Assembly: GCA_938028625.1 (NCBI GenBank) | Contig: CALIZB010000035.1 | Span: 1-62,115 of the forward strand | From: an uncultured Bacteroidia bacterium | GTDB lineage: Bacteria; Bacteroidota; Bacteroidia; JANWVE01 | DNA: 62,115 nt | Reading direction: 5' to 3' | Part shown: piece by piece, positions 1 through 62,115 of the stretch | How positions within the stretch are numbered: the stretch's first letter is position 1 | Layout: every line of letters starts with the position of its first letter | The notes under the pieces: generated by a model | The model's input: only the letters and a program-made list of their open reading frames with translations | What the model was told of the DNA's origin: nothing | Database searches by the model: none | Position numbers and translations under genes: made by a program

Positions 1-2
1 GT

Positions 3-614
3 GTAACTAAATATTACGATAAAGTTCCTACAAAATTTTCGCAAATGAGCAGTGATGAAATTAAGCAACAAGGTGCCAGAATCGTACCTGGCTCGATGGT
101 AAGATATGGTGCTTACATTGCTCCTGGCGCAATCCTAATGCCAAGTTACGTAAACATCGGGGCCTATGTGGATTCTGGCACAATGGTCGACACTTGGGTT
201 ACCGTAGGCTCTTGTGCACAAATTGGTAAAAATGTTCATTTATCAGGGGGGGTAGGCATTGGGGGCGTATTAGAACCTGTACAAGCTAGTCCTGTCATTA
301 TTGAAGATGGGGCATTTATTGGTAGTCGTTGTATAGTTGTAGAGGGTGTAAGAGTAGGTAAAGAAGCTGTACTCGGTGCAAATGTAGTACTGACAGCATC
401 ATCAAAAATCATTGATGTTACAGGCGAAACTCCCGTAGAATACAAAGGATATGTTCCTGAACGTTCTGTAGTAATACCTGGAAGTATTCCTAAAAGATTC
501 CCCGCAGGTGAATATCATGTACCCTGTAATCTCATTGTTGGTAGGCGCAAAGCCAGTACAGACCTCAAAACTTCGCTTAATGATGCCTTACGCGAAAATA
601 ATATATCGGTATGA
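3..614 (+). CDS. dapD: Tetrahydrodipicolinate N-succinyltransferase (5'-truncated by window edge)
   Basis: Frame open from position 3 (VTKYYDKVPTKF...). Hexapeptide repeats and the motifs MPSYVNIGAYVDSGTMVDTW and GGVGIGGVLEPVQA. Confidence 0.95.
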   Translation, partial: VTKYYDKVPTKFSQMSSDEIKQQGARIVPGSMVRYGAYIAPGAILMPSYVNIGAYVDSGTMVDTWVTVGSCAQIGKNVHLSGGVGIGGVLEPVQASPVIIEDGAFIGSRCIVVEGVRVGKEAVLGANVVLTASSKIIDVTGETPVEYKGYVPERSVVIPGSIPKRFPAGEYHVPCNLIVGRRKASTDLKTSLNDALRENNISV

Positions 615-629
615 TTTCTTTTTTATTCA

Positions 630-731
630 GGGCGTGTCCTTCACTTCGTTCAGGTCGGTGCATTCCGCACTTCGCTAGCGCTTCGGTGCTACGCACAGGG
701 TTAATGCCCTTGCTTCATGCCCCTCACGCAA
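630..731 (-). repeat. Dispersed structured GC-rich intergenic repeat, copy 1 (diverged)
   Basis: Reverse complement reads TTGCGTGAGGGGCATG...CCGACCTGAACGAAGTGAAGGACACGCCC, sharing both ends with the copies at 3931 and 43452. Confidence 0.85.
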
Positions 732-746
732 TTTTATCTTACAATT

Positions 747-1448
747 ATGGAACTATTTTACACTACTGACATAGATTTTCCTTATTTATATCTACAACAT
801 GAAGAAGCTATACATTGTATTAAATCTTTACGAAAAAATATAGGAGATTACATTCACATAACTGACGGATTAGGTAATCACTATTACGGAATAATTACGC
901 AAATAGAAAGAAAAAAGGATATTGTTACCGTACACGCACAAAAACAACAAAATTTTAATAAAAGTCAAAATTTAGGCTTATGTATAGCACCTACTAAAAA
1001 CATAGACAGAATGGAATGGTTGATAGAAAAAGCTGTAGAGTTAGGTGTTTCTCAAATACAATGGATAATTACTGAACGTTCTCAAAGAAAAACCATTCCA
1101 TTAGAACGTATGCAACGCATAGCTATATCGGCAATGAAGCAATCTTTGCAGTATTTTTTACCGAATTTTTATCCTATCATAAACTTTTCAAGTTGGTTAG
1201 AACAACAAAAAATTTTGCAAGGAGTAATTGGATATTGTGGTGAAGATATAGATAAAAAACCTTTGAATACTCTACAAATCACAAATAAACAAAATACATA
1301 TTGGATTTGCATAGGACCCGAAGGGGATTTTACTCAAAATGAAGTAAAACAATCCCTGAACACAGGATTGATACCTGTTTCCATAGGCACACACAGACTG
1401 CGCACCGAAACCGCCGCCTTAACAGCTATATCTTATTTCTATCTATAA
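747..1448 (+). CDS. rsmE: 16S rRNA m3U1498 methyltransferase RsmE
   Basis: Motifs IEKAVELGV, IGPEGDF and RLRTETAA. Start moved to ATG 747 because the ORF-track start lies inside the repeat. Confidence 0.93.
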   Translation: MELFYTTDIDFPYLYLQHEEAIHCIKSLRKNIGDYIHITDGLGNHYYGIITQIERKKDIVTVHAQKQQNFNKSQNLGLCIAPTKNIDRMEWLIEKAVELGVSQIQWIITERSQRKTIPLERMQRIAISAMKQSLQYFLPNFYPIINFSSWLEQQKILQGVIGYCGEDIDKKPLNTLQITNKQNTYWICIGPEGDFTQNEVKQSLNTGLIPVSIGTHRLRTETAALTAISYFYL

Positions 1449-1699
1449 AAAAATTGTGTATTTTCAATCTAAATGAACACTAAACGCTACAAACTTGCCA
1501 ATCATCTCGTAATTCCCTACCGTTTTACTTTATAACTTCCTCTATGCACAATACATCTTTTACCGCAACTATTACAAGCAAATGTAACATAGGTTTGCTT
1601 TTGTAAAGTTTTATCCTGCTGATAATAGCTTAAAATTTGTTCTCGGGCTTTTGCCAAACTTGCGCGGGTGAAGGTAAGAAACCATATTCAGTCAATGGT

Positions 1700-2605
1700 T
1701 TAGCCGAGATTAAAATAATCATTTACTTTTTTGAGTTTTTTCTGCAATTCGCTGTAATATCCGTCTGATGCAGGTACTAACGGAAGACGTACATTTTTCA
1801 AACAAATGCCCATGATTTCTAATGCGGCCTTTACCCCCACAGGATTGCCTTCTGCAAATAAAAAGTCCATACATTCCAATAATCCATAATGGTATTCACG
1901 GGCTTTTTCATAATCTCCTGCCAATGCAAAACGTACTTTTTGGCTTACTTCTCTCGGAAAAATATTGCCTGCCACAGAAATAACGCCTACTGCACCTACA
2001 CTCATAAAAGGTAAAGTTAAACTATCATCACCTGAAACTACTAAAAAATCTTTGGGTTTTTGAGCAACAATGTTCATTACTTGCACTACACTTCCTGCCG
2101 CTTCCTTGACAGCAACAAGGTTTTTATGGTCATTTGCTAATTTGATTATAGTTTCAGAGGTCATGTTAATTCCTGTACGCGGAGGAATGTTATACATGAT
2201 AATTGGCAAATCTGTACTTTTTGCAATGGCAGAATAATGGGCATAAATTCCGTTTTGATTAGGTTTATTGTAATACGGGCAAACCGATAAAATGCCATCT
2301 AATCTGTAATTTTTAGTGTAGTATTCTATTTCTGATATAACTTCTTGCGTATTATTACCCCCTATACCCATTATCACAGGCAATTTACCTTGATTAGCTT
2401 CCAGAACAGTTTCTATAACTGATTTTTTTTCATCTTTGGTTAATGTAGGGCTTTCTCCTGTTGTTCCTATGGGGACGATATATTCTACTCCCCCTTCCAC
2501 TATACGAAAAACCAATCTTTGCAGGGCTTTTGTATCTACCTTATTCTCATTTGTAAAGGGGGTAACTATGGCAACCCCTGTTCCTTTGATATAACTTGTG
2601 TTCAT
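1700..2605 (-). CDS. dapA: 4-hydroxy-tetrahydrodipicolinate synthase
   Basis: Motifs GTTGESPTL, YNIPPRTG, catalytic Lys in AVKEAAG, and NPVGVK. Confidence 0.96.
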   Translation of the reverse strand: MNTSYIKGTGVAIVTPFTNENKVDTKALQRLVFRIVEGGVEYIVPIGTTGESPTLTKDEKKSVIETVLEANQGKLPVIMGIGGNNTQEVISEIEYYTKNYRLDGILSVCPYYNKPNQNGIYAHYSAIAKSTDLPIIMYNIPPRTGINMTSETIIKLANDHKNLVAVKEAAGSVVQVMNIVAQKPKDFLVVSGDDSLTLPFMSVGAVGVISVAGNIFPREVSQKVRFALAGDYEKAREYHYGLLECMDFLFAEGNPVGVKAALEIMGICLKNVRLPLVPASDGYYSELQKKLKKVNDYFNLG

Positions 2606-3129
2606 GGTTTTATTTTTTGTAAATAATGGATAATAGAAAGTAAATTTTCATCAGTGATATGTTCGTACACATTTGGAATAACGAGTTCGTAACAGTCCCA
2701 GTTACTATCATGGATACCTACCCGCATAGTAATGTCAATAGCACAGCCAAGATACTGAGCAGCAACATTATCTTTGTCTGTAAGGTCTATAGATACGTCA
2801 AAATGCTGGTCTATAAAGCCATCAACGGCAGAAGTTTTAGGTATGCCAAGCAGATTGGTATGCGAACCGTCTATACGTGTACGTTCATACGTATACGGAA
2901 GCAAAGAGGTTTCTTTTTTGCTTTTCAAAAACTCTACGGTTTTAACCCGTACAGTATGTTTTTTTAACAGGTCTATAAAACGGGCAATAACAGTGGCTTC
3001 TTCAGCGGCGCGCGGCGAAACAAAGAGTATAAAACTTTTGATATCCTGCCATGCAATACTGGAATGCGCAAAGTGTTTTTTATTGTGCAATCTTCTGAAC
3101 TGAAGTCTTTGAATTATCTTGAAAGGCAT
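2602..3129 (-). CDS. Conserved Bacteroidota protein (DUF6913-like) upstream of dapA
   Basis: NLLGIPK...FIDQHFDVSIDL motif. Overlaps the dapA start by 4 nt, a typical Bacteroidota neighbourhood. Confidence 0.6.
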   Translation of the reverse strand: MPFKIIQRLQFRRLHNKKHFAHSSIAWQDIKSFILFVSPRAAEEATVIARFIDLLKKHTVRVKTVEFLKSKKETSLLPYTYERTRIDGSHTNLLGIPKTSAVDGFIDQHFDVSIDLTDKDNVAAQYLGCAIDITMRVGIHDSNWDCYELVIPNVYEHITDENLLSIIHYLQKIKP

Positions 3130-3209
3130 ACGAATACAAGCAAATTAAAGTAAAAAATATTAAAATTCCATAATTTTTAGGTATTTTTATTGATACAACA
3201 GACGATAAT

Positions 3210-3863
3210 CTATTGAGTGATTGCCCAGTAGACAATGTTTGTTCCCATTTTGAGAGCTTGCTGTCGTACAGGTTCGGGGTCATTGTAAATTTCTTGGTCT
3301 TCCCAGCCATTTCCTAAATCACATTCATAGCTGTAAAAGCATACTAATCTGCCGTCATGAAAAATACCGAAGCCTTGTGGAGGTTTGCCGTCATGTTCAT
3401 GCACTTTGGGCAGTCCTTTTGGAAACGAGAAGGGTTTCTTATAAATCCCAAAATCAAAAGGAAGTTCTACAAAATCATGTTCAGGAAATACTTTTTTCAT
3501 TTCTCTACGAATGTATTTATCTAAACCATAATTGTCGTCAATATGTAAAAATCCTCCTGAAATAAGATAGTTTCTTAAATTCTGAGCTTCTGCATCTGTA
3601 AAAAATACATTTCCATGTCCTGTAAGATGTACCCACGCATACTGAAATAACGCAGGACTGCCTACTTCCACAATATCCTCTTTTTCATGTACTTTAATGA
3701 CAGAATTTTGGTTAATAAACTTAATCAGATTAGGTAAAGAAGTGCGATTACAATACCAGTCACCTCCACCGCCATATTTTAGTTTAGCTATTTTGAATGT
3801 ATTATTCTGACACAAGCCCCATGCTAATCCAAAAAAGAGTATTATGCAAAGTATCTTTTTCAT
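3210..3863 (-). CDS. DUF4159 domain secreted protein
   Basis: Signal peptide. Motifs KYGGGGDWY, LTGHGNV, GGFLHIDDNYG and DLGNGWED. Confidence 0.9.
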   Translation of the reverse strand: MKKILCIILFFGLAWGLCQNNTFKIAKLKYGGGGDWYCNRTSLPNLIKFINQNSVIKVHEKEDIVEVGSPALFQYAWVHLTGHGNVFFTDAEAQNLRNYLISGGFLHIDDNYGLDKYIRREMKKVFPEHDFVELPFDFGIYKKPFSFPKGLPKVHEHDGKPPQGFGIFHDGRLVCFYSYECDLGNGWEDQEIYNDPEPVRQQALKMGTNIVYWAITQ

Positions 3864-3930
3864 GATACAAAGTTAAGAATAATCTGCAAATTCAGTAGCC
3901 GAAATCCTGTAAAAACCGTGTATTATCCAC

Positions 3931-4051
3931 TGCGTGAGGCATGCGAAGGGTATGCGTTAGCATAGTGCCTTGCACCGTAGCAAAGCGTAGCCCGTAGCAC
4001 GCCGACCTTGCACGCATGAGCATTAGCGAAACGCTGTGCAAGGACACGCCC
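3931..4051 (+). repeat. Dispersed structured GC-rich intergenic repeat, copy 2
   Basis: TGCGTGAGGCATGC...GTAGCCCGTAGCACGCCGACCTTGCAC...GTGCAAGGACACGCCC. Its 5' half nearly matches copy 4 and its 3' half nearly matches copy 3. Confidence 0.92.
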
Positions 4052-4073
4052 AAATTAAAACCTAAAAAATATA

Positions 4074-4895
4074 CTATTGAAAAGAATAGATATGCAGATT
4101 ATCAGGATATTGTACAAAAAACAAGTGATTTTGATACATATAAAAAGTATCTACGGCAAAACGATGTACGTTCTGTGCTAAACAGACTTCACACAGTTTT
4201 TTATCCTGTAAAGTATTGTATATCACAAGATAGTTGTTCATGCTAGTTTGTGTAGCATCTTTATTCATACTGTAATAACTCAAAATGTGATTTTCCTGAT
4301 AGTTTAGATATTCAGAATAGTGGAATTTAAGCAATGGGGCAAACGTTCTAAAAAAAGTGAGGTGTTCTTTGTTTTCGGGTTTATCCAATAAAACAGACTG
4401 TGGAAATCGCATTTGTTCAAAGGCATCTAATTCTAAATTTTCAGCTTCTTGAATGATGTGAATAGGGATTTGCTCACCAAATTGCTGAATAATTTTACCT
4501 GAAAAATCTAATTCCACAAACTGCCGAAGCCCTTCCTGTGTGAGATAATGCGCAAGAATACTGAAATTTGTTTTTTTTAGCCATGAAAGCTGGGGCTGTT
4601 CCCATAAAAGCATCCTGCTACGAATATCATACGCATATATGCCGTAGTGTTCAGGAATTTCAGGACTACGATACTGATGTGTGTATATAATACCGTTATG
4701 CACATCTTCTATACCTATTAACCAAGGTTCATGCAGTATCCAGTCTGTTACGGTTTGTTTTTGTGTGGCAAGGTCAATAACATGAAAAGAAGTAGTGTAC
4801 TCTGCTCCGTTACGAACTTCTATCACTGCTAAATGCTGACGGGTATCTACACGGACTTTCCATATATTCCCTTTGAAAGAATAAGAATGCAACAT
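4074..4895 (-). CDS. DUF4905-like conserved protein
   Basis: IWK...IEVR, W-x-IG, PEHYGIYAYD and terminal DTFY pattern recalled for this Bacteroidota/Chlorobi family. Confidence 0.6.
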   Translation of the reverse strand: MLHSYSFKGNIWKVRVDTRQHLAVIEVRNGAEYTTSFHVIDLATQKQTVTDWILHEPWLIGIEDVHNGIIYTHQYRSPEIPEHYGIYAYDIRSRMLLWEQPQLSWLKKTNFSILAHYLTQEGLRQFVELDFSGKIIQQFGEQIPIHIIQEAENLELDAFEQMRFPQSVLLDKPENKEHLTFFRTFAPLLKFHYSEYLNYQENHILSYYSMNKDATQTSMNNYLVIYNTLQDKKLCEVCLAQNVHRFAVDTFYMYQNHLFFVQYPDNLHIYSFQ

Positions 4896-4899
4896 GATT

Positions 4900-6210
4900 T
4901 TACAACAAAGATTTGGCTTTAATAGTTAGATATTGATTGATAGCTTTGGCTGTTAAATTCTCGGGAAGGGTATCCAAGGTTAAGACGTTATTTAATTGTA
5001 GATATTTGAATGCTAATAAACGTTGTTCTAAAATTTGTTCTGCTACACCGAGTTGTAAAGCCTGTTCTCTGGTTTTGGGAACTTCCAGAGTTACTTTGTG
5101 TAGTTCTTTATCGCGTAAAGTAACGCACAGGGGCAGATGTTTGGGAGAAAGGCGTGTAAATTCGCGTATAAGTACATCAGAAGCACGGTTATCAATAATG
5201 TCCGTAATCAGTATAATCAATGCTCTTTTATTTACTTTTTTCTTGATATACTGGAAGGCAAGGGAATAATTAGGTTCAGTCATCTCATACTGAACGTTAT
5301 GTAAAAGTTGAGAAATAGCATGTACTTGGGTGATACCTCTTTTGGGTGGCAGATAAGTTTGTATATTTGCACCAAAAACTAAAAGTCCTATATTGTCTTC
5401 TTTGTTTGCACAAATGTAACTTAACATAAGCGTTGCATTGATAGCATAATCTAAACGTTTCATAAAACCGTCAGAATTGCGCATCATACGTCCTGCATCT
5501 AATACTATAATTACATTCTGATTGCGTTCTATCTGATACTGTGCTACTATGGGTTTACCTTTTCTTGCGGTAGCTTTCCAGTTAATTTTGCGGTATTCGT
5601 CATCTTTGGTATATTCTCTTAGACTTTCAAATTCCCGTCCTTCGCCATATTTGCGGATACTTCGCCTGCCTACCTGTTCTAATTGATTTTTTCGTGCTAA
5701 TAACTGATATTTTTTGAGTTTGAGGTATCCTGGATATACAGAGAAACTATTTTCTAATGAATACTCATAATCTTTCCGAACCAATCCGAGTATGCCCAGA
5801 ATGCGCAGATGGACAGTTTGGTACTCATACTTTCCGCGTTCACGCGGGGTAATAGTATAGGTAAAGGTTTGTACTTCGTTTCCCTGAATACCAAAAGGAA
5901 ATATAGCATCACGAATTTGAAAAAATTCAGGCACATCATCTCCCAGAAAGCCTTTCCAATACCGTTTGCTCTTATTATGTAAAGACAAAATGATTTCATT
6001 TTCATCACCCAAAGAAAGTTTTTGAGCTAGCTCCCTACTGATTTCAAATTTTTCTTTGCCTGGAATAAGGCGATAGTCTATAACCATAAAAATTGCCCAT
6101 ACTAAAATGATAACAAAAGCTACAGCTAATAAAAAACTCCAGAAAAAGCTTAGCCCCATACAGGCTACGGCTATGAGTAAAATTAAAAAGGTTCTGTGCG
6201 TGAACGTCAT
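4900..6210 (-). CDS. DUF58 (MoxR-associated VWA-like) membrane protein
   Basis: EFESLREY...DEYRKINWKATAR and VLDAGRMM. N-terminal TM pair. Start moved to ATG 6210, downstream of a -7 box. Confidence 0.9.
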   Translation of the reverse strand: MTFTHRTFLILLIAVACMGLSFFWSFLLAVAFVIILVWAIFMVIDYRLIPGKEKFEISRELAQKLSLGDENEIILSLHNKSKRYWKGFLGDDVPEFFQIRDAIFPFGIQGNEVQTFTYTITPRERGKYEYQTVHLRILGILGLVRKDYEYSLENSFSVYPGYLKLKKYQLLARKNQLEQVGRRSIRKYGEGREFESLREYTKDDEYRKINWKATARKGKPIVAQYQIERNQNVIIVLDAGRMMRNSDGFMKRLDYAINATLMLSYICANKEDNIGLLVFGANIQTYLPPKRGITQVHAISQLLHNVQYEMTEPNYSLAFQYIKKKVNKRALIILITDIIDNRASDVLIREFTRLSPKHLPLCVTLRDKELHKVTLEVPKTREQALQLGVAEQILEQRLLAFKYLQLNNVLTLDTLPENLTAKAINQYLTIKAKSLL

Positions 6211-6258
6211 AGAAAACAAAAGTAGCAAATTTGAATAAAAAAATTACTCCGATAAAAC

Positions 6259-6288
6259 AAAAAAGTCCTGATTTGCCATCAGAACTTT
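6259..6288 (-). terminator. Probable intrinsic terminator after the UDP-GlcA decarboxylase gene
   Basis: Minus strand AAAGTTCTGAT-GGCAA-ATCAGGACTTTTTT hairpin with U-tract. Confidence 0.6.
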
Positions 6289-6294
6289 GAGATA

Positions 6295-7236
6295 TTATTT
6301 TACCTTATTTTTGAAGTACTCGTATGTCAATTTTAGTCCTTCTTGTCGGGATATTTTAGGCGACCAGCCGAGTACAGACTGTGCTTTGGAAATATCTGGT
6401 TTTCGCACTTTGGGGTCATCTTGCGGTAGAGGTTTGAATACAATTTTACTTGTAGTACCTGTAAGTGCTTGTATTTCTTTGGCAAAATCCAATAAAGAAA
6501 TTTCGTCAGGGTTGCCGATATTTACAGGTTCTACCTCGTTACTCATTAACAATCTAAAAATACCCTCTACAAGGTCGGATACATAGCAAAAGCTACGAGT
6601 TTGCGAACCATCTCCAAAAACAGTAATATCCTCTCCGCGTATCGCTTGTCCCATGAATGCAGGAATAGCTCTGCCGTCATCTAAACGCATACGAGGTCCA
6701 TAGGTGTTAAAAATGCGGATAATACGCGTTTCTACGCCATGATAACGATGATACGCCATAGTCATTGCTTCGGCAAAACGTTTGGCTTCATCATATACGC
6801 CGCGCGTACCTATGGGATTAACGTTGCCCCAGTATTCTTCTTTTTGTGGGTGAACCAGAGGGTCGCCGTACACTTCAGAAGTAGAAGCTAACAACATTCT
6901 TGCTTTTTTTGCTTTAGCTAATCCCAAGATTTTATGTGTTCCTAATGCGCCTACTTTAAGCGTTTGAATGGGTAATTTAAGGTAATCAATAGGGCTTGCG
7001 GGAGAAGCAAAATGGAGAATATAATGTAAATCGCCGTGTATATGCACATAATTGGTTACATCATAGTGTATAAAAGAAAAGTCAGGGTTATCAAGTAAAT
7101 GAACAATGTTGTCCATGTTACCTGTAATTAGGTTATCCATAGCAATAACCTGAAATCCTTCGGCAAGCATACGGTCACAAAGGTGCGAACCTAAAAAGCC
7201 CGCACCTCCTGTGATAAGAACACGTTTTTTACTCAT
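6295..7236 (-). CDS. UDP-glucuronic acid decarboxylase (UXS-like extended SDR)
   Basis: Motifs [28 protein letters not shown] and [10 protein letters not shown]. Confidence 0.92.
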
Positions 7237-7241
7237 GCAAA

Positions 7242-7406
7242 TTATTTAGTGTTTTTATTTTCTTTCAAAACTTCTTGTGCTTTTTCCAAAGGCACCATTA
7301 TTTCTTGAAAAGAGTAGTTACCGTCTTTATTTTTAACGGCTTTTACCACTTTTGCCCAATTTTGTTTTTCACCTGATTTAAAGGTTGCTACTGCTTTCTT
7401 TGCCAT
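7242..7406 (-). CDS. DUF4295 family small protein (ribosomal protein bL38), 54 aa, missing from the ORF track
   Basis: Translated by hand: [54 protein letters not shown]. The ATG overlaps the rpmG stop (TAATG), the canonical position. Confidence 0.88.
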
Positions 7407-7594
7407 TATTTAATCTCCTTATGAATAGTTACACGTTTAAGAATAGGATTGTATTTTTTTAGTTCTAACCGCTCAGGGGTATTTTTACGGTTTTTGGTGG
7501 TAATGTACCGTGAAGTACCAGGCATACCACTTGCTTTATGCTCTGTGCATTCTAAAATAACTTGGATACGAGCTTCTTTACTCTTCTTTGCCAT
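7406..7594 (-). CDS. rpmG: 50S ribosomal protein L33
   Basis: [11 protein letters not shown]...[23 protein letters not shown], the Bacteroidota type. Confidence 0.97.
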
Positions 7595-7616
7595 AACGTT
7601 GCTTCAAATTAGGGCG

Positions 7617-7648
7617 CAAAAGTAAAACAGTAATTTGAAAGTAACAAA
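7617..7648 (-). promoter_or_regulatory. Bacteroidota housekeeping promoter for rpmG (-33 TTTG, 20 nt spacer, -7 TACTTTTG)
   Basis: Exact consensus match, 22 nt upstream of the rpmG ATG. Confidence 0.75.
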
Positions 7649-7701
7649 TAAATTTTGAAAACACTACATTTTTGTTGTTGTATTTCAGGAATAAAGTGTT
7701 T

Positions 7702-8163
7702 TTATATGCCTTCTAGTTCTGTTATTTTAAGATACCATCTGTCAGAAAGTTTTTCCACTACAATTTTACCGTTAAGGTCGTTTTCTTTTTCTGTTTTTGG
7801 GATATTTCTGCCATAATAATACAAAAATGCAATAGTTACCTGAAAATTATGGTCTATCAGATGAACAACTTCTTGTTCTTTATTTAGTATAATTTCATCA
7901 AACTCATGGGTACGCATGAAAGCACGTACGCGTTTTACAGCATCAGTATCTATATTTTGATTTCTTCGTAATATGTTGGCTTTAATCTCATTATCAGGGG
8001 TATCTCGTGTAATTCGTTCGCTATAACAGTATAAAATATCAGGAATTCCTTGTAATAAAGATTTTTCTGCTTTTTTAAAATACTTTTTAGGATACTGCGC
8101 TCTACACCCCGCCCAAAACATTATAGATAACAACAGAAAGATTGCATAAATATAATAACGCAT
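7702..8163 (-). CDS. Hypothetical lipoprotein
   Basis: Hydrophobic N-terminus with lipobox WAG-C from ATG 8163. No family recognised. Confidence 0.6.
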   Translation of the reverse strand: MRYYIYAIFLLLSIMFWAGCRAQYPKKYFKKAEKSLLQGIPDILYCYSERITRDTPDNEIKANILRRNQNIDTDAVKRVRAFMRTHEFDEIILNKEQEVVHLIDHNFQVTIAFLYYYGRNIPKTEKENDLNGKIVVEKLSDRWYLKITELEGI

Positions 8164-8394
8164 AATTACCTGCAAATTTTCAAAAAAAAATGAAAATTAA
8201 AAATACTTTACCGTTACTTTTCTTGTAATTCATAGACTATTCTCTAAATAAAAAACAAAATTGCTCAAATACTAAATTACCAACATCATATAATAACTAC
8301 TTTTATCTTATCCTTTTCAATGTTTTGACTACTTTCAATACTTTATCTATGTTTGCAAAATATATTTTATTCTAACAATTACATATCAATTATC

Positions 8395-11013
8395 ATGAAA
8401 CATATATTTTTACTTTCAGTACTTTTTATACTTTCTTCGCAAGTACAAGCAGAAATCTCTACTCATTTTTTCATAGAAAATAAAGGTCAGTGGGATAAAG
8501 AAGTACTATATTTATGCCGCATAAACGGGCTAAATGCTTGGATTAATAAATCAGGAGTTACATACGATTTTCACAAGTGGAAAAAGCTCAACCGTTTTGA
8601 TGTGCAGTTTATAGATAATAAAAATGACCATTATATCCAATACGGGCATATTATCAAAGTAAATCATGTAAATGCCAATGCAAATCCCTGTTCTGAAACA
8701 AAACAAAAAAATGATGCTTACTACAACTATCTTGTTGGGAATAATCCTGAAAAATGGGCAAGTTATGTTGGTCTATATCAAGAAATTATTGTCAAAAATA
8801 TTTACGAAGGTATAGACCAAAGATGGTATTTTGATGAAGGCAATTTGCGTTATGACTATATTGTATCACCTCTTGCGGATTATAAGAAGATACAACTTTC
8901 TGTACAAGGTTCAGATAAATGCCAAATTAAAGAAAATGATTTAGTATTTAACACCATTTTTGGAGAAGTCCGCCAGTGTAAATTATTTGTCTATCAAAAT
9001 ATTGATGGTGTTAAAAAAGCAGTTCAAGCTAAATGGATACAAAAAAATGAGCATTTTAGCTTTGAGTTAGGTAACTATGACTCTCGCTATCCTTTGATTA
9101 TTGACCCCTTAATTTGGAGTACATACATAGGCGGCACGGCTGATGACCACCCGTGTGATGTTACTCGTGATATTTTTAATAATGTATATATAACAGGTTA
9201 TACTGCATCTGCTTCTTATCCTACTACGGCAGGAGTGTATGATAATACTCATAATGGAGGAGGTTCATACCCGCATGATGTTTTTGTAAGCAAATTAAAT
9301 TCAACGGGAACAACATTATTATACAGTACTTTTATTGGTGGAAGTCAGGGAGAAGTAGCCGAGAAAATAGTAGTGAATAATGCCGGTAATGTATATCTTA
9401 CAGGGGGTACTACATCCTCTGACTTTCCTGTAACCGCGGGCGCGTATGACACTACCTACAACGGTGATGGATTTGCAAGCTGGATATGGGGTGATGTGTT
9501 TATTTTACAACTCAATGCCACAGGTTCTGCTTTGGTATTTTCTACTTTTGTAGGTGGTGATATGGATGACGTAGGCAGAGCTTTATATGTAGATGCTAAC
9601 GGAGATATATATTGTGCAGGTGCGGCAAGGTCTAATTTTCCTGTTACCGCAGGGGCTTTTGATACTGTTTATAGTTTTGGACCTTATGACGGTTTTATAT
9701 TAAAAATGAACGCCACAGCTACCGCACTTATTTACTGTACCTATTACGGCGGTTCAGGTAATGATACAGCTAATGGCATCACCGTAGATGATTCAGGCAA
9801 TGCGTATGTAACAGGAAATACTCATTCCACAGATTTTCCTACCACAGCAGGTGCTTTTGATACTTCTTTTAATGGAGTTTATGATGGATATGTGCTTAAA
9901 ATAAACCCAACAGGAACGGCATTAGTATACTCTACATTCATAGGAGGACCTAATGAGGATAGGCATCTTGGAATTGTGTTAAAAGGTAATTATAACATTG
10001 TTATCGCAGGATTTAGTAACTCTGCTAGTTACCCAACCACAGCAGGCGCTTATGATACTTCTCATAACGGGGATTATGATGTAGTGCTTACAGAAATTGA
10101 TGCCATAGGTAGTAGTTTAGTATATTCTACATACATGGGAGGATTTGGTCCCGATATGGGGTTATGTATAACACAAAGTTTTTCAGGATTTATTTATGTA
10201 TCAGGGTACGCTAATGCAGGTTTTCCAACCACAGCAGGTGCTTATGATACTTCACACAACGGCGACGAAGATGTATTTATTGCCATATTTAACCCTTCTT
10301 TGAGTAGTTTATTATATTGTACCTATATCGGGGGAATTAGCTATGACCGTGCCACAGGAATAATTACTGATAATGCAGGTTATCCCATTGTTACAGGTAG
10401 AACATATTCCCTAGATTATCCTACTACGGTAGGGACTTATGATGTTACCCATAATGGCGCGATGGACGGCTTTGTAACTAAACTTGACCCTTCTATACCT
10501 TTACCCATAATTTCTTTTACTTTGTCTGCAACGTTTGAGCAGAATAATACTGTTCAGTTACAATGGCAATATGCAGGAGCAGAGAAAGCACATCAATACA
10601 GCATAGAATACTGTACCTCTGAACAGCCCACATGGCAGTACCTGACAAATACCCATGAGTCACAATATACAGATGAAATAGCTGTACAACAAACCATTCA
10701 ACAAGGTAAAAACAGTTTGCTCTACAAAGTTAAAGCACTGAATAAAGACGGAGTAACCCTTGTAGAGCAAGTTCAGGAAGTACAGTTATTCAACCATTCA
10801 ACTCTTATACTCTATCCAACCCTGAATAATGGCAGTTTTACCATTCAAAGTTCCTTAAATACAGAAGTAATTATCATAGATATGCAAGGTAAAATTGTTT
10901 TTAGTACTCATATTCAGTCAGGTAAAAATGAACTGCAAATTCCTCTTTCCAAAGGTGTATACTACCTGAAAGCAAGAGATATTCCTGCTGTACAAAAACT
11001 TACAGTATGGTAG
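8395..11013 (+). CDS. T9SS-secreted SBBP beta-propeller repeat protein
   Basis: Signal peptide from ATG 8395, FIENKGQW N-terminal domain, PLIIDP, repeated (F/Y)P(T/V)TAGA(Y/F)DT units, and a T9SS CTD (YP...DMQGK...KGVYYL). Confidence 0.88.
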   Translation: MKHIFLLSVLFILSSQVQAEISTHFFIENKGQWDKEVLYLCRINGLNAWINKSGVTYDFHKWKKLNRFDVQFIDNKNDHYIQYGHIIKVNHVNANANPCSETKQKNDAYYNYLVGNNPEKWASYVGLYQEIIVKNIYEGIDQRWYFDEGNLRYDYIVSPLADYKKIQLSVQGSDKCQIKENDLVFNTIFGEVRQCKLFVYQNIDGVKKAVQAKWIQKNEHFSFELGNYDSRYPLIIDPLIWSTYIGGTADDHPCDVTRDIFNNVYITGYTASASYPTTAGVYDNTHNGGGSYPHDVFVSKLNSTGTTLLYSTFIGGSQGEVAEKIVVNNAGNVYLTGGTTSSDFPVTAGAYDTTYNGDGFASWIWGDVFILQLNATGSALVFSTFVGGDMDDVGRALYVDANGDIYCAGAARSNFPVTAGAFDTVYSFGPYDGFILKMNATATALIYCTYYGGSGNDTANGITVDDSGNAYVTGNTHSTDFPTTAGAFDTSFNGVYDGYVLKINPTGTALVYSTFIGGPNEDRHLGIVLKGNYNIVIAGFSNSASYPTTAGAYDTSHNGDYDVVLTEIDAIGSSLVYSTYMGGFGPDMGLCITQSFSGFIYVSGYANAGFPTTAGAYDTSHNGDEDVFIAIFNPSLSSLLYCTYIGGISYDRATGIITDNAGYPIVTGRTYSLDYPTTVGTYDVTHNGAMDGFVTKLDPSIPLPIISFTLSATFEQNNTVQLQWQYAGAEKAHQYSIEYCTSEQPTWQYLTNTHESQYTDEIAVQQTIQQGKNSLLYKVKALNKDGVTLVEQVQEVQLFNHSTLILYPTLNNGSFTIQSSLNTEVIIIDMQGKIVFSTHIQSGKNELQIPLSKGVYYLKARDIPAVQKLTVW

Positions 11014-11060
11014 ATGCAAGTTGTGAGGGGGGTATCACAAATTTTGAGTAACTTTAAACA

Positions 11061-13874
11061 ATGAAGAGCAAAAACAAAAGCGCGCTCATGGTATTTTTTA
11101 TGTTAATTCTTTTTTTTGCACAGGCACAAATCCCCCTTACTGTGCCTTTACACCATTTTACACAAATAAAAAACTCTCAAATCTATGATATTGCAGAATT
11201 TGACAAAGAAATATACATAGCTACCAGCAGAGGACTTTTCAAATATAATGGACAAGAATTATATGCCTTTTCATTAGAAAATGGACTGAAAGATGACGAG
11301 CTTTTTAATTTTCAGGTGTATAATAATAAGTTATGGTTTAATTCTATTACAGGCAGATTATACTATCTGTCTATGCAAACAAATGATGTAAAAGAATTTA
11401 CACCCTTTTTACAGGACTATATCAAAACATTTTTTTGGTACAAAGAAACACTATACTATACAAATAACAAAAGCGAACTATGTGTATGGAAGTCTGAATA
11501 CAGAACAAAGAAGGTTATACAAAGTATTTTTAATGTATTAGACTACAAAGTAAAAGAAAACGATTTATATTTATTGCATGCAGATTTTGAGTATTCTATA
11601 CTCTCAACAGATACACATACTTTCAAAAAAAATACTATAAAAAATACTGTTGGAATGGGATATACTATTCCTATTCGTAACCGAAACATGAGTGTACAAA
11701 ATAATATCTACACTTTTTTTAGACAAAAACTTGCACAGATACATATTCATAACCAAACTTTACAAGAAATACCTATACAAGATGTAGGTACTCTATATAG
11801 CATATATCCTACGGAAAACTCTATTTTGATAGGCACTCAAAACGGATTATATCAGTATAAAAATCAAAAAACAGAGTGTATTATCTCTAACTTGTTTGTA
11901 ACTAATATCATTAAAGATAGTGAAGATACTTTTTGGATAACTACCTTTAACGGTGAAATATACATCATACCTGATATTGAAATTCAAACTATTTTTTATT
12001 CTGATAAAAATGTTGCTTCTAACATGAGAAAAGTTCATGTTTTTGATAACCAGGTTATCTGTGGTACAAATACAGGTGAGATACTCATCAATCATCAAGT
12101 GCTAAATTCTGTCAAAAAAAATTATGAAGCAGGCAAACTTAATAGAATATTGGGTATTAACTCAAATCAAAGTAAAGTATATATAACCAGAGATGACGGC
12201 TTTTTTATCTATGACCTAAATAAAAAAACGACTGAGTACATTGGCACTAAATATACTATAAAAAAATTATTACTTACAGATACTACGTATTACATAATAG
12301 GTGCATATTACTCTATTGCCTTAATGGACAAAAAAACCAAACAAACTATCAAACAATATAACTGTTCAAGAGTAGCAGATTTAATTATGTTTAATCATAA
12401 ACCTTTCTTATGCACTTACGATAAAGTTTATTTTATAGAAAAAGATAGTCTAAATGAAGTCCTGAACAATCAGTATAAAGAAAATAAAATACGTTTTGCT
12501 TATTATGATACGCTTCATAGGCGTCTTTACATAGCTCACCAAAAGGGAATACATATCTATAATACTCAACTACAATTACTTAAAAATATACATTTAGACC
12601 CAAACTATATTATCAATAAAATACAAGTTCATAAAGAACAGGTTTATATTGCTTCTCAATTAGGGTTATTTGTAATGGACATCTATGCAGATAATCTTTT
12701 ACCTATTCAGAACCTACATAATTTGAGTATATATGATATTTTTATCCATCAAGACACTTTACATTTTGTTTCTCATGCGGGATATGGAAATATTCCGGTA
12801 AAAAAACTTAATTATACACTACCTAATTTCTCCGTAGAGTATAAATATAAAGAGAAGTATTTAACTAATCGTAACGAAATGATACAGTTACGGTATCCTG
12901 ATAATATATTAGAACTCATTGTAATACCTAAAACGATAAAGTTCAGATATACTACAAATTTTACCTATCAAATTACTGGAAACTCAAACGAAGAGCATAC
13001 AAAATATAATCTATTAGCTATCCCATTTATACAAAGCGGAGTATATCATTTAAATATAAAAACGAACATAGAAAAAAACAACGTACATCAAGATACATTC
13101 AAAGTAAAATATACCTTACCTATATGGAAAGATAGAAATTTTAAGATATTTATTTCAGTAATTATTGCGATTATAGGTCTTTTAGCCTATATGAACCACC
13201 TTATCCAAAAAGAAAAACAAAAGTCTTATTACAAAAAACAAGAGATTGAAAACTTAAAACTTCAATTACAAGCGGTTCAATCTCGTTTGAATCCGCATTT
13301 TATATTTAATGGACTACAATCTTTACAGTACCTTGTAGTAAGCAAACAGAATGATTTAACAAGGGCATATCTTAATGATTTTGCCGCATTAACTCGTAAG
13401 TTTCTCAATTATTCTCAAAAAGAGTTTTGTACTATTGAAGAAGAAATTGCTATTCTCAAACATTACCTTAATTTAGAAAATATAGCTCATGATAATAAAG
13501 TAAAATATACCCTTAATACGCAGATAGAAGATGAAATTATTCTTACTCAGCCTATTATTCCATCTTTAATTTTGCAACCTTTGGTAGAAAATATATTCAA
13601 ACACGCTTTTACAGAGGATTATCTTAATCCTTGTATAGAAATTCGTTTTATAGAAAACATACAGCAAAATAATTTAATCATAGAAATAGAAGATAACGGT
13701 GTGGGTATAAGTAGCGAAATTCTTTCGCACTCCAAAGGACTTTTATTGATACAAGAAAGGTTAAAAATTATCAATCAAACGTATAAAACTAAACATACTA
13801 TTGATATTAAAAATGCAGAAAAATACCCAACAGGAACATTATGTCGTCTAATCCTTCAATTTAATCCGATATGA
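11061..13874 (+). CDS. LytS/YehU-type sensor histidine kinase with a large periplasmic beta-propeller sensor
   Basis: H-box LNPHFIFNGL, LQPLVENIFKH and IEDNGVG. Single TM before the kinase domain. Confidence 0.9.
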   Translation: MKSKNKSALMVFFMLILFFAQAQIPLTVPLHHFTQIKNSQIYDIAEFDKEIYIATSRGLFKYNGQELYAFSLENGLKDDELFNFQVYNNKLWFNSITGRLYYLSMQTNDVKEFTPFLQDYIKTFFWYKETLYYTNNKSELCVWKSEYRTKKVIQSIFNVLDYKVKENDLYLLHADFEYSILSTDTHTFKKNTIKNTVGMGYTIPIRNRNMSVQNNIYTFFRQKLAQIHIHNQTLQEIPIQDVGTLYSIYPTENSILIGTQNGLYQYKNQKTECIISNLFVTNIIKDSEDTFWITTFNGEIYIIPDIEIQTIFYSDKNVASNMRKVHVFDNQVICGTNTGEILINHQVLNSVKKNYEAGKLNRILGINSNQSKVYITRDDGFFIYDLNKKTTEYIGTKYTIKKLLLTDTTYYIIGAYYSIALMDKKTKQTIKQYNCSRVADLIMFNHKPFLCTYDKVYFIEKDSLNEVLNNQYKENKIRFAYYDTLHRRLYIAHQKGIHIYNTQLQLLKNIHLDPNYIINKIQVHKEQVYIASQLGLFVMDIYADNLLPIQNLHNLSIYDIFIHQDTLHFVSHAGYGNIPVKKLNYTLPNFSVEYKYKEKYLTNRNEMIQLRYPDNILELIVIPKTIKFRYTTNFTYQITGNSNEEHTKYNLLAIPFIQSGVYHLNIKTNIEKNNVHQDTFKVKYTLPIWKDRNFKIFISVIIAIIGLLAYMNHLIQKEKQKSYYKKQEIENLKLQLQAVQSRLNPHFIFNGLQSLQYLVVSKQNDLTRAYLNDFAALTRKFLNYSQKEFCTIEEEIAILKHYLNLENIAHDNKVKYTLNTQIEDEIILTQPIIPSLILQPLVENIFKHAFTEDYLNPCIEIRFIENIQQNNLIIEIEDNGVGISSEILSHSKGLLLIQERLKIINQTYKTKHTIDIKNAEKYPTGTLCRLILQFNPI

Positions 13875-14620
13875 AAAAAGAAATTGTAGTACTTATACTA
13901 GAAGATGAACAACTTAGTCGTAAGCATATTCTGTATGAATTACAAGCTATGTCAGAATATAATTTTACTATCTATGAAGCCTCAGATATTCTTACAGCTA
14001 AAAGTTTGCTTATCAAGCATAGACCTGAACTTTTATTGTTAGATATTCAGATAAAGTCTAATATTTCTTTTGAACTTTTAGAGGATTTGCCTTTTTCTGA
14101 TTTTCAGGTTATTTTTATTACAGCTTATGACTATTATGCCCTTAAAGCTATTAAATTTTCAGCTATAGACTATATCTTAAAACCTGTACAAAGTCAAGAG
14201 TTTCAACAAGCCATTAGGCACGCTGTGGAGGAGATGGAAAAAAATAATTTCTATAATAAACTCAAAATGGAACACTTTAAAGATACTTTTGATAAACAAG
14301 AAGAAAGTATTATTATTCACTCTTCAAAAGGTACTTTTAAGGCATATTATCACGAAATTTTATACTTACAATCGGATAGTAATTATACCCATATCTATTT
14401 TGTAAATAGACAACCTGTTTTAGTAGCCAAAACCTTAAAGTTTTATGCAGAACTATTAAAGGAAAATTTTATTCGGACACATCAATCATATCTAGTTAAT
14501 AAAACACATATAGAAAAAATTATCAGTAATAAGCAAAAATGCGTAGTTCGTATAATTAACGGCGTAGAAATTCCTATATCTAGCCGTATGCGGCATATCA
14601 TCAATAATTTATTAGTTTGA
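13871..14620 (+). CDS. LytTR-family response regulator
   Basis: Receiver domain (LLLDI, FITAY, DYILKP) plus LytTR domain (SDSNYT, FIRTHQSYLVN). 4-nt overlap with the kinase. Confidence 0.93.
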   Translation: MKKEIVVLILEDEQLSRKHILYELQAMSEYNFTIYEASDILTAKSLLIKHRPELLLLDIQIKSNISFELLEDLPFSDFQVIFITAYDYYALKAIKFSAIDYILKPVQSQEFQQAIRHAVEEMEKNNFYNKLKMEHFKDTFDKQEESIIIHSSKGTFKAYYHEILYLQSDSNYTHIYFVNRQPVLVAKTLKFYAELLKENFIRTHQSYLVNKTHIEKIISNKQKCVVRIINGVEIPISSRMRHIINNLLV

Positions 14621-14624
14621 ATAT

Positions 14625-14648
14625 AAAAAAGAGGGCATTTAGCCCTCT
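14625..14648 (-). terminator. Intrinsic terminator between convergent genes
   Basis: AGAGGGC-ATTTA-GCCCTCT hairpin flanked by an A-run, giving a U-tract on the minus strand. Confidence 0.7.
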
Positions 14649-14676
14649 AAGTCAACCTTTTACTTGAATGAAAAAG

Positions 14677-15594
14677 TTACATCTTTTCTATTTTTTGCAA
14701 GCAAACCTTATTACTATGAGTATTTTGTAATCTTAAAATGTACATACCTTTGGGCAGTTCTGAGAAGTTAATGGTAATTATACCACCGCTGACGCTTACA
14801 TTAGATTGAACTACATGTTTGCCTGTCATGTCGGAAATAGTCATATTATAGTTACCAGATTCTGTTTCTATGCTTATGTAGTCAATTGTAGGATTAGGAT
14901 ATACTTTGAGCGGTTCTTGTTCAAAAGAAGCATTAGATATACTCATAGGCGTCATGATGGTAAATACAGCATTACTGGTGTCTCCGATTGGGGGATACAT
15001 AAAATGACGGACTTGCACTAAACATTGTGTAGACGCACTACCACCAATAACCCAACTATAACTACCACCACCTACTCCATTTGGAACGTTAGTCTGAATG
15101 ATATTCCATGAACCTCCATTATCTCTTGACTCACCAACGTTCACAGCCGTGACTGGACCTGTTGTATTCCAAGTAATGTTGTATGTGCCGCCAATGTTCC
15201 AATTCTCTCCGCCATTAGGTGAAGTAACTGTAATGGTTGGAGGTTGAATAGTGAATGACGCATCACTCACATCTTCTATGGGTGCCATGCTATTAACTAC
15301 CTTAATAAAACACTTGTTAGAATTAGCGTAAGGTACTGTGATAGTGTGGCTTCCTCCCATACTACTCGAAGGAATTCCTGAGGCTATGGTTGTCCAAGTT
15401 ACCATGTTATCTATGGATAGTAAGATATTCACTGTAGGGGGCATACCTGTAAACGTCCACGTTACGGTTTGTGATGTAAATGAATACCAATTTTCTCCGC
15501 CATTAGGAGAAACTACGTTGATACTTTGGGCACGTAAAGAATTTGCACCCAATACAAGAACAAGCAGAATTGATAATAATGAAAACTGTTTCAT
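14677..15594 (-). CDS. T9SS-secreted protein with two Ser/Thr-rich Ig-like (SPNGGE) repeats
   Basis: Signal peptide, two V(V/T)SPNGGENW repeats, and CTD VYPNP...DMTGK...LPKGMYIL. Confidence 0.85.
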   Translation of the reverse strand: MKQFSLLSILLVLVLGANSLRAQSINVVSPNGGENWYSFTSQTVTWTFTGMPPTVNILLSIDNMVTWTTIASGIPSSSMGGSHTITVPYANSNKCFIKVVNSMAPIEDVSDASFTIQPPTITVTSPNGGENWNIGGTYNITWNTTGPVTAVNVGESRDNGGSWNIIQTNVPNGVGGGSYSWVIGGSASTQCLVQVRHFMYPPIGDTSNAVFTIMTPMSISNASFEQEPLKVYPNPTIDYISIETESGNYNMTISDMTGKHVVQSNVSVSGGIITINFSELPKGMYILRLQNTHSNKVCLQKIEKM

Positions 15595-15872
15595 AAGTGC
15601 TTACTTAAACGGCAATTCTTATTCCTTGTATCCGAAAAACACCCTGACTTTATTAGACGTCCCAACGTATTGAGAATTTGAGATAATGGTACTTTAAAGA
15701 TTATTTTTGCAACAATTCCGATAGGATAATTCTCAATTTAATATACTGACAATAAACGCTTTACAAAAAAAAGCCCAGACTTAACACAAAAAATTTGGCA
15801 ACTATACACATTTTCATTTATAACTTTGAACTACCAAAGTGGGTTAACACTCCAAAAATGTGTGAATAAAGT

Positions 15873-18197
15873 ATGACAAAAACCTTAGTGATTGTGGAGT
15901 CTCCTGCCAAAGCCAAGTCTATCAACAAGTACCTTGGAAGTAATTATATTGTAAAAGCCTCCGTAGGACATGTAAAAGACTTACCTAAAAATGAACAGGC
16001 TATTGATAAAACCAACGGATTTAAGTTAAATTACGAGATTATCAAGGGGAAGAAGAAAGTGATTGATGAGCTAAAAAAAGCCGCAGGAGAAGTTGATACG
16101 GTATTGCTTGCCACAGACCCTGACCGTGAAGGTGAAGCTATTGCATGGCATATTGCTAATGAGGTTCAGCGAAAAAATAAAAACATATATCGTGTGGTAT
16201 TTAATGAAATTACTAAAAATGCCGTTTTACAGGCAATACAAAACCCACACGCATTAGATATGCACTTGGTACGCGCACAAGAAGCACGCCGTGCATTGGA
16301 CAGATTAGTAGGTTTTGAAATCTCCCCCGTACTTTGGAAAAGTCTCCGTTATGGATTATCCGCAGGTAGAGTACAATCTATTGCATTAGAATGGATAGTA
16401 AACAGAGAATTGGAAATTCAAGCCTTTAAAAGTCAAGAATACTGGACATTAGAAGCTATATTTAGCACAAAAGAAAAAGAAACTTATACAGCACGTTTGT
16501 ACAGTGTATTGAATAAAGTTGTAGGTGATGATACCGAAGATAAAAAGAAACTGCGCATTACTGATGAAGCCATGATGCTTCGCTGTATTGCAGATATTCA
16601 GAAACACAGTTTTGTTATAGACAGTATTGTTACCAAACCGCGTAAGACCAATCCTTATCCGCCGTTTATTACGTCTACATTACAACAAGCCGCCGCAAAT
16701 ACTCTGAAATTTACGCCTAAACGCACTATGAGTATAGCCCAACAACTCTACGAAGGTTTAGATATTGGAGGAGAAACCACAGGTTTAATTACCTATATGC
16801 GTACTGATTCTACAAGGTTAAGTGATGAAGCTATTAACGCTATTAGAGGATATATTCAGCAAAAGTACGGGCAAAAATATCTTCCTGCACAAGCTAATAT
16901 ATACGGAAAAGCCAAAAAAGGCGCTAATATTCAAGATGCACACGAAGCTATACGCCCCACCAGTATGAAAAACGAACCTTCTGTGGTTAAACCCTATCTT
17001 ACTGATGAACAGTTCGCTTTGTATCAACTAATATGGAATAGAACCATTGCCTGCCAAATGGAAGCCGCAGTAGATGAAATTACTACCGTAGATACCGTAA
17101 GTACAGACGAGAAAAAAACGTACCTTTTCAGAACCACAGAAAGCAAACCTGTTTTTGATGGTTACAGAGCAGTATGGCAACACGGAGCTGATGTACAGAA
17201 TGAGGACGAAAACAATGAATGGAACAGCAAACTGCCCAAGAGTCTTAAAGTGAAAGATGTTGTAAAACCTGAAAAATTTAACAAACAACAGCATTTTACC
17301 AAGCCGCCTGCACGCTATAATCCGTCCTCATTGGTAAAAGCATTAGAGGATGCAGGTATCGGCAGACCTAGCACTTATGCCGCTATTATTGATGTGCTTC
17401 AAGAAAGAGAATACGTAGTCCTTAAAGATAAACGTTTTTACCCCACAGAATTAGGTATCAGTGTGAGTAAATTTTTACAGGAACGGTTTAATACTTTTCT
17501 CAATGAAGCCCTTACCCAAAAAATGGAAGCAGGGTTAGATGAAATTGCTCATGGTAAAGAAAAATACGAAAATTTTTTACAAAACTTTTATACACTTTTA
17601 GAACAAGCTGTTAAAGAAGCAGAACAAAATAAAGATAAAGCAGGTAAAGTACTTATTTATCTTAATGATAAGGACGGAAATCGTATTAAATGTGATAAAT
17701 GTGAAACAGGTTATTTAGTAGAAAGATGGAATAAAAGTGGGCGCTTCGCTTCATGTAGCAACTATCCTGAATGTAAAAATATCAAGAATATTAACGAGGA
17801 GGGCGAAATATTCGAACCTAAAAAGCAAGAAGCTATTCTTACAGAAGAAAAATGCCCACTTTGTGGTAAAAAAATGCTTCTTAAAGAAGGTAAATTTGGT
17901 AAATACTACGCTTGTATAGACTATCCTAAGATATGTAAAGGTACACGTCCTTATATAGACCCACAAGCAGAAACATATCCTTGTCCTAAATGTAAAATAG
18001 GTACTGTTTCTGAAAGAAAAGGTAGATTCGGAGTATTTTATCCATGTAACCGTTATCCTGACTGTGATTTTAGTATGAAATCTAAACCCATAGTACAAAA
18101 ATGCAAAAACTGCGATTGTACATTATTGGAAGAAAAAATATCTAAAAAATACGGCACACAATTGATTTGTCCTATGTGTAAAACCATACAGGATTAA
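15873..18197 (+). CDS. topA: DNA topoisomerase I (type IA) with four C-terminal C4 zinc ribbons
   Basis: LVIVESPAKA, ATDPDREGE, SAGRVQS, catalytic ITYMRTDS, GIGRPSTY, and CxxC...C..YPxC ribbons. Confidence 0.97.
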   Translation: MTKTLVIVESPAKAKSINKYLGSNYIVKASVGHVKDLPKNEQAIDKTNGFKLNYEIIKGKKKVIDELKKAAGEVDTVLLATDPDREGEAIAWHIANEVQRKNKNIYRVVFNEITKNAVLQAIQNPHALDMHLVRAQEARRALDRLVGFEISPVLWKSLRYGLSAGRVQSIALEWIVNRELEIQAFKSQEYWTLEAIFSTKEKETYTARLYSVLNKVVGDDTEDKKKLRITDEAMMLRCIADIQKHSFVIDSIVTKPRKTNPYPPFITSTLQQAAANTLKFTPKRTMSIAQQLYEGLDIGGETTGLITYMRTDSTRLSDEAINAIRGYIQQKYGQKYLPAQANIYGKAKKGANIQDAHEAIRPTSMKNEPSVVKPYLTDEQFALYQLIWNRTIACQMEAAVDEITTVDTVSTDEKKTYLFRTTESKPVFDGYRAVWQHGADVQNEDENNEWNSKLPKSLKVKDVVKPEKFNKQQHFTKPPARYNPSSLVKALEDAGIGRPSTYAAIIDVLQEREYVVLKDKRFYPTELGISVSKFLQERFNTFLNEALTQKMEAGLDEIAHGKEKYENFLQNFYTLLEQAVKEAEQNKDKAGKVLIYLNDKDGNRIKCDKCETGYLVERWNKSGRFASCSNYPECKNIKNINEEGEIFEPKKQEAILTEEKCPLCGKKMLLKEGKFGKYYACIDYPKICKGTRPYIDPQAETYPCPKCKIGTVSERKGRFGVFYPCNRYPDCDFSMKSKPIVQKCKNCDCTLLEEKISKKYGTQLICPMCKTIQD

Positions 18198-18207
18198 AAT
18201 ATATCAT

Positions 18208-19770
18208 TTACTTTATACTTACATATACATCTGCCATATTTGTAGGAACTTTGCGATAATTTTTCAGTAATGTAGGTAGATAGCGTTGTAGTTCTGGAAA
18301 CAAACCAAATTCATCTATAAAAAGAGCTGGAGGATCTTTTTGAAAAGCGTCATATATGTCAGGAAGGGTTTCTTTTTTTGAAATTAGCCTACGGTTTTGG
18401 TTATGCTTAAAAAAAGCCATTTTGTAGTAGGCAATACTGAAATTTGTATATTGTGTAGCACACTTGCGGTTCAGTTTTACATACCATTCTGGGCGGTAGG
18501 AAAGAATAAGAATGCGCTGTTCGGGTTCACTGTGTAAGTCAATTATTTTTTGAAAATTTGCCCATTGCAAAGAAAGGTCATGATACAGCATATAATTTTG
18601 GCTTACCCACCCCTTCGGCTTGATGATTTTTTGAGAAACAAAATACTGATACAGATTAGGACTTGCAATAACCACGTACAAAAACAGATTAAAACTAAAA
18701 AAAGCTGTAATTCCTAGCCAAAAAACTCTTTTAAGCCATTTTTTTTGAAGGGTAAGAAAAAATACCGCCAAGAAAATACTCAAAAATGGTGCAGTTTGCA
18801 ATATGTAGTGAAAATATAAGCGTCTTACACCCAGAATAATTCCTATAAAGGAAGTAATAAAGCATATAATAATAATGGTATGTCCCCTGCGTCTTTGTAT
18901 GTTGTAGGATATTTTTCCAAAATACCATAGTAATGCTCCCCATATACCTAATACAAGAAAAATTCCCCACCCCCTGATAATATCCATCAAACTCTGACTA
19001 ACAGAAAGCGTTTCATGCGGATTTTTACCAATAAGAATGTAATCTAAATTATATACTATTCCAATATCCCAGAAACTCTTCCAATGTCCTGTTATGAAAC
19101 GAATAAAACCATACAGCAAAACAGGGAGAACAAAGAAAAAAAACATTTCAAACAAGTGTTTTGGTTTGGGTGCAAAAACTACTATATATCCCATTATAAT
19201 TCCTACAATATGTGTTATTGCTTGATATTTGAACCAAAAAGCAAAAAACAGACATAGTCCGATTTTTACAAACAGCCATTCGTCATACTGCCCTATATCG
19301 TCAGTGTATTTTATGAGAAAAAACAAGCTCAGTACTACGGGCAGATTCATTAAAAGTTCGCCATTTAATTCCTGCGTATTCCACGGGATACTAGTCAGAA
19401 GAATATAAAAGTAGGCAGGCAATAAAGAAGGTTCGGGTAAAAGCCTGAAATTGTTCACTACATCTACCAGAAGCAATGCAGTAAGATAAATCCAAAGTAT
19501 AGCAAATATTTTAATTGCCATTAGACTGTATTTTCCAAAAATCCTGTATGCAAAAGAATACAGTCCAACCAACAGAGGGGGTTTATTGTCCCAGGCATCA
19601 GTATAGTTTTTTCCTTTCTCCACTACACGCTGTGCGCATATATAATAACTTGCTTCATCTGTAAGAACATGATGCTTATCCAAAGAAGGCAGGCGAAGTA
19701 TAATTACAAAAATCAAGAGAAATATATATGGAACTATACTGTTTTTTTGCTGAAATAGATTGATCCACAT
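18208..19770 (-). CDS. ArnT/PMT-like GT-C membrane glycosyltransferase
   Basis: TDEASY and WDNKPP motifs, about 11 TM helices. Start moved to ATG 19770. Confidence 0.75.
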   Translation of the reverse strand: MWINLFQQKNSIVPYIFLLIFVIILRLPSLDKHHVLTDEASYYICAQRVVEKGKNYTDAWDNKPPLLVGLYSFAYRIFGKYSLMAIKIFAILWIYLTALLLVDVVNNFRLLPEPSLLPAYFYILLTSIPWNTQELNGELLMNLPVVLSLFFLIKYTDDIGQYDEWLFVKIGLCLFFAFWFKYQAITHIVGIIMGYIVVFAPKPKHLFEMFFFFVLPVLLYGFIRFITGHWKSFWDIGIVYNLDYILIGKNPHETLSVSQSLMDIIRGWGIFLVLGIWGALLWYFGKISYNIQRRRGHTIIIICFITSFIGIILGVRRLYFHYILQTAPFLSIFLAVFFLTLQKKWLKRVFWLGITAFFSFNLFLYVVIASPNLYQYFVSQKIIKPKGWVSQNYMLYHDLSLQWANFQKIIDLHSEPEQRILILSYRPEWYVKLNRKCATQYTNFSIAYYKMAFFKHNQNRRLISKKETLPDIYDAFQKDPPALFIDEFGLFPELQRYLPTLLKNYRKVPTNMADVYVSIK

Positions 19771-19817
19771 TCCTGTTACAAAGATAGACAAACACAATGA
19801 GATAAAAAGATGACCGC

Positions 19818-20741
19818 CTAAAGTTTGTTGCCGCGAAGAAATTCTTTCGTGTACATTTTCTTTTTGCCTTCTTTTTGCAGGGAAAGGATATTTACATAAC
19901 CATCAGACGTGTGCACATGTATATAGGTTTTGTTATCTGTTTCAATATGACCTATAAAATGGGAGTGTGCTTCCAACACAGGCTGTACTTCATGTATTTT
20001 GTAATAATTGCCATTAAGTAATGTCCATGCAGAGGGATAGGGATTTAGTCCTCTGACAAAATTGTAAATTTCTGTTGCTTTTTTATTCCAGTTTATTTGT
20101 GTGTTTTCTTTGCTGAGTTTGGGAGCGGGTTTAAGTTCAGCAAAATCTGGCTGAGGAGTGGGTTTGAGAGTATTTTTCCATAATCCTTCTATGGTTCTCA
20201 GTACTAAGCTACTGCCTTTTTCACACATAATCTGATACAGTTCGCCTGCTGTCATGCTGTTGCTGATAGCAATTTTTTCCTGCAACAAGATATTTCCTGT
20301 ATCAATTTGATTATCAATTAAAAATGTAGTAACACCTGTTTCTTTTTCCCCATTGATAATTGCCCACTGAATAGGTGCGGCACCCCTGTACTGTGGTAGA
20401 TAAGAAGTATGTAAATTAAATGTGCCTAGTTTTGGAATTTTCCACACACTTTCAGGTAAAATACGAAAAGCTACCACTACCTGTATATCGGGTTGCCATT
20501 CATTCAGTGTTTGGACAAAAGACTCTTCTTTCAGGTTTTGAGGTTGTAGTATTGGGATATTATGTTGCAGAGCATATTCCTTTACAGCAGAGAAATGCAT
20601 TTTTCGTCCTCTGCCTGCGGGTTTATCGGGGGTAGTAACTACTCCTTTAACATTGTATCCTGCTTGAAGTATAACATCAAGACAAAAAACTGCAATCTCG
20701 GGAGTTCCCATAAAAACAAGCACAGGTTGTTTTTTTTCCAT
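19818..20741 (-). CDS. fmt: Methionyl-tRNA formyltransferase
   Basis: FMGTP, PDKPAGRG and NLHTSYLPQYRGAAPI. Confidence 0.96.
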   Translation of the reverse strand: MEKKQPVLVFMGTPEIAVFCLDVILQAGYNVKGVVTTPDKPAGRGRKMHFSAVKEYALQHNIPILQPQNLKEESFVQTLNEWQPDIQVVVAFRILPESVWKIPKLGTFNLHTSYLPQYRGAAPIQWAIINGEKETGVTTFLIDNQIDTGNILLQEKIAISNSMTAGELYQIMCEKGSSLVLRTIEGLWKNTLKPTPQPDFAELKPAPKLSKENTQINWNKKATEIYNFVRGLNPYPSAWTLLNGNYYKIHEVQPVLEAHSHFIGHIETDNKTYIHVHTSDGYVNILSLQKEGKKKMYTKEFLRGNKL

Positions 20742-20773
20742 TACCTGCAAAAGTATAAAAGAAATACCACTGT

Positions 20774-22054
20774 TTATTCTTTTAGCTGATATTTCTGCAT
20801 GTATTTTTGATAAAGTTCTGTTTGAATACTGGTTAGTTGAATTTCTCTACCTTGTACAAAGGCTTTGTAAAGAATACTTGTTTTCATATCTAATGCGTCC
20901 CCTTCACTAATAAATAAAGTAGCTTCTTTACCTACTTCAAGGCTTCCTGTTCTGTCTGCAATACCAAGTATTTGAGCAGTATAAAGCGTAATAGATTTGA
21001 GCGCCTCTTCGTGAGGTAATCCGTAGGCTATAGCAGTACCTGCTAAAAAAGGTAAATTACGCTGTTGCCAAAAACCGTCCATAGAAAGGCAGAATTTTAC
21101 TCCTGCGTCATATAGAATTTTGGGTTTTTTGTAGGGCAAATCAATGTCTTCATCTTCACGGTCAGGCAGGCTGTGGATACGTTCTAGAACCACAGGAATT
21201 TTCTTCTCTGCTAATAATTTAGCTATTTTCCAACTGTCACTTGCCCCAACAAGAACAAGTTTAACCTTGTATTTTTCAGACAGTTCTAATGCAGTATAGA
21301 TTTGTTTAAGTTCATTAGCTACCGCAAAAACGGGAGTTTTTTGTTCAAAAACAGGGAGCATAGCTTCCCAACGTTGGTCAATTTGAGTAACAGTATTAGC
21401 TTTTTTAGCTATATAGTAAGTATAAGCCTCTTCAAATGCTTTAAAGAGTTCTTTGACACGCTTTTCTTGATTTTCTTTTTGTTTTCCTTCTTTGTCTTCT
21501 CCGTATATCCTGAAAGAAGGGATATTTACATACATAGCATCATCTTTTTTGAGAGTAGCATCTTCCCAGTGCCATGCATCTAGATACATTATAGAGGACA
21601 AACCTGAAATTAAACCTGCGGTAGGTGCAATTTGAGCTATTAAAATACCATTATAGCGTACTGTAGGAATAACCTTGGAGTCTGTATTAAATCCGATTTG
21701 TGCGCGTATATTAGGCGTAATCACACCTACTTCGGAATAATCCCGTGTAGCGCGGGCGGCTTCAATTTCTGCTAATCCCAAAATAGTATTGGGAGCGATA
21801 AAACCTGGGTATACATGTTTTCCCTGTGCATCTATAATAGTAGCGTTATTAGGCGCGTTTTGAACATTTCCTATTTGTGTAACTTTCCCATCTTCTATAA
21901 GTATATCTCCCATAAAAGTGCCTTTTTCTGATGCGGTATGCAAAGTTGCCTGCTTTATCCATATCGGGGTTTTGGCAGGGTTAGCAGGAACGGGCTGTTG
22001 TGCGGATACATACCCAGATATACACACAAAGAAAATACAAAACCAGTTTTTCAT
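20774..22054 (-). CDS. Secreted amidohydrolase-family protein
   Basis: IDAQGKHVYPGFI and TGSLEVGKEATL. Signal peptide from ATG 22054. Confidence 0.85.
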   Translation of the reverse strand: MKNWFCIFFVCISGYVSAQQPVPANPAKTPIWIKQATLHTASEKGTFMGDILIEDGKVTQIGNVQNAPNNATIIDAQGKHVYPGFIAPNTILGLAEIEAARATRDYSEVGVITPNIRAQIGFNTDSKVIPTVRYNGILIAQIAPTAGLISGLSSIMYLDAWHWEDATLKKDDAMYVNIPSFRIYGEDKEGKQKENQEKRVKELFKAFEEAYTYYIAKKANTVTQIDQRWEAMLPVFEQKTPVFAVANELKQIYTALELSEKYKVKLVLVGASDSWKIAKLLAEKKIPVVLERIHSLPDREDEDIDLPYKKPKILYDAGVKFCLSMDGFWQQRNLPFLAGTAIAYGLPHEEALKSITLYTAQILGIADRTGSLEVGKEATLFISEGDALDMKTSILYKAFVQGREIQLTSIQTELYQKYMQKYQLKE

Positions 22055-22189
22055 AATCCTCCGCAAGTTAATAAAAAACTACATACCTGATTTTTTGTTC
22101 AACTCTTACTAAAAGAAAAACACATACCTGTAACCTATATTTCAAAATTTTGTTATAATTTTATACATTTGCAATATCTCGTTTTGTTC

Positions 22190-22666
22190 ATGGATATACA
22201 AACTAAAATATATTCTTACTGTAACGGCAATAAAGACTTGGATAAAGCCCTCAAAGATTTTCCGCAAGAAATGTGGGCTTACAGACCTACACCCCAAAGC
22301 TGGAGCATCAACCAGATTTTGGCACATTTAGCGGATAGTGAAGCTCATGCGTATATACGCCTACGTAAAATTGTGGCTGAACCTGAAAAAATGATAATAG
22401 GTTATGACCAAGATAAATGGGCAGACTATTTGTTTTATGAAAAACAAGATGCTACTTTATCCCTCATGACATTTAAATTTCTGCGTACCGCCAACGGGGA
22501 ACTACTTAAAATTATTCCCAACGAAGTATGGGAACATTATGTGTTTCATGATGAGTACGGTAAAATGACCCTGCATGACTGGTTGGACAGATACGAAAGA
22601 CACTTGCATTTACATATTTTTCAGATGTACAGAAACTTAAAATCTTGGGAGGAGGAAGCTAATTAG
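22190..22666 (+). CDS. DinB/BstA-like protein
   Basis: WSINQILAHLADSE, GYDQDKWA and H-x-x-x-H (RHLHLH). Confidence 0.85.
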   Translation: MDIQTKIYSYCNGNKDLDKALKDFPQEMWAYRPTPQSWSINQILAHLADSEAHAYIRLRKIVAEPEKMIIGYDQDKWADYLFYEKQDATLSLMTFKFLRTANGELLKIIPNEVWEHYVFHDEYGKMTLHDWLDRYERHLHLHIFQMYRNLKSWEEEAN

Positions 22667-22667
22667 T

Positions 22668-23411
22668 ATGCAAAAATGTGCTGTATTTTTTTTACTGTTA
22701 CAGATGTTTTATCTTGTTTCTGCACAGGAAAAAGAAGAAACTGCTTATAATCATGCTTTTGTATTCAATGTACCTAAACTGCATTCCACAGGTTCAATTG
22801 GTATAGATTTACAGTATCAGAAAAAACTAGAAAAGTACGAAAAGTACACGGGTTTTCTCAATGTATCTTTTAATGCTATCAAGCACCCGAAGGAGCTTCG
22901 TTATCGTTCCAACTTATATGAAAGCAACAGTTTTGTACTTGGTAAGTTGAATTATTTCACCATTTTGCAGACTACCCTCGGAGTTGATAAAAATTTATTA
23001 GAAACCTCTTTTCTCAATCAAGTAAACGTTAATGCAGGGATAGGCATAGGCCCATCAATAGGTATACTCACCCCATATTATTTAGATATTTATGTTTCGC
23101 AAGTCAATGGTAATCCTGTAACGCCTTACACGATACAAGAACCTTATGACCCTACTAAACATAATGCTACCAATATCTATGGTGCATCAGGGTATTTTAC
23201 AGGGTTTAATAAAAGCACACTTAAAGCAGGGCTGGGTACAAGAATACAGATTCAGACAGATATAGAAGACGGAAGGCATTTTGTACGCGGACTTATGTTT
23301 GGCTTACAAAGTGATTTCTTTTTCAGACCTATTCCTATGGTGTATAAAGCTAAACAGTATCAGGCATTTCATGGTTTGTTTCTGGGTGTATTACTCGGCA
23401 GTAAATGGTAA
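22668..23411 (+). CDS. Conserved Bacteroidota secreted/outer-membrane protein
   Basis: Signal peptide, KHPKE...FVLGKLNYF motif, terminal aromatic residue. Confidence 0.6.
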   Translation: MQKCAVFFLLLQMFYLVSAQEKEETAYNHAFVFNVPKLHSTGSIGIDLQYQKKLEKYEKYTGFLNVSFNAIKHPKELRYRSNLYESNSFVLGKLNYFTILQTTLGVDKNLLETSFLNQVNVNAGIGIGPSIGILTPYYLDIYVSQVNGNPVTPYTIQEPYDPTKHNATNIYGASGYFTGFNKSTLKAGLGTRIQIQTDIEDGRHFVRGLMFGLQSDFFFRPIPMVYKAKQYQAFHGLFLGVLLGSKW

Positions 23412-23414
23412 AAC

Positions 23415-24650
23415 ATGCACATTGTATATCTGCATCAGTATTTTTGTCCCCCTGGCGGAAGCGGAAATAATCGCTCTTTTGAATTTGCCAAAGAATGGGC
23501 TAAAAATCATACGGTTACAGTAATTACTACCAAAGCGTATTTTCCCAAAAACTATTTTCAAAATCATGTTTTTTTTAATGGTATTTGTCATCTCAATATT
23601 GATAACATTCAGGTCAAGGTACTCAATATTGAGTATTCGCATACCATGAATTACTTTCAACGTATACATGTATTCATAAAATACATGTTAAGTACGCTGA
23701 AATACATAAAACAGAATAAAACTATGGATATCATTTATGCCTCTTCTACTCCTTTAAGCGTAGGCTGGATAGCATACAAACTCTATAAAAAGTATAATAT
23801 CCCTTATTTTTTTGAGGTAGTAGATTTATGGCCTGACGTACCCATAGAAATGGGCATTATTCGTAATCCGCTACTTAAATGGTGGCTCTGGAAATGGGAA
23901 AAAAAAATTTATACTCATGCCAAAGCCATTATTACTCTTTCACAAGGTATGACAGACAGAATAGTCAAAAAAGGTATACCTGCAAATAAAGTTTTTACCC
24001 TTCCAAATGGTACAGATACAAGTTTTTTCAAACCTTGTTCTGAAGAAGTCAAAAAACAATATAAAACCGCACTTGGTTTTAAGGAAAGTGATATTATTGT
24101 ATTGTATTCAGGCACAGTAGGTAGAGCAAATGGCGTACATAATCTTATACAAGTTGCTCATTTAGCTCAAAAAGACGGATTAAATCAAGTAAAATTTGTT
24201 ATTCTCGGTTCAGGAAATAGAATTCATCAGGTCAAAACACTTGCTCAAAAATATCAACTTGATAATGTTTTGTTTTTTGAACCTGTACCTAAAAAAGATA
24301 TTTTACCCTATTTGCATGCGGCAGATATTGGGGTAATTACCTTTGAAAATTATCCCATACTCAACACAAATAGTGCCAATAAGTTTTTTGATTATCTTGC
24401 TGTTGGACTTCCTGTATGTGCAAATTATCAGGGCTGGCAAGCAGATATAGCCCATGAAAAAGCTGGTTTATTTGCACCTTGCAATAACATAAAAATTTTT
24501 TATCAAAATCTTAAAAAGATGGTATTAAATTCAGAAATTCGTATTATATTTGCTCTTCATGCGGTTGAGCTTGTACAACAGTATGACAGAAAATATTTAT
24601 CTCACCAAACCTTAAGCTTGCTTGAAGAAAAACATGAAACTACAAAATGA
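23415..24650 (+). CDS. GT4 glycosyltransferase (WbuB-like)
   Basis: HQYF, ASSTPL, EVVDLWPD, YSGTVGRANG and NKFFDYLA. Confidence 0.9.
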   Translation: MHIVYLHQYFCPPGGSGNNRSFEFAKEWAKNHTVTVITTKAYFPKNYFQNHVFFNGICHLNIDNIQVKVLNIEYSHTMNYFQRIHVFIKYMLSTLKYIKQNKTMDIIYASSTPLSVGWIAYKLYKKYNIPYFFEVVDLWPDVPIEMGIIRNPLLKWWLWKWEKKIYTHAKAIITLSQGMTDRIVKKGIPANKVFTLPNGTDTSFFKPCSEEVKKQYKTALGFKESDIIVLYSGTVGRANGVHNLIQVAHLAQKDGLNQVKFVILGSGNRIHQVKTLAQKYQLDNVLFFEPVPKKDILPYLHAADIGVITFENYPILNTNSANKFFDYLAVGLPVCANYQGWQADIAHEKAGLFAPCNNIKIFYQNLKKMVLNSEIRIIFALHAVELVQQYDRKYLSHQTLSLLEEKHETTK

Positions 24651-25302
24651 GTCTGAAAAAGAAACTTATAATGTTTTACTTGTAGATGACCACCAAATGT
24701 TTCTTGACGGTCTGGAGTTTATTTTAAGCAAAGAACCTGATTTGTCCGTGATAGCAGAAGCTAATAATGGTAAAAATGCTCTACCGCTTGTAAAAAATAT
24801 GCAAGTAGACCTTGTCATTACCGACATTAATATGCCTGAAATGGACGGTATAACACTTACCAAGCATATAAAACAAGAATATCCTCATATAAAAGTGCTT
24901 GTGTTATCTATGCATAATGAAAAAAGCATTATTAGTCAAATTATGCAAAGTGAAGCAGATGGATACGTGCTTAAAAACTGTCGCAAGCAGGAACTGCTAC
25001 TTGCTATCCGTACTGTACTGGATAATGGCACGTATTATTGTAAAGAAGTAGCAAACCTTATACGGGAGAACTACAAAACTCTGACTAGTCAGGAAAAAAT
25101 AGAACTTACCCCGCGAGAAAAAGAGATACTAGAACTGATTGTGCAGGAATATTCCAGTCAGGAAATTGCAGAGAAATTGCATATCAGTAAAAGAACCGTA
25201 GATACACACCGGATAAACATTATGGAAAAAACTAATTCCAATACACTTATCGGACTGATAAAATATGCTATACAGCATAAAATACTCAATGTATTGATAT
25301 AA
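24634..25302 (+). CDS. NarL/LuxR-family response regulator (no cognate kinase adjacent)
   Basis: LVDDH, TDINMP and LSMH receiver motifs, plus HTH LTPREKEIL...TVDTHR. Confidence 0.93.
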   Translation: MKLQNESEKETYNVLLVDDHQMFLDGLEFILSKEPDLSVIAEANNGKNALPLVKNMQVDLVITDINMPEMDGITLTKHIKQEYPHIKVLVLSMHNEKSIISQIMQSEADGYVLKNCRKQELLLAIRTVLDNGTYYCKEVANLIRENYKTLTSQEKIELTPREKEILELIVQEYSSQEIAEKLHISKRTVDTHRINIMEKTNSNTLIGLIKYAIQHKILNVLI

Positions 25303-25328
25303 AATTCAGATAGAGTAAAAACAAATAA

Positions 25329-27368
25329 TTACTTAATAATAGCAAACTTACCTGTTTTAATATCTCCGTTATCTAAATTTTTTACAGTGTAGAGATATAG
25401 ACCCGTACTTATATTTTGTTTATTTTGGGAGAGTACGTCCCAAGCATGTTCTCCGCCTGAAAACTGAACCTTTTTGTTGGTAGCATAGTCTTTGAACCAC
25501 TGTATATCACTGCCATTATAGCTATCAGCGTCATGGTTAAGAGTAGCTACAATATCTCCTGCTAATGTATAAATTCTGATTTCTGCCCTGCGGGGAAGGT
25601 TATAGAAATATATTTTTTTACCTCTGTCCCCTTCACCGTCCCATGCGGCGTTTATACGAAATGGATTAGGATAAACTCCTATCTCCGTAGAAACAGGATT
25701 ATCAGGAGTAGTACCTGGGAATACACTTATTGCATTTGCCGTAATACTGGACTCCAAAGATTTGATATTGAGGCTATCTACCCCTTTATCAAAAGCTGTT
25801 ACAACAAACATATACTGCCAGCCGTTAAGTAGTCCGCCGAGTTCGTACTTGAACCAGTATTTTGTCGTATCATTTTGAAAAATCATTGGGCTTGAGAGTT
25901 CTATATTTTTGAATCCATTGTTATATCCAATAGCGTTTCCAGTGGAGTCCCATTGTTGCCACAATTTAAGGTTATTGATTAAGTTTCCATTTTTATCATC
26001 ACCAGGATTTGTACCATAGAGTCTAAATCCTTCAAAATCCTTTCGTTTGGATATAGGATCTATGCTATTTAATGCCGCTCTATCCCAGTAAATAGTAGCT
26101 TTATTACTTTCTAAAACAATCTTGGTTTTGGGAGTAGCAGGAGGTTCGGGCAGGATAAAGCGGTCTATAACACCGTCATTATCTAAATCTTCCCCTGGGT
26201 CTAATACGCCGTTTCCGTTGCTATCTTCTCCGTTATACGCTTGTTGTACCTGTATAGCATTGCTGACTAATTCTGTTCTTGCAAAAGGTGTATCAGAGTT
26301 TGTACCGCTTTGGAGTTTTTTTGCACACAAAAAAGCTATGGTAAAGTTAATTTTTTCACCAGGTAGAACCTGTACAATGGGTCCCATAGTGAGCAGTTGT
26401 ACATTATTTCCAGGGGATTTGAACGCGTCAGGGTTAGATACAAAATCATGTCCTGAACGCATGCGTGCATAGCGCTGAATATCGTCATTAGGTCCTGTAC
26501 CGCTACCAGTACCGTTAAATGTCCAAAAGTTACAGAATACTTTACTGTTGTTCAAGGACGGAGTATACAGTTGATTTCTGAACACTGTACCCAAAAACTT
26601 TATAGCACCATAAGATTGTGCTTGTAAATAGTCTGACGAGATAGGGTTAGCATGAAAAGCATAAACAAGGTTATGTTCAGGCAAAAAACCTCCTCCACCT
26701 TTGTTAAAAAAGGCACTACCGCTTTCTGTGGTAGCCCTTATGTTTCGTACTACCAAATCTGACCAAAAGCCAAGATACACACTGTCCCATACTTCTGTAG
26801 AAGCATTAGTAATATGATAATCTACAATAACAAAGTAATCTGCATAAGAAAAGTTGTACGCATAAGTACGCTGTTCTACATCTGCACCCAAAGGAAATTG
26901 ATGCTGGTCAATGGGGACGGTAGTTCCAGGTACAATTACGTTTTTATCGGTATAAGTACATATTTTATCCTGATGACTGATAGCACTTGCACTGTAAAAT
27001 GAAGAGCTTGTCAGGGAAGAGCGTTCTATAATAGTGCTTCCTACGGGTGCGGTAAATTCGTATCCTCTTTTACCCAGAGCATACCCTGACGGGTCGTCAA
27101 CTGCCCCTGTACTTACGCGTATGCTGCCAAGAACCTTTGCACCTATCCACAGACCGCCTTCAAAAAGATGTTCTGTTTTAGAACCATTAGGATACTGCAT
27201 GGAAGGAGGACCATTGGGGTTAGAACGTACATCAGGTTTGCCAATAGTACCTACATTAGTTACAGACAGACCTAAATTACCTATATCTACGGTAGTTCTT
27301 ACAAAACTTGACTGTGCAAATAAGCAGGCGATTAAGATTGTATTTAGCCAAAGTAAAACACTCTTCAT
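25329..27368 (-). CDS. Secreted protein with DxDxDG calcium-binding motifs, an FN3-like region and a T9SS-like CTD
   Basis: Signal peptide, EHLFEGGLWIGA, DSNGNGVLDPGEDLDNDGVID, and VYPNP...IYTLAGDIV...GLYLY...GKFAIIK. Confidence 0.7.
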   Translation of the reverse strand: MKSVLLWLNTILIACLFAQSSFVRTTVDIGNLGLSVTNVGTIGKPDVRSNPNGPPSMQYPNGSKTEHLFEGGLWIGAKVLGSIRVSTGAVDDPSGYALGKRGYEFTAPVGSTIIERSSLTSSSFYSASAISHQDKICTYTDKNVIVPGTTVPIDQHQFPLGADVEQRTYAYNFSYADYFVIVDYHITNASTEVWDSVYLGFWSDLVVRNIRATTESGSAFFNKGGGGFLPEHNLVYAFHANPISSDYLQAQSYGAIKFLGTVFRNQLYTPSLNNSKVFCNFWTFNGTGSGTGPNDDIQRYARMRSGHDFVSNPDAFKSPGNNVQLLTMGPIVQVLPGEKINFTIAFLCAKKLQSGTNSDTPFARTELVSNAIQVQQAYNGEDSNGNGVLDPGEDLDNDGVIDRFILPEPPATPKTKIVLESNKATIYWDRAALNSIDPISKRKDFEGFRLYGTNPGDDKNGNLINNLKLWQQWDSTGNAIGYNNGFKNIELSSPMIFQNDTTKYWFKYELGGLLNGWQYMFVVTAFDKGVDSLNIKSLESSITANAISVFPGTTPDNPVSTEIGVYPNPFRINAAWDGEGDRGKKIYFYNLPRRAEIRIYTLAGDIVATLNHDADSYNGSDIQWFKDYATNKKVQFSGGEHAWDVLSQNKQNISTGLYLYTVKNLDNGDIKTGKFAIIK

Positions 27369-27605
27369 AACTGCAAATATGAGTTAATTATACAGATTTA
27401 GCAAATTATGAAATTATTAAGTAGAGAAAAGTATATCATAAAAGCCTGCTTTCATGTCTACTCTATCATCACAAAAGCACTCCAATGGTAAGGTTCTTTA
27501 TATTGTTTTCTAATTTGTTTTTGTGCGGTTTTAGAAGCAATATGTTTTCTTACACTTTTTCACTTCAAAAATACTAAAAAAGAAAATGGGTCTGCATATG
27601 ATATT

Positions 27606-28745
27606 CTATACACCAAAACACCATCTAAGCCAAAATACAATCCATTGAAAAAAGTTCTTCCAGTTTTTTTTAGTGTTTCTTTGAGGTTTTACCTTATTAT
27701 GATGATATTCTAATACACAGCATTCGTGTTTGTGGTCCTCTACTTGTAGATTTCCTATCAATTGAATGATTGTATTTTCTCTATCTTTGGGATTAGGCGT
27801 ATCTGAATTTTTTTGCCATAGTTTTTGCTCTTCTTCAATAGCTTTGAGCTGTGCAGGTGATAATCTTTCTTTAGCAAGTTCGGTCAAGTCGGGCTTGCCT
27901 GCGCGTTCCCATGCGGTACGCCAGAAAGAACCTATTCGTAAAATAGCTTTACGCATACGGCGTTCTACCTGTCCGTTGAGGCGTCTGTGGTACTCTGTGG
28001 AGAATTCTTTGGAATATACTTTAACCAAAACACCGTTACGATTTTCAAAACTGTATTTTTTATCAGCAGGAAAGGATTTTGTGAGTTCTTTTTCAAAAGA
28101 GAGTACACTGTCTAATGCGGCATGAGATTCCAGTACAGTTGTCCAAGCTTCTTCTAAAGTGTTTTTAATAAAATACGCTTTTCCTACAAAGAAATTGTAT
28201 TTCTCACCAAAAAGCTCTGGCAAGCGGGATTCCCAAAAACCATGTATGCCTTTTTGTCCTGTGAGTTGTCCGTTGTAATTTTCAGTAGTATGCAAAGGCA
28301 CATGAGCATCACCTACGTAGTGTCCAAGTTCTGTGCTGTATTTAAGTATTTTTTCAAGATTTTTTTCTTTGAAGGCATTTGTTAATTGTGATAAACTGAC
28401 CTGAATATGCCAGGGTACTATTCCATAGGCGAGCAAGGTGTCTTCTGTATACATGGTTTTGGCATCTTCCCACCTGCGCGGAACATTCAGAAACGGGTAT
28501 TTGCCATAGTGGTCTACATCAATAAAATGACGGGGTGCTTCATAGGTTACGGCATACCTGCGGCTATCAGGGTCTGTAGCATGTTCGGTAATAAATTCAA
28601 TATGGGCTTTGTAGAAAGGTATCATTTCAGGGGGAAGAGTAAATACGGCCAAACGATTTATCCGCTGATGCGCCCAGAAGCCCCATGAAAATCCCGTCTG
28701 TACATATAAAACTCCACAAAGCAGTGTAAGAATGACTTTTTTCAT
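27606..28745 (-). CDS. S1/P1 nuclease / zinc-dependent phospholipase C family
   Basis: Mature N-terminus WGFWAH, PRHFID, HYVGDAHVPLHT and HGFWE. Confidence 0.9.
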   Translation of the reverse strand: MKKVILTLLCGVLYVQTGFSWGFWAHQRINRLAVFTLPPEMIPFYKAHIEFITEHATDPDSRRYAVTYEAPRHFIDVDHYGKYPFLNVPRRWEDAKTMYTEDTLLAYGIVPWHIQVSLSQLTNAFKEKNLEKILKYSTELGHYVGDAHVPLHTTENYNGQLTGQKGIHGFWESRLPELFGEKYNFFVGKAYFIKNTLEEAWTTVLESHAALDSVLSFEKELTKSFPADKKYSFENRNGVLVKVYSKEFSTEYHRRLNGQVERRMRKAILRIGSFWRTAWERAGKPDLTELAKERLSPAQLKAIEEEQKLWQKNSDTPNPKDRENTIIQLIGNLQVEDHKHECCVLEYHHNKVKPQRNTKKNWKNFFQWIVFWLRWCFGV

Positions 28746-28748
28746 AAC

Positions 28749-29873
28749 TTACTGATATAAAATCCAGAGGTCTGATTTCCCTGTTTTAGATTTGAATTCT
28801 GCTAAACTATTTAAGGCATCTTGTTCTTTATCCGATTGGTGTATATACAAGCGATACTTGTTTCCTTGATGAGAAGTAGTAATGTGTGCATCAAAACCTT
28901 TACTTCGCCATGTATTAAGATGTTGGTTAGCTATGTCTGGATTGATAAAAGAAGCAACAATAATGTAATACGAACCTGTATTGCCTGTGGCTTCATTAAC
29001 AATGCTTGAATTGGTAGGAGCGTTGCTGGTTGTTGTATTGTTATGTACTTCTTCCTGCACTTTTGTATTGTTTTCATGCTGTAAAGTATCTTTATGCGTC
29101 TGGTGCTGTACAGAGTCTTGATGAGTTGTGTTGTTTTTAGATTTGAGCGAATCATGTTTTTTATGGTATACATGCAAAGCGTCCAGAGATGGAAAGAAAT
29201 AACTTAATCCAAATACAAGAATAATAAAAAGGGATATAAGGCCTGTACTTATACCAATAATAAGCATTTTTTTAGAAGATTTTTTTTCAGTTTTCTCTTG
29301 TTCTTCTTTTTTTTCAATAACTTCGAGGCTTTTTTTGAGTTCCTGTGCGGTGATTTTGGCTACTGTATTAGAATTTTTACTGAAATTACTGCCGACTTTA
29401 TGTATCTCTTCTTTTGGGGTTTCGTTTTTTTCTGAACCTGTGAGTGTACTGCGAGAAACAGGAAGGAAATGGGCTTCTCCCAAGCCGTAGTAAAAAGGAC
29501 TGTCTGCAAAGGCATCGGGGTTTTGCTGAAAAGTAATTTGTTTAGTGTTTTTGTTATACAAAAATCTGCCGAGTTTGTCTAAGGGATATTCATTTTTGCT
29601 TTCCAGCACGGCTTTGAGTTGCGTTACAAACTGCTGTATTTTTAATTCTGCTTCTTTTTGGGTAAGGTTCTGTGTTACAGAAATGTATTTTATAAAGGCA
29701 TCACTGTTTGAAACTTCGGGGCTAAATTCAATGTATGCAGTAGGAGGTACAAAGACCTTGTCTGCCACGTCCGCCTTAGCAGACTTGTGCTTGCGTTCCA
29801 ATGTACCTATCCCTTCAAAAGACACTTTTTTGAATTCATAAAAATATTCGGCTATGAGTTTGGGTGGAATCAT
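28749..29873 (-). CDS. HU-like (CCDC81-type) N-terminal domains, TM helix and SPOR domain protein
   Basis: VSFEGIGTL...PPT and LGRF repeats, one TM, C-terminal YYIIVASF...W SPOR. Confidence 0.8.
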   Translation of the reverse strand: MIPPKLIAEYFYEFKKVSFEGIGTLERKHKSAKADVADKVFVPPTAYIEFSPEVSNSDAFIKYISVTQNLTQKEAELKIQQFVTQLKAVLESKNEYPLDKLGRFLYNKNTKQITFQQNPDAFADSPFYYGLGEAHFLPVSRSTLTGSEKNETPKEEIHKVGSNFSKNSNTVAKITAQELKKSLEVIEKKEEQEKTEKKSSKKMLIIGISTGLISLFIILVFGLSYFFPSLDALHVYHKKHDSLKSKNNTTHQDSVQHQTHKDTLQHENNTKVQEEVHNNTTTSNAPTNSSIVNEATGNTGSYYIIVASFINPDIANQHLNTWRSKGFDAHITTSHQGNKYRLYIHQSDKEQDALNSLAEFKSKTGKSDLWILYQ

Positions 29874-29979
29874 AGGTCAAAGATAATAGACAAAGAGCAT
29901 AGAAACAAAATTATTTCTACATTATTGATTATCAAAAGCATGCATAAATATACTATGGCATCAGAATTGACAGTAAAAA

Positions 29980-31545
29980 CTATTTGGTATCTAAAGTAAT
30001 AACAGGGATAATCATCTCTTCCATAGAAATACCACCATGTTGAAAAGTATCTCTGTAATAATTTACGTAGTAATTATAGTTGTTAGGATAAGCAAAGAAG
30101 TAATTTTCTTTGGCAAAAACATACGTAGAAGTTACGTTGGTTTTTGGGAGTTTTGCTTCTGTAGGGTTTTTAACCGTGAATACATGTCTTGAGTCTTCAT
30201 AATTAAGGTTTTTTCCGTGTTTATAGCGTAAATTAGTAGTAGTATCTCTATCGCCTATGATGCGAGTAGGTTTGGTAACCATGATACTACCATGGTCTGT
30301 GGTAAGAATGATGCGTACTTTTTGGTGAGAAAGTTCTTTGAATATATCCAAAAGAGGAGAGTGTTCAAACCAGGATTTGGTAAGACTTCTATAAGCGGCT
30401 TCGTCGCGGGCGAGTTCGCGTATCATGTTCATTTCTGCACGGCTATGGGAGAGGATATCAATAAAATTATACACAATCACGTTCAGTTTATTTTGATACA
30501 AGTCTTTGAGGTTATCTAATACATCTTTACCATGTTGATAATTGATAACTTTCTTATAGGCAAATTTAGTATTGATTTTATGTTGTTTTAGTTGATGTGT
30601 AAGCAGTTCTGCTTCATGGAGGTTTTTTCCTTCTTCTTCGTCATCATCTACCCAATAATTTGGGAATTTTTGGGCAATTTCAGAGGGGAACATACCTGCA
30701 AAAATAGCATTTCTGCAATATCCTGTGGCTGTGGGAAGAATAGAATAATAAGTACTCTCTTCACTTACCGTAAAATATTCCTCAATAATGGGCTGTAAGG
30801 TTTTCCACTGGTCATAGCGCATACAATCTACAAGGACAAAAAACACGGATTCTATACTATTGTCATCCAAATGGGAAAACACTTTCTCTTTCATAACAAA
30901 AGGCGAGAGCAACGGCGTATCTTCGTCATTAAGGTTTTTTAACCACAGTAAATAATTGTCTTCTACAAAATCACTAAAATTGACATTAGCTTCATTTTTT
31001 TGAGTATTGAGAACTTCTATCATGCCGTTATCTTTACTATTGGCTAATTCTGTATCCCAAAAAACAATGCGCTTATAAACTTCTGCCCACTGGTCAGCAT
31101 TAAGATTGTATGACATAACATCATTAAGCAGTCTAAAATCTTGCTGATAGCGTTCCATAGCCGCTTGTGACTCTAATTTTTTGTTATCTAATATCTTTTT
31201 GCAAGCAGAGAGAATCTGCATAGGATTTACTGGCTTGATAAGATAGTCTGCAATTTTGTTTCCAATAGCACTTTCCATAATGCGTTCCTCTTCACTTTTG
31301 GTAATCATGACTACGGGCAGATTAGGTTTGAATAGTTTTATTTTGGATAAAGCCTCTAATCCTGTAATACCCGGCATGTTTTCATCTAGAAATATAATAT
31401 CAAAATTTTGATTTTTAATGCTTTCAATAGCATCATAGCCACTGTCTACCGCAGTAACTTCGTACCCTTTTTGAGATAAAAAAATGATGTGGGGCTTTAA
31501 TAAATCAATTTCATCATCTGCCCACAAAATATTCACTTTCTGCAT
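29980..31545 (-). CDS. porX: PorX response regulator (receiver plus PglZ/alkaline-phosphatase domain)
   Basis: ILWADDEIDLLKPH, FLDENMPG, SILPTAT, TTDHG and FQHGGISMEE. Start moved to ATG 31545. Confidence 0.93.
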   Translation of the reverse strand: MQKVNILWADDEIDLLKPHIIFLSQKGYEVTAVDSGYDAIESIKNQNFDIIFLDENMPGITGLEALSKIKLFKPNLPVVMITKSEEERIMESAIGNKIADYLIKPVNPMQILSACKKILDNKKLESQAAMERYQQDFRLLNDVMSYNLNADQWAEVYKRIVFWDTELANSKDNGMIEVLNTQKNEANVNFSDFVEDNYLLWLKNLNDEDTPLLSPFVMKEKVFSHLDDNSIESVFFVLVDCMRYDQWKTLQPIIEEYFTVSEESTYYSILPTATGYCRNAIFAGMFPSEIAQKFPNYWVDDDEEEGKNLHEAELLTHQLKQHKINTKFAYKKVINYQHGKDVLDNLKDLYQNKLNVIVYNFIDILSHSRAEMNMIRELARDEAAYRSLTKSWFEHSPLLDIFKELSHQKVRIILTTDHGSIMVTKPTRIIGDRDTTTNLRYKHGKNLNYEDSRHVFTVKNPTEAKLPKTNVTSTYVFAKENYFFAYPNNYNYYVNYYRDTFQHGGISMEEMIIPVITLDTK

Positions 31546-31631
31546 AATGCAAAAGTACATAAAAAGACTTGAATACAAATATACACTTTTTTATCCTCTT
31601 GCTAAAATGGTTTAACCGTTTCAAAAAATCA

Positions 31632-31650
31632 ATTTAGATTTTGTCTAAAT
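31632..31650. promoter_or_regulatory. Perfect 7-5-7 inverted repeat overlapping the -33 box of the TonB receptor promoter, a likely metal/iron repressor site
   Basis: ATTTAGA-TTTTG-TCTAAAT. The -7 box TATTTTTG lies at 31664-31671. Confidence 0.65.
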
Positions 31651-31680
31651 AAATATAAACATGTATTTTTGCAAGCAGAT

Positions 31681-34116
31681 ATGTATTCTTGTCGTTGGTT
31701 TTGGATAATTACATGGATTTTCTTATATTTTACACAAGGATTTTGTCAGAAATTTACCTTGTCAGGAAAGATTAGCATAGCAAAAAATGAGATAAAAAAC
31801 AACTCAGAAGTAATAGAACAAGGTTTTGTAGTACTTAAAGGAAGTACTATTCAAACCCAAGCAGATGCTCAGGGAAATTATGTACTTAAAAATATACCCA
31901 AAGGGCGTTATGTAGTAGTCGCTTTTGCATTAGGAAAAAGTATTGAAGAAAAAGAAATATACCTTCAAAAAGACACCGTGCTTAATTTTACTTTACAAAA
32001 TCTTGAAGAGCAGTATAATGCAGTAGTTATTCAGGCAGAACGAGAAAAAACGTTCGGACTACAAAGAATGAAAAGCATAGAAAATTTTGGTATTTATGAA
32101 GGAAAAAAAACCGAAGTTATTCTGCTTGATGATATTTATGCAAATTTATCCACGAATAATCCACGTCAAGTATACGCGCGTATTACAGGATTAAACGTAT
32201 GGGAAAGCGACCAATCAGGGCTACAATTAGGTATAGGCGGAAGGGGATTAAGTCCTAACCGAACCGCAAATTTTAATGTACGTCAGAACGGATACGATAT
32301 TTCTGCTGATGCACTTGGATATCCCGAAGCCTACTATACTCCTCCTACGGAAGCCTTAGAACGCATAGAAATTATACGTGGTGCGGCATCTTTGCAGTAT
32401 GGTACACAATTTGGAGGCATGCTTAATTTTCGGTTCAAATCTCCTGAAACAGAGAAAAAAATACGCTTCACTTCACGACAGTCTACAGGTTCATGGGGAT
32501 TTTTCAGTAGTTTTAATAGTATTTCAGGTACAGTAAAAAAATTCAGCTATTATACCTATTATCAGCTCAGGCGTGCAGACGGCTACAGACCTAATTCTAA
32601 ATTTTATTCTCATAACTTTTTTACCTCACTCAATTATGAAATATCTTCACGCATTTCTATAAATGCAGAGTTTACCAAAATGAATTATCTTGCCCAACAA
32701 CCAGGCGGACTAACAGATAAGGCTTTTCAAAATAATCCGCGTCAATCTTTTCGTGAACGCAACTGGTTTAATATAGACTGGAATCTCGCCGCTGTGAATC
32801 TTACTTACAAAATATCAGAACATACTCAACTCAATATGCGAAATTTTGGTCTACTCGCACACAGAAAAGCCGTAGGAAATTTAGAACGCATCAATGTAGT
32901 GGATTTTGGCAAAGAAAGAACACTTATTGAAGGCGTATTTCAAAATATTGGTAATGAAACAAGATTACTACATGACTACAAAATTAAAAGCCAAAAACAT
33001 GCGTTTTTAGCAGGTATGCGTTTGTATTCTGGTAAAACTACGGCAAGGCAGGGTTTGGGTTCAGCAGGTAAAGATGCCAATTTTACTTATCTTAATCCTC
33101 AAAATTTAGAAGATTCTGACTATGATTTTCCAAGTAAAAACATAGCTTTTTTTACAGAGAACATATTTAACATTACTTCAAAATTCAGCATTACACCAGG
33201 AATACGCTGGGAATATATTCATACACAGGCAAATGGTTACTACAAACAATATGTAAAAGATGGTGCAGGAAATATCCTTGTGGAGAAAAAAATATATGAA
33301 AGTACAGTAAGAATGCGTAGTTTTCTATTGGCAGGAATGGGATTAAGCTACAAGGTTAAACCTATAGCAGAACTGTATGCAAATATATCCCAAAACTATC
33401 GTGCTATCAATTTTTCAGACTTACGAATTAATAATCCCAATTTGCGCATAGACCCAAATATCCGTGATGAGAAAGGATACACAGCAGATTTAGGCATACG
33501 CGGAAGCAAAAACGGCTTTTTTTCGTATGAACTAACTTTATTTTATCTGTATTACAACGGTAAAATTGGACAGGTTTTACGCACTGATACTATTCTTTTT
33601 AATGACTATCGTTTTCGCACTAATGTATCTGATGCTGTAAACAAAGGAATAGAAGCCTTTGCAGAACTGAATATACTACGTCTTTTCAATGTACACTCAT
33701 GGCAGTACAATATATTTACTAACATATCTTGGATTGATGCACGTTATACAGGCACACAAGACAACAGTATCCGAAACAAAAAAGTAGAAATGGTGCCTCC
33801 TATGGTAGTACGTGTAGGTAATACTGTACGATATAAAAAATTAGGGGGAACAATTCAATATGCTTATACCGCAGAACACTTTTCTGATGCTACTAATGCT
33901 ATTCGCACTGCTACTGCTGTGGAAGGCATTATACCTGCATACAGCATTACAGATATTTCTGTATATTATCAGTGGAAATTTTTGCGTATAGAAGCAAGTG
34001 TGAATAATCTATTTAATGTTTCTTACTTTACACGCAGGGCAGAATCGTACCCTGGACCAGGCATTATCCCCGCTGATGGAAGAGCTTTCTACACTACGGT
34101 ACAGGTAGTATTTTAG
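31681..34116 (+). CDS. TonB-dependent receptor (FecA-like)
   Basis: CarboxypepD-like N-terminal domain, plug ERIEIIRGAASLQYG, NNLFN..YF and terminal Phe. Confidence 0.92.
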   Translation: MYSCRWFWIITWIFLYFTQGFCQKFTLSGKISIAKNEIKNNSEVIEQGFVVLKGSTIQTQADAQGNYVLKNIPKGRYVVVAFALGKSIEEKEIYLQKDTVLNFTLQNLEEQYNAVVIQAEREKTFGLQRMKSIENFGIYEGKKTEVILLDDIYANLSTNNPRQVYARITGLNVWESDQSGLQLGIGGRGLSPNRTANFNVRQNGYDISADALGYPEAYYTPPTEALERIEIIRGAASLQYGTQFGGMLNFRFKSPETEKKIRFTSRQSTGSWGFFSSFNSISGTVKKFSYYTYYQLRRADGYRPNSKFYSHNFFTSLNYEISSRISINAEFTKMNYLAQQPGGLTDKAFQNNPRQSFRERNWFNIDWNLAAVNLTYKISEHTQLNMRNFGLLAHRKAVGNLERINVVDFGKERTLIEGVFQNIGNETRLLHDYKIKSQKHAFLAGMRLYSGKTTARQGLGSAGKDANFTYLNPQNLEDSDYDFPSKNIAFFTENIFNITSKFSITPGIRWEYIHTQANGYYKQYVKDGAGNILVEKKIYESTVRMRSFLLAGMGLSYKVKPIAELYANISQNYRAINFSDLRINNPNLRIDPNIRDEKGYTADLGIRGSKNGFFSYELTLFYLYYNGKIGQVLRTDTILFNDYRFRTNVSDAVNKGIEAFAELNILRLFNVHSWQYNIFTNISWIDARYTGTQDNSIRNKKVEMVPPMVVRVGNTVRYKKLGGTIQYAYTAEHFSDATNAIRTATAVEGIIPAYSITDISVYYQWKFLRIEASVNNLFNVSYFTRRAESYPGPGIIPADGRAFYTTVQVVF

Positions 34117-34143
34117 TTTTTTTGGTCATGGTATTTATAGATT

Positions 34144-34273
34144 GTGTCCTTGCACAGCGTTTCGCTTGCACTCATGCGTGCAAGGTCGGCGTGCTACGGG
34201 CTACAAAACATAATGGTGATTGAGTAGCGATGGCGTACCGAAATCACGCACACCCTCCGCATGCCTCACGCAA
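34144..34273 (-). repeat. Dispersed structured GC-rich intergenic repeat, copy 3 (central arm replaced)
   Basis: Reverse complement TTGCGTGAGGCATGCGGAGGG...GTAGCCCGTAGCACGCCGACCTTGCACGCATGAG...AGCGAAACGCTGTGCAAGGACAC. Confidence 0.92.
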
Positions 34274-34304
34274 TCCCTAAGTCCTTGAAAAATAAATATC
34301 AGGG

Positions 34305-34877
34305 TCAAAACTGTTCAAAAAACTCTACTAACTTTTTAATTGCCTTCCCACGATGACTGATTTTGTTTTTCTCATCTAATGTCATTTGTGCGTATGTTTT
34401 ATCGTACCCGTCAGGAATAAAAATAGGGTCATAGCCAAAACCTTGTTCTCCAATAGGCTCTTTTGTAATTATTCCGTAAGTAATTCCTTCAAAATACCGA
34501 AAACTATTCTCATCATAATAGACCATTACCGTTTTGAACCTTGCTTTTCGGTTAGTTTCATTTTGCATCTCTTGCAATACTTTTTCTATATTTTTCTGAT
34601 TGTCGCGTGAACCCGAATAATAAGCAGAATGCACACCAGGTCTATTATTTAAAGCGGTAATTTCTAACCCAGAATCATCAGCAATGCAAGGTATCCCGCA
34701 GAGATTAAAAATGCTTTTGGCTTTTAATAAAGCGTTCTGAACAAAAGTTTCTGCTGTTTCAGGAATATCTACATCAAGCCCCACTTCTTTCAGGGTAAGC
34801 AGTTCAATTTTAGACAACAAAGGTTTTATCTCCTCAATTTTATGTAGGTTGTTGGTAGCCAATACCACTTTCAGCAT
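34305..34877 (-). CDS. rdgB: Non-canonical purine NTP pyrophosphatase (RdgB/HAM1)
   Basis: ATNNLHK, ADDSGL, GFGYDPIF and KNKISHRG. Confidence 0.95.
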   Translation of the reverse strand: MLKVVLATNNLHKIEEIKPLLSKIELLTLKEVGLDVDIPETAETFVQNALLKAKSIFNLCGIPCIADDSGLEITALNNRPGVHSAYYSGSRDNQKNIEKVLQEMQNETNRKARFKTVMVYYDENSFRYFEGITYGIITKEPIGEQGFGYDPIFIPDGYDKTYAQMTLDEKNKISHRGKAIKKLVEFFEQF

Positions 34878-35060
34878 GTACAAAAATACAATTTTTTTAC
34901 TTATTTAAAGTCTCATACCTTATTCTCAAAATTTATCTTTATGCTTTATATGGATTAACTTTCTATGAAAATTATCGCTTATATTTTAAAGGAGAAAATT
35001 TATTTTCAATTCTGTAATAAAAAATACATATATTTGTATGTCTAAAATTTATTTTCAATT

Positions 35061-35480
35061 ATGATACAACAAATTCTAGAACAGGTAAAACAACAACTGC
35101 AAAATAATCCTAATCTCAATCAGGAGCAAATTCAGCAGATTCTCAATGTTACACAAAGTTCTTTAATGCAAAATATGCAGCAAGCAATGAAAATGGGAGA
35201 TATTAACAATCTTATGAACCTGTTTAATAATCAGGCTTCGGATACAGAAAAAAATAGTTTTCAACAAAACTTGATGCAAACCCTCATGCAAAATATGCAA
35301 AACAGTATGAACATGGGTCAGAATAGTCAAAACATTGTCAATACCATAGTAAATCAAACGGTAAATAGTTTTACCAGTAGTGAAACAGGTACAGCAGAAA
35401 ACGTTACAGATTTTATGAACAAATTCAACTTTGGCGGAGATAACTCTAATATTCAGGATATATTCAATAAGCTGTTTTAG
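35061..35480 (+). CDS. Small Q/N/M-rich hypothetical protein
   Basis: 139-aa ORF with an upstream TATATTTG -7 box and strongly biased composition. Confidence 0.7.
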   Translation: MIQQILEQVKQQLQNNPNLNQEQIQQILNVTQSSLMQNMQQAMKMGDINNLMNLFNNQASDTEKNSFQQNLMQTLMQNMQNSMNMGQNSQNIVNTIVNQTVNSFTSSETGTAENVTDFMNKFNFGGDNSNIQDIFNKLF

Positions 35481-35551
35481 TCATAAATTCAGTGTAAAAT
35501 TTTTATATTTTGCAGTATAACGTATACTTTATTGTATCTTTGCCTGTCAAT

Positions 35552-35878
35552 ATGAATACATTAGCACTTTCTACTTTGATATTTGCTGTTTTTATGCTTG
35601 CAGGCGGGTATCTCGGATATGTACAGGCACGTAGTAAAGCGTCCCTAATTGCAGGTTCTGCCTTTGCGGCTTTATTGGCTTTGGCCACTTTTCTTATTGC
35701 TAGTGAAGATAAAAGCACTTCGCATTATGGGGTTATATTAGCCACTATTTTAAGTGTTGTTAATCTTGTTTTTGGGCTGATGCGATACTTCAAAACACGC
35801 AAGGTTATGCCCGCAGGAATTATTGCTATTATGAGTTTTTCCTTACTCATACTTTGTGTATTAGAATTAACTCGTTAG
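35552..35878 (+). CDS. TMEM14-family small membrane protein
   Basis: GGYLGYVQARSKASLIAG and RYFKTRKVMPAG signatures. Start moved to ATG 35552. Confidence 0.85.
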   Translation: MNTLALSTLIFAVFMLAGGYLGYVQARSKASLIAGSAFAALLALATFLIASEDKSTSHYGVILATILSVVNLVFGLMRYFKTRKVMPAGIIAIMSFSLLILCVLELTR

Positions 35879-35904
35879 TTTTGTGCCGTTTTTAATTACC
35901 TTGC

Positions 35905-36840
35905 ATGAAAGACAAAAAACTTTCAGTGGTTATTCCTATATTTAATGAAGAGCCTAATATTGAACTTTTATACCAACGCTTACGTCAGGTATTGGAAAAT
36001 ATAGCGTATTCATGGGATTTAATTTTTGTTAATGATGGTAGTAGAGATAATTCAGGAAATATTGTAAAACAACTGCGAGAAAAAGATAAGCGTGTAAAAT
36101 ATATTGAATTTGCACGGAATTTTGGGCATCAAATCGCGGTTACAGCAGGGGTAAATCATGCTTCGGGAGATATGGTAGTTATTATTGACGCAGATTTACA
36201 AGACCCCCCCGAACTCATTCTTGACATGGTACAAAAATGGGAAGAAGGATACGAAGTAGTATATGCTAAACGTAAAAAGCGTAAAGGAGAAACATGGTTC
36301 AAGCTATGGACAGCACGTGTATTTTATCGTTTGTTGAGAAAAATAACCAGTTTTGATATTCCATTAGATACAGGTGATTTTCGTTTAATGGATAAAAAAG
36401 TAGCAGACAACTTGCGTAATATGCCTGAACGTAGCCGTTTTATCAGGGGTATGGTAGCATGGTCAGGATTTAGAACTATTGGCATTGAATATGAAAGAGA
36501 TGAACGCCACGCGGGAGAAACTAAATACCCATTCAAAAAAATGCTGCGCTTTGCTATAGACGGTATCACTTCATTTTCTTACTTCCCATTACAATTAGCA
36601 TCTTATCTGGGAATTTTTTTCTCTGTTATCAGTTTTATTGCTATAACTGTGGTATTGTATTTACACTTTTTTACCAACAAAACTATTCATGGCTGGACTT
36701 CCACTATTCTTGCGGTATTATTCATTGGAGGAATACAACTTTTTACTTTGGGAATTATCGGGGAATATCTTGCACGTATAGGTACAGATGTAAAACAACG
36801 CCCTATTTATGTAATCCGTGAAAAAGAATTAGACGATTAA
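35905..36840 (+). CDS. GT2 polyprenol-phosphate glycosyltransferase (GtrB/ArnC-like)
   Basis: VNDGS, RNFGHQ, DADLQDPP, DTGDFRL and two C-terminal TMs. Confidence 0.92.
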   Translation: MKDKKLSVVIPIFNEEPNIELLYQRLRQVLENIAYSWDLIFVNDGSRDNSGNIVKQLREKDKRVKYIEFARNFGHQIAVTAGVNHASGDMVVIIDADLQDPPELILDMVQKWEEGYEVVYAKRKKRKGETWFKLWTARVFYRLLRKITSFDIPLDTGDFRLMDKKVADNLRNMPERSRFIRGMVAWSGFRTIGIEYERDERHAGETKYPFKKMLRFAIDGITSFSYFPLQLASYLGIFFSVISFIAITVVLYLHFFTNKTIHGWTSTILAVLFIGGIQLFTLGIIGEYLARIGTDVKQRPIYVIREKELDD

Positions 36841-36844
36841 ATAT

Positions 36845-38107
36845 ATGATAGTTACCATTTTAGTTATTTTTATCGTGGGATATGCTTTGATTTCCGTAGA
36901 GCATGCTGTAAGTATCAATAAAACCGCTACGGCGCTCATCATGGCAGGTATATGCTGGATATGCTATAATGTGTATGTAGGAGATATACATGCTGTAATA
37001 CCCAAATTAAGTCATCATTTATCTGATATTGCAGAGATTATGCTCTTTTTAGTAGGGGCTATGACTATCGTAGAACTCATAGACTCTCATAACGGATTTC
37101 AATTTATTGTAGACCAGCTGCACATAAAAAGTAAACGAAAACTCTTATGGGTAGTGGCTTTTATTTCTTTTTTTCTCTCTGCTATTTTGGATAATCTTAC
37201 TTCTTCTATTGTGATGGTGTCTTTACTTCGTAAATTTATTGGTAAAGCGGAAGATAGAAAGTTTTTTGCAGGTATTATTATAATTGCCGCTAATGCAGGA
37301 GGTGCATTTAGCCCCATTGGAGATGTTACAACTACTATGCTTTGGGTAACGCAAAGAATATCTACAACGGAGGTTATTTTTCGTTTATTTCTACCCAGTC
37401 TAACCTGTCTTTTAGTACCTTTAACGTGGTTACATTTCAGGATAAAAGGAGAAATTACTCCACCTGAACAGAATATATTAGAAGAAGAAAAGAAAATAAA
37501 AGGCAGTCTACTGATGCTCATTCTTGGAACAGGTATTTTATTAGCTGTACCTACTTTTAAGACCATTACGCATCTGCCGCCGTATTTAGGTATGTTATTA
37601 GGTTTAGGCTTGATATGGTTAGTAGCCGATGTTATACACAAACACGAAGAACAAGAAGATATACAAAAACTCTCTGCTAATTATGCACTTACTCGTATAG
37701 ATGTACCCAGTATATTATTCTTTTTTGGTATTTTGGCAAGCGTAGCTGTTTTAGAAGAGGTTCATATTTTATCTCAATTTGCAGAAAAACTCAATACTGT
37801 TATTCCCTCTGAAAAGGGAGTTGCTTTGATATTAGGTATAGTTTCGTCCATAGTAGATAACGTGCCTTTGGTAGCCGCATCTATGGGCATGTATTCTATG
37901 CAAACCTACCCTATGGATTCAAGTTTCTGGCATTTGATTGCGTATTGTGCAGGTACAGGAGGAAGCCTTCTTGTTATAGGTTCTGCCGCAGGAGTAACCG
38001 TTATGGGCATGGAAAAAATTACTTTTTCTTGGTACCTCAAAAACATGTCAGGACTAGCGCTAATGGGATATTTAGCAGGTATTTTAGTGTATATTCTCTT
38101 ATTTTAA
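36845..38107 (+). CDS. nhaD: NhaD-type Na+/H+ antiporter
   Basis: LDNLTS, ANAGGAFSPIGDVTT, VDNVPL and AGTGGS..IGSAAG. Confidence 0.9.
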   Translation: MIVTILVIFIVGYALISVEHAVSINKTATALIMAGICWICYNVYVGDIHAVIPKLSHHLSDIAEIMLFLVGAMTIVELIDSHNGFQFIVDQLHIKSKRKLLWVVAFISFFLSAILDNLTSSIVMVSLLRKFIGKAEDRKFFAGIIIIAANAGGAFSPIGDVTTTMLWVTQRISTTEVIFRLFLPSLTCLLVPLTWLHFRIKGEITPPEQNILEEEKKIKGSLLMLILGTGILLAVPTFKTITHLPPYLGMLLGLGLIWLVADVIHKHEEQEDIQKLSANYALTRIDVPSILFFFGILASVAVLEEVHILSQFAEKLNTVIPSEKGVALILGIVSSIVDNVPLVAASMGMYSMQTYPMDSSFWHLIAYCAGTGGSLLVIGSAAGVTVMGMEKITFSWYLKNMSGLALMGYLAGILVYILLF

Positions 38108-38149
38108 TACCATTCGGAAAACTTACTTTAATTTTTTTGTTCCTATAAC

Positions 38150-39586
38150 ATGGATAAAATTAACCTTGTGTGGCTAAAAAGAGATATTCGCACCCAAGAC
38201 CATGAACCGCTTCACCTTGCAGAACAACACAACTTACCTTACCTAATCCTGTTTATTTTTGAACCGCTAATTATTCAATATCCTGATGCCTCTCCGCGCC
38301 ATTTACAGTTTCAATATCACTGCATTAAAGAAATGAATGAAACACTATATTCATTTGGACATAAAGTACATGTTTTTTATGGTGATGCTATACATATTTT
38401 TGAGTTTTTAACCCAAAAATATGAAGTAAAAAACATATTCAGTTATCAGGAAACAGGCTTAAATCACACTTTTGAACGGGATAAAAAGCTAAAATTATTT
38501 TTTCAAAGTAAAGGTATACAATGGCAGGAAATTCAAAAAGCAGGAGTACAAAGAGGTTCTTTGTATGTAAGAGAAAAATGGCAAGAAAATTTTCAAGGCT
38601 ATGTAGATAAACCTGCTATAAACAATACTTTTTCATCAGAAAAAACAATTCTATTAACACATAACCCTTTTGAGTTACCGTTTTATCTTCAAAATAATCT
38701 ACAAAACTATCCCTCACAATATCAGCCTGCGGGAGAAAAATACGCATGGAAGTACTTAACCACTTTTGTAAAGGAAAGAGGCATAAAATACATGCAGAGT
38801 ATATCCAAACCACAGGAAAGCAGATACCACAGTAGCAGACTATCACCGTATCTTGCATGGGGAAGTTTGTCCATAAGGCAAGTGTATCAAACTGTTATTC
38901 AAAGTGAAAATTATGTCAGATACCCAAGAAGTTATGAAGCATTTATCTCGCGTTTATGGTGGCAGAGTTACTTTATCCAAAAATTAGAAAAAAAGCCAAA
39001 CTATGAAACGAACTGCATTCAACCTGCTTTTGAAGATATACCATTCGGTCAAGATGAAGTAAAGTTAAACGCATGGAAAAAAGGTAAAACAGGCATTCCA
39101 CTCATAGATGCGTGTATGAGATGTTTACATTCAACAGGATGGATAAACTTCCGTATGCGTGCTATGCTTGTATCTTTTTTATGCCATTATCTTGAAATAG
39201 ACTGGAAATTAGGCATGTATCATTTAGCACAACTTTTTTTAGATTATGAACCAGGTATACACTATCCCCAGTTTCAGATGCAGGCAGGTGTTTCTGGCAA
39301 TCCTATTATCAGAGCATACAACCCCATCAAACAAAGTAAAGAAAAAGACCCCGATGCTATATTTATCAAAAAATGGCTTCCTGAACTCTCTCTTTTGCCC
39401 AAAGAACTTATTCATGAACCGTGGAAAATCAGTAGCATAGAAGCAAAAATGTATAACTTTTCATTAGAAAAAGATTATTGCAATCCTATCATTATTCCTG
39501 AAAAAGCAGATTTTACCTTGCTTAAAAAACTATGGAAAATAAAAAAACTTATCAAGAGCAATAAACCCGAAATAAAGCAGGAATAA
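38150..39586 (+). CDS. Cryptochrome/DNA photolyase family protein
   Basis: WLKRDIR..D, SRLSPYLAWG, GWINFRMRAM and LFLDYEPGIH. Confidence 0.9.
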   Translation: MDKINLVWLKRDIRTQDHEPLHLAEQHNLPYLILFIFEPLIIQYPDASPRHLQFQYHCIKEMNETLYSFGHKVHVFYGDAIHIFEFLTQKYEVKNIFSYQETGLNHTFERDKKLKLFFQSKGIQWQEIQKAGVQRGSLYVREKWQENFQGYVDKPAINNTFSSEKTILLTHNPFELPFYLQNNLQNYPSQYQPAGEKYAWKYLTTFVKERGIKYMQSISKPQESRYHSSRLSPYLAWGSLSIRQVYQTVIQSENYVRYPRSYEAFISRLWWQSYFIQKLEKKPNYETNCIQPAFEDIPFGQDEVKLNAWKKGKTGIPLIDACMRCLHSTGWINFRMRAMLVSFLCHYLEIDWKLGMYHLAQLFLDYEPGIHYPQFQMQAGVSGNPIIRAYNPIKQSKEKDPDAIFIKKWLPELSLLPKELIHEPWKISSIEAKMYNFSLEKDYCNPIIIPEKADFTLLKKLWKIKKLIKSNKPEIKQE

Positions 39587-39610
39587 ATAAATCTTCTTTA
39601 CCTTTGTGGC

Positions 39611-40402
39611 ATGAGCGTTATTCAAGCCATTATTTTAGCTATTATTGAAGGTATTACGGAGTTTTTACCTATCTCTTCTACGGGACACATGATTATTGCT
39701 TCTTCCTCTATGGGCATAGCAGAACAAGATTTTACTAAAACCTACACCGTAATGATACAGTTTGGAGCTATTTTATCCGTGTTAGTTTTGTATTGGAAAC
39801 GCTTAATTCAAAGTATAGATATTTATTTCAAATTAGCTTATGCATTTATCCCTACGGCTATACTCGGTTTTTTACTCAATGACGTGATAGATAATTTATT
39901 AGAAAGTCCGCTTACAGTAGCTATTACGCTTATTCTAGGGGGAGTTATTCTTATTTTTGTAGACAAATGGTTTAAACAACCCGAAAAAGAACCTGAAACG
40001 TTGAATTTAAATCCTGTTTCAGCTGTAAAAATTGGCTTATTTCAAGCTATTTCAATGATTCCTGGGGTTTCAAGGTCTGCGGCAAGCATTATTGGCGGTA
40101 TGATAGTCGGTTTAACTCGCAAACAAGCCGCTGAATTTTCATTTTTACTCGCCATTCCTACTATGTTCGCCGCCGCAGGATACAAACTGTACAAATATCT
40201 TAAACTCATGAAACAAAATGCCACCTCTCTTTCTGATACAGATTTTATCAATTTAATTGTAGGTAATCTTGTAGCTTTTATCGTAGCCGTGATAGCTATT
40301 AAGGCATTTATTCATTTACTTACAAGATATGGCTTTAAATGGTTTGGTGTGTATAGAATTATTGTAGGCGTTATTATTTTGGCAGTATTACTTTTGAAAT
40401 AA
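39611..40402 (+). CDS. uppP: Undecaprenyl-diphosphatase
   Basis: EGITEFLPISSTGH, PGVSRS and AAEFSF. Confidence 0.96.
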   Translation: MSVIQAIILAIIEGITEFLPISSTGHMIIASSSMGIAEQDFTKTYTVMIQFGAILSVLVLYWKRLIQSIDIYFKLAYAFIPTAILGFLLNDVIDNLLESPLTVAITLILGGVILIFVDKWFKQPEKEPETLNLNPVSAVKIGLFQAISMIPGVSRSAASIIGGMIVGLTRKQAAEFSFLLAIPTMFAAAGYKLYKYLKLMKQNATSLSDTDFINLIVGNLVAFIVAVIAIKAFIHLLTRYGFKWFGVYRIIVGVIILAVLLLK

Positions 40403-40415
40403 GATAAATCTTAAC

Positions 40416-40958
40416 ATGGCTGACGAACTTGAAAAACTCAAATTAGATGCATTAGGGCGACTTTCCATAGAAGAGTTTAAGCAAAGTAATAAGTTTCCCG
40501 CAGTAGTTGTATTAGAAAATGTGCGTTCTGCTATGAACGTAGGCGCTATTTTTCGCACTGCTGATGCTTTTGCCATAGAAAAACTTTACTTATGTGGGTA
40601 TACACCTACGCCCCCGCATAAAGACATCATGCGTACCGCACTCGGTAGTGTAGAAAGTGTAAATTGGGAACATCACGCAGATACACAAACCGTTCTTAAT
40701 GTGCTTAAAAATCAAGGCTATACAATTTGTGGAGTAGAACAAACTAATAAAAGTATAGAGCTACAAAATATCTCTATAATGCCCAAAGTAGCTTTTATTG
40801 TAGGCAATGAAGTTGACGGAGTAAATGAAGAAACTTTATTACAATGTGATGCTATCCTAGAAATTCCGCAGTTTGGGACAAAACATTCTCTAAATGTAAG
40901 TGTAGCTACGAGTATTGTTTTATGGCACTGGCTTTATGTTTCCCAAATCCAAAAATAG
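40416..40958 (+). CDS. SpoU/TrmH-family RNA methyltransferase
   Basis: NVGAIFRTADA, GNEVDG and EIPQFGTKHSLNVS. Confidence 0.92.
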   Translation: MADELEKLKLDALGRLSIEEFKQSNKFPAVVVLENVRSAMNVGAIFRTADAFAIEKLYLCGYTPTPPHKDIMRTALGSVESVNWEHHADTQTVLNVLKNQGYTICGVEQTNKSIELQNISIMPKVAFIVGNEVDGVNEETLLQCDAILEIPQFGTKHSLNVSVATSIVLWHWLYVSQIQK

Positions 40959-42463
40959 GGTTCAGTAATAGGTTTTTGCAAAATATTTTCCCAAAGTGTG
41001 TTACCATATATTGCATACGTGCTTAAATAGCTAAATATGCGTTCCTGCCACTTTCCATAAGGTAAAACGGCATCATACAAATCGGTTATTTTTTGAGTAA
41101 AAATGCTTTCTCTTTTTTGTGTTTCTTTACGAATTTTGGTATAAAAGTGCTTCCATTGCTTTTCTATGCGGGTTACAGTTGCCATAGCGGATTGTTCCAA
41201 ACCTAATTTTTGATTTCGTGCAAAATGAAGTAAAGCAGTATTAAAATGCTCTAACTGCTGTTCTAACTCTGTAAATTCTTTATTTTGAGATACTTGTTTT
41301 TCAAAATATCTTGCTATAAATGCGTTTTTTTGAGTATTAAGCAAAGTAAGCAAGTCTAATTTGTATTTTTGTAAAGCAGAAATTTGTTTTGTAGACAGCT
41401 GAACACCAAAATAACGCGGTACTAATACAGGAAATGGCACTTGAAAGGCTTCAAACGTAGATTTTATCTGTAACCAATACGCAATCTCCGTAGGTCCGCC
41501 GATATATGCTATATTAGGAAGTATAAGCTCTTGGTAAATAGGTCTTAACAAAACATTTGGGCTAATATGCTGCGGTTTATTTGGATTGATAACATGAATA
41601 TCATTATTCCATTTCTCGCGCAGATTATTTTGATAAATGTAAAAAAGATTGACTCTATTAGGATTAGCATACGTTTTATAGCCTGATGCGTGTAATTCAT
41701 CAATAGTTTTTAGAACCGTTTTGTAAGTTACATTTTCTTTGATTTCTTTTTCTGCAATCGGTAAAAATTTAGCTTTTAATTCGGGTACATGTGCATCTAA
41801 AACTAATATGCCAAGATGTCCAAATAGTTTTTGAATAAATAAACGTATGGCTTGGCTTAGTGTAAAATTAGATGTAAAGCATTGAGAGAGAAGTTGATTT
41901 GTATGATTAGCATATAATCCTTTGTCTAATGTATTGAAAAGTATTTCCAACGTATTCTCAATATTATACAAAGGTAAGTTACCTGTAATTCCTTGATAAT
42001 TGGTAGGATAGTGAATTTTCTCTCTGTCTGCGTATAAGGTTTGAATTTCAGCTACATCATGGTCTTCGGAAGCTAACCAGAATATAGGTACAATTTTGTA
42101 CTTATCTGATTGATTTTGCAAGGTGCGTGTATATGCAACCGTTGCCAAAATTTTATATGCAACAAACCAAGGTCCTCCAAAAAGACACAGTTGGTGTCCC
42201 GTAGTAACAGTAAAGGTATTTTCATTCTTTAGAGCAAGTAGATTTTGTTTTTGTTCAGGATACAGAGAAATATCTTGATACTGCTTTGTTAAAACAGTGT
42301 ATAGAGTATTACGGTCTATATTTTTATGCTTTTGCAGTTGTATAAGCGTTTCAATAGATGCCGTAGCATAATGTGCATTGTAGTAAGGTTGTAGCGTTTC
42401 TGAATTTTGTATGTAATCACGAAATAAATTCGGAAGTGCGTTTATTTCACTGAGAGAAATCAT
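40934..42463 (-). CDS. bshC: Bacillithiol biosynthesis cysteine-adding enzyme
   Basis: VTTGHQL, FWLASEDHD, SPNVLLRP.YQE, GGPTEIAYW and QER. Confidence 0.92.
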   Translation of the reverse strand: MISLSEINALPNLFRDYIQNSETLQPYYNAHYATASIETLIQLQKHKNIDRNTLYTVLTKQYQDISLYPEQKQNLLALKNENTFTVTTGHQLCLFGGPWFVAYKILATVAYTRTLQNQSDKYKIVPIFWLASEDHDVAEIQTLYADREKIHYPTNYQGITGNLPLYNIENTLEILFNTLDKGLYANHTNQLLSQCFTSNFTLSQAIRLFIQKLFGHLGILVLDAHVPELKAKFLPIAEKEIKENVTYKTVLKTIDELHASGYKTYANPNRVNLFYIYQNNLREKWNNDIHVINPNKPQHISPNVLLRPIYQELILPNIAYIGGPTEIAYWLQIKSTFEAFQVPFPVLVPRYFGVQLSTKQISALQKYKLDLLTLLNTQKNAFIARYFEKQVSQNKEFTELEQQLEHFNTALLHFARNQKLGLEQSAMATVTRIEKQWKHFYTKIRKETQKRESIFTQKITDLYDAVLPYGKWQERIFSYLSTYAIYGNTLWENILQKPITEPYFWIWET

Positions 42464-42472
42464 ATTTTAATT

Positions 42473-42871
42473 TTAAGGTGTATTTTGTGCATTTTTACTT
42501 TGTTCTATTGTCCATTTCATAAGATATTTGACTTCAAATACCGTAAAAATAAGATATGTAACAAAAAAAGCTACTACAAATTGTACTTTGAAAGGTTTAT
42601 ATTGCCATATACAGATGAGGGTAGCAGTTATACTCAACGCAAACTTAATGAGCATACTACTGATAATCTTATTCATAAATTGATAATGTTGAGTATTCTG
42701 TATTCCTTGGTAGATTATCCATGTAGAGAGTACAGCAATAGTGCCTGAGGTGAGTACAGCAATGCTAGCGACCCATATTCCCACCTGGTCAGCCCATAGA
42801 TAAAATATAGGTAACAAAATAAGTGTAGTAATCAAAATGAGTAAAGACAGGTTTTTAAGGTAATTTTTCAT
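42473..42871 (-). CDS. Four-TM hypothetical membrane protein (AtpI-like topology)
   Basis: Four hydrophobic segments with an FM...K...FF..Y..F..FE pattern. Co-oriented with bshC. Confidence 0.55.
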   Translation of the reverse strand: MKNYLKNLSLLILITTLILLPIFYLWADQVGIWVASIAVLTSGTIAVLSTWIIYQGIQNTQHYQFMNKIISSMLIKFALSITATLICIWQYKPFKVQFVVAFFVTYLIFTVFEVKYLMKWTIEQSKNAQNTP

Positions 42872-42893
42872 ATTTTCGCAAAAATACAGAAAT

Positions 42894-43379
42894 ATGCACA
42901 CACTTTGGGCAGAGATAATAGTTAGTATAGGTTTATTGCTGATAAAACATGATTTTCATGCGTCTATGACAAAAATAGAGTATTCTACTAAAAATCAGTC
43001 TTTGCAGTGTATTATGCATGTATTTACTGATGATTTAGAACTTGCTCTATCTAACTTTCACCAAAGAGAAATAAAATATCAGGAAAATAAAACAGATACC
43101 GAAATTATACCTTACTTGAAAAGTGTTTTTATAGTGAGAACAAACAAAAATAAAATCTTACCAATAGAATACATAGGTTCTGCTCGCAAACCTAATACCG
43201 TGCAACTTTACTTTGAATTACCTTGCTCCAAAAGCGAACTAAAACAACTTTCTATCACGCATAGTCTACTTTTTAATGAATTTAACGACCAAGTAAATAC
43301 TATCAATTTTTATGTACTTGGCGAGAAAAAAAGTTTGGTATTTACTAATTCCGAAGGCACAAAGGTGATAACATTTTGA
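42894..43379 (+). CDS. DUF6702-like periplasmic protein
   Basis: HDFHASMT, FTDDLE and DQVN motifs. Confidence 0.75.
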   Translation: MHTLWAEIIVSIGLLLIKHDFHASMTKIEYSTKNQSLQCIMHVFTDDLELALSNFHQREIKYQENKTDTEIIPYLKSVFIVRTNKNKILPIEYIGSARKPNTVQLYFELPCSKSELKQLSITHSLLFNEFNDQVNTINFYVLGEKKSLVFTNSEGTKVITF

Positions 43380-43451
43380 TAAATGAGTATTTTTTGTCTA
43401 AAATTGAGTAATTAGCTTAACAATAGATTTGAATTTTTTTGAGGGTTAGAG

Positions 43452-43567
43452 TTGCGTGAGGCATGCGGAGGGTATGCGTTAGCATAGTGCGAAGCACCGC
43501 AGCGTGAGCGTAGCCCGTAGCACGCCGACCTGAACCCTGAGCTTGCCGAAGGGTGAAGGACACGCCC
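43452..43567 (+). repeat. Dispersed structured GC-rich intergenic repeat, copy 4
   Basis: TTGCGTGAGGCATGCGGAGGG...GTGCGAAGCAC...CCGACCTGAACCCTGAGCTTGCCGAAGGGTGAAGGACACGCCC. Confidence 0.92.
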
Positions 43568-43598
43568 AAAAAATAAAAATTTACTTGTGTAATATCAG

Positions 43599-44018
43599 TT
43601 ATTGCGTATTTGTATGTTTTTTAATCGCTATGGTAATTTTTCTCTGAATGATATTATCTGGTATGGCTTTGTATTGAGCAGAATTTTTGAAATTCTTTAA
43701 ATGTTCTATCCAGCGTTGCCACTGAACTTGTACTGAATAGGGAATATCCTGTGGGAGCAGTTCGCATACAGCTACTAACAAATCTCCTTCGTAGAATTTA
43801 GCTTTTATCCATAAATCCTGTTGCAAAAGAGATAAAGCCAAAGGTAAAATATACTCAGAGTATAGTTTGCGTTCTGTAAGAATGCGTATATCATCAGGCG
43901 TAAAATCCTGCAAAGGTTTTATCATAAGGCGATTTACCTTTTTATCTTCCACACTTATAGGTGCATTTTCTAATTCAGGATAATATACTGCTCCTGCAAG
44001 TTCAGCCAAAGTTTGCAT
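43599..44018 (-). CDS. Orphan CDI-type immunity protein (CdiI_3-like)
   Basis: KPLQDFTPDDIRIL...LPLAL..L...FYEGDLL pattern. Confidence 0.7.
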   Translation of the reverse strand: MQTLAELAGAVYYPELENAPISVEDKKVNRLMIKPLQDFTPDDIRILTERKLYSEYILPLALSLLQQDLWIKAKFYEGDLLVAVCELLPQDIPYSVQVQWQRWIEHLKNFKNSAQYKAIPDNIIQRKITIAIKKHTNTQ

Positions 44019-44100
44019 ATATGTATAACAATATCTCAAAAGATAAAATTACTATTTGATATTTCTTGTCATATAAGACTTTTACTTTACTTTTGCTTGT

Positions 44101-45480
44101 ATGGCAAATGCGTTTAAGAAAGAAATCCGTTTGTATGACGCCGTAATGCTGGTAGCAGGCACTATGATAGGTTCAGGAATTTATTTGGTTACAGCAGACA
44201 TAGCACGTAATGTACAAAGTGCAGGATATATGTTGTTAGTTTGGGTCATATCGGGGGTTATTACCTTATTTGGCGCATTAAGTTACGGAGAACTCACCAG
44301 CATGATGCCCAAAGCAGGCGGACAGTACGTATTTTTACAGCGTTCGTACAACAACATGGTGGCTTTTTTGTATGGTTGGACGCTTTTTATGGTTATTCAG
44401 ACAGGAACAATAGCCGCCGTAGGCATAGGGTTTGCTAAATTCACAGGAGTTTTTATTCCTGTATTATCAGAAAGTTTTTTAGAAATAGGTGTATTCAAAC
44501 TCACTTATCAGCAGTTTTTGGCTGTATTTACGATATTTTTGCTCACATATATGAACACGCGCGGGGTAAAATATGGCAAGTATATACAAAATTTGTTTGG
44601 GAGTACAAAAATCATTGCGCTGATAGTGCTGGTATTAGCAGGCTTTTTTATGATGAATAGTGAGGTAATCAAGCAAAATTTTACTCATGCATGGCAATTT
44701 AATTCCACCACACAAAATAATTCTTTATTAGTTGCAATAGGCATAGGTTTAGTAGGTGCTTTATTTTCTAGTGATGCATGGAATAATATCTCTTTTGCAG
44801 GAGATGAGGTAGTTAATCCACAAAAAACGATAAGAAAAAGTTTGTTTATAGGTGTGTTGTTAGTTGTGGTTTTGTATGTATTAGTGAATGTTGTGTATCT
44901 AAGCATTTTACCTATTACGGATATACAACATGCACCTGAGGACAGAGTAGCCATTGCGGTAGCCGCACAAACAGGAGGAAAGTGGTTAATTTATCTGCTT
45001 ACCATACTAATTATGATTTCTACATTCAGTTGTTTGAATGGTTGTATTTTATCAGGGGCAAGAGTATATTATCAGATGGCAAAAGATGGACTATTTTTTA
45101 GACAAGTAGGCAAACTTAATGTACATGGTGTTCCTGCAAAATCCTTATGGTATCAGGGTGTATGGGCGAGTGTACTTTGTTTTTCAGGTACATACAGCAA
45201 TTTGCTGAACTATGTTATGTTTGCTGTGATTGTATTTTATATTCTGACCATTGCGGGGCTTTTTATTTTGCGCAAAAAAGAACCTGATGCAGAAAGACCC
45301 TACAAAACTCCTGGTTATCCTGTTATTCCTGCTTTGTACATTGTTTTTACCACAATATTTATTATTTTGCTGTTAATGAGCAGTTCTGAATATGCCGCAG
45401 GTAGTTTAGTTATTGTATGTGCAGGTATTCCTGCGTATTATGGGTTTAAGAAAATGAGTTTTAAGAGCAATAAAACATAG
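44101..45480 (+). CDS. APC-family amino acid permease
   Basis: GTMIGSGI, YGEL..MMPKAGGQY and ERPYKTPGYP. About 12 TMs. Confidence 0.93.
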   Translation: MANAFKKEIRLYDAVMLVAGTMIGSGIYLVTADIARNVQSAGYMLLVWVISGVITLFGALSYGELTSMMPKAGGQYVFLQRSYNNMVAFLYGWTLFMVIQTGTIAAVGIGFAKFTGVFIPVLSESFLEIGVFKLTYQQFLAVFTIFLLTYMNTRGVKYGKYIQNLFGSTKIIALIVLVLAGFFMMNSEVIKQNFTHAWQFNSTTQNNSLLVAIGIGLVGALFSSDAWNNISFAGDEVVNPQKTIRKSLFIGVLLVVVLYVLVNVVYLSILPITDIQHAPEDRVAIAVAAQTGGKWLIYLLTILIMISTFSCLNGCILSGARVYYQMAKDGLFFRQVGKLNVHGVPAKSLWYQGVWASVLCFSGTYSNLLNYVMFAVIVFYILTIAGLFILRKKEPDAERPYKTPGYPVIPALYIVFTTIFIILLLMSSSEYAAGSLVIVCAGIPAYYGFKKMSFKSNKT

Positions 45481-45611
45481 TATTTTTTTGAAACACTTAA
45501 AAATCAAGCACGTAGAACAGTAAAAATTGTTTTTAGTTGTTTTTTTAAATAAAAAATTTTGTAGATTACAAAATGACTATTACTTTTGCAGTCCTGATTT
45601 TATTGACAAAT

Positions 45612-45965
45612 ATGCCACAGTACGAAACAACGTTTATTTTGACACCTACGCTGAGCGTGGAAGAGGCTAAAACAGCATTTGAAAAATTTTTGAATGTTGC
45701 CAAAGAAGGGGGCGCTACGATAATCCATACAGAAGAGATGGGCTTAAAAACTTTAGCCTATCCTATCAAGAAAAAAACAAGCGGATATTACTTTTATTTT
45801 GAGTTTCAGGCACCAGGTACACTCATCAGCAAGTTAGAGCGTGAATATCAGATAGACACGAATGTGTTACGTTTTTTAACGGTAACTTTAGACAAACACG
45901 CTATTGCTTTCAATATCAAAAGACGTGAGGGTGCTTTCAACCAACCTAAAACTACTACAGAGTAA
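45612..45965 (+). CDS. rpsF: 30S ribosomal protein S6
   Basis: YETTFILTP and GLKTLAYPI. ATG 45612, with -7 box TACTTTTG at 45581. Confidence 0.96.
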   Translation: MPQYETTFILTPTLSVEEAKTAFEKFLNVAKEGGATIIHTEEMGLKTLAYPIKKKTSGYYFYFEFQAPGTLISKLEREYQIDTNVLRFLTVTLDKHAIAFNIKRREGAFNQPKTTTE

Positions 45966-46010
45966 TTATTTTATCAAAAAGCAAACATTTAACCTAAAAT
46001 ACAGATAACG

Positions 46011-46460
46011 ATGGCTGATTTAAAGATGCCCGAAATCAACAGTGTAGTTGTTGTGGGCAATTTGACAAAAGATCCTATGTTCAGAGAAACAAGTTCCGGT
46101 ACTCCTGTTGTAAACTTTACCATTGCTTCTAACCGTAAATACAAAGATGCAATGGGCAACTGGCAAGAAGACGTTTGCTATGTAGGGGTTGTAGCATGGA
46201 ACAAATTAGCAGAAAGCTGTAAAAACAACCTTAAACGCGGTTCTGCTGTACTTATAGACGGGGAACTGCAAAGCCGCAGTTGGAAAACAGAAGAAGGACA
46301 CAACCGCAGCGTTGTGGAAATCAAAGCAAGAAGAATTCAGTTCCTGAATAAAAATTATAAGAAACAGAGTAATGACAACAATCACTTTATTGCAGAAGAA
46401 GATGAAGACAGCTACATGGAAGACCCTAAATTCTTAAACGAAAACATGAATCACGAATAG
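46011..46460 (+). CDS. ssb: Single-stranded DNA-binding protein
   Basis: NSVVVVGNLTKDP, VAWNKLAE and GELQSRSW. Acidic tail. Confidence 0.93.
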   Translation: MADLKMPEINSVVVVGNLTKDPMFRETSSGTPVVNFTIASNRKYKDAMGNWQEDVCYVGVVAWNKLAESCKNNLKRGSAVLIDGELQSRSWKTEEGHNRSVVEIKARRIQFLNKNYKKQSNDNNHFIAEEDEDSYMEDPKFLNENMNHE

Positions 46461-46482
46461 AGATTAAAATATAGTTAATCGT

Positions 46483-46767
46483 ATGAAAAAACAAATCATA
46501 GGGCAGGAAGCGCCACAGTTGATACAGCCCCCTGCCACCATAGGTACAGAGGTTAAAAAGAAGTACTGTCGTTTCAAAAAATCAGGCATCAAGCATATAG
46601 ATTACAGAGATGTAAACTTTTTGATGAAGTTTTTGAACGAACAAGGCAAAATTTTACCTCGCCGTATCACTGGTACCAGCTTAAAATTTCAACGTAAAAT
46701 CGCTATCGCCGTAAAGCGCGCAAGGCATTTAGCCATTTTACCTTATGTTGCAGACGGATTAAAATAG
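46483..46767 (+). CDS. rpsR: 30S ribosomal protein S18
   Basis: [20 protein letters not shown] and AVKRAR. Confidence 0.97.
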
Positions 46768-46779
46768 GAGGAAAGCATT

Positions 46780-47232
46780 ATGGAAATTATCTTAAAACAA
46801 GACATTAAAGGATTAGGTCTGAAAGATGACATTATTAAAGTAAAAGATGGTTATGCCAATAACTTTCTTATCCCCAGAGGCATGGCAGTTCCTGCTACAG
46901 CTTCAAACAAAAAAGTTCTGGCAGAAAACCTCAGACAAATTGCCTTAAAACAGGAAAAAATTAAAGCCATAGCACAAGAAAAAGCTAGTAAATTAGAAGG
47001 TGTTTCTGTCCAGATTGTTGCTTTAACTGGTGAGGACGGCAGAATATTTGGTTCTGTAACTACCAACCAGATTGCAGAAGCCCTAAAAAACAAAGGGATT
47101 GAAGTGGACAGAAGACGCATCATCATTGATGATGAGATTAAATTTATTGGCACTTATACAGCTACCATTAACTTGCACCGTGAAATCAAAGTGAAAATAG
47201 GTCTGGAAATTGTGAAAAAAGACAAAGAGTAA
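46780..47232 (+). CDS. rplI: 50S ribosomal protein L9
   Basis: MEIIL, VKDGYANNFLIP and GRIFGSVT. Confidence 0.97.
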   Translation: MEIILKQDIKGLGLKDDIIKVKDGYANNFLIPRGMAVPATASNKKVLAENLRQIALKQEKIKAIAQEKASKLEGVSVQIVALTGEDGRIFGSVTTNQIAEALKNKGIEVDRRRIIIDDEIKFIGTYTATINLHREIKVKIGLEIVKKDKE

Positions 47233-47259
47233 ACTCTGTAACTTTTTTAGCTCATAATG

Positions 47260-47299
47260 AAAAAACACCTGCCATAAAAACTGTGCAGGCGTTTTTTTT
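47260..47299. terminator. Bidirectional intrinsic terminator between rplI and wecB
   Basis: AAAAAACACCTGC-loop-GCAGGCGTTTTTTTT. Confidence 0.75.
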
Positions 47300-47309
47300 A
47301 TCTCTGCTG

Positions 47310-48455
47310 TTACAACAGTGCCTCAATTTCGGAGAGCATAAACTCGCCCGCCTTTCCGTTGCCGTACAGGGGTTTGTATTCTTGCTTTACTTCATTTCTG
47401 AGTGTATTAAAGAGTGAAACAATCTTTTCTGTATCCGTATCCGCAATGTGCGCATAACCGTTTTCCACAAGTTCTACCCATTCGGTTTCGGGGCGGAGAA
47501 TAATACAGGATTTTTTCCAGAAATAACTTTCCTTTTGCACTCCTCCGCTGTCTGTAAGTACTAATCTGCAATATTTTTCCAACAGGTTCATTTCCAAAAA
47601 AGACACGGGCGGAATAAGATGTAAGTTTGTTTGTTTAAGTTTGAGTTTCCATTCTGCACTTAAAAGTTCTTCAATTTTCTTGGCAGTGCGCGGGTGTACG
47701 GGAAAGATGACTGGAGTACTCTCCGCAATAGTAAGCAGGGCTTTGAGAATGGCTGTTAGCTTTTCGAGGTTATCTGTATTTTGATTTCTGTGTACCGTGC
47801 AAAGCACATAATCCATTTCTTTTATAGGCAGATTAGCTATGGTTTGGTATTTTTTTTCAGCTATTTCTCCAAAGTACAACGTATTGTCATACATAATATC
47901 CCCACTATGTATAACTTTTGGATTATTGATATGATAAGGCGCTAGATTATTAAGTTTAAAGCCCTCTTGAACAAGATTTTTGATTGCTTGCTCCGTAGGA
48001 CAAAACAATAATGTACTCACATGGTCAGTGTGAATGCGGTTAATTTCTTCGGGCATAGTTTTGTTAAAAGAACGCAGTCCTGCTTCTATATGAAATACAG
48101 GAACACCAAGTTTAGATGCCGCAATAGCTCCTGCAAGGGTAGAATTGGTATCTCCGTATAAAACAATTCCGTCAAAAGTTGTTTCTAAAAGGACTTTTTC
48201 TATGCCTTCTATCATCATAGCGGTTTGTTTGCCATGTGAAGCACTGCCTACATTCAGATTTATATCAGGTGTGGGAATGCCGAGTTCCTCAAAAAAAACA
48301 GCGCTCATATTCGTATCATAATGCTGTCCTGTATGTAAAATAACTTCCTGTATTCTGTCAGAATAGCTTTTTAATATAGCTCTGCTTAACCCTGCCGCCT
48401 TAATAATCTGCGGTCTTGCCCCAATAACCGTAAGTAACTTTATTTTATTTTTCAC
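47310..48455 (-). CDS. wecB: Non-hydrolysing UDP-GlcNAc 2-epimerase
   Basis: GARPQ, HTGQH, GDTNS, HIEAGLRS and TDSGGVQKE. GTG start. Confidence 0.93.
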   Translation of the reverse strand: MKNKIKLLTVIGARPQIIKAAGLSRAILKSYSDRIQEVILHTGQHYDTNMSAVFFEELGIPTPDINLNVGSASHGKQTAMMIEGIEKVLLETTFDGIVLYGDTNSTLAGAIAASKLGVPVFHIEAGLRSFNKTMPEEINRIHTDHVSTLLFCPTEQAIKNLVQEGFKLNNLAPYHINNPKVIHSGDIMYDNTLYFGEIAEKKYQTIANLPIKEMDYVLCTVHRNQNTDNLEKLTAILKALLTIAESTPVIFPVHPRTAKKIEELLSAEWKLKLKQTNLHLIPPVSFLEMNLLEKYCRLVLTDSGGVQKESYFWKKSCIILRPETEWVELVENGYAHIADTDTEKIVSLFNTLRNEVKQEYKPLYGNGKAGEFMLSEIEALL

Positions 48456-48615
48456 ACTGCAAAAATACGTTTAGAAAAAAGAATTACCAATTCTGGCAGG
48501 TTGATATGCTTTTCAAAATTTTTATTCCTCATAATCAGTATGTTACAATGTTAAGTAAAAAATATTACGACTTTCATTTTGATTTGCAGAAAAAATATAT
48601 TATTTTCGTACTATT

Positions 48616-49326
48616 ATGAAATGGGTAGTTATTGTGTTAGTTTTATGGATAAATATAATGGTTTTATATGCACAAAGTCCGCAGTCATATACCAAAAATG
48701 AGGATTATGAATACAGTTCTATACAAGAAGCCTTAAAAAACCCGAATGAAGTATACAGGCTTACCCTAAAAAATGAAAGACTAACCACCTTTCCTTCTGA
48801 GATATTTCAATTCAGAAATTTGAGATACCTAAATTTAAGCTACAATGAAATTAAGGAAATTCCCGTAGAAATATATAAACTCAGCCAATTAGAAGTATTG
48901 ATACTAGACCACAATTTTATTCAAACTATTCCGCATACCATAGGAACTTTACAAAAACTAACCGAATTAAACCTTATAAGAAATGCTATTAGTTCAATTC
49001 CTGTGGAAATAGGATTGCTTACACAGCTAAACACACTTTGTTTGGAAGAAAATTTTATCCGAAAAATACCTGCGGAGATAGGCAATCTCAAACAGCTACG
49101 TTATTTAGGATTAAGTGAAAATGAAATTACTTTGCTTCCCGAAAGCGTACAGGGACTAACCGCACTAGAAGTACTCACATTAAGCAGTAATCACATCAAA
49201 GCCCTACCCCCTTGTATCAAAGAGATGAAACACATCAAAGAACTGTATATCAGGCAAAATCATATTCCTGACTTTGAAAAAAAAGTCATAAAAAAATCTT
49301 TATCTCAAACGATTTGCTATCTTTGA
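48616..49326 (+). CDS. Secreted leucine-rich repeat protein
   Basis: Signal peptide, SIQEALKNP N-cap, and about seven 23-aa LxxLxLxxNxIxxIPxEI repeats. Confidence 0.92.
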   Translation: MKWVVIVLVLWINIMVLYAQSPQSYTKNEDYEYSSIQEALKNPNEVYRLTLKNERLTTFPSEIFQFRNLRYLNLSYNEIKEIPVEIYKLSQLEVLILDHNFIQTIPHTIGTLQKLTELNLIRNAISSIPVEIGLLTQLNTLCLEENFIRKIPAEIGNLKQLRYLGLSENEITLLPESVQGLTALEVLTLSSNHIKALPPCIKEMKHIKELYIRQNHIPDFEKKVIKKSLSQTICYL

Positions 49327-49329
49327 GTT

Positions 49330-50883
49330 ATGAAAAACCGTTTTGTACTGGTATGCACTTTTGTAATTTTCTGGACACAGATTTTTGCGCAGCAGGTGTA
49401 TCTGTATGAAGTAAATGTATCCAAAATAGAACATGACCAGTTAAGAATTATTCTTCACTGTCCTAAAATCAGTCAGAAACAGATTCATTTTTATTTTCCT
49501 GCCTATATCCCGAACAATTATGCGGCAGTTAACTACGGCAGGTTTGTATCTAAATTTTCTGTCAAAAATGCCAAAGGACAGTATCTAAATTTTACACAAA
49601 AAGATATGAACACGTATTTTATTCCTAACGCACAAGATATTCGCACCATAGAATATATCATAGATGATACTTGGGACTTTGTAGAGGATAAAAACTATGT
49701 ATTTGGCACATCAGGTACCAATATAGAACAGGACTGTATACTGCTCAATGCAGGCGGCGTATTCGGATACTTTGAAAATTATCAGAACATTCCTTTTCAT
49801 ATCAAAATCACACACGATAATCATTGGTATACGCATTCTTCCCTGTTTATTCAAGAAAAAAAAGAACATCACACTGTTTTTCTTGCTTCCAACTACAACC
49901 GTCTGGTAGATAATCCTATTATTGCCACCAAAAAACAAGACACTTTGCTGGTAAAAAAAGACAAAATGGAGTGTGCGGTTTCTGTATATGCGTCTTTTAA
50001 CTATTCCAAAGACAGTATCCGTGCTATTGTAAGCAGAGCTTTGAGTAATGTACAGAACTATCTGCAATATCCTATCAGCAAACAGTATCACCTTATTTTG
50101 TACCTTCGCAAAAAAGATGAACAAAACAAGCATCTCAGAGATATAGGGGCTTTTGGTTCTACGGAACATACTAATTGTTCTGTTATTCATATTCCTGAGG
50201 ATATTGAAGACTACCACCCCCTAAAAACCCCTTATCTCAAACGAATGGAACAGCTTTTAGCCTATAATTTTATCTATGCCACCTTCAATACCAATTTACC
50301 CAGTGCTTACTACGCAGATTTTAACTTTCAAAAACCCATATCTACGGCGCATAATTGGTTTTATACAAGTTTTCCGCATTATATTTCACTTTTGATGAGT
50401 AATTATAGCAATTTGGATAAACTTTGCTCTTGGATGAGTAAAAAAGCCTCTCTTGCAAAAACCTATCCCGAAGGCGTACCACTGAATAATTTAAGTTTAC
50501 ACATCACAGATTATCCTAATCCCTATGATATGTTCAATTATTTTTTTGATTATGGAGTTTTACTTATGTTTTGTTTAGATGTAGAGATTATTACCCAAAG
50601 CAAAGGCGAAAAAAATCTCTTGGAAGTTATCAAATCTTTGAATAAAAAATTTGATAAAGAACGCCCCTTCAACGAAAACGAACTTATTCCTGCTATTGCA
50701 GAACAAAGTTACCCTGAAATTAGTAAGTTTTTTGAACTTTATTTTGAAAAAGCTAATAAGCCCGACTATGCCAAATACGCCCATCAGGTAGGATTAAAGT
50801 ATGAAGAAGGAATTTTTATCCCATTAGATACTCAAAACGCACAACAAAAACAATATCTTAAAAAATGGTTACATATTCCTTAA
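49330..50883 (+). CDS. Peptidase M61-like protein with a degenerate zinc site
   Basis: M61 N-terminal domain (P.YIP..Y...NYGRFV, YNRLVDNPI) and G.LL..CLD.EI, but no HExxH. Confidence 0.75.
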   Translation: MKNRFVLVCTFVIFWTQIFAQQVYLYEVNVSKIEHDQLRIILHCPKISQKQIHFYFPAYIPNNYAAVNYGRFVSKFSVKNAKGQYLNFTQKDMNTYFIPNAQDIRTIEYIIDDTWDFVEDKNYVFGTSGTNIEQDCILLNAGGVFGYFENYQNIPFHIKITHDNHWYTHSSLFIQEKKEHHTVFLASNYNRLVDNPIIATKKQDTLLVKKDKMECAVSVYASFNYSKDSIRAIVSRALSNVQNYLQYPISKQYHLILYLRKKDEQNKHLRDIGAFGSTEHTNCSVIHIPEDIEDYHPLKTPYLKRMEQLLAYNFIYATFNTNLPSAYYADFNFQKPISTAHNWFYTSFPHYISLLMSNYSNLDKLCSWMSKKASLAKTYPEGVPLNNLSLHITDYPNPYDMFNYFFDYGVLLMFCLDVEIITQSKGEKNLLEVIKSLNKKFDKERPFNENELIPAIAEQSYPEISKFFELYFEKANKPDYAKYAHQVGLKYEEGIFIPLDTQNAQQKQYLKKWLHIP

Positions 50884-51404
50884 AACAATTCGCTCTTTTT
50901 TTGTGTATTTTTATGTACGCATCAGGCTACGCACAGAATGTAGAAAAGTTCCTTTATAAAAAACGAAAAAAAATGGTACAACCGATAGAAATTACTCTTT
51001 CAGAATATGCGGGACCTGTTCCACCGCCTTTGGTCTATGAAATAGATGTGCATATTTTTTTGAAAAACAAAAAAGTATGCTTGACGCACAAAGAAAAAGC
51101 TGAAAAAAAAGGTACACAATGGGGTAAAAACATTGATGATTGCCTTATACTTTCTGAAAGTCAGGTAAAAACTCTTGCACAAGCACTGTTAGACGCAGAT
51201 TTTCCCAAATGGCAGGACAAGCGTTTTACAGAAAAAGAACATACCGCTGTAGGATTAAGTTTTAACTACCTTACTGTCCATTGGGGAGATAAAAAAATAA
51301 CTTTTGAGTATTTTCTCAAAGATTTAGAGAACGAAAACTACATTAAACAAAAAACTTTTATTGCTTTTATCAAAGGGTTTTATGCTTCACTACAAAATAA
51401 ATAA
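50865..51404 (+). CDS. Hypothetical secreted protein
   Basis: Signal-peptide-like N-terminus and GPVPPP motif. Overlaps the previous gene. Confidence 0.55.
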   Translation: MVTYSLKQFALFLCIFMYASGYAQNVEKFLYKKRKKMVQPIEITLSEYAGPVPPPLVYEIDVHIFLKNKKVCLTHKEKAEKKGTQWGKNIDDCLILSESQVKTLAQALLDADFPKWQDKRFTEKEHTAVGLSFNYLTVHWGDKKITFEYFLKDLENENYIKQKTFIAFIKGFYASLQNK

Positions 51405-51471
51405 ACTTTCAAATACTTGAAATAAACAAGATGTTTTAACTCAATAAGAAAACTATAATTTTGCATTTGAG

Positions 51472-52107
51472 ATGACAAAAATCTTTTTGCAACAAATCCA
51501 CGATTTACATGAAGCACGCTATGCTGCGGCGATGGATATAGATTTTATTGGGTTCAACTTTGACCCTGTTCTGGGTACGGTGCTTACGTTTGAAGAAGTA
51601 CTCGGTATTCAAGAGTGGATTACAGGTGTCAAGAAAGTAGCTATATTTGGTGAACAAAGTATTGAAGAGATACAAATATTTTTAAGTAAAATCCAAGTAG
51701 ATTATGTGCAGATAAACACATGGACACCTGCGTCTGAATTGACAAAACTACATGTTCCTATAATAAAAAAAATTCCGATAGTGCATGACGTCAGTTTTGA
51801 ACAGCTGAACTTTCTGGCAGAACCTTATAAGAACGTTGCAGATTACTTTCTGTTAGACGGATACAATCACAACATTACTTGGGGCAGTTTTGATAATCAG
51901 CCTTTTGAATGGAAAGTAATTGCTAAAATATGTCAGGTTTATCCTTGTTTTGTAGGTTTTAACCTTACTCCACAAACGGTTTCGGAAGTTATAGAACAAA
52001 TTAAACCTTTTGGAGTTGCGGTACATAAAGGAATACGAAATGAAGTTCAGGAATTAGATTTTGACGCTATAGAAAAGATTATTGAAATGAGAACAACAAA
52101 ACTGTAA
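51472..52107 (+). CDS. trpF: Phosphoribosylanthranilate isomerase-like protein
   Basis: ARYAAAMDIDFIGF, DYVQ and YFLLD. Diverged Bacteroidota TrpF-like type. Confidence 0.65.
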   Translation: MTKIFLQQIHDLHEARYAAAMDIDFIGFNFDPVLGTVLTFEEVLGIQEWITGVKKVAIFGEQSIEEIQIFLSKIQVDYVQINTWTPASELTKLHVPIIKKIPIVHDVSFEQLNFLAEPYKNVADYFLLDGYNHNITWGSFDNQPFEWKVIAKICQVYPCFVGFNLTPQTVSEVIEQIKPFGVAVHKGIRNEVQELDFDAIEKIIEMRTTKL

Positions 52108-52110
52108 AAA

Positions 52111-52989
52111 ATGATGTCAAGTATTAAAAATACAGCTATTAACAGTAATATAAGGAGTTTTTTATATGTAATACTGGGTATTTTTTCAGCGGCATTTGGT
52201 TTAAAGGGCTTTTTAGCAGGTAGCAATTTTATTGATGGTGGGGCAACAGGTATTTCTATGCTTATTTCTATACTATCCAAAACGCCATTATGGTTATGGA
52301 TTTTATTACTTAATATTCCTTTCATTTTTTTAGGTTACAGGGTAATAGGAAGAGATTTTGCTACTCGCACTGCATTAGCCATTACAGGACTTACCTTAGT
52401 AGTAGCTTTTGTTCATTTTCCAATTATCACTCAAGACAAACTGCTGATAGCTATATTCGGAGGGTTTTTTCTCGGCGCAGGCATTGGTTTTTCGGTGCGG
52501 GGAAGTGCGGTGATAGATGGCACTGAAGTTTTAGCTATATTTTTAGCCCGAAGGTTCAATACTACCATAGGAGATATTATTCTGGTTATTAATATACTCA
52601 TTTTCTTGACAGCGGCTTATTTACTTTCCACAGAAGCGGCACTTTATTCCATGATTACCTACCTTGCCGCATCTAAAACATTAGATTTTGTTGTAGAAGG
52701 AATAGAAGAGTATATCGGTGTTATTATTATCTCACCGCACAGTGAACAAATTCGCTTAATGATTATTCAAGAAATGCGCAGAGGAGTCACTTTATATTCA
52801 GGCAAGCGAGGATATGGTTCTCACGGACACCGACAGGAAATAGATATTGTATATACTGTAATTACAAGATTAGAACTATCTAAACTCAAAGCAGAAATAG
52901 ATAAAATAGACACAGAGGCTTTTGTTGTTATAAGCAGCGTAAAAGATGTTAAAGGCGGATTGGTTAAAAAAAGACCTCTCAAACATTAA
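52111..52989 (+). CDS. YitT family membrane protein
   Basis: FIDGGATG, LNIPF, DGTEVLA and a C-terminal DUF2179-like domain. Confidence 0.9.
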   Translation: MMSSIKNTAINSNIRSFLYVILGIFSAAFGLKGFLAGSNFIDGGATGISMLISILSKTPLWLWILLLNIPFIFLGYRVIGRDFATRTALAITGLTLVVAFVHFPIITQDKLLIAIFGGFFLGAGIGFSVRGSAVIDGTEVLAIFLARRFNTTIGDIILVINILIFLTAAYLLSTEAALYSMITYLAASKTLDFVVEGIEEYIGVIIISPHSEQIRLMIIQEMRRGVTLYSGKRGYGSHGHRQEIDIVYTVITRLELSKLKAEIDKIDTEAFVVISSVKDVKGGLVKKRPLKH

Positions 52990-53011
52990 ATTTATAGTAT
53001 TGAAAACTGTT

Positions 53012-53638
53012 TTATATGGTAATAACGATAGGTTCAAAAGATTTTTTATACTTTCTATTTAACACAGACGCATTGACAAAGGTACACCCATTTTGTGCGT
53101 ATATTCCGTAAGCCTCATGAATATGTCCAAATACATGCAGTTTTAATTGATTGAGTGTATTTATGGTATTCATTAAATCCGCACACCCTACATTATGCCC
53201 TTTGTAGGTGGTATCTAAAATGTTTTTTGGAGGTCCATGAGTAATAAGGACATTCGTATGCAAAGGAATTTTCTGCCAATAAGCCGCAATTTCCTCTCCT
53301 CTATTCTTTCCAAAAGACCAATTAAAGAACTTGGGCGTATAAGGTGAACCCCAAAAGTACAGATGTTCTATCTCAACTCCGCTGTCCTCTAAATAAATCA
53401 TATTTGAAGGTACATTTTGTATAATTTTTTCTTTTTCTTTTTCAAATGCTTTGTCATGATTTCCTGCAACAAAAATTTTATACTTGTGAGGTAGTTCACT
53501 ATACCAAAGTAAAAAATCATCTATTTCTTGCCAACTTCCTGTGCGACTAAAATCTCCTGCATGTATCAGCACATCACCTGCAGGAACATCTGTACTGTGA
53601 TGCTGTCCGTGTGTATCTGACAGGCATATAATCTGCAT
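53012..53638 (-). CDS. Calcineurin-like metallophosphoesterase (MPPED/239FB-like)
   Basis: SDTH, HAGD, GNHD, THGPP and GHIHE. Confidence 0.92.
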   Translation of the reverse strand: MQIICLSDTHGQHHSTDVPAGDVLIHAGDFSRTGSWQEIDDFLLWYSELPHKYKIFVAGNHDKAFEKEKEKIIQNVPSNMIYLEDSGVEIEHLYFWGSPYTPKFFNWSFGKNRGEEIAAYWQKIPLHTNVLITHGPPKNILDTTYKGHNVGCADLMNTINTLNQLKLHVFGHIHEAYGIYAQNGCTFVNASVLNRKYKKSFEPIVITI

Positions 53639-53641
53639 GGT

Positions 53642-54337
53642 TTATTTCTTTTTTGGCTTGACTACCTTTTTAACCACAGGAGTTTTTGTTTTTTCTACAG
53701 ATGCACTTTCTTTTTGTACGGTTTCTGTTTCCGTTTTTATTTTTTTCTCTTGGGTATAAGTCCTCTCCTCATTATCATTTGTCTTATGATTCTCTTTGTC
53801 TTTTCTTATTTTTATTTTGAGAGCATTCTTATTGGCTGAGGAATAAGACTTGGGCTTTTTACCTATACCTAATTTTGCTTTTACCTTTCTCCAATTTGCT
53901 TGTACTTTTTGTGTAATCTCCACCGCTTTGTCAAGGTTAAGATGTACCCAGTAATGCTGTTTATTTTTAAGCATACCTGCATCTACAACCATAATCAGCC
54001 CAAGCTCTGAAAGTCGTTTGAACGCCCTGTTTACAGGTTTGTACCCTATACAAAAAGCGTACTGATAATACTGATAATTGGTAAGCATAGGTACATCTCT
54101 GTATTCCCATGTACCGTCAGTCAACTGAACAGGCATATACCATAAAATAATTCTGTGCAAAAGGTGTGCGGCTATTATATGAGCATAGTCTGGCTGAGAA
54201 CTGGGCTTTTCCTCACCGCGCAACAGTGAGTACCACCTGTTAGGAACAGAACGTACATCAATCTGGGTGAGTTTTTTGAAGGTTTCAGGGAGGTCTTCAA
54301 AATTTTTGGCGGTTTTTATACTTTCGTCAGTGTTCAT
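53642..54337 (-). CDS. Winged-helix replication-initiator-like protein with a Lys-rich tail
   Basis: VPNRWY...LLHRIILWYMP...YQ...RAFKRLSELGLI...HLNLD resembles the N-terminal wHTH of phage/plasmid replication proteins. Confidence 0.55.
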   Translation of the reverse strand: MNTDESIKTAKNFEDLPETFKKLTQIDVRSVPNRWYSLLRGEEKPSSQPDYAHIIAAHLLHRIILWYMPVQLTDGTWEYRDVPMLTNYQYYQYAFCIGYKPVNRAFKRLSELGLIMVVDAGMLKNKQHYWVHLNLDKAVEITQKVQANWRKVKAKLGIGKKPKSYSSANKNALKIKIRKDKENHKTNDNEERTYTQEKKIKTETETVQKESASVEKTKTPVVKKVVKPKKK

Positions 54338-54390
54338 AAATCTTATGTTATGCAAAAATAATAAAATTTGCGTGTTCAGGATTATTTTCT

Positions 54391-55263
54391 TTACTTTATT
54401 CCTTTCTCTTCTACCTGAATAACTTCTTTTTCAGTTACACTGCTTCCTGCTTTGTTGATAAAAGCAACTACATGGCAGTTTTTAGCGTTCCACGCACTAT
54501 TTAATATGTAAGAATAATTTTTAGTAAAAGTTGTTCCTGCATTAGCTATTCCCCCTGTGCTTATTTCATCTCCCCAAGTACTATTTACAGCACCTCTTAA
54601 TACATGCCTATGAACATAATCAGGGACATTTTCAGGGATTTTACTATAATCTTTTTGCATGCTTATGCAACTATCTTCTGTAATATATACTGCTAATTTG
54701 TAATCACCTGTAAGCGTTTTAAGGAACTTTCCTTCTACCTTTATATTTACCTGTCTTGTACTTTCATTGTATTGATTAGTAATTTTAAGTGAAGCGTCAG
54801 GCGGGGTGCTAATGATAGAGGCGATTTTTGCGCCCCAATCGTCTTTATCTAAGGCAGGACTTACATTATCAAAGGCTTTTCTGTTTACAAAACCTTTGGG
54901 TAGTCCAAGGGCGTCAAAAGGACCAAAAGTGCCATCTATTTCTTGTCCTGTGGGGGTTCTGTAATCCGTAACATAGCCATTTCCCAAGTCTAACTTTGCA
55001 AAAGAACTCAGATGTATACTCATAATCACTAATTTATTCCCATAGGTATTAGATAAACTATGTGCAATTTCATGTGCGCGCGGGCAGTTTCCGCACTTGT
55101 GTCCTGTAAAATCTTCCAGAAGAACTTTCCTTACGGCAACAGTATCTGAACTTCCACCCCCGCCATTACTGGCAGTTTCTCTGTATGGTTTTTCTATAAC
55201 ATCACAACGGTTAAACACTAAAACCACGACTAATGCAATTAATAATAGCACCCAGCGTTTCAT
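54391..55263 (-). CDS. Omp28-family outer membrane lipoprotein (thioredoxin-like)
   Basis: Lipobox Cys, KVLLEDFTGHKCGNCP and YVHRHVLR. Confidence 0.9.
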   Translation of the reverse strand: MKRWVLLLIALVVVLVFNRCDVIEKPYRETASNGGGGSSDTVAVRKVLLEDFTGHKCGNCPRAHEIAHSLSNTYGNKLVIMSIHLSSFAKLDLGNGYVTDYRTPTGQEIDGTFGPFDALGLPKGFVNRKAFDNVSPALDKDDWGAKIASIISTPPDASLKITNQYNESTRQVNIKVEGKFLKTLTGDYKLAVYITEDSCISMQKDYSKIPENVPDYVHRHVLRGAVNSTWGDEISTGGIANAGTTFTKNYSYILNSAWNAKNCHVVAFINKAGSSVTEKEVIQVEEKGIK

Positions 55264-55477
55264 ACATACAAAAATACAAAAAAAATAATTTGAACGTAAC
55301 CGTAAGAACATAATTTGTTTTTCATAAAATCTGTATTCCTTATTTATTCAAAAAACTCAAACCCCTGTAACAGGTTCAGCACAGCCAAAAGCAATATTTT
55401 TTCAGAAAGTATAGACTGAAAAATAAAAAATACCTTATCTTTGCAATAGTTTTTTATTCATTGGATATTATCTTGGT

Positions 55478-57100
55478 ATGTTAAATAAAGTGATATATGT
55501 ATTTGGAATAACTTTTTTTACCCTTACTTGCTACTCTGCTTTTAAGTTTAGTTCAGTAAATGTAGGTGGTTCTGTTATGGACACTGGTAATAAAGTGTTT
55601 CAAGATAAAGTTTCTCATAAAAATCAAAAATTTACACCACTTAATATCCATGATATGATTGTAGTAGAACATGTTTCTGAATTATGCTCTCCTTATGACG
55701 ACTATGAAACTGCTTTCCGCGATGATAACTCTATTCTTTTTACTTCCACTCGCCCCGGCGGAGTAGGGGGTGAAGATATATGGTCCTCTAAAAAAGACCC
55801 AAGTACAGGCAAATGGAGTGAACCTAAAAATGTAACTATATTTAATACTAGAGAAAATGAAGGTAGCCCTTTTGTAACGGCTGACGGTAGTCGTGTGTAT
55901 TTAACCCGAGATGCAGGTAAAGACAGGATGTGTGATATTTTTGTAAGTGATATATCTGGTGGTAAACCTAGTAGTCCACGGTCTTTATCTGGTGGTGTAA
56001 ATTCTAATTCATGGGACGCGCATCCTTGCGTTTCGCCTGATGGTAGATATTTAGTATTCTCTTCACTTCGTAGTGGCGGATTCGGGCAACATGACATTTA
56101 TATTTGTGAAAAACAAGGAGATACATGGAGCACCCCGAAGAATATGGGAAGTACTATCAATACGGCTTTTTCAGAAATATCACCTTTCATAACGCAAGAC
56201 GGCAGTAGTTATGTACTTTATTTTACTTCTAACGGACAAAAAAGAGCAGACGCTTACGATATTTATCGTTCTTTCTTGATTGGTTCAGAATGGTCTACCC
56301 CCGAAAAACTGCAGTTCCCCGTTAATACAGAAGCTGATGAAAAATACTTTTGTATCACTCCAAGCGGTGAATATGGCTATTTTGCTTCTAACCGTAGAGG
56401 TATTACAGGTACAAAAGACAGTAAAGGCGCACATGATATTTACAGAGTAAAAATGAGTTATCTTAAAAAAGATAAAATGGTTAATGTTACAGGGCAAGTT
56501 TCTGACGCTACTTCCAATGCAGGTATCAATGCTAAAATCATCATTACTGATATTACCAAAAACGCTATTAACCAAACTATAACAGCAGACGCATCAGGGC
56601 GATTTAAATCTAATCTCCCCGTAGGACGCACTTATGTTATTCAGGTATCCAAAGATGGCTATATCTTTACCACAGATAACTTCACTATCCCTGATAACGC
56701 CAATGACTTTACAATACCCGCCTTTAAACTGACCAAAAAAGGCGTAGGTGCAAAAGGTACTCTCAAAAATATCGTATTCATGGACGCAAAGAGCAACCAA
56801 ATCAATGTAAAAGCCTCTCAGAAAGAATTAGAATTCCTCGTCAATCTTATGTTAGATAATCCTGACCTGAAAGTAAAAATTATAGGACATGTAGCCAACG
56901 ATATGTCCGCTGACTTAGCCAATAAACTTTCTTATGAACGCGCCGCAGCAGTGGTCAATTATCTTGTAAGAAACAACATAAATGTTTCCCGTTTGAAAGC
57001 AGAAGGAATGGGTTCTAAACAACCTATTGCAGATAACGGTACTCCCGAAGGCAGAAAAGCTAATCAACGCATTGAATTTGTGATTACGAGTGACGAATAA
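55478..57100 (+). CDS. PD40 propeller, carboxypeptidase-regulatory-like and OmpA_C domain protein (PorE-like architecture)
   Basis: FTSTRPGGVGGEDIW-type PD40 repeats, LSYERAAAV..YL and NQRIEF. Confidence 0.85.
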   Translation: MLNKVIYVFGITFFTLTCYSAFKFSSVNVGGSVMDTGNKVFQDKVSHKNQKFTPLNIHDMIVVEHVSELCSPYDDYETAFRDDNSILFTSTRPGGVGGEDIWSSKKDPSTGKWSEPKNVTIFNTRENEGSPFVTADGSRVYLTRDAGKDRMCDIFVSDISGGKPSSPRSLSGGVNSNSWDAHPCVSPDGRYLVFSSLRSGGFGQHDIYICEKQGDTWSTPKNMGSTINTAFSEISPFITQDGSSYVLYFTSNGQKRADAYDIYRSFLIGSEWSTPEKLQFPVNTEADEKYFCITPSGEYGYFASNRRGITGTKDSKGAHDIYRVKMSYLKKDKMVNVTGQVSDATSNAGINAKIIITDITKNAINQTITADASGRFKSNLPVGRTYVIQVSKDGYIFTTDNFTIPDNANDFTIPAFKLTKKGVGAKGTLKNIVFMDAKSNQINVKASQKELEFLVNLMLDNPDLKVKIIGHVANDMSADLANKLSYERAAAVVNYLVRNNINVSRLKAEGMGSKQPIADNGTPEGRKANQRIEFVITSDE

Positions 57101-57106
57101 CTGACA

Positions 57107-58669
57107 CTATTTTGGTTGCGGTACAAGTGTATTCCAGTCGGTAAAAATAAGCGCACCTGCATTTTTTTCAGGAAAATTGGGTTCAAAACGTACCCCAAGC
57201 ACATCTTTGTATAGGCGAGATAACGTGTACATCCATTCGTCAGCACGATAGCCCACATACCGCAAATGAAAAGCATCTAAATTGGTTTTAGCCGCGCGTA
57301 TGTATACAGGTCTGTGAATACCTTTGGCAAAATCCTCAAATCCACGTTGTAACGTTTTATATTTGATATTGATATTTTTATCGCCTGCGTACTGTGGAGG
57401 TCCTTTTTCCATGAGTACATTCTGCCAATGATAAGCCATAGGATTATTAAACCATCTCGGAAAGGAACAAGATGCAAAACCACTTTCTGACGCCATAATT
57501 CCCGTTAAAAACAACGGATGTACTTTGTATTTTTGGGTAACGTCTACAATCAGTTGTGCCATTTCTTTGGGTGTAATAATTTTTTGCCCATCAATAGCTT
57601 CATGAAAATACAAACAATTTGGATAAAAATCATGAATGTACAGTGCTAAACGCTCTATAAATGCCTGTGAATAACAGTCTAACGGAGTGGGATTTTCATA
57701 ATGAGAGGTTTCATACTTATAGAAATCATGTTGTACTTTTGGAATAAGCTGTACCTTGTTTTTATCCGCAGGGATATTTGCCTTGATAGGACGTACACAA
57801 CGAAAACCGATTTCATAATTGTAATTGCTTGGTGCATTATAGCTTCTGTAATGTACGGTTAAAAACTTAGGTGAAGGACTTCCCCATGAACCGCCACGCA
57901 TTACTTTGGTTCGTCCTGTTTTAGGTCCTTTGGGATTATATCTTGGGCTGTTTTTGTAATAATTTTCATCATACCAGTCATTGCACCACTGCCATACGTT
58001 GCCGCTCATATTGTATAATCCGTAGCCATTTTGTTTTTGTGATTTTACCGTTGCCAGACGCCACCAATTACCTATCTTGAAACCTCTTTCTGTATCATAA
58101 TTAGCATATTCATCTTTAAATTCATCTCCCCATGGATAGTTTTTTTGATGCAGTCCTCCTCTTGCGGCATACTCCCACTCCGCTTCTGTGGGCAAACGAT
58201 AACCATTTGCTGTGCTGTCCCATTCATATACAGGATAGCCCCATGCGTCTAATTTATCCGTTTTTTTGTAAGCAGGAGTTAAACCTTCTTTTTTACTCCG
58301 CCAATTACAAAAATCTGCCGCATGATACCAACTTACCCCACTTACAGGCTGTTCAGGCTGATGATACGTTTCATAATACCAATACTTAGCTACTGTTCCG
58401 CCTTCGTTCACATACTGTTCAAAATCAGAGTAAATGACAGGGCATTCGTCCATATAAAAAGCAGAAACAAAAACCGTATGCGTATCTTTTCCTGAACCCA
58501 TTACAAAACTGCCCGAAGGTATTTTTACCATCTTCTTTAAACCGTAATATTCGTTAGGTGCGGTATATTCTGTCAGTTTGTACATCTTGTTTTTATCTTG
58601 CTTTTTACCTTTACAAGAGATTAACAAAAGTGCAATCATCACAAACACAAATGAAAAAATCTGCTTCAT
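57107..58669 (-). CDS. Lipoprotein with an FGE-sulfatase (CLec) domain fused to a lysozyme-like domain
   Basis: Lipobox LISC, RLPTEAEWEYAARGG, MSGNVWQW, RGGSW and IGFRC. C-terminal KYKVHPLFLTGIMASESGF...NNP. Confidence 0.8.
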   Translation of the reverse strand: MKQIFSFVFVMIALLLISCKGKKQDKNKMYKLTEYTAPNEYYGLKKMVKIPSGSFVMGSGKDTHTVFVSAFYMDECPVIYSDFEQYVNEGGTVAKYWYYETYHQPEQPVSGVSWYHAADFCNWRSKKEGLTPAYKKTDKLDAWGYPVYEWDSTANGYRLPTEAEWEYAARGGLHQKNYPWGDEFKDEYANYDTERGFKIGNWWRLATVKSQKQNGYGLYNMSGNVWQWCNDWYDENYYKNSPRYNPKGPKTGRTKVMRGGSWGSPSPKFLTVHYRSYNAPSNYNYEIGFRCVRPIKANIPADKNKVQLIPKVQHDFYKYETSHYENPTPLDCYSQAFIERLALYIHDFYPNCLYFHEAIDGQKIITPKEMAQLIVDVTQKYKVHPLFLTGIMASESGFASCSFPRWFNNPMAYHWQNVLMEKGPPQYAGDKNINIKYKTLQRGFEDFAKGIHRPVYIRAAKTNLDAFHLRYVGYRADEWMYTLSRLYKDVLGVRFEPNFPEKNAGALIFTDWNTLVPQPK

Positions 58670-58723
58670 AATGCGAAATAACAAAAAACCGTATAATAGC
58701 CGCTTATAATATCATTCAAAACC

Positions 58724-59677
58724 TTAACGCAAATAGTTACTAGTTTTTATTCTATGGTTTTTTATCTGTTGTACAGCCTGCAAACTGCGTGGCGTAGGGC
58801 GTACTAAAATATCTTCTTCTATACCAATAATCCGTGATGTGTCTTGTAAACAAGGTAAAACTTTCATTTCAGGATACAGGGAAAGTAAAGTTTCTTTTAT
58901 TTTGTTTTTTTGAGTTTTACTGACAATGATATACTCAGGGCGCTGAGCTAATACAAACTCACGTGTAAGTACAGGATAAGCTGTATTTGTAATACCGCTT
59001 GCAATATTCTCTCCCCCTGCTAATCGTATTACATCATTCATAAAACTGTTTTTGCCTGCTGTGTACAAAGGTTGCGTACCTATAACTAACCACATCTTTG
59101 GGCGTTTGAGAATACTTTCTTGACTGTATTTTTCAAGAATATTTTCTATACTGTCTGCGAGGAAATTTGCTTTCTTTTCTGTTTTCAAAAGTTTTCCCAA
59201 AAGTTGCATACTTCGGGGTATGTCTTTGAGAGTAGAGTAATTGATAAAAAATACAGGAATATTGTGTGGCTTGAACTGTTCTGTGATTTTTACACTCATT
59301 ACTTCGGTAGAGGTTAAAATAAGGTCAGGTTGTAAGGCTAATACCTGCTCTGTGCTTACATTGGGATATACCACTAATTTTTTAGGGTGTTTTTGTGCCG
59401 CTTCGGGATAATTACAGTGTTCTGTAACCGCTACTAATTTATCTTCCGCTCCAATAGTATAGAGGATTTCTGTAATACTGGGTACTAAACACACCACACG
59501 CTTTGGATTTTCCCTGAATACATGCGTTTGCTGTACATCATCAGTGAAAGATAAATCAGCATTTGGCTTTTTTGGGGTTGTACAGGCTGAATGAAAGGCA
59601 ATATATGCAAACAAAGATACTGTGAAAAGTATTTCTCTCCTGTTTCTCTGTACAAATTTTTTTTCTGTGATTTGCAT
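58724..59677 (-). CDS. BtuF-like helical-backbone metal/cobalamin ABC substrate-binding lipoprotein
   Basis: PKRVVCLVPSITEIL, EQVLALQPDL, AGGENI and RPTPR. Confidence 0.85.
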   Translation of the reverse strand: MQITEKKFVQRNRREILFTVSLFAYIAFHSACTTPKKPNADLSFTDDVQQTHVFRENPKRVVCLVPSITEILYTIGAEDKLVAVTEHCNYPEAAQKHPKKLVVYPNVSTEQVLALQPDLILTSTEVMSVKITEQFKPHNIPVFFINYSTLKDIPRSMQLLGKLLKTEKKANFLADSIENILEKYSQESILKRPKMWLVIGTQPLYTAGKNSFMNDVIRLAGGENIASGITNTAYPVLTREFVLAQRPEYIIVSKTQKNKIKETLLSLYPEMKVLPCLQDTSRIIGIEEDILVRPTPRSLQAVQQIKNHRIKTSNYLR

Positions 59678-59736
59678 AGTTGCAAGTATAGCATTTATCT
59701 TTTGTACCTGTGTATTTTTCTGTATTTTTGCTCATC

Positions 59737-60267
59737 ATGAACACAACCGTTGAACAGTATAAAACACAAATAGCACAATGTAAAGATATTTTTATGAAAA
59801 AAGCACAAGATTATGGCACTTCGTGGCAGATTTTACGGCTTCCTTCCCTTACAGACCAGATTTACATAAAGTTGCTTCGTATACGTAACATAGAAGAAAC
59901 AAAAACACAAAAAATTGAAGATAGTATCATCTGTGAATATCAGGGCGTTGTAAATTATTGTATAATCGCATTACTTAAAATTCATTATTCAGATGCAGAT
60001 TTTTCAAATTTATTGCTTTTATCCAAAAAATATGATGAACAGGTACAGAGAGTTCTGGATTTGATGCAAAATAAAAATCAGGATTATGGAGAAGCATGGC
60101 GCGTGATGCGTGTAAGCAGTCTTACGGATTTATGTCTTATGAAAATACAGCGGCTTAAATCTATCGAAGATAATAATGGCAAAACCATAGCTTCGGAAGG
60201 GGCAGAAGCCAACTATATGGACATTATGAACTACTGCGTATTTGCACTTATTCGTTTATGCAATTAG
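59737..60267 (+). CDS. DUF1599 / nucleotide-modification-associated domain protein
   Basis: Tandem K..DYG.(S/A)W repeats and SLTD motifs. Confidence 0.85.
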   Translation: MNTTVEQYKTQIAQCKDIFMKKAQDYGTSWQILRLPSLTDQIYIKLLRIRNIEETKTQKIEDSIICEYQGVVNYCIIALLKIHYSDADFSNLLLLSKKYDEQVQRVLDLMQNKNQDYGEAWRVMRVSSLTDLCLMKIQRLKSIEDNNGKTIASEGAEANYMDIMNYCVFALIRLCN

Positions 60268-61487
60268 AAGATTTAAAGGAAAAATGGTTAGATATTGTAA
60301 GTCAGTATGAAGTATGCCTGTATTTAGACAGCAACCGTGATACACAGGACAGATACACACGCTATGAATGTATAGCTACAGCTGGGCTACAAGATAAATG
60401 TGAAATTTTTTCAGATTGGCAACCTGCATTTAATTTTGTTAAGCAAAATAAAGGAAAATGGATATTTTTTGCTTTTGCGTATGAAGCATACAATGCACCT
60501 CTTTCTTTGCCGTACAAACCTTACACACAGCCCACAGCTGTTTTATGGACACCCAAATATTGGATAACGCTCTCCAAAAATGAGGAAATACAAAGCAATA
60601 ACCTTCCATTTTTTGAACAAAAGGTTTCTGATTTAGAAAAACCTGTTCACTGTATTGAATTACAGCCTGTATGGACAAGAGAAGACTATTTTTCCCGTTT
60701 TAACAAGGTTATTCACCATATCAGGGAAGGTGATGTATATGAGTTAAATTTATGTCAGCTTTTTATGGCAAATGTCCCTGAATTAAACACTTTGGCTGTA
60801 TTCAAAAAAATTCAGAATCAGACAAAAATGCCGTACAGTGCCTACTGGAAATACGCTCCCTATACAGTTATGAGTACATCTCCTGAGCGCATGGTTGCCC
60901 TTCGCAAAGATACTCTTATTGCACAACCGATGAAAGGTACACAACGTAAAACCTCTGAAAATGACACAAAAAGCAAAGTTTTATTACAGCAATCTCTTAA
61001 AAATCGTGCAGAAAACGTTATGATTACAGATTTGATGCGTAATGATTTAGCTAAAAGTTGTATAACAGGTAGTATAGAAGTTGAGCATTTATTTGAAGTG
61101 TTAGACTATGGCAATGTGTATCAGATGATTTCTACAATAAAAGGAACAATTTTACCTGAATACCATTTTTTACATGCTTTTTATAATGTATTTCCTGCGG
61201 GTTCTATGACAGGCGCGCCAAAAAAACGAAGCGTACAAATTATACAAGAGCTAGAAAATAGTCCAAGAGGTTGGTTTTCAGGTAGTATAGGATATATCAG
61301 CCCTTTTCAGGAAGCAGACAGCAACGTGCTTATCCGTAGTTTGTGTTACAATTCAGACTCACAGGAACTGCTTTTACACACAGGGGGAGCTGTAGTCTAT
61401 CATTCTGATGCTGTACAGGAATATGAAGAAACCCTCCTTAAAGCAGAGCGAATACGAGATATACTGACAGGGAAAAATACTCTCTGA
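60258..61487 (+). CDS. pabB: Aminodeoxychorismate synthase component I (chorismate-binding)
   Basis: GDVYELN, SPER, PMKGT, AENVMITDLMRND and GSMTGAPK. Confidence 0.85.
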   Translation: MQLEDLKEKWLDIVSQYEVCLYLDSNRDTQDRYTRYECIATAGLQDKCEIFSDWQPAFNFVKQNKGKWIFFAFAYEAYNAPLSLPYKPYTQPTAVLWTPKYWITLSKNEEIQSNNLPFFEQKVSDLEKPVHCIELQPVWTREDYFSRFNKVIHHIREGDVYELNLCQLFMANVPELNTLAVFKKIQNQTKMPYSAYWKYAPYTVMSTSPERMVALRKDTLIAQPMKGTQRKTSENDTKSKVLLQQSLKNRAENVMITDLMRNDLAKSCITGSIEVEHLFEVLDYGNVYQMISTIKGTILPEYHFLHAFYNVFPAGSMTGAPKKRSVQIIQELENSPRGWFSGSIGYISPFQEADSNVLIRSLCYNSDSQELLLHTGGAVVYHSDAVQEYEETLLKAERIRDILTGKNTL

Positions 61488-61495
61488 AAAGATAT

Positions 61496-62115
61496 TTATG
61501 CTCTTTTTTCCCATTCAAAAACCGCAAGATTTTTGCTGTTCAGGTCAAAATCATTCCTACTAAATAAATCTCTTTACCTTCATTCATATATTTTTCGTAG
61601 TATTTTTTAGTTTTAATCTGTTGTAAAGCACTTTCATTATGGTGTGCCATCTTGAACTCAAATACATAGAGTTTCTCCCTCAATTGCAAGGTTAAATCTA
61701 TTCTGCCAATATTCGTATGGTCTTCTATGATACAATTTAAGCCGATTCCCTTGAAAAACGCATATATAACAGAACCATAAAATCCTTCATAATCTTTTAC
61801 CTGCTGACTGTATGTGTAACTTATACCTGAAAACAAAGTTTTTAGCTATTTCTCAAATAAGGTAAAATCGCTGTTATTTAACGCTTTCCATGTATTTACC
61901 GTAAGGTTACCTAACAAAAAATTCGTATCCGTAAAACTTCTTAACAACGCTTGATTTAGGCTGTATTCTACTTCAAAATTTGGATAGCCCAATTCATACA
62001 TGGCTATTCCCGTAGTTTGAAAACGGTCTTTTATGGTTAAATACCCTGTTTGCCATAGTACAGATACGATGGGTAAGTCTTGTATATCAAAGGTAGAAAG
62101 TAAAATTTCATCTGT
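61496..62115 (-). pseudogene. 3' part of a decayed AAA-ATPase / PD-(D/E)XK nuclease gene
   Basis: LWQTGYLTI, YPNFEV, GRIDL...FEFK and ALQQI..KKY. In-frame TAG at 61846-61848 and a frameshift near 61550 before the tail FDLNSKNLAVFEWEKRA. Confidence 0.85.

Follow-up and report, generated by a model that had tools for sequence, protein, structure and literature searches.

Flavo-1 (RF01705) is among the most abundant of the families that Rfam lists as 'sRNA' (PMC9029176); the authors who discovered it counted it among probable RNAs (Weinberg et al. 2010, PMC2864571). In Flavobacterium psychrophilum, Flavo-1 matches lie sense or antisense to transcribed regions, with many outside them (PMC9723704), and a Leptospira preprint places the motif among unannotated transcribed regions (10.1101/2023.03.29.534852). 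Flavo-1 has been without an assigned function since 2010 and is filed in Rfam as 'Gene; sRNA', whereas the evidence for the related family described here points to a mobile DNA repeat.

Integron attC sites are recombination sites that act as a folded, imperfectly paired single strand; they vary in length and sequence while conserving structure. They are placed directly after the ORF of the cassette, and the strand that folds is the complement of the coding strand. The present family resembles attC in its imperfectly paired one-strand fold, in keeping structure over sequence and in its position behind an ORF. Its ends, however, are without attC-type paired core sites, and its elements are scattered singly among housekeeping genes, unlike the cassette arrays of attC. 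Like the family, REP and REPIN repeats of Proteobacteria are extragenic, mostly follow genes and occupy the spacers between convergent and co-directional ones; they occur as inverted doublets and in larger arrays, and their abundance varies strongly among relatives (PMC3733652). Their working form is a single-strand fold, as it may be here, and some REP classes are without a dedicated transposase (PMC3733652). REPs are, however, simple 20-40-nt palindromes that carry a tetranucleotide tag, whereas the present unit is 100-150 nt long with three-way and four-way junctions and swappable arms, and no RAYT was found in the genus. One-strand mini-hairpins of the GCGNAGC/GNNA type, which the family shares, are read by proteins in that form in the phage G4 origin and in RSF1010 ssiA (PMC13037366), but these are single-copy replication signals of a phage and a plasmid and not dispersed chromosomal repeats.

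The window, a 62,115-nt stretch of DNA from an uncultured Bacteroidia bacterium, contains four copies of the family, with the following features.

615..732, minus strand: copy 1, a core at 627-732 with an A-rich tail up to the neighbouring stop codon; short arm 2, and P2 in its GGGGCAUG version
612-614, plus strand: stop codon of the hexapeptide-transferase gene beside copy 1
3930..4071, plus strand: copy 2, a core at 3930-4054 with an A-rich tail; long arm 2
4074-4076, minus strand: stop codon of the DUF4905 gene beside copy 2, 20 nt from the tail
34139..34274, minus strand: copy 3; long arm 2, and a deviant 3′ end without GCCC
34216..34247, minus strand: module B, nested within arm 1 of copy 3
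34114-34116, plus strand: stop codon of the 815-aa gene beside copy 3, 23 nt from the tail
43448..43579, plus strand: copy 4; medium arm 2, the commonest architecture in the family
43454..43458, plus strand: 5′ strand of P1 (GCGTG) in copy 4, with its partner at 43561-43565; P1 covaries in other families
43460..43526, plus strand: arm 1 of copy 4, with P2, a GNA/GNA internal loop, P3 and a four-way junction
43527..43559, plus strand: junction GA and arm 2 of copy 4 (CCT, tandem G.A/A.G, inner hairpin, AGG)
43561..43579, plus strand: 3′ strand of P1 (CACGC) in copy 4, CC and the conserved A-rich tail
43599-43601, minus strand: stop codon of the 146-aa gene beside copy 4, about 20-29 nt from the tail

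A sequence-only reading had proposed four copies here, and all were recovered at the positions and on the strands it gave; nhmmer placed them at 627-732(-), 3930-4054(+), 34139-34274(-) and 43451-43570(+), and the true units proved about 10-20 nt longer than first drawn. They are richer in G+C than their surroundings, as had been said (58-65% versus 28-39% in the window). An alignment of the four copies shows the CCGACCT junction, the GCGTG/CACGC outer stem and the two arms, and also the proposed mosaicism, copy 2 having the arm 1 of copy 4 and the arm 2 of copy 3. The fixed ends are visible in the same alignment, except that copy 3 is without the final GCCC. The position given, just behind a stop codon, was right, while the strand as written is antisense to the gene in question: the A-rich 3′ end of every window copy lies 13-29 nt from the stop codon of an opposite-strand gene. 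In arm 1 of copy 4, P2 carries a conserved A.C mismatch, the P4, P5 and P6 hairpins meet without unpaired bases, and the whole arm is the counterpart of the hairpin in the Rfam Flavo-1 model. Module B belongs to a second family of small structured repeats that is also found solitary elsewhere in the assembly.

The window's own assembly (G000) contains 58 copies by nhmmer, and an exact pattern of the 3′ half matched 49 times versus 0 for a reversed-pattern control, which far exceeds chance; the family is thus multi-copy, as had been supposed, and its covariation is significant. The unit has eight helices and measures about 125-150 bp, in the order TT, P1 (GCGTG), A, arm 1, GA, arm 2, A, P1′ (CACGC), CC and A-rich tail. 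It consists of a closing helix, a three-way junction, a four-way junction and swappable arms; arm 1 holds P2, GNA/GNA loops, P3 and a perfect four-way junction, and arm 2 comes in three interchangeable versions (short, medium and long). The 5′ TT is weakly conserved and the 3′ A-rich tail is conserved. In a MAFFT alignment of 41 copies, 99.0% of cells pair and 17 of 30 pairs show double changes, a result matched by none of 500 shuffles. Among 50 copies from nine other genomes, in an alignment fitted to the model, 95.5% of cells pair and 24 of 30 pairs are doubly changed, including three of the five P1 pairs (0/500 shuffles match). All six combinations of P5 insert and arm 2 type occur, so the modules assort independently. 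Across three phyla, about 33 core nucleotides are near-invariant.

The family had been taken as uncharacterised, which did not hold: the window elements are a lineage-specific, enlarged and divergent branch of a Flavo-1 superfamily, and the family is not wholly new, although the Rfam model misses the window copies. At the seed loci of the 2010 Flavo-1 alignment, GCGUGAGGGAU, a hairpin with GNA/GNA loops and AGCCCGACC form the same 5′ and 3′ core as in the family, and in the unaligned 3′ flanks arm 2 and GGRCACGCCCAAA follow, as can be read in 10 or more rows of the alignment that its authors supplied. The RF01705 model covers the 5′ strand of P1 and arm 1 only, in 76 positions, without the closing helix, arm 2 or the tail. 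The window subfamily differs from Flavo-1 in an altered P2 (GGCAUGC/GCACGCC) and in an arm 1 enlarged by the four-way junction; the GNA/GNA loops are present, but the Flavo-1 hairpin base is GGGAU...AGCCCGA versus GGCAUGC...GCACGCCGA in the main G000 subtype, and a minority of G000 copies (e.g. C101:5392) read GGGAUAUG...AUAGCCCGACC. RF01705 gave no match in the window at its gathering score of 42 bits, none to copy 4 at E<=10, and none genome-wide in G000 or its congener G001 at E<=0.001. Relatives found with a model built from G000 copies score 24-36.5 bits on RF01705, just below the threshold. That model (R1, G000 copies only) and RF01705 share matches, several of them at 35-38 bits and one above the cut-off (43.5 bits, G153:C87 near 155.9 kb), and homology to accepted Flavo-1 members was found through such intermediates. 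Pedobacter loci scoring 69-73 bits on RF01705 have the full three-way architecture with a covarying P1. Flavo-1 and the window family are both present in many copies per genome, and both are without a known function.

In 50 of 55 G000 copies the gene on the tail side is convergent, and the folding strand is the template strand of the upstream gene. In co-directional intergenic regions of G000 the orientation is split 24 to 3 (two-sided binomial p ~5e-5, calculated by hand), and 23 copies occupy convergent regions versus two in divergent ones. The latter comparison is 20 versus 4 in other genomes, where the orientation bias is weaker (35/49). In the congener G002, one copy lies within an operon junction, where the reading frame continues through it into the following gene. 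Some phage contigs have an ORF of 86-87 aa behind the element, on its forward strand.

Distribution is patchy: a model from window-family copies matched 21 of the 151 genomes sampled from the class. The core pattern is also found in Bacteroidota, Gemmatimonadota, Spirochaetota and phage contigs, including 15 viral contigs in IMG/VR. Exact 3′-half matches number 49 in G000, 1605 in G001 (2.9 Mb) and 790 in G002 (3.0 Mb), with controls at 0; by our estimate, the element could fill about 7% of the genome with 1605 copies in 2.9 Mb. At least 25 of the roughly 100 matches listed in G002 carry one identical 29-nt 3′ half. The REP/REPIN/MITE-like behaviour that had been predicted is seen in this gulf in copy number between congeners, in placement at gene 3′ ends, in four G002 insertions that face empty orthologous G000 sites (a comparison that had been suggested), and in doublets and composites. 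G002 has inverted doublets of 3′ halves, and G001 has head-to-head composites of roughly 640 bp at 10 of 10 loci picked for paired matches. Among the matches listed on G001 contigs, inverted pairs recur every 2-3 kb, approximately the spacing of transcription units. Target-site duplications of 5 nt or more showed no excess over a shuffled-flank control (16/56 versus about 18.5 expected), and no clean single boundary or target emerged from the four filled/empty comparisons. All four of the G000 copies tested have sites that are occupied in a congener too, by different subtypes, as would be expected of old, retained or functional elements and equally of insertion hot spots. G000 copies show a median nearest-neighbour identity of 0.84, with 0.92 the highest value (12 flank bases included); the copies are thus diverged and give no sign of recent activity in G000.

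These observations are best accommodated, at a probability of about 0.5, by a REP-like, non-autonomous mobile DNA repeat that forms an enlarged branch of Flavo-1 and in which a folded DNA strand is selected. The form under selection would be the purine-rich single DNA strand, folded by means of GNA and GNNA mini-hairpins and sheared G.A pairs. Copies would be spread in trans, presumably by an enzyme, and modules would be swapped between copies one by one. Persistence would be favoured where harm is least, just behind stop codons and chiefly between convergent or co-directional genes. The analysis shows the family itself, its fold, distribution and placement, the presence/absence differences between species and the kinship with Flavo-1; DNA rather than RNA as the working form, enzymatic spread and the reason for the orientation bias are the parts of this reading that we infer. 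Counting against the reading are the searches of the genus that gave no mobilising enzyme, the target-site and boundary results, the shared occupancy of the four tested G000 sites, the divergence of G000 copies, a gene-relative orientation that a cis-acting RNA would also produce, folding energies that do not separate the strands, and the Leptospira record.

The choice between a DNA element and a structured RNA was narrowed towards DNA. In the 58 copies, the forward strand has 72 instances of GCGNAGC and the reverse strand none, and for GCGNNAGC the counts are 72 and 2, which bears out the one-strand bias noticed in the window; both are motifs of extraordinarily stable DNA mini-hairpins (PMC13037366). 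Four-base G..A loops comprise 39 GNYA and 14 GNRA, and stem mismatches comprise 24 G.T and 6 A.C. Nearest-neighbour folding separated the strands neither as DNA (z -0.8 to -3.0 forward, -0.7 to -3.1 reverse) nor as RNA (mean energies -45.4 and -43.1 kcal/mol). The 5′ flank shows no conservation across copies, and the -7 promoter box is not enriched upstream (7/57 versus an 11% background), with no dedicated promoter seen. The placement, the one-strand motifs, the loop types, the F. psychrophilum matches and the promoter-box result point indirectly away from a dedicated transcript, and in behaviour the elements are closer to mobile DNA than to a small-RNA gene. A structured RNA, either a trans-acting sRNA from the purine-rich strand or a cis element of mRNA 3′ ends, with the copies as paralogous RNA genes or UTR modules, appears doubtful. 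Strong covariation and the near-invariant core of about 33 nt over three phyla suit such an RNA, as do stop-codon adjacency and gene-tied orientation (the bias relative to genes is also expected of a cis-acting RNA), the same-strand ORF in phage contigs, the discoverers' description of Flavo-1 as a probable RNA (PMC2864571) and its appearance in transcribed unannotated Leptospira regions (10.1101/2023.03.29.534852). The G000 strand with the G.U and G.A pairs and purine loops is, however, antisense to the preceding gene in 50 of 55 copies, and a co-transcribed RNA would therefore be the poorer-folding complement. The lack of a conserved 5′ flank and of promoter-box enrichment and the mostly non-GNRA tetraloops also tell against it; the 790 and 1605 copies in genomes of 3.0 and 2.9 Mb, together with inverted doublets, are unexpected for sRNA genes, and neither strand nor expression is consistent in the F. 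psychrophilum transcriptome (PMC9723704).

A host-domesticated boundary element of transcription units, selfish in origin and now acting at gene ends as a 3′ exonuclease barrier, a pause or Rho-entry site in the C-rich sense RNA, or a site for a nucleoid or topology protein, is unlikely. It would account for the enrichment in convergent and avoidance of divergent regions (23 versus 2 in G000, 20 versus 4 elsewhere), for the four of four tested sites occupied in congeners despite a general loss of synteny, and for the 2-3 kb spacing of inverted pairs among the G001 matches listed; such roles have been proposed for the REP/BIME repeats of enterobacteria, and REPs have the same placement (PMC3733652). 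An element needed at gene ends is, however, difficult to reconcile with G000, which copes with 58 copies versus about 1600 in G001, so that the element is not generally required, or with the G002 operon-junction copy, where a terminator would do damage. Neither strand is built like an intrinsic terminator, and that class was rejected: in the sense RNA the T-run comes ahead of the structure, and in the antisense RNA the structure is followed by an A-run. Least probable by far, and largely refuted for the genus, is a classical REP/RAYT or IS200/IS605-derived system moved by a Y1 HUH transposase. The one-strand fold, the lack of a detectable target duplication, the REP-like placement and doublets, and the sole element match of G083, 31 nt behind a Y1_Tnp gene, would all agree with such a system. 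That gene, however, has its own, different hairpins upstream, and the genomes richest in copies (G000, G001, G002 and G075) gave no match to Pfam Y1_Tnp (PF01797). Class-wide, Y1_Tnp occurs in 17 of 21 genomes with the element versus 98 of 130 without, and is therefore not associated with it. The element does not flank the Y1 genes of G120, G126, G152, G153 and G154 (0/4 loci at E<=0.01, and one weak match in 10 loci).

The RAYT/TnpA driver that the sequence-only reading had entertained is thereby contradicted, while its expectation that any enzyme lies outside the window agrees with the absence of a candidate among the window's genes. Genes between G000 inverted pairs are housekeeping genes, with no candidate enzyme. 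The mobilising enzyme in the genus is neither a Pfam Y1 HUH transposase nor a reverse transcriptase, RVT_1 (PF00078) having no match in G000, G001, G002 or G126. Among candidate classes, a retroelement-derived (SINE-like) repeat was rejected on this last result, and REP/REPIN with RAYT because the genus has no Y1 and Y1 genes elsewhere are unflanked, although the REP-type context (extragenic, gene-downstream, convergent or co-directional spacers, inverted doublets) is present. A short simple palindrome of 20-40 nt was rejected for the far greater length (96-140 nt) and eight helices of the units. A DDE-transposon MITE was also rejected, since the ends have no inverted repeat beyond the 5-bp P1 and duplications show no excess, although duplications of A/T runs may be present.

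Beyond a mobile repeat in this genus, it may tentatively be suggested, with less than even confidence, that Flavo-1 is not an sRNA gene at all and instead represents one arm of an unrecognised class of ssDNA-folding, three-way-junction mobile elements, a 'super-REP', that spreads without Y1 HUH transposase or reverse transcriptase. Spread without either would call for a mobilising enzyme of a new kind, or for a host enzyme put to a new use. The near-invariant core of such a class, of about 33 nt, occurs in Bacteroidota, Gemmatimonadota and Spirochaetota and in their phages. Flavo-1 as published represents just one portion of a larger closed structure, entire lineages hold versions invisible to the Rfam model, and the family shows REP-type mobile-repeat behaviour, from 49 to 1605 copies within one genus. 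The annotation of Flavo-1-type matches should accordingly change. A folded purine-rich DNA strand as substrate is a testable model, and the family suggests that a major environmental phylum has a mobilisation system as yet undescribed. A practical effect falls on short-read assembly, which the repeats interrupt: contigs from Logan and from G002 terminate in them. The repeats can also provide neighbouring genes with new start codons.

The GC-rich, structured intergenic repeat represented by four copies in the window is real and was well described by the sequence-only reading, yet it is not a new kind of element: it belongs to Flavo-1 (Rfam RF01705), of which it forms a divergent branch, larger in structure and greatly expanded, that is missed by the Rfam model. 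The sequences of the four copies were confirmed, and the copies are alignable end to end, with 49 invariant columns in the four-way alignment.

627-732, minus strand, copy 1
3930-4054, plus strand, copy 2
34139-34274, minus strand, copy 3
43451-43570, plus strand, copy 4

The G+C content of the elements is about 58-65%, against 28-39% for the window. The unit extends past the ends first assigned to it, with a T at position -1 in 38/43 copies and a conserved A-rich tail after GCCC (A at about 80% from +4 to +9, then a T/A position, then more A). That the family is multi-copy was borne out by a search of the window's own genome (G000, a 2.9-Mb, 170-contig assembly) with a profile made from 40 regex-defined copies, which returned 58 copies, 56 of them with E-values below 1e-14.

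One architecture is common to the folds of single sequences and to an alignment of 41 copies. Helix P1 (GCGUG/CACGC) closes a three-way junction with linkers A, GA and A/G, of which the first and second are invariant in 41/41 copies; at the third, 37 copies have A and 4 have G. The base of arm 1 is P2 (GGC-A-UGC/GCA-C-GCC), which includes a conserved A.C mismatch and is followed by a 3x3 loop with GNA opposite GNA and then by P3, which leads into a four-way junction with P4, P5 and P6 and zero unpaired bases. The opening pairs of arm 2 are CCU...AGG, and this arm has three versions: short; medium, which includes tandem G.A/A.G; and long. P5 may or may not carry a 10-nt insert, and every one of the six possible combinations of P5 insert and arm 2 type is present in the 41-copy alignment, indicating that the modules assort independently. 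Because the arms lack homology, RNAalifold returned a poor consensus when given a plain MAFFT alignment of the full set of 58 copies; the structure was therefore taken from single folds and then tested by pair counts. On the MAFFT alignment of 41 copies, 99.0% of 1227 cells are paired and both-side changes occur in 17/30 pairs; 0/500 shuffles were as good, and in slid controls the paired share of cells is 19-47%. The proposal that base-pairing is kept while arm contents differ is thus sustained for the G000 copies, within which P1 is without variation.

A second small structured repeat, module B, consists of a GGTCAT/ATGACC-type closing stem around a variable hairpin, with conserved internal-loop strands (..TTTCGGTAC.. 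and ..CTACTCAAT..). It has 25 full regex matches in G000 and 36-43 matches of its 3′ motif, corresponds to no Rfam family at E up to 1, and is found as a solitary repeat, just upstream of some copies of the main family (family A), or inside arm 1 in one family-A subfamily. A 22-nt hairpin, the inner one of the medium arm 2 (..CTGAGCTTGCCGAAGG..), likewise occurs alone, 100% identical, in a genome of another family, and adjoins module B in G000 (C3 near 61.3 kb), as though it were one more self-contained mini-module.

34216-34247 in the window, minus strand, module B nested in arm 1 of copy 3
C118:22597, C22:3538, C158:8343, C159:14137 and others, module B elsewhere in G000
C4:2504-2525 and C102:41571-41591 of G019 (genome of another family), solitary medium-arm-2 hairpin

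With regard to Flavo-1, the window is without a match in Rfam release 15 at gathering thresholds, and copy 4 without a match at E up to 10. Genome-wide, RF01705 has 0 matches in G000 and in its congener G001, 71 in a further genome (G120), 40 in a Pedobacter and 75 in a Flavobacterium. The RF01705 model spans the 5′ P1 strand and arm 1 and stops at CCCGA, without the closing helix, arm 2 or the tail. Seven of 17 distant loci scanned match it at 24-36.5 bits, under its 42-bit gathering score, and several RF01705 sites coincide with matches of the covariance model built from G000 copies, one of them above the Rfam cut-off. High-scoring Flavo-1 loci of Pedobacter possess the whole three-way architecture; the commonest Flavobacterium subtype is reduced: its short closing pair differs, and its CC-plus-A/T-rich tail is unchanged. 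In at least 10 rows of the Flavo-1 authors' own alignment, GCGUGAGGGAU is part of the motif itself, with AGCCCGACC, arm 2 and GGRCACGCCCAAA extending into the unaligned 3′ flank (PMC2864571, supplementary file 3). The table of that study classes Flavo-1, from Bacteroidetes, as probably an RNA and as neither a switch nor cis-regulatory (PMC2864571).

A BLAST search of 40 relatives matched the family in the two congeners (G001 and G002) only, and a covariance model made from 41 G000 copies detected the element in 21/151 genomes of the class, in 14/101 genera, other families included. Across carriers, 5′-(U)UGCGUGAGGGAU, AGCCCGACC and GGRCACGCCCAAA are near-fixed and both arms vary from a few nt to >100 nt; P1 covaries, being GCGCC/GGCGC in G075 (one of the other genomes) and GCGUU/AACGC and GCAUG/CAUGC in Pedobacter. 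With one genome per species, at least 133 loci match a pattern of the 3′ half, and the matches listed include many Bacteroidota as well as Gemmatimonadota (Longimicrobiaceae, Gemmatimonadales) and Spirochaetota MAGs. The public description of Flavo-1 also names Spirochaetes, and presumes a trans-acting sRNA. Full-length elements were confirmed by the covariance model (46 matches over 60 loci tested), and these carry the 5′ core, which is absent from the requirements of the 3′-half pattern. The same pattern is present on 15 IMG/VR viral contigs, and no informative Pfam family was found in 26 ORFs neighboring the phage elements.

Several features of the congeners are signs of mobility. Exact-pattern counts are 49 in G000, 1605 in G001 and 790 in G002, and 0 for the reversed pattern. 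There are 62 profile matches in 207 kb of G002, where identical 3′ halves are frequent (at least 25 of about 100 among the matches listed), in contrast to the orthologous genes of these species, which are merely 66-85% identical. G002 also has doublets of two inverted 3′ halves. In G001, the element is part of a composite unit of ~640 bp in which an inverted and a forward copy, tails outward, are separated by ~330 bp of hairpin repeats rich in A+T; the inverted copy usually includes a further inserted GC-rich hairpin, and the spacer is composed of roughly five imperfect hairpin repeats. The composite was seen in 10/10 loci, picked for paired BLAST matches, and the pairing recurs along the contigs listed. 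This spacer repeat does not form a family in G000, and an AT-rich motif from the composites that seemed enriched there (88 matches) proved to be a frequent Lys-Gln-Gly-Lys coding word.

L021-L030, e.g. L021:415-1021, composite units of G001
L135:14-230 (G002 C63) against G000 C137:4070, read-through insertion
L350:6584-6937 (G002 C6) against G000 C4:4480-4560, read-through insertion

The empty orthologous sites suggested as a check in close strains do exist: four G002 insertions lie opposite empty G000 sites, with flanks that map 52-103 nt apart and, in one case, 3 nt. At the C137 site the element is in frame within the first codons of a signal-peptide gene, and at the C4 site it lies ~33 nt upstream of the original start position of a lipoprotein gene. 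The reverse strand is open through the whole element in both cases (by translation for C137, by eye for C4), and an ATG within the element shares the reading frame of the secreted-protein gene downstream. This ATG is ~13 nt inside the end of the stop-free reverse strand; the new N-terminus begins MPHA in two G002 insertions, and the original ATG position is changed in one of the two read-through insertions. Insertion boundaries are not uniform among the four filled/empty cases, no target-site duplication of 5 nt or more was found beyond the shuffled control, and short duplications are undecidable owing to junctional A/T runs. The G000 copies have diverged from each other, which counts against recent activity in that genome. 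At all four comparable G000 copies the congener site is also occupied, by other subtypes, an arrangement compatible with hot spots, inter-copy conversion or retention. Contigs from three DNA runs break off at the elements, and none of them bridges an empty site. Elements are not preferred synteny breakpoints, since G002-G000 order is broken at 20/23 junctions with an element and at 49/54 without; gene order between these genomes is almost wholly scrambled, with 8/77 adjacent BLAST blocks colinear and genes 66-85% identical in the 207 kb sampled (L345-L364).

A RAYT/TnpA protein, one of the enzymes suggested as a driver, was abandoned as a candidate because Y1_Tnp (PF01797) has no Pfam match in G000 (99% complete), G001, G002 or G075 and the Y1 genes inspected in other genomes are not flanked by the element. 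Y1_Tnp is present in 115/151 genomes of the class (unpublished G094 included), namely 17/21 with the element and 98/130 without, and the sole adjacency of a Y1 gene and an element, in the genome G083, involves a gene with different hairpins upstream. Reverse transcriptase (RVT_1, PF00078) is without a match in G000, G001, G002 and a further genome, G126. The intervals enclosed by inverted pairs in G000 contain housekeeping genes alone, which discounts an autonomous copy there, and a multi-copy gene adjoining one G001 element, considered as a transposase, is a TPR-CHAT paralogue. The TPR-CHAT (caspase-like) multi-copy family encodes proteins of 740-750 aa and has conserved 3′ ends (G000 C110:1688-3940, C3:59056-61278 and about 10 further contigs); module B copies lie directly behind TPR-CHAT stop codons, and several paralogues are at contig ends.

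The hairpin motifs of the element are concentrated on one strand. Over the 58 copies, GCGNAGC occurs 72 times on the forward strand and 0 times on the reverse, GCGNNAGC 72 versus 2, and the looser motifs C-GNA-G and C-GNNA-G 259 versus 12 and 146 versus 14; by our estimate the elements make up ~0.3% of the genome, yet they hold ~13-15% of the genomic occurrences of these motifs. DNA mini-hairpins of the GCGNAGC and GCGNNAGC types are extraordinarily stable (PMC13037366). Four-base G..A loops are GNYA in 39 cases and GNRA in 14, a ratio that is not that of RNA GNRA tetraloops and agrees with such DNA mini-hairpins. In two alignments, stem mismatches in the forward reading are G.T 24 times versus A.C 6 times, an excess from which the forward strand is taken to be the folding strand. 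Nearest-neighbour energies did not separate the strands, and thermodynamic z-scores, modest on either strand, left the strand undecided, as would be expected if such models give these motifs no credit. The best fit to the data is that the element would be a REP-like, non-autonomous repeat, and that the form under selection would be a folded single DNA strand. The alternative, that the element works as an RNA, survives, as its core is conserved across phyla, its orientation is linked to genes, and one preprint reports Flavo-1 transcription in Leptospira (10.1101/2023.03.29.534852). In the transcriptome of F. psychrophilum, Flavo-1 matches are sense or antisense of transcribed regions, and many are outside them (PMC9723704). 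Full-text literature searches on Bacteroidetes repeats and MITEs, mini-hairpins, a three-phylum RNA motif and the core strings turned up no account of the element apart from Flavo-1; recognised matches to the core strings were unrelated (e.g. 16S rRNA, primers). The closed three-way architecture, the one-strand DNA-type hairpin signature and REP-like dynamics without a Y1 transposase were not found in the literature searched, which for Weinberg et al. 2010 comprised its table and alignment files; the PDF supplements of that study may comment on the repetitiveness of Flavo-1.

Placement relative to genes, with ORFs of at least 100 aa as gene proxies, is strongly oriented in G000. The tail-side gene is on the opposite strand, with its stop toward the tail and often 3-35 nt away, in 50/55 copies with an assignable gene. 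Where genes are present on both sides (52 copies), 23 pairs are convergent, 27 co-directional and 2 divergent, and among the co-directional cases 24 have the folding strand antisense and 3 have it sense. All four window copies obey this rule, and their flanking genes are ordinary (hexapeptide transferase, RsmE, DapA, DUF4159, DUF4905 and others). Outside G000 the bias is weaker: among 49 copies from nine other genomes the tail points toward a stop in 35, co-directional cases split 14 to 9, and 20 copies are convergent versus 4 divergent. Local GC skew on the folding strand, taken as a proxy for replication direction, does not explain orientation (24 versus 25), GC skew being uninformative in this draft, where long ORFs split 89 versus 90. 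The Bacteroidetes -7 box is not enriched upstream of the forward strand (7/57 versus 11% of random windows). The orientation bias in G000 could reflect selection against transcribed genes having the hyper-stable purine strand as their non-template strand, a largely stop-free reverse strand with an outward-facing ATG, or a strand-specific insertion step. In one group of phage contigs (L320, L321, L323, L324 and L325; IMG/VR) the forward strand is followed ~50 nt downstream by a same-strand ORF of 86-87 aa that belongs to no known family, a placement opposite to the bacterial rule. Start-codon calls beside these elements need care: the RsmE-like gene has its longest ORF (717-1448, plus strand) starting at an ATG within copy 1 (window 717-732), with a Pfam match only from residue 83, and the same 12-13 nt overlap of ORF and element recurs at four other G000 copies.
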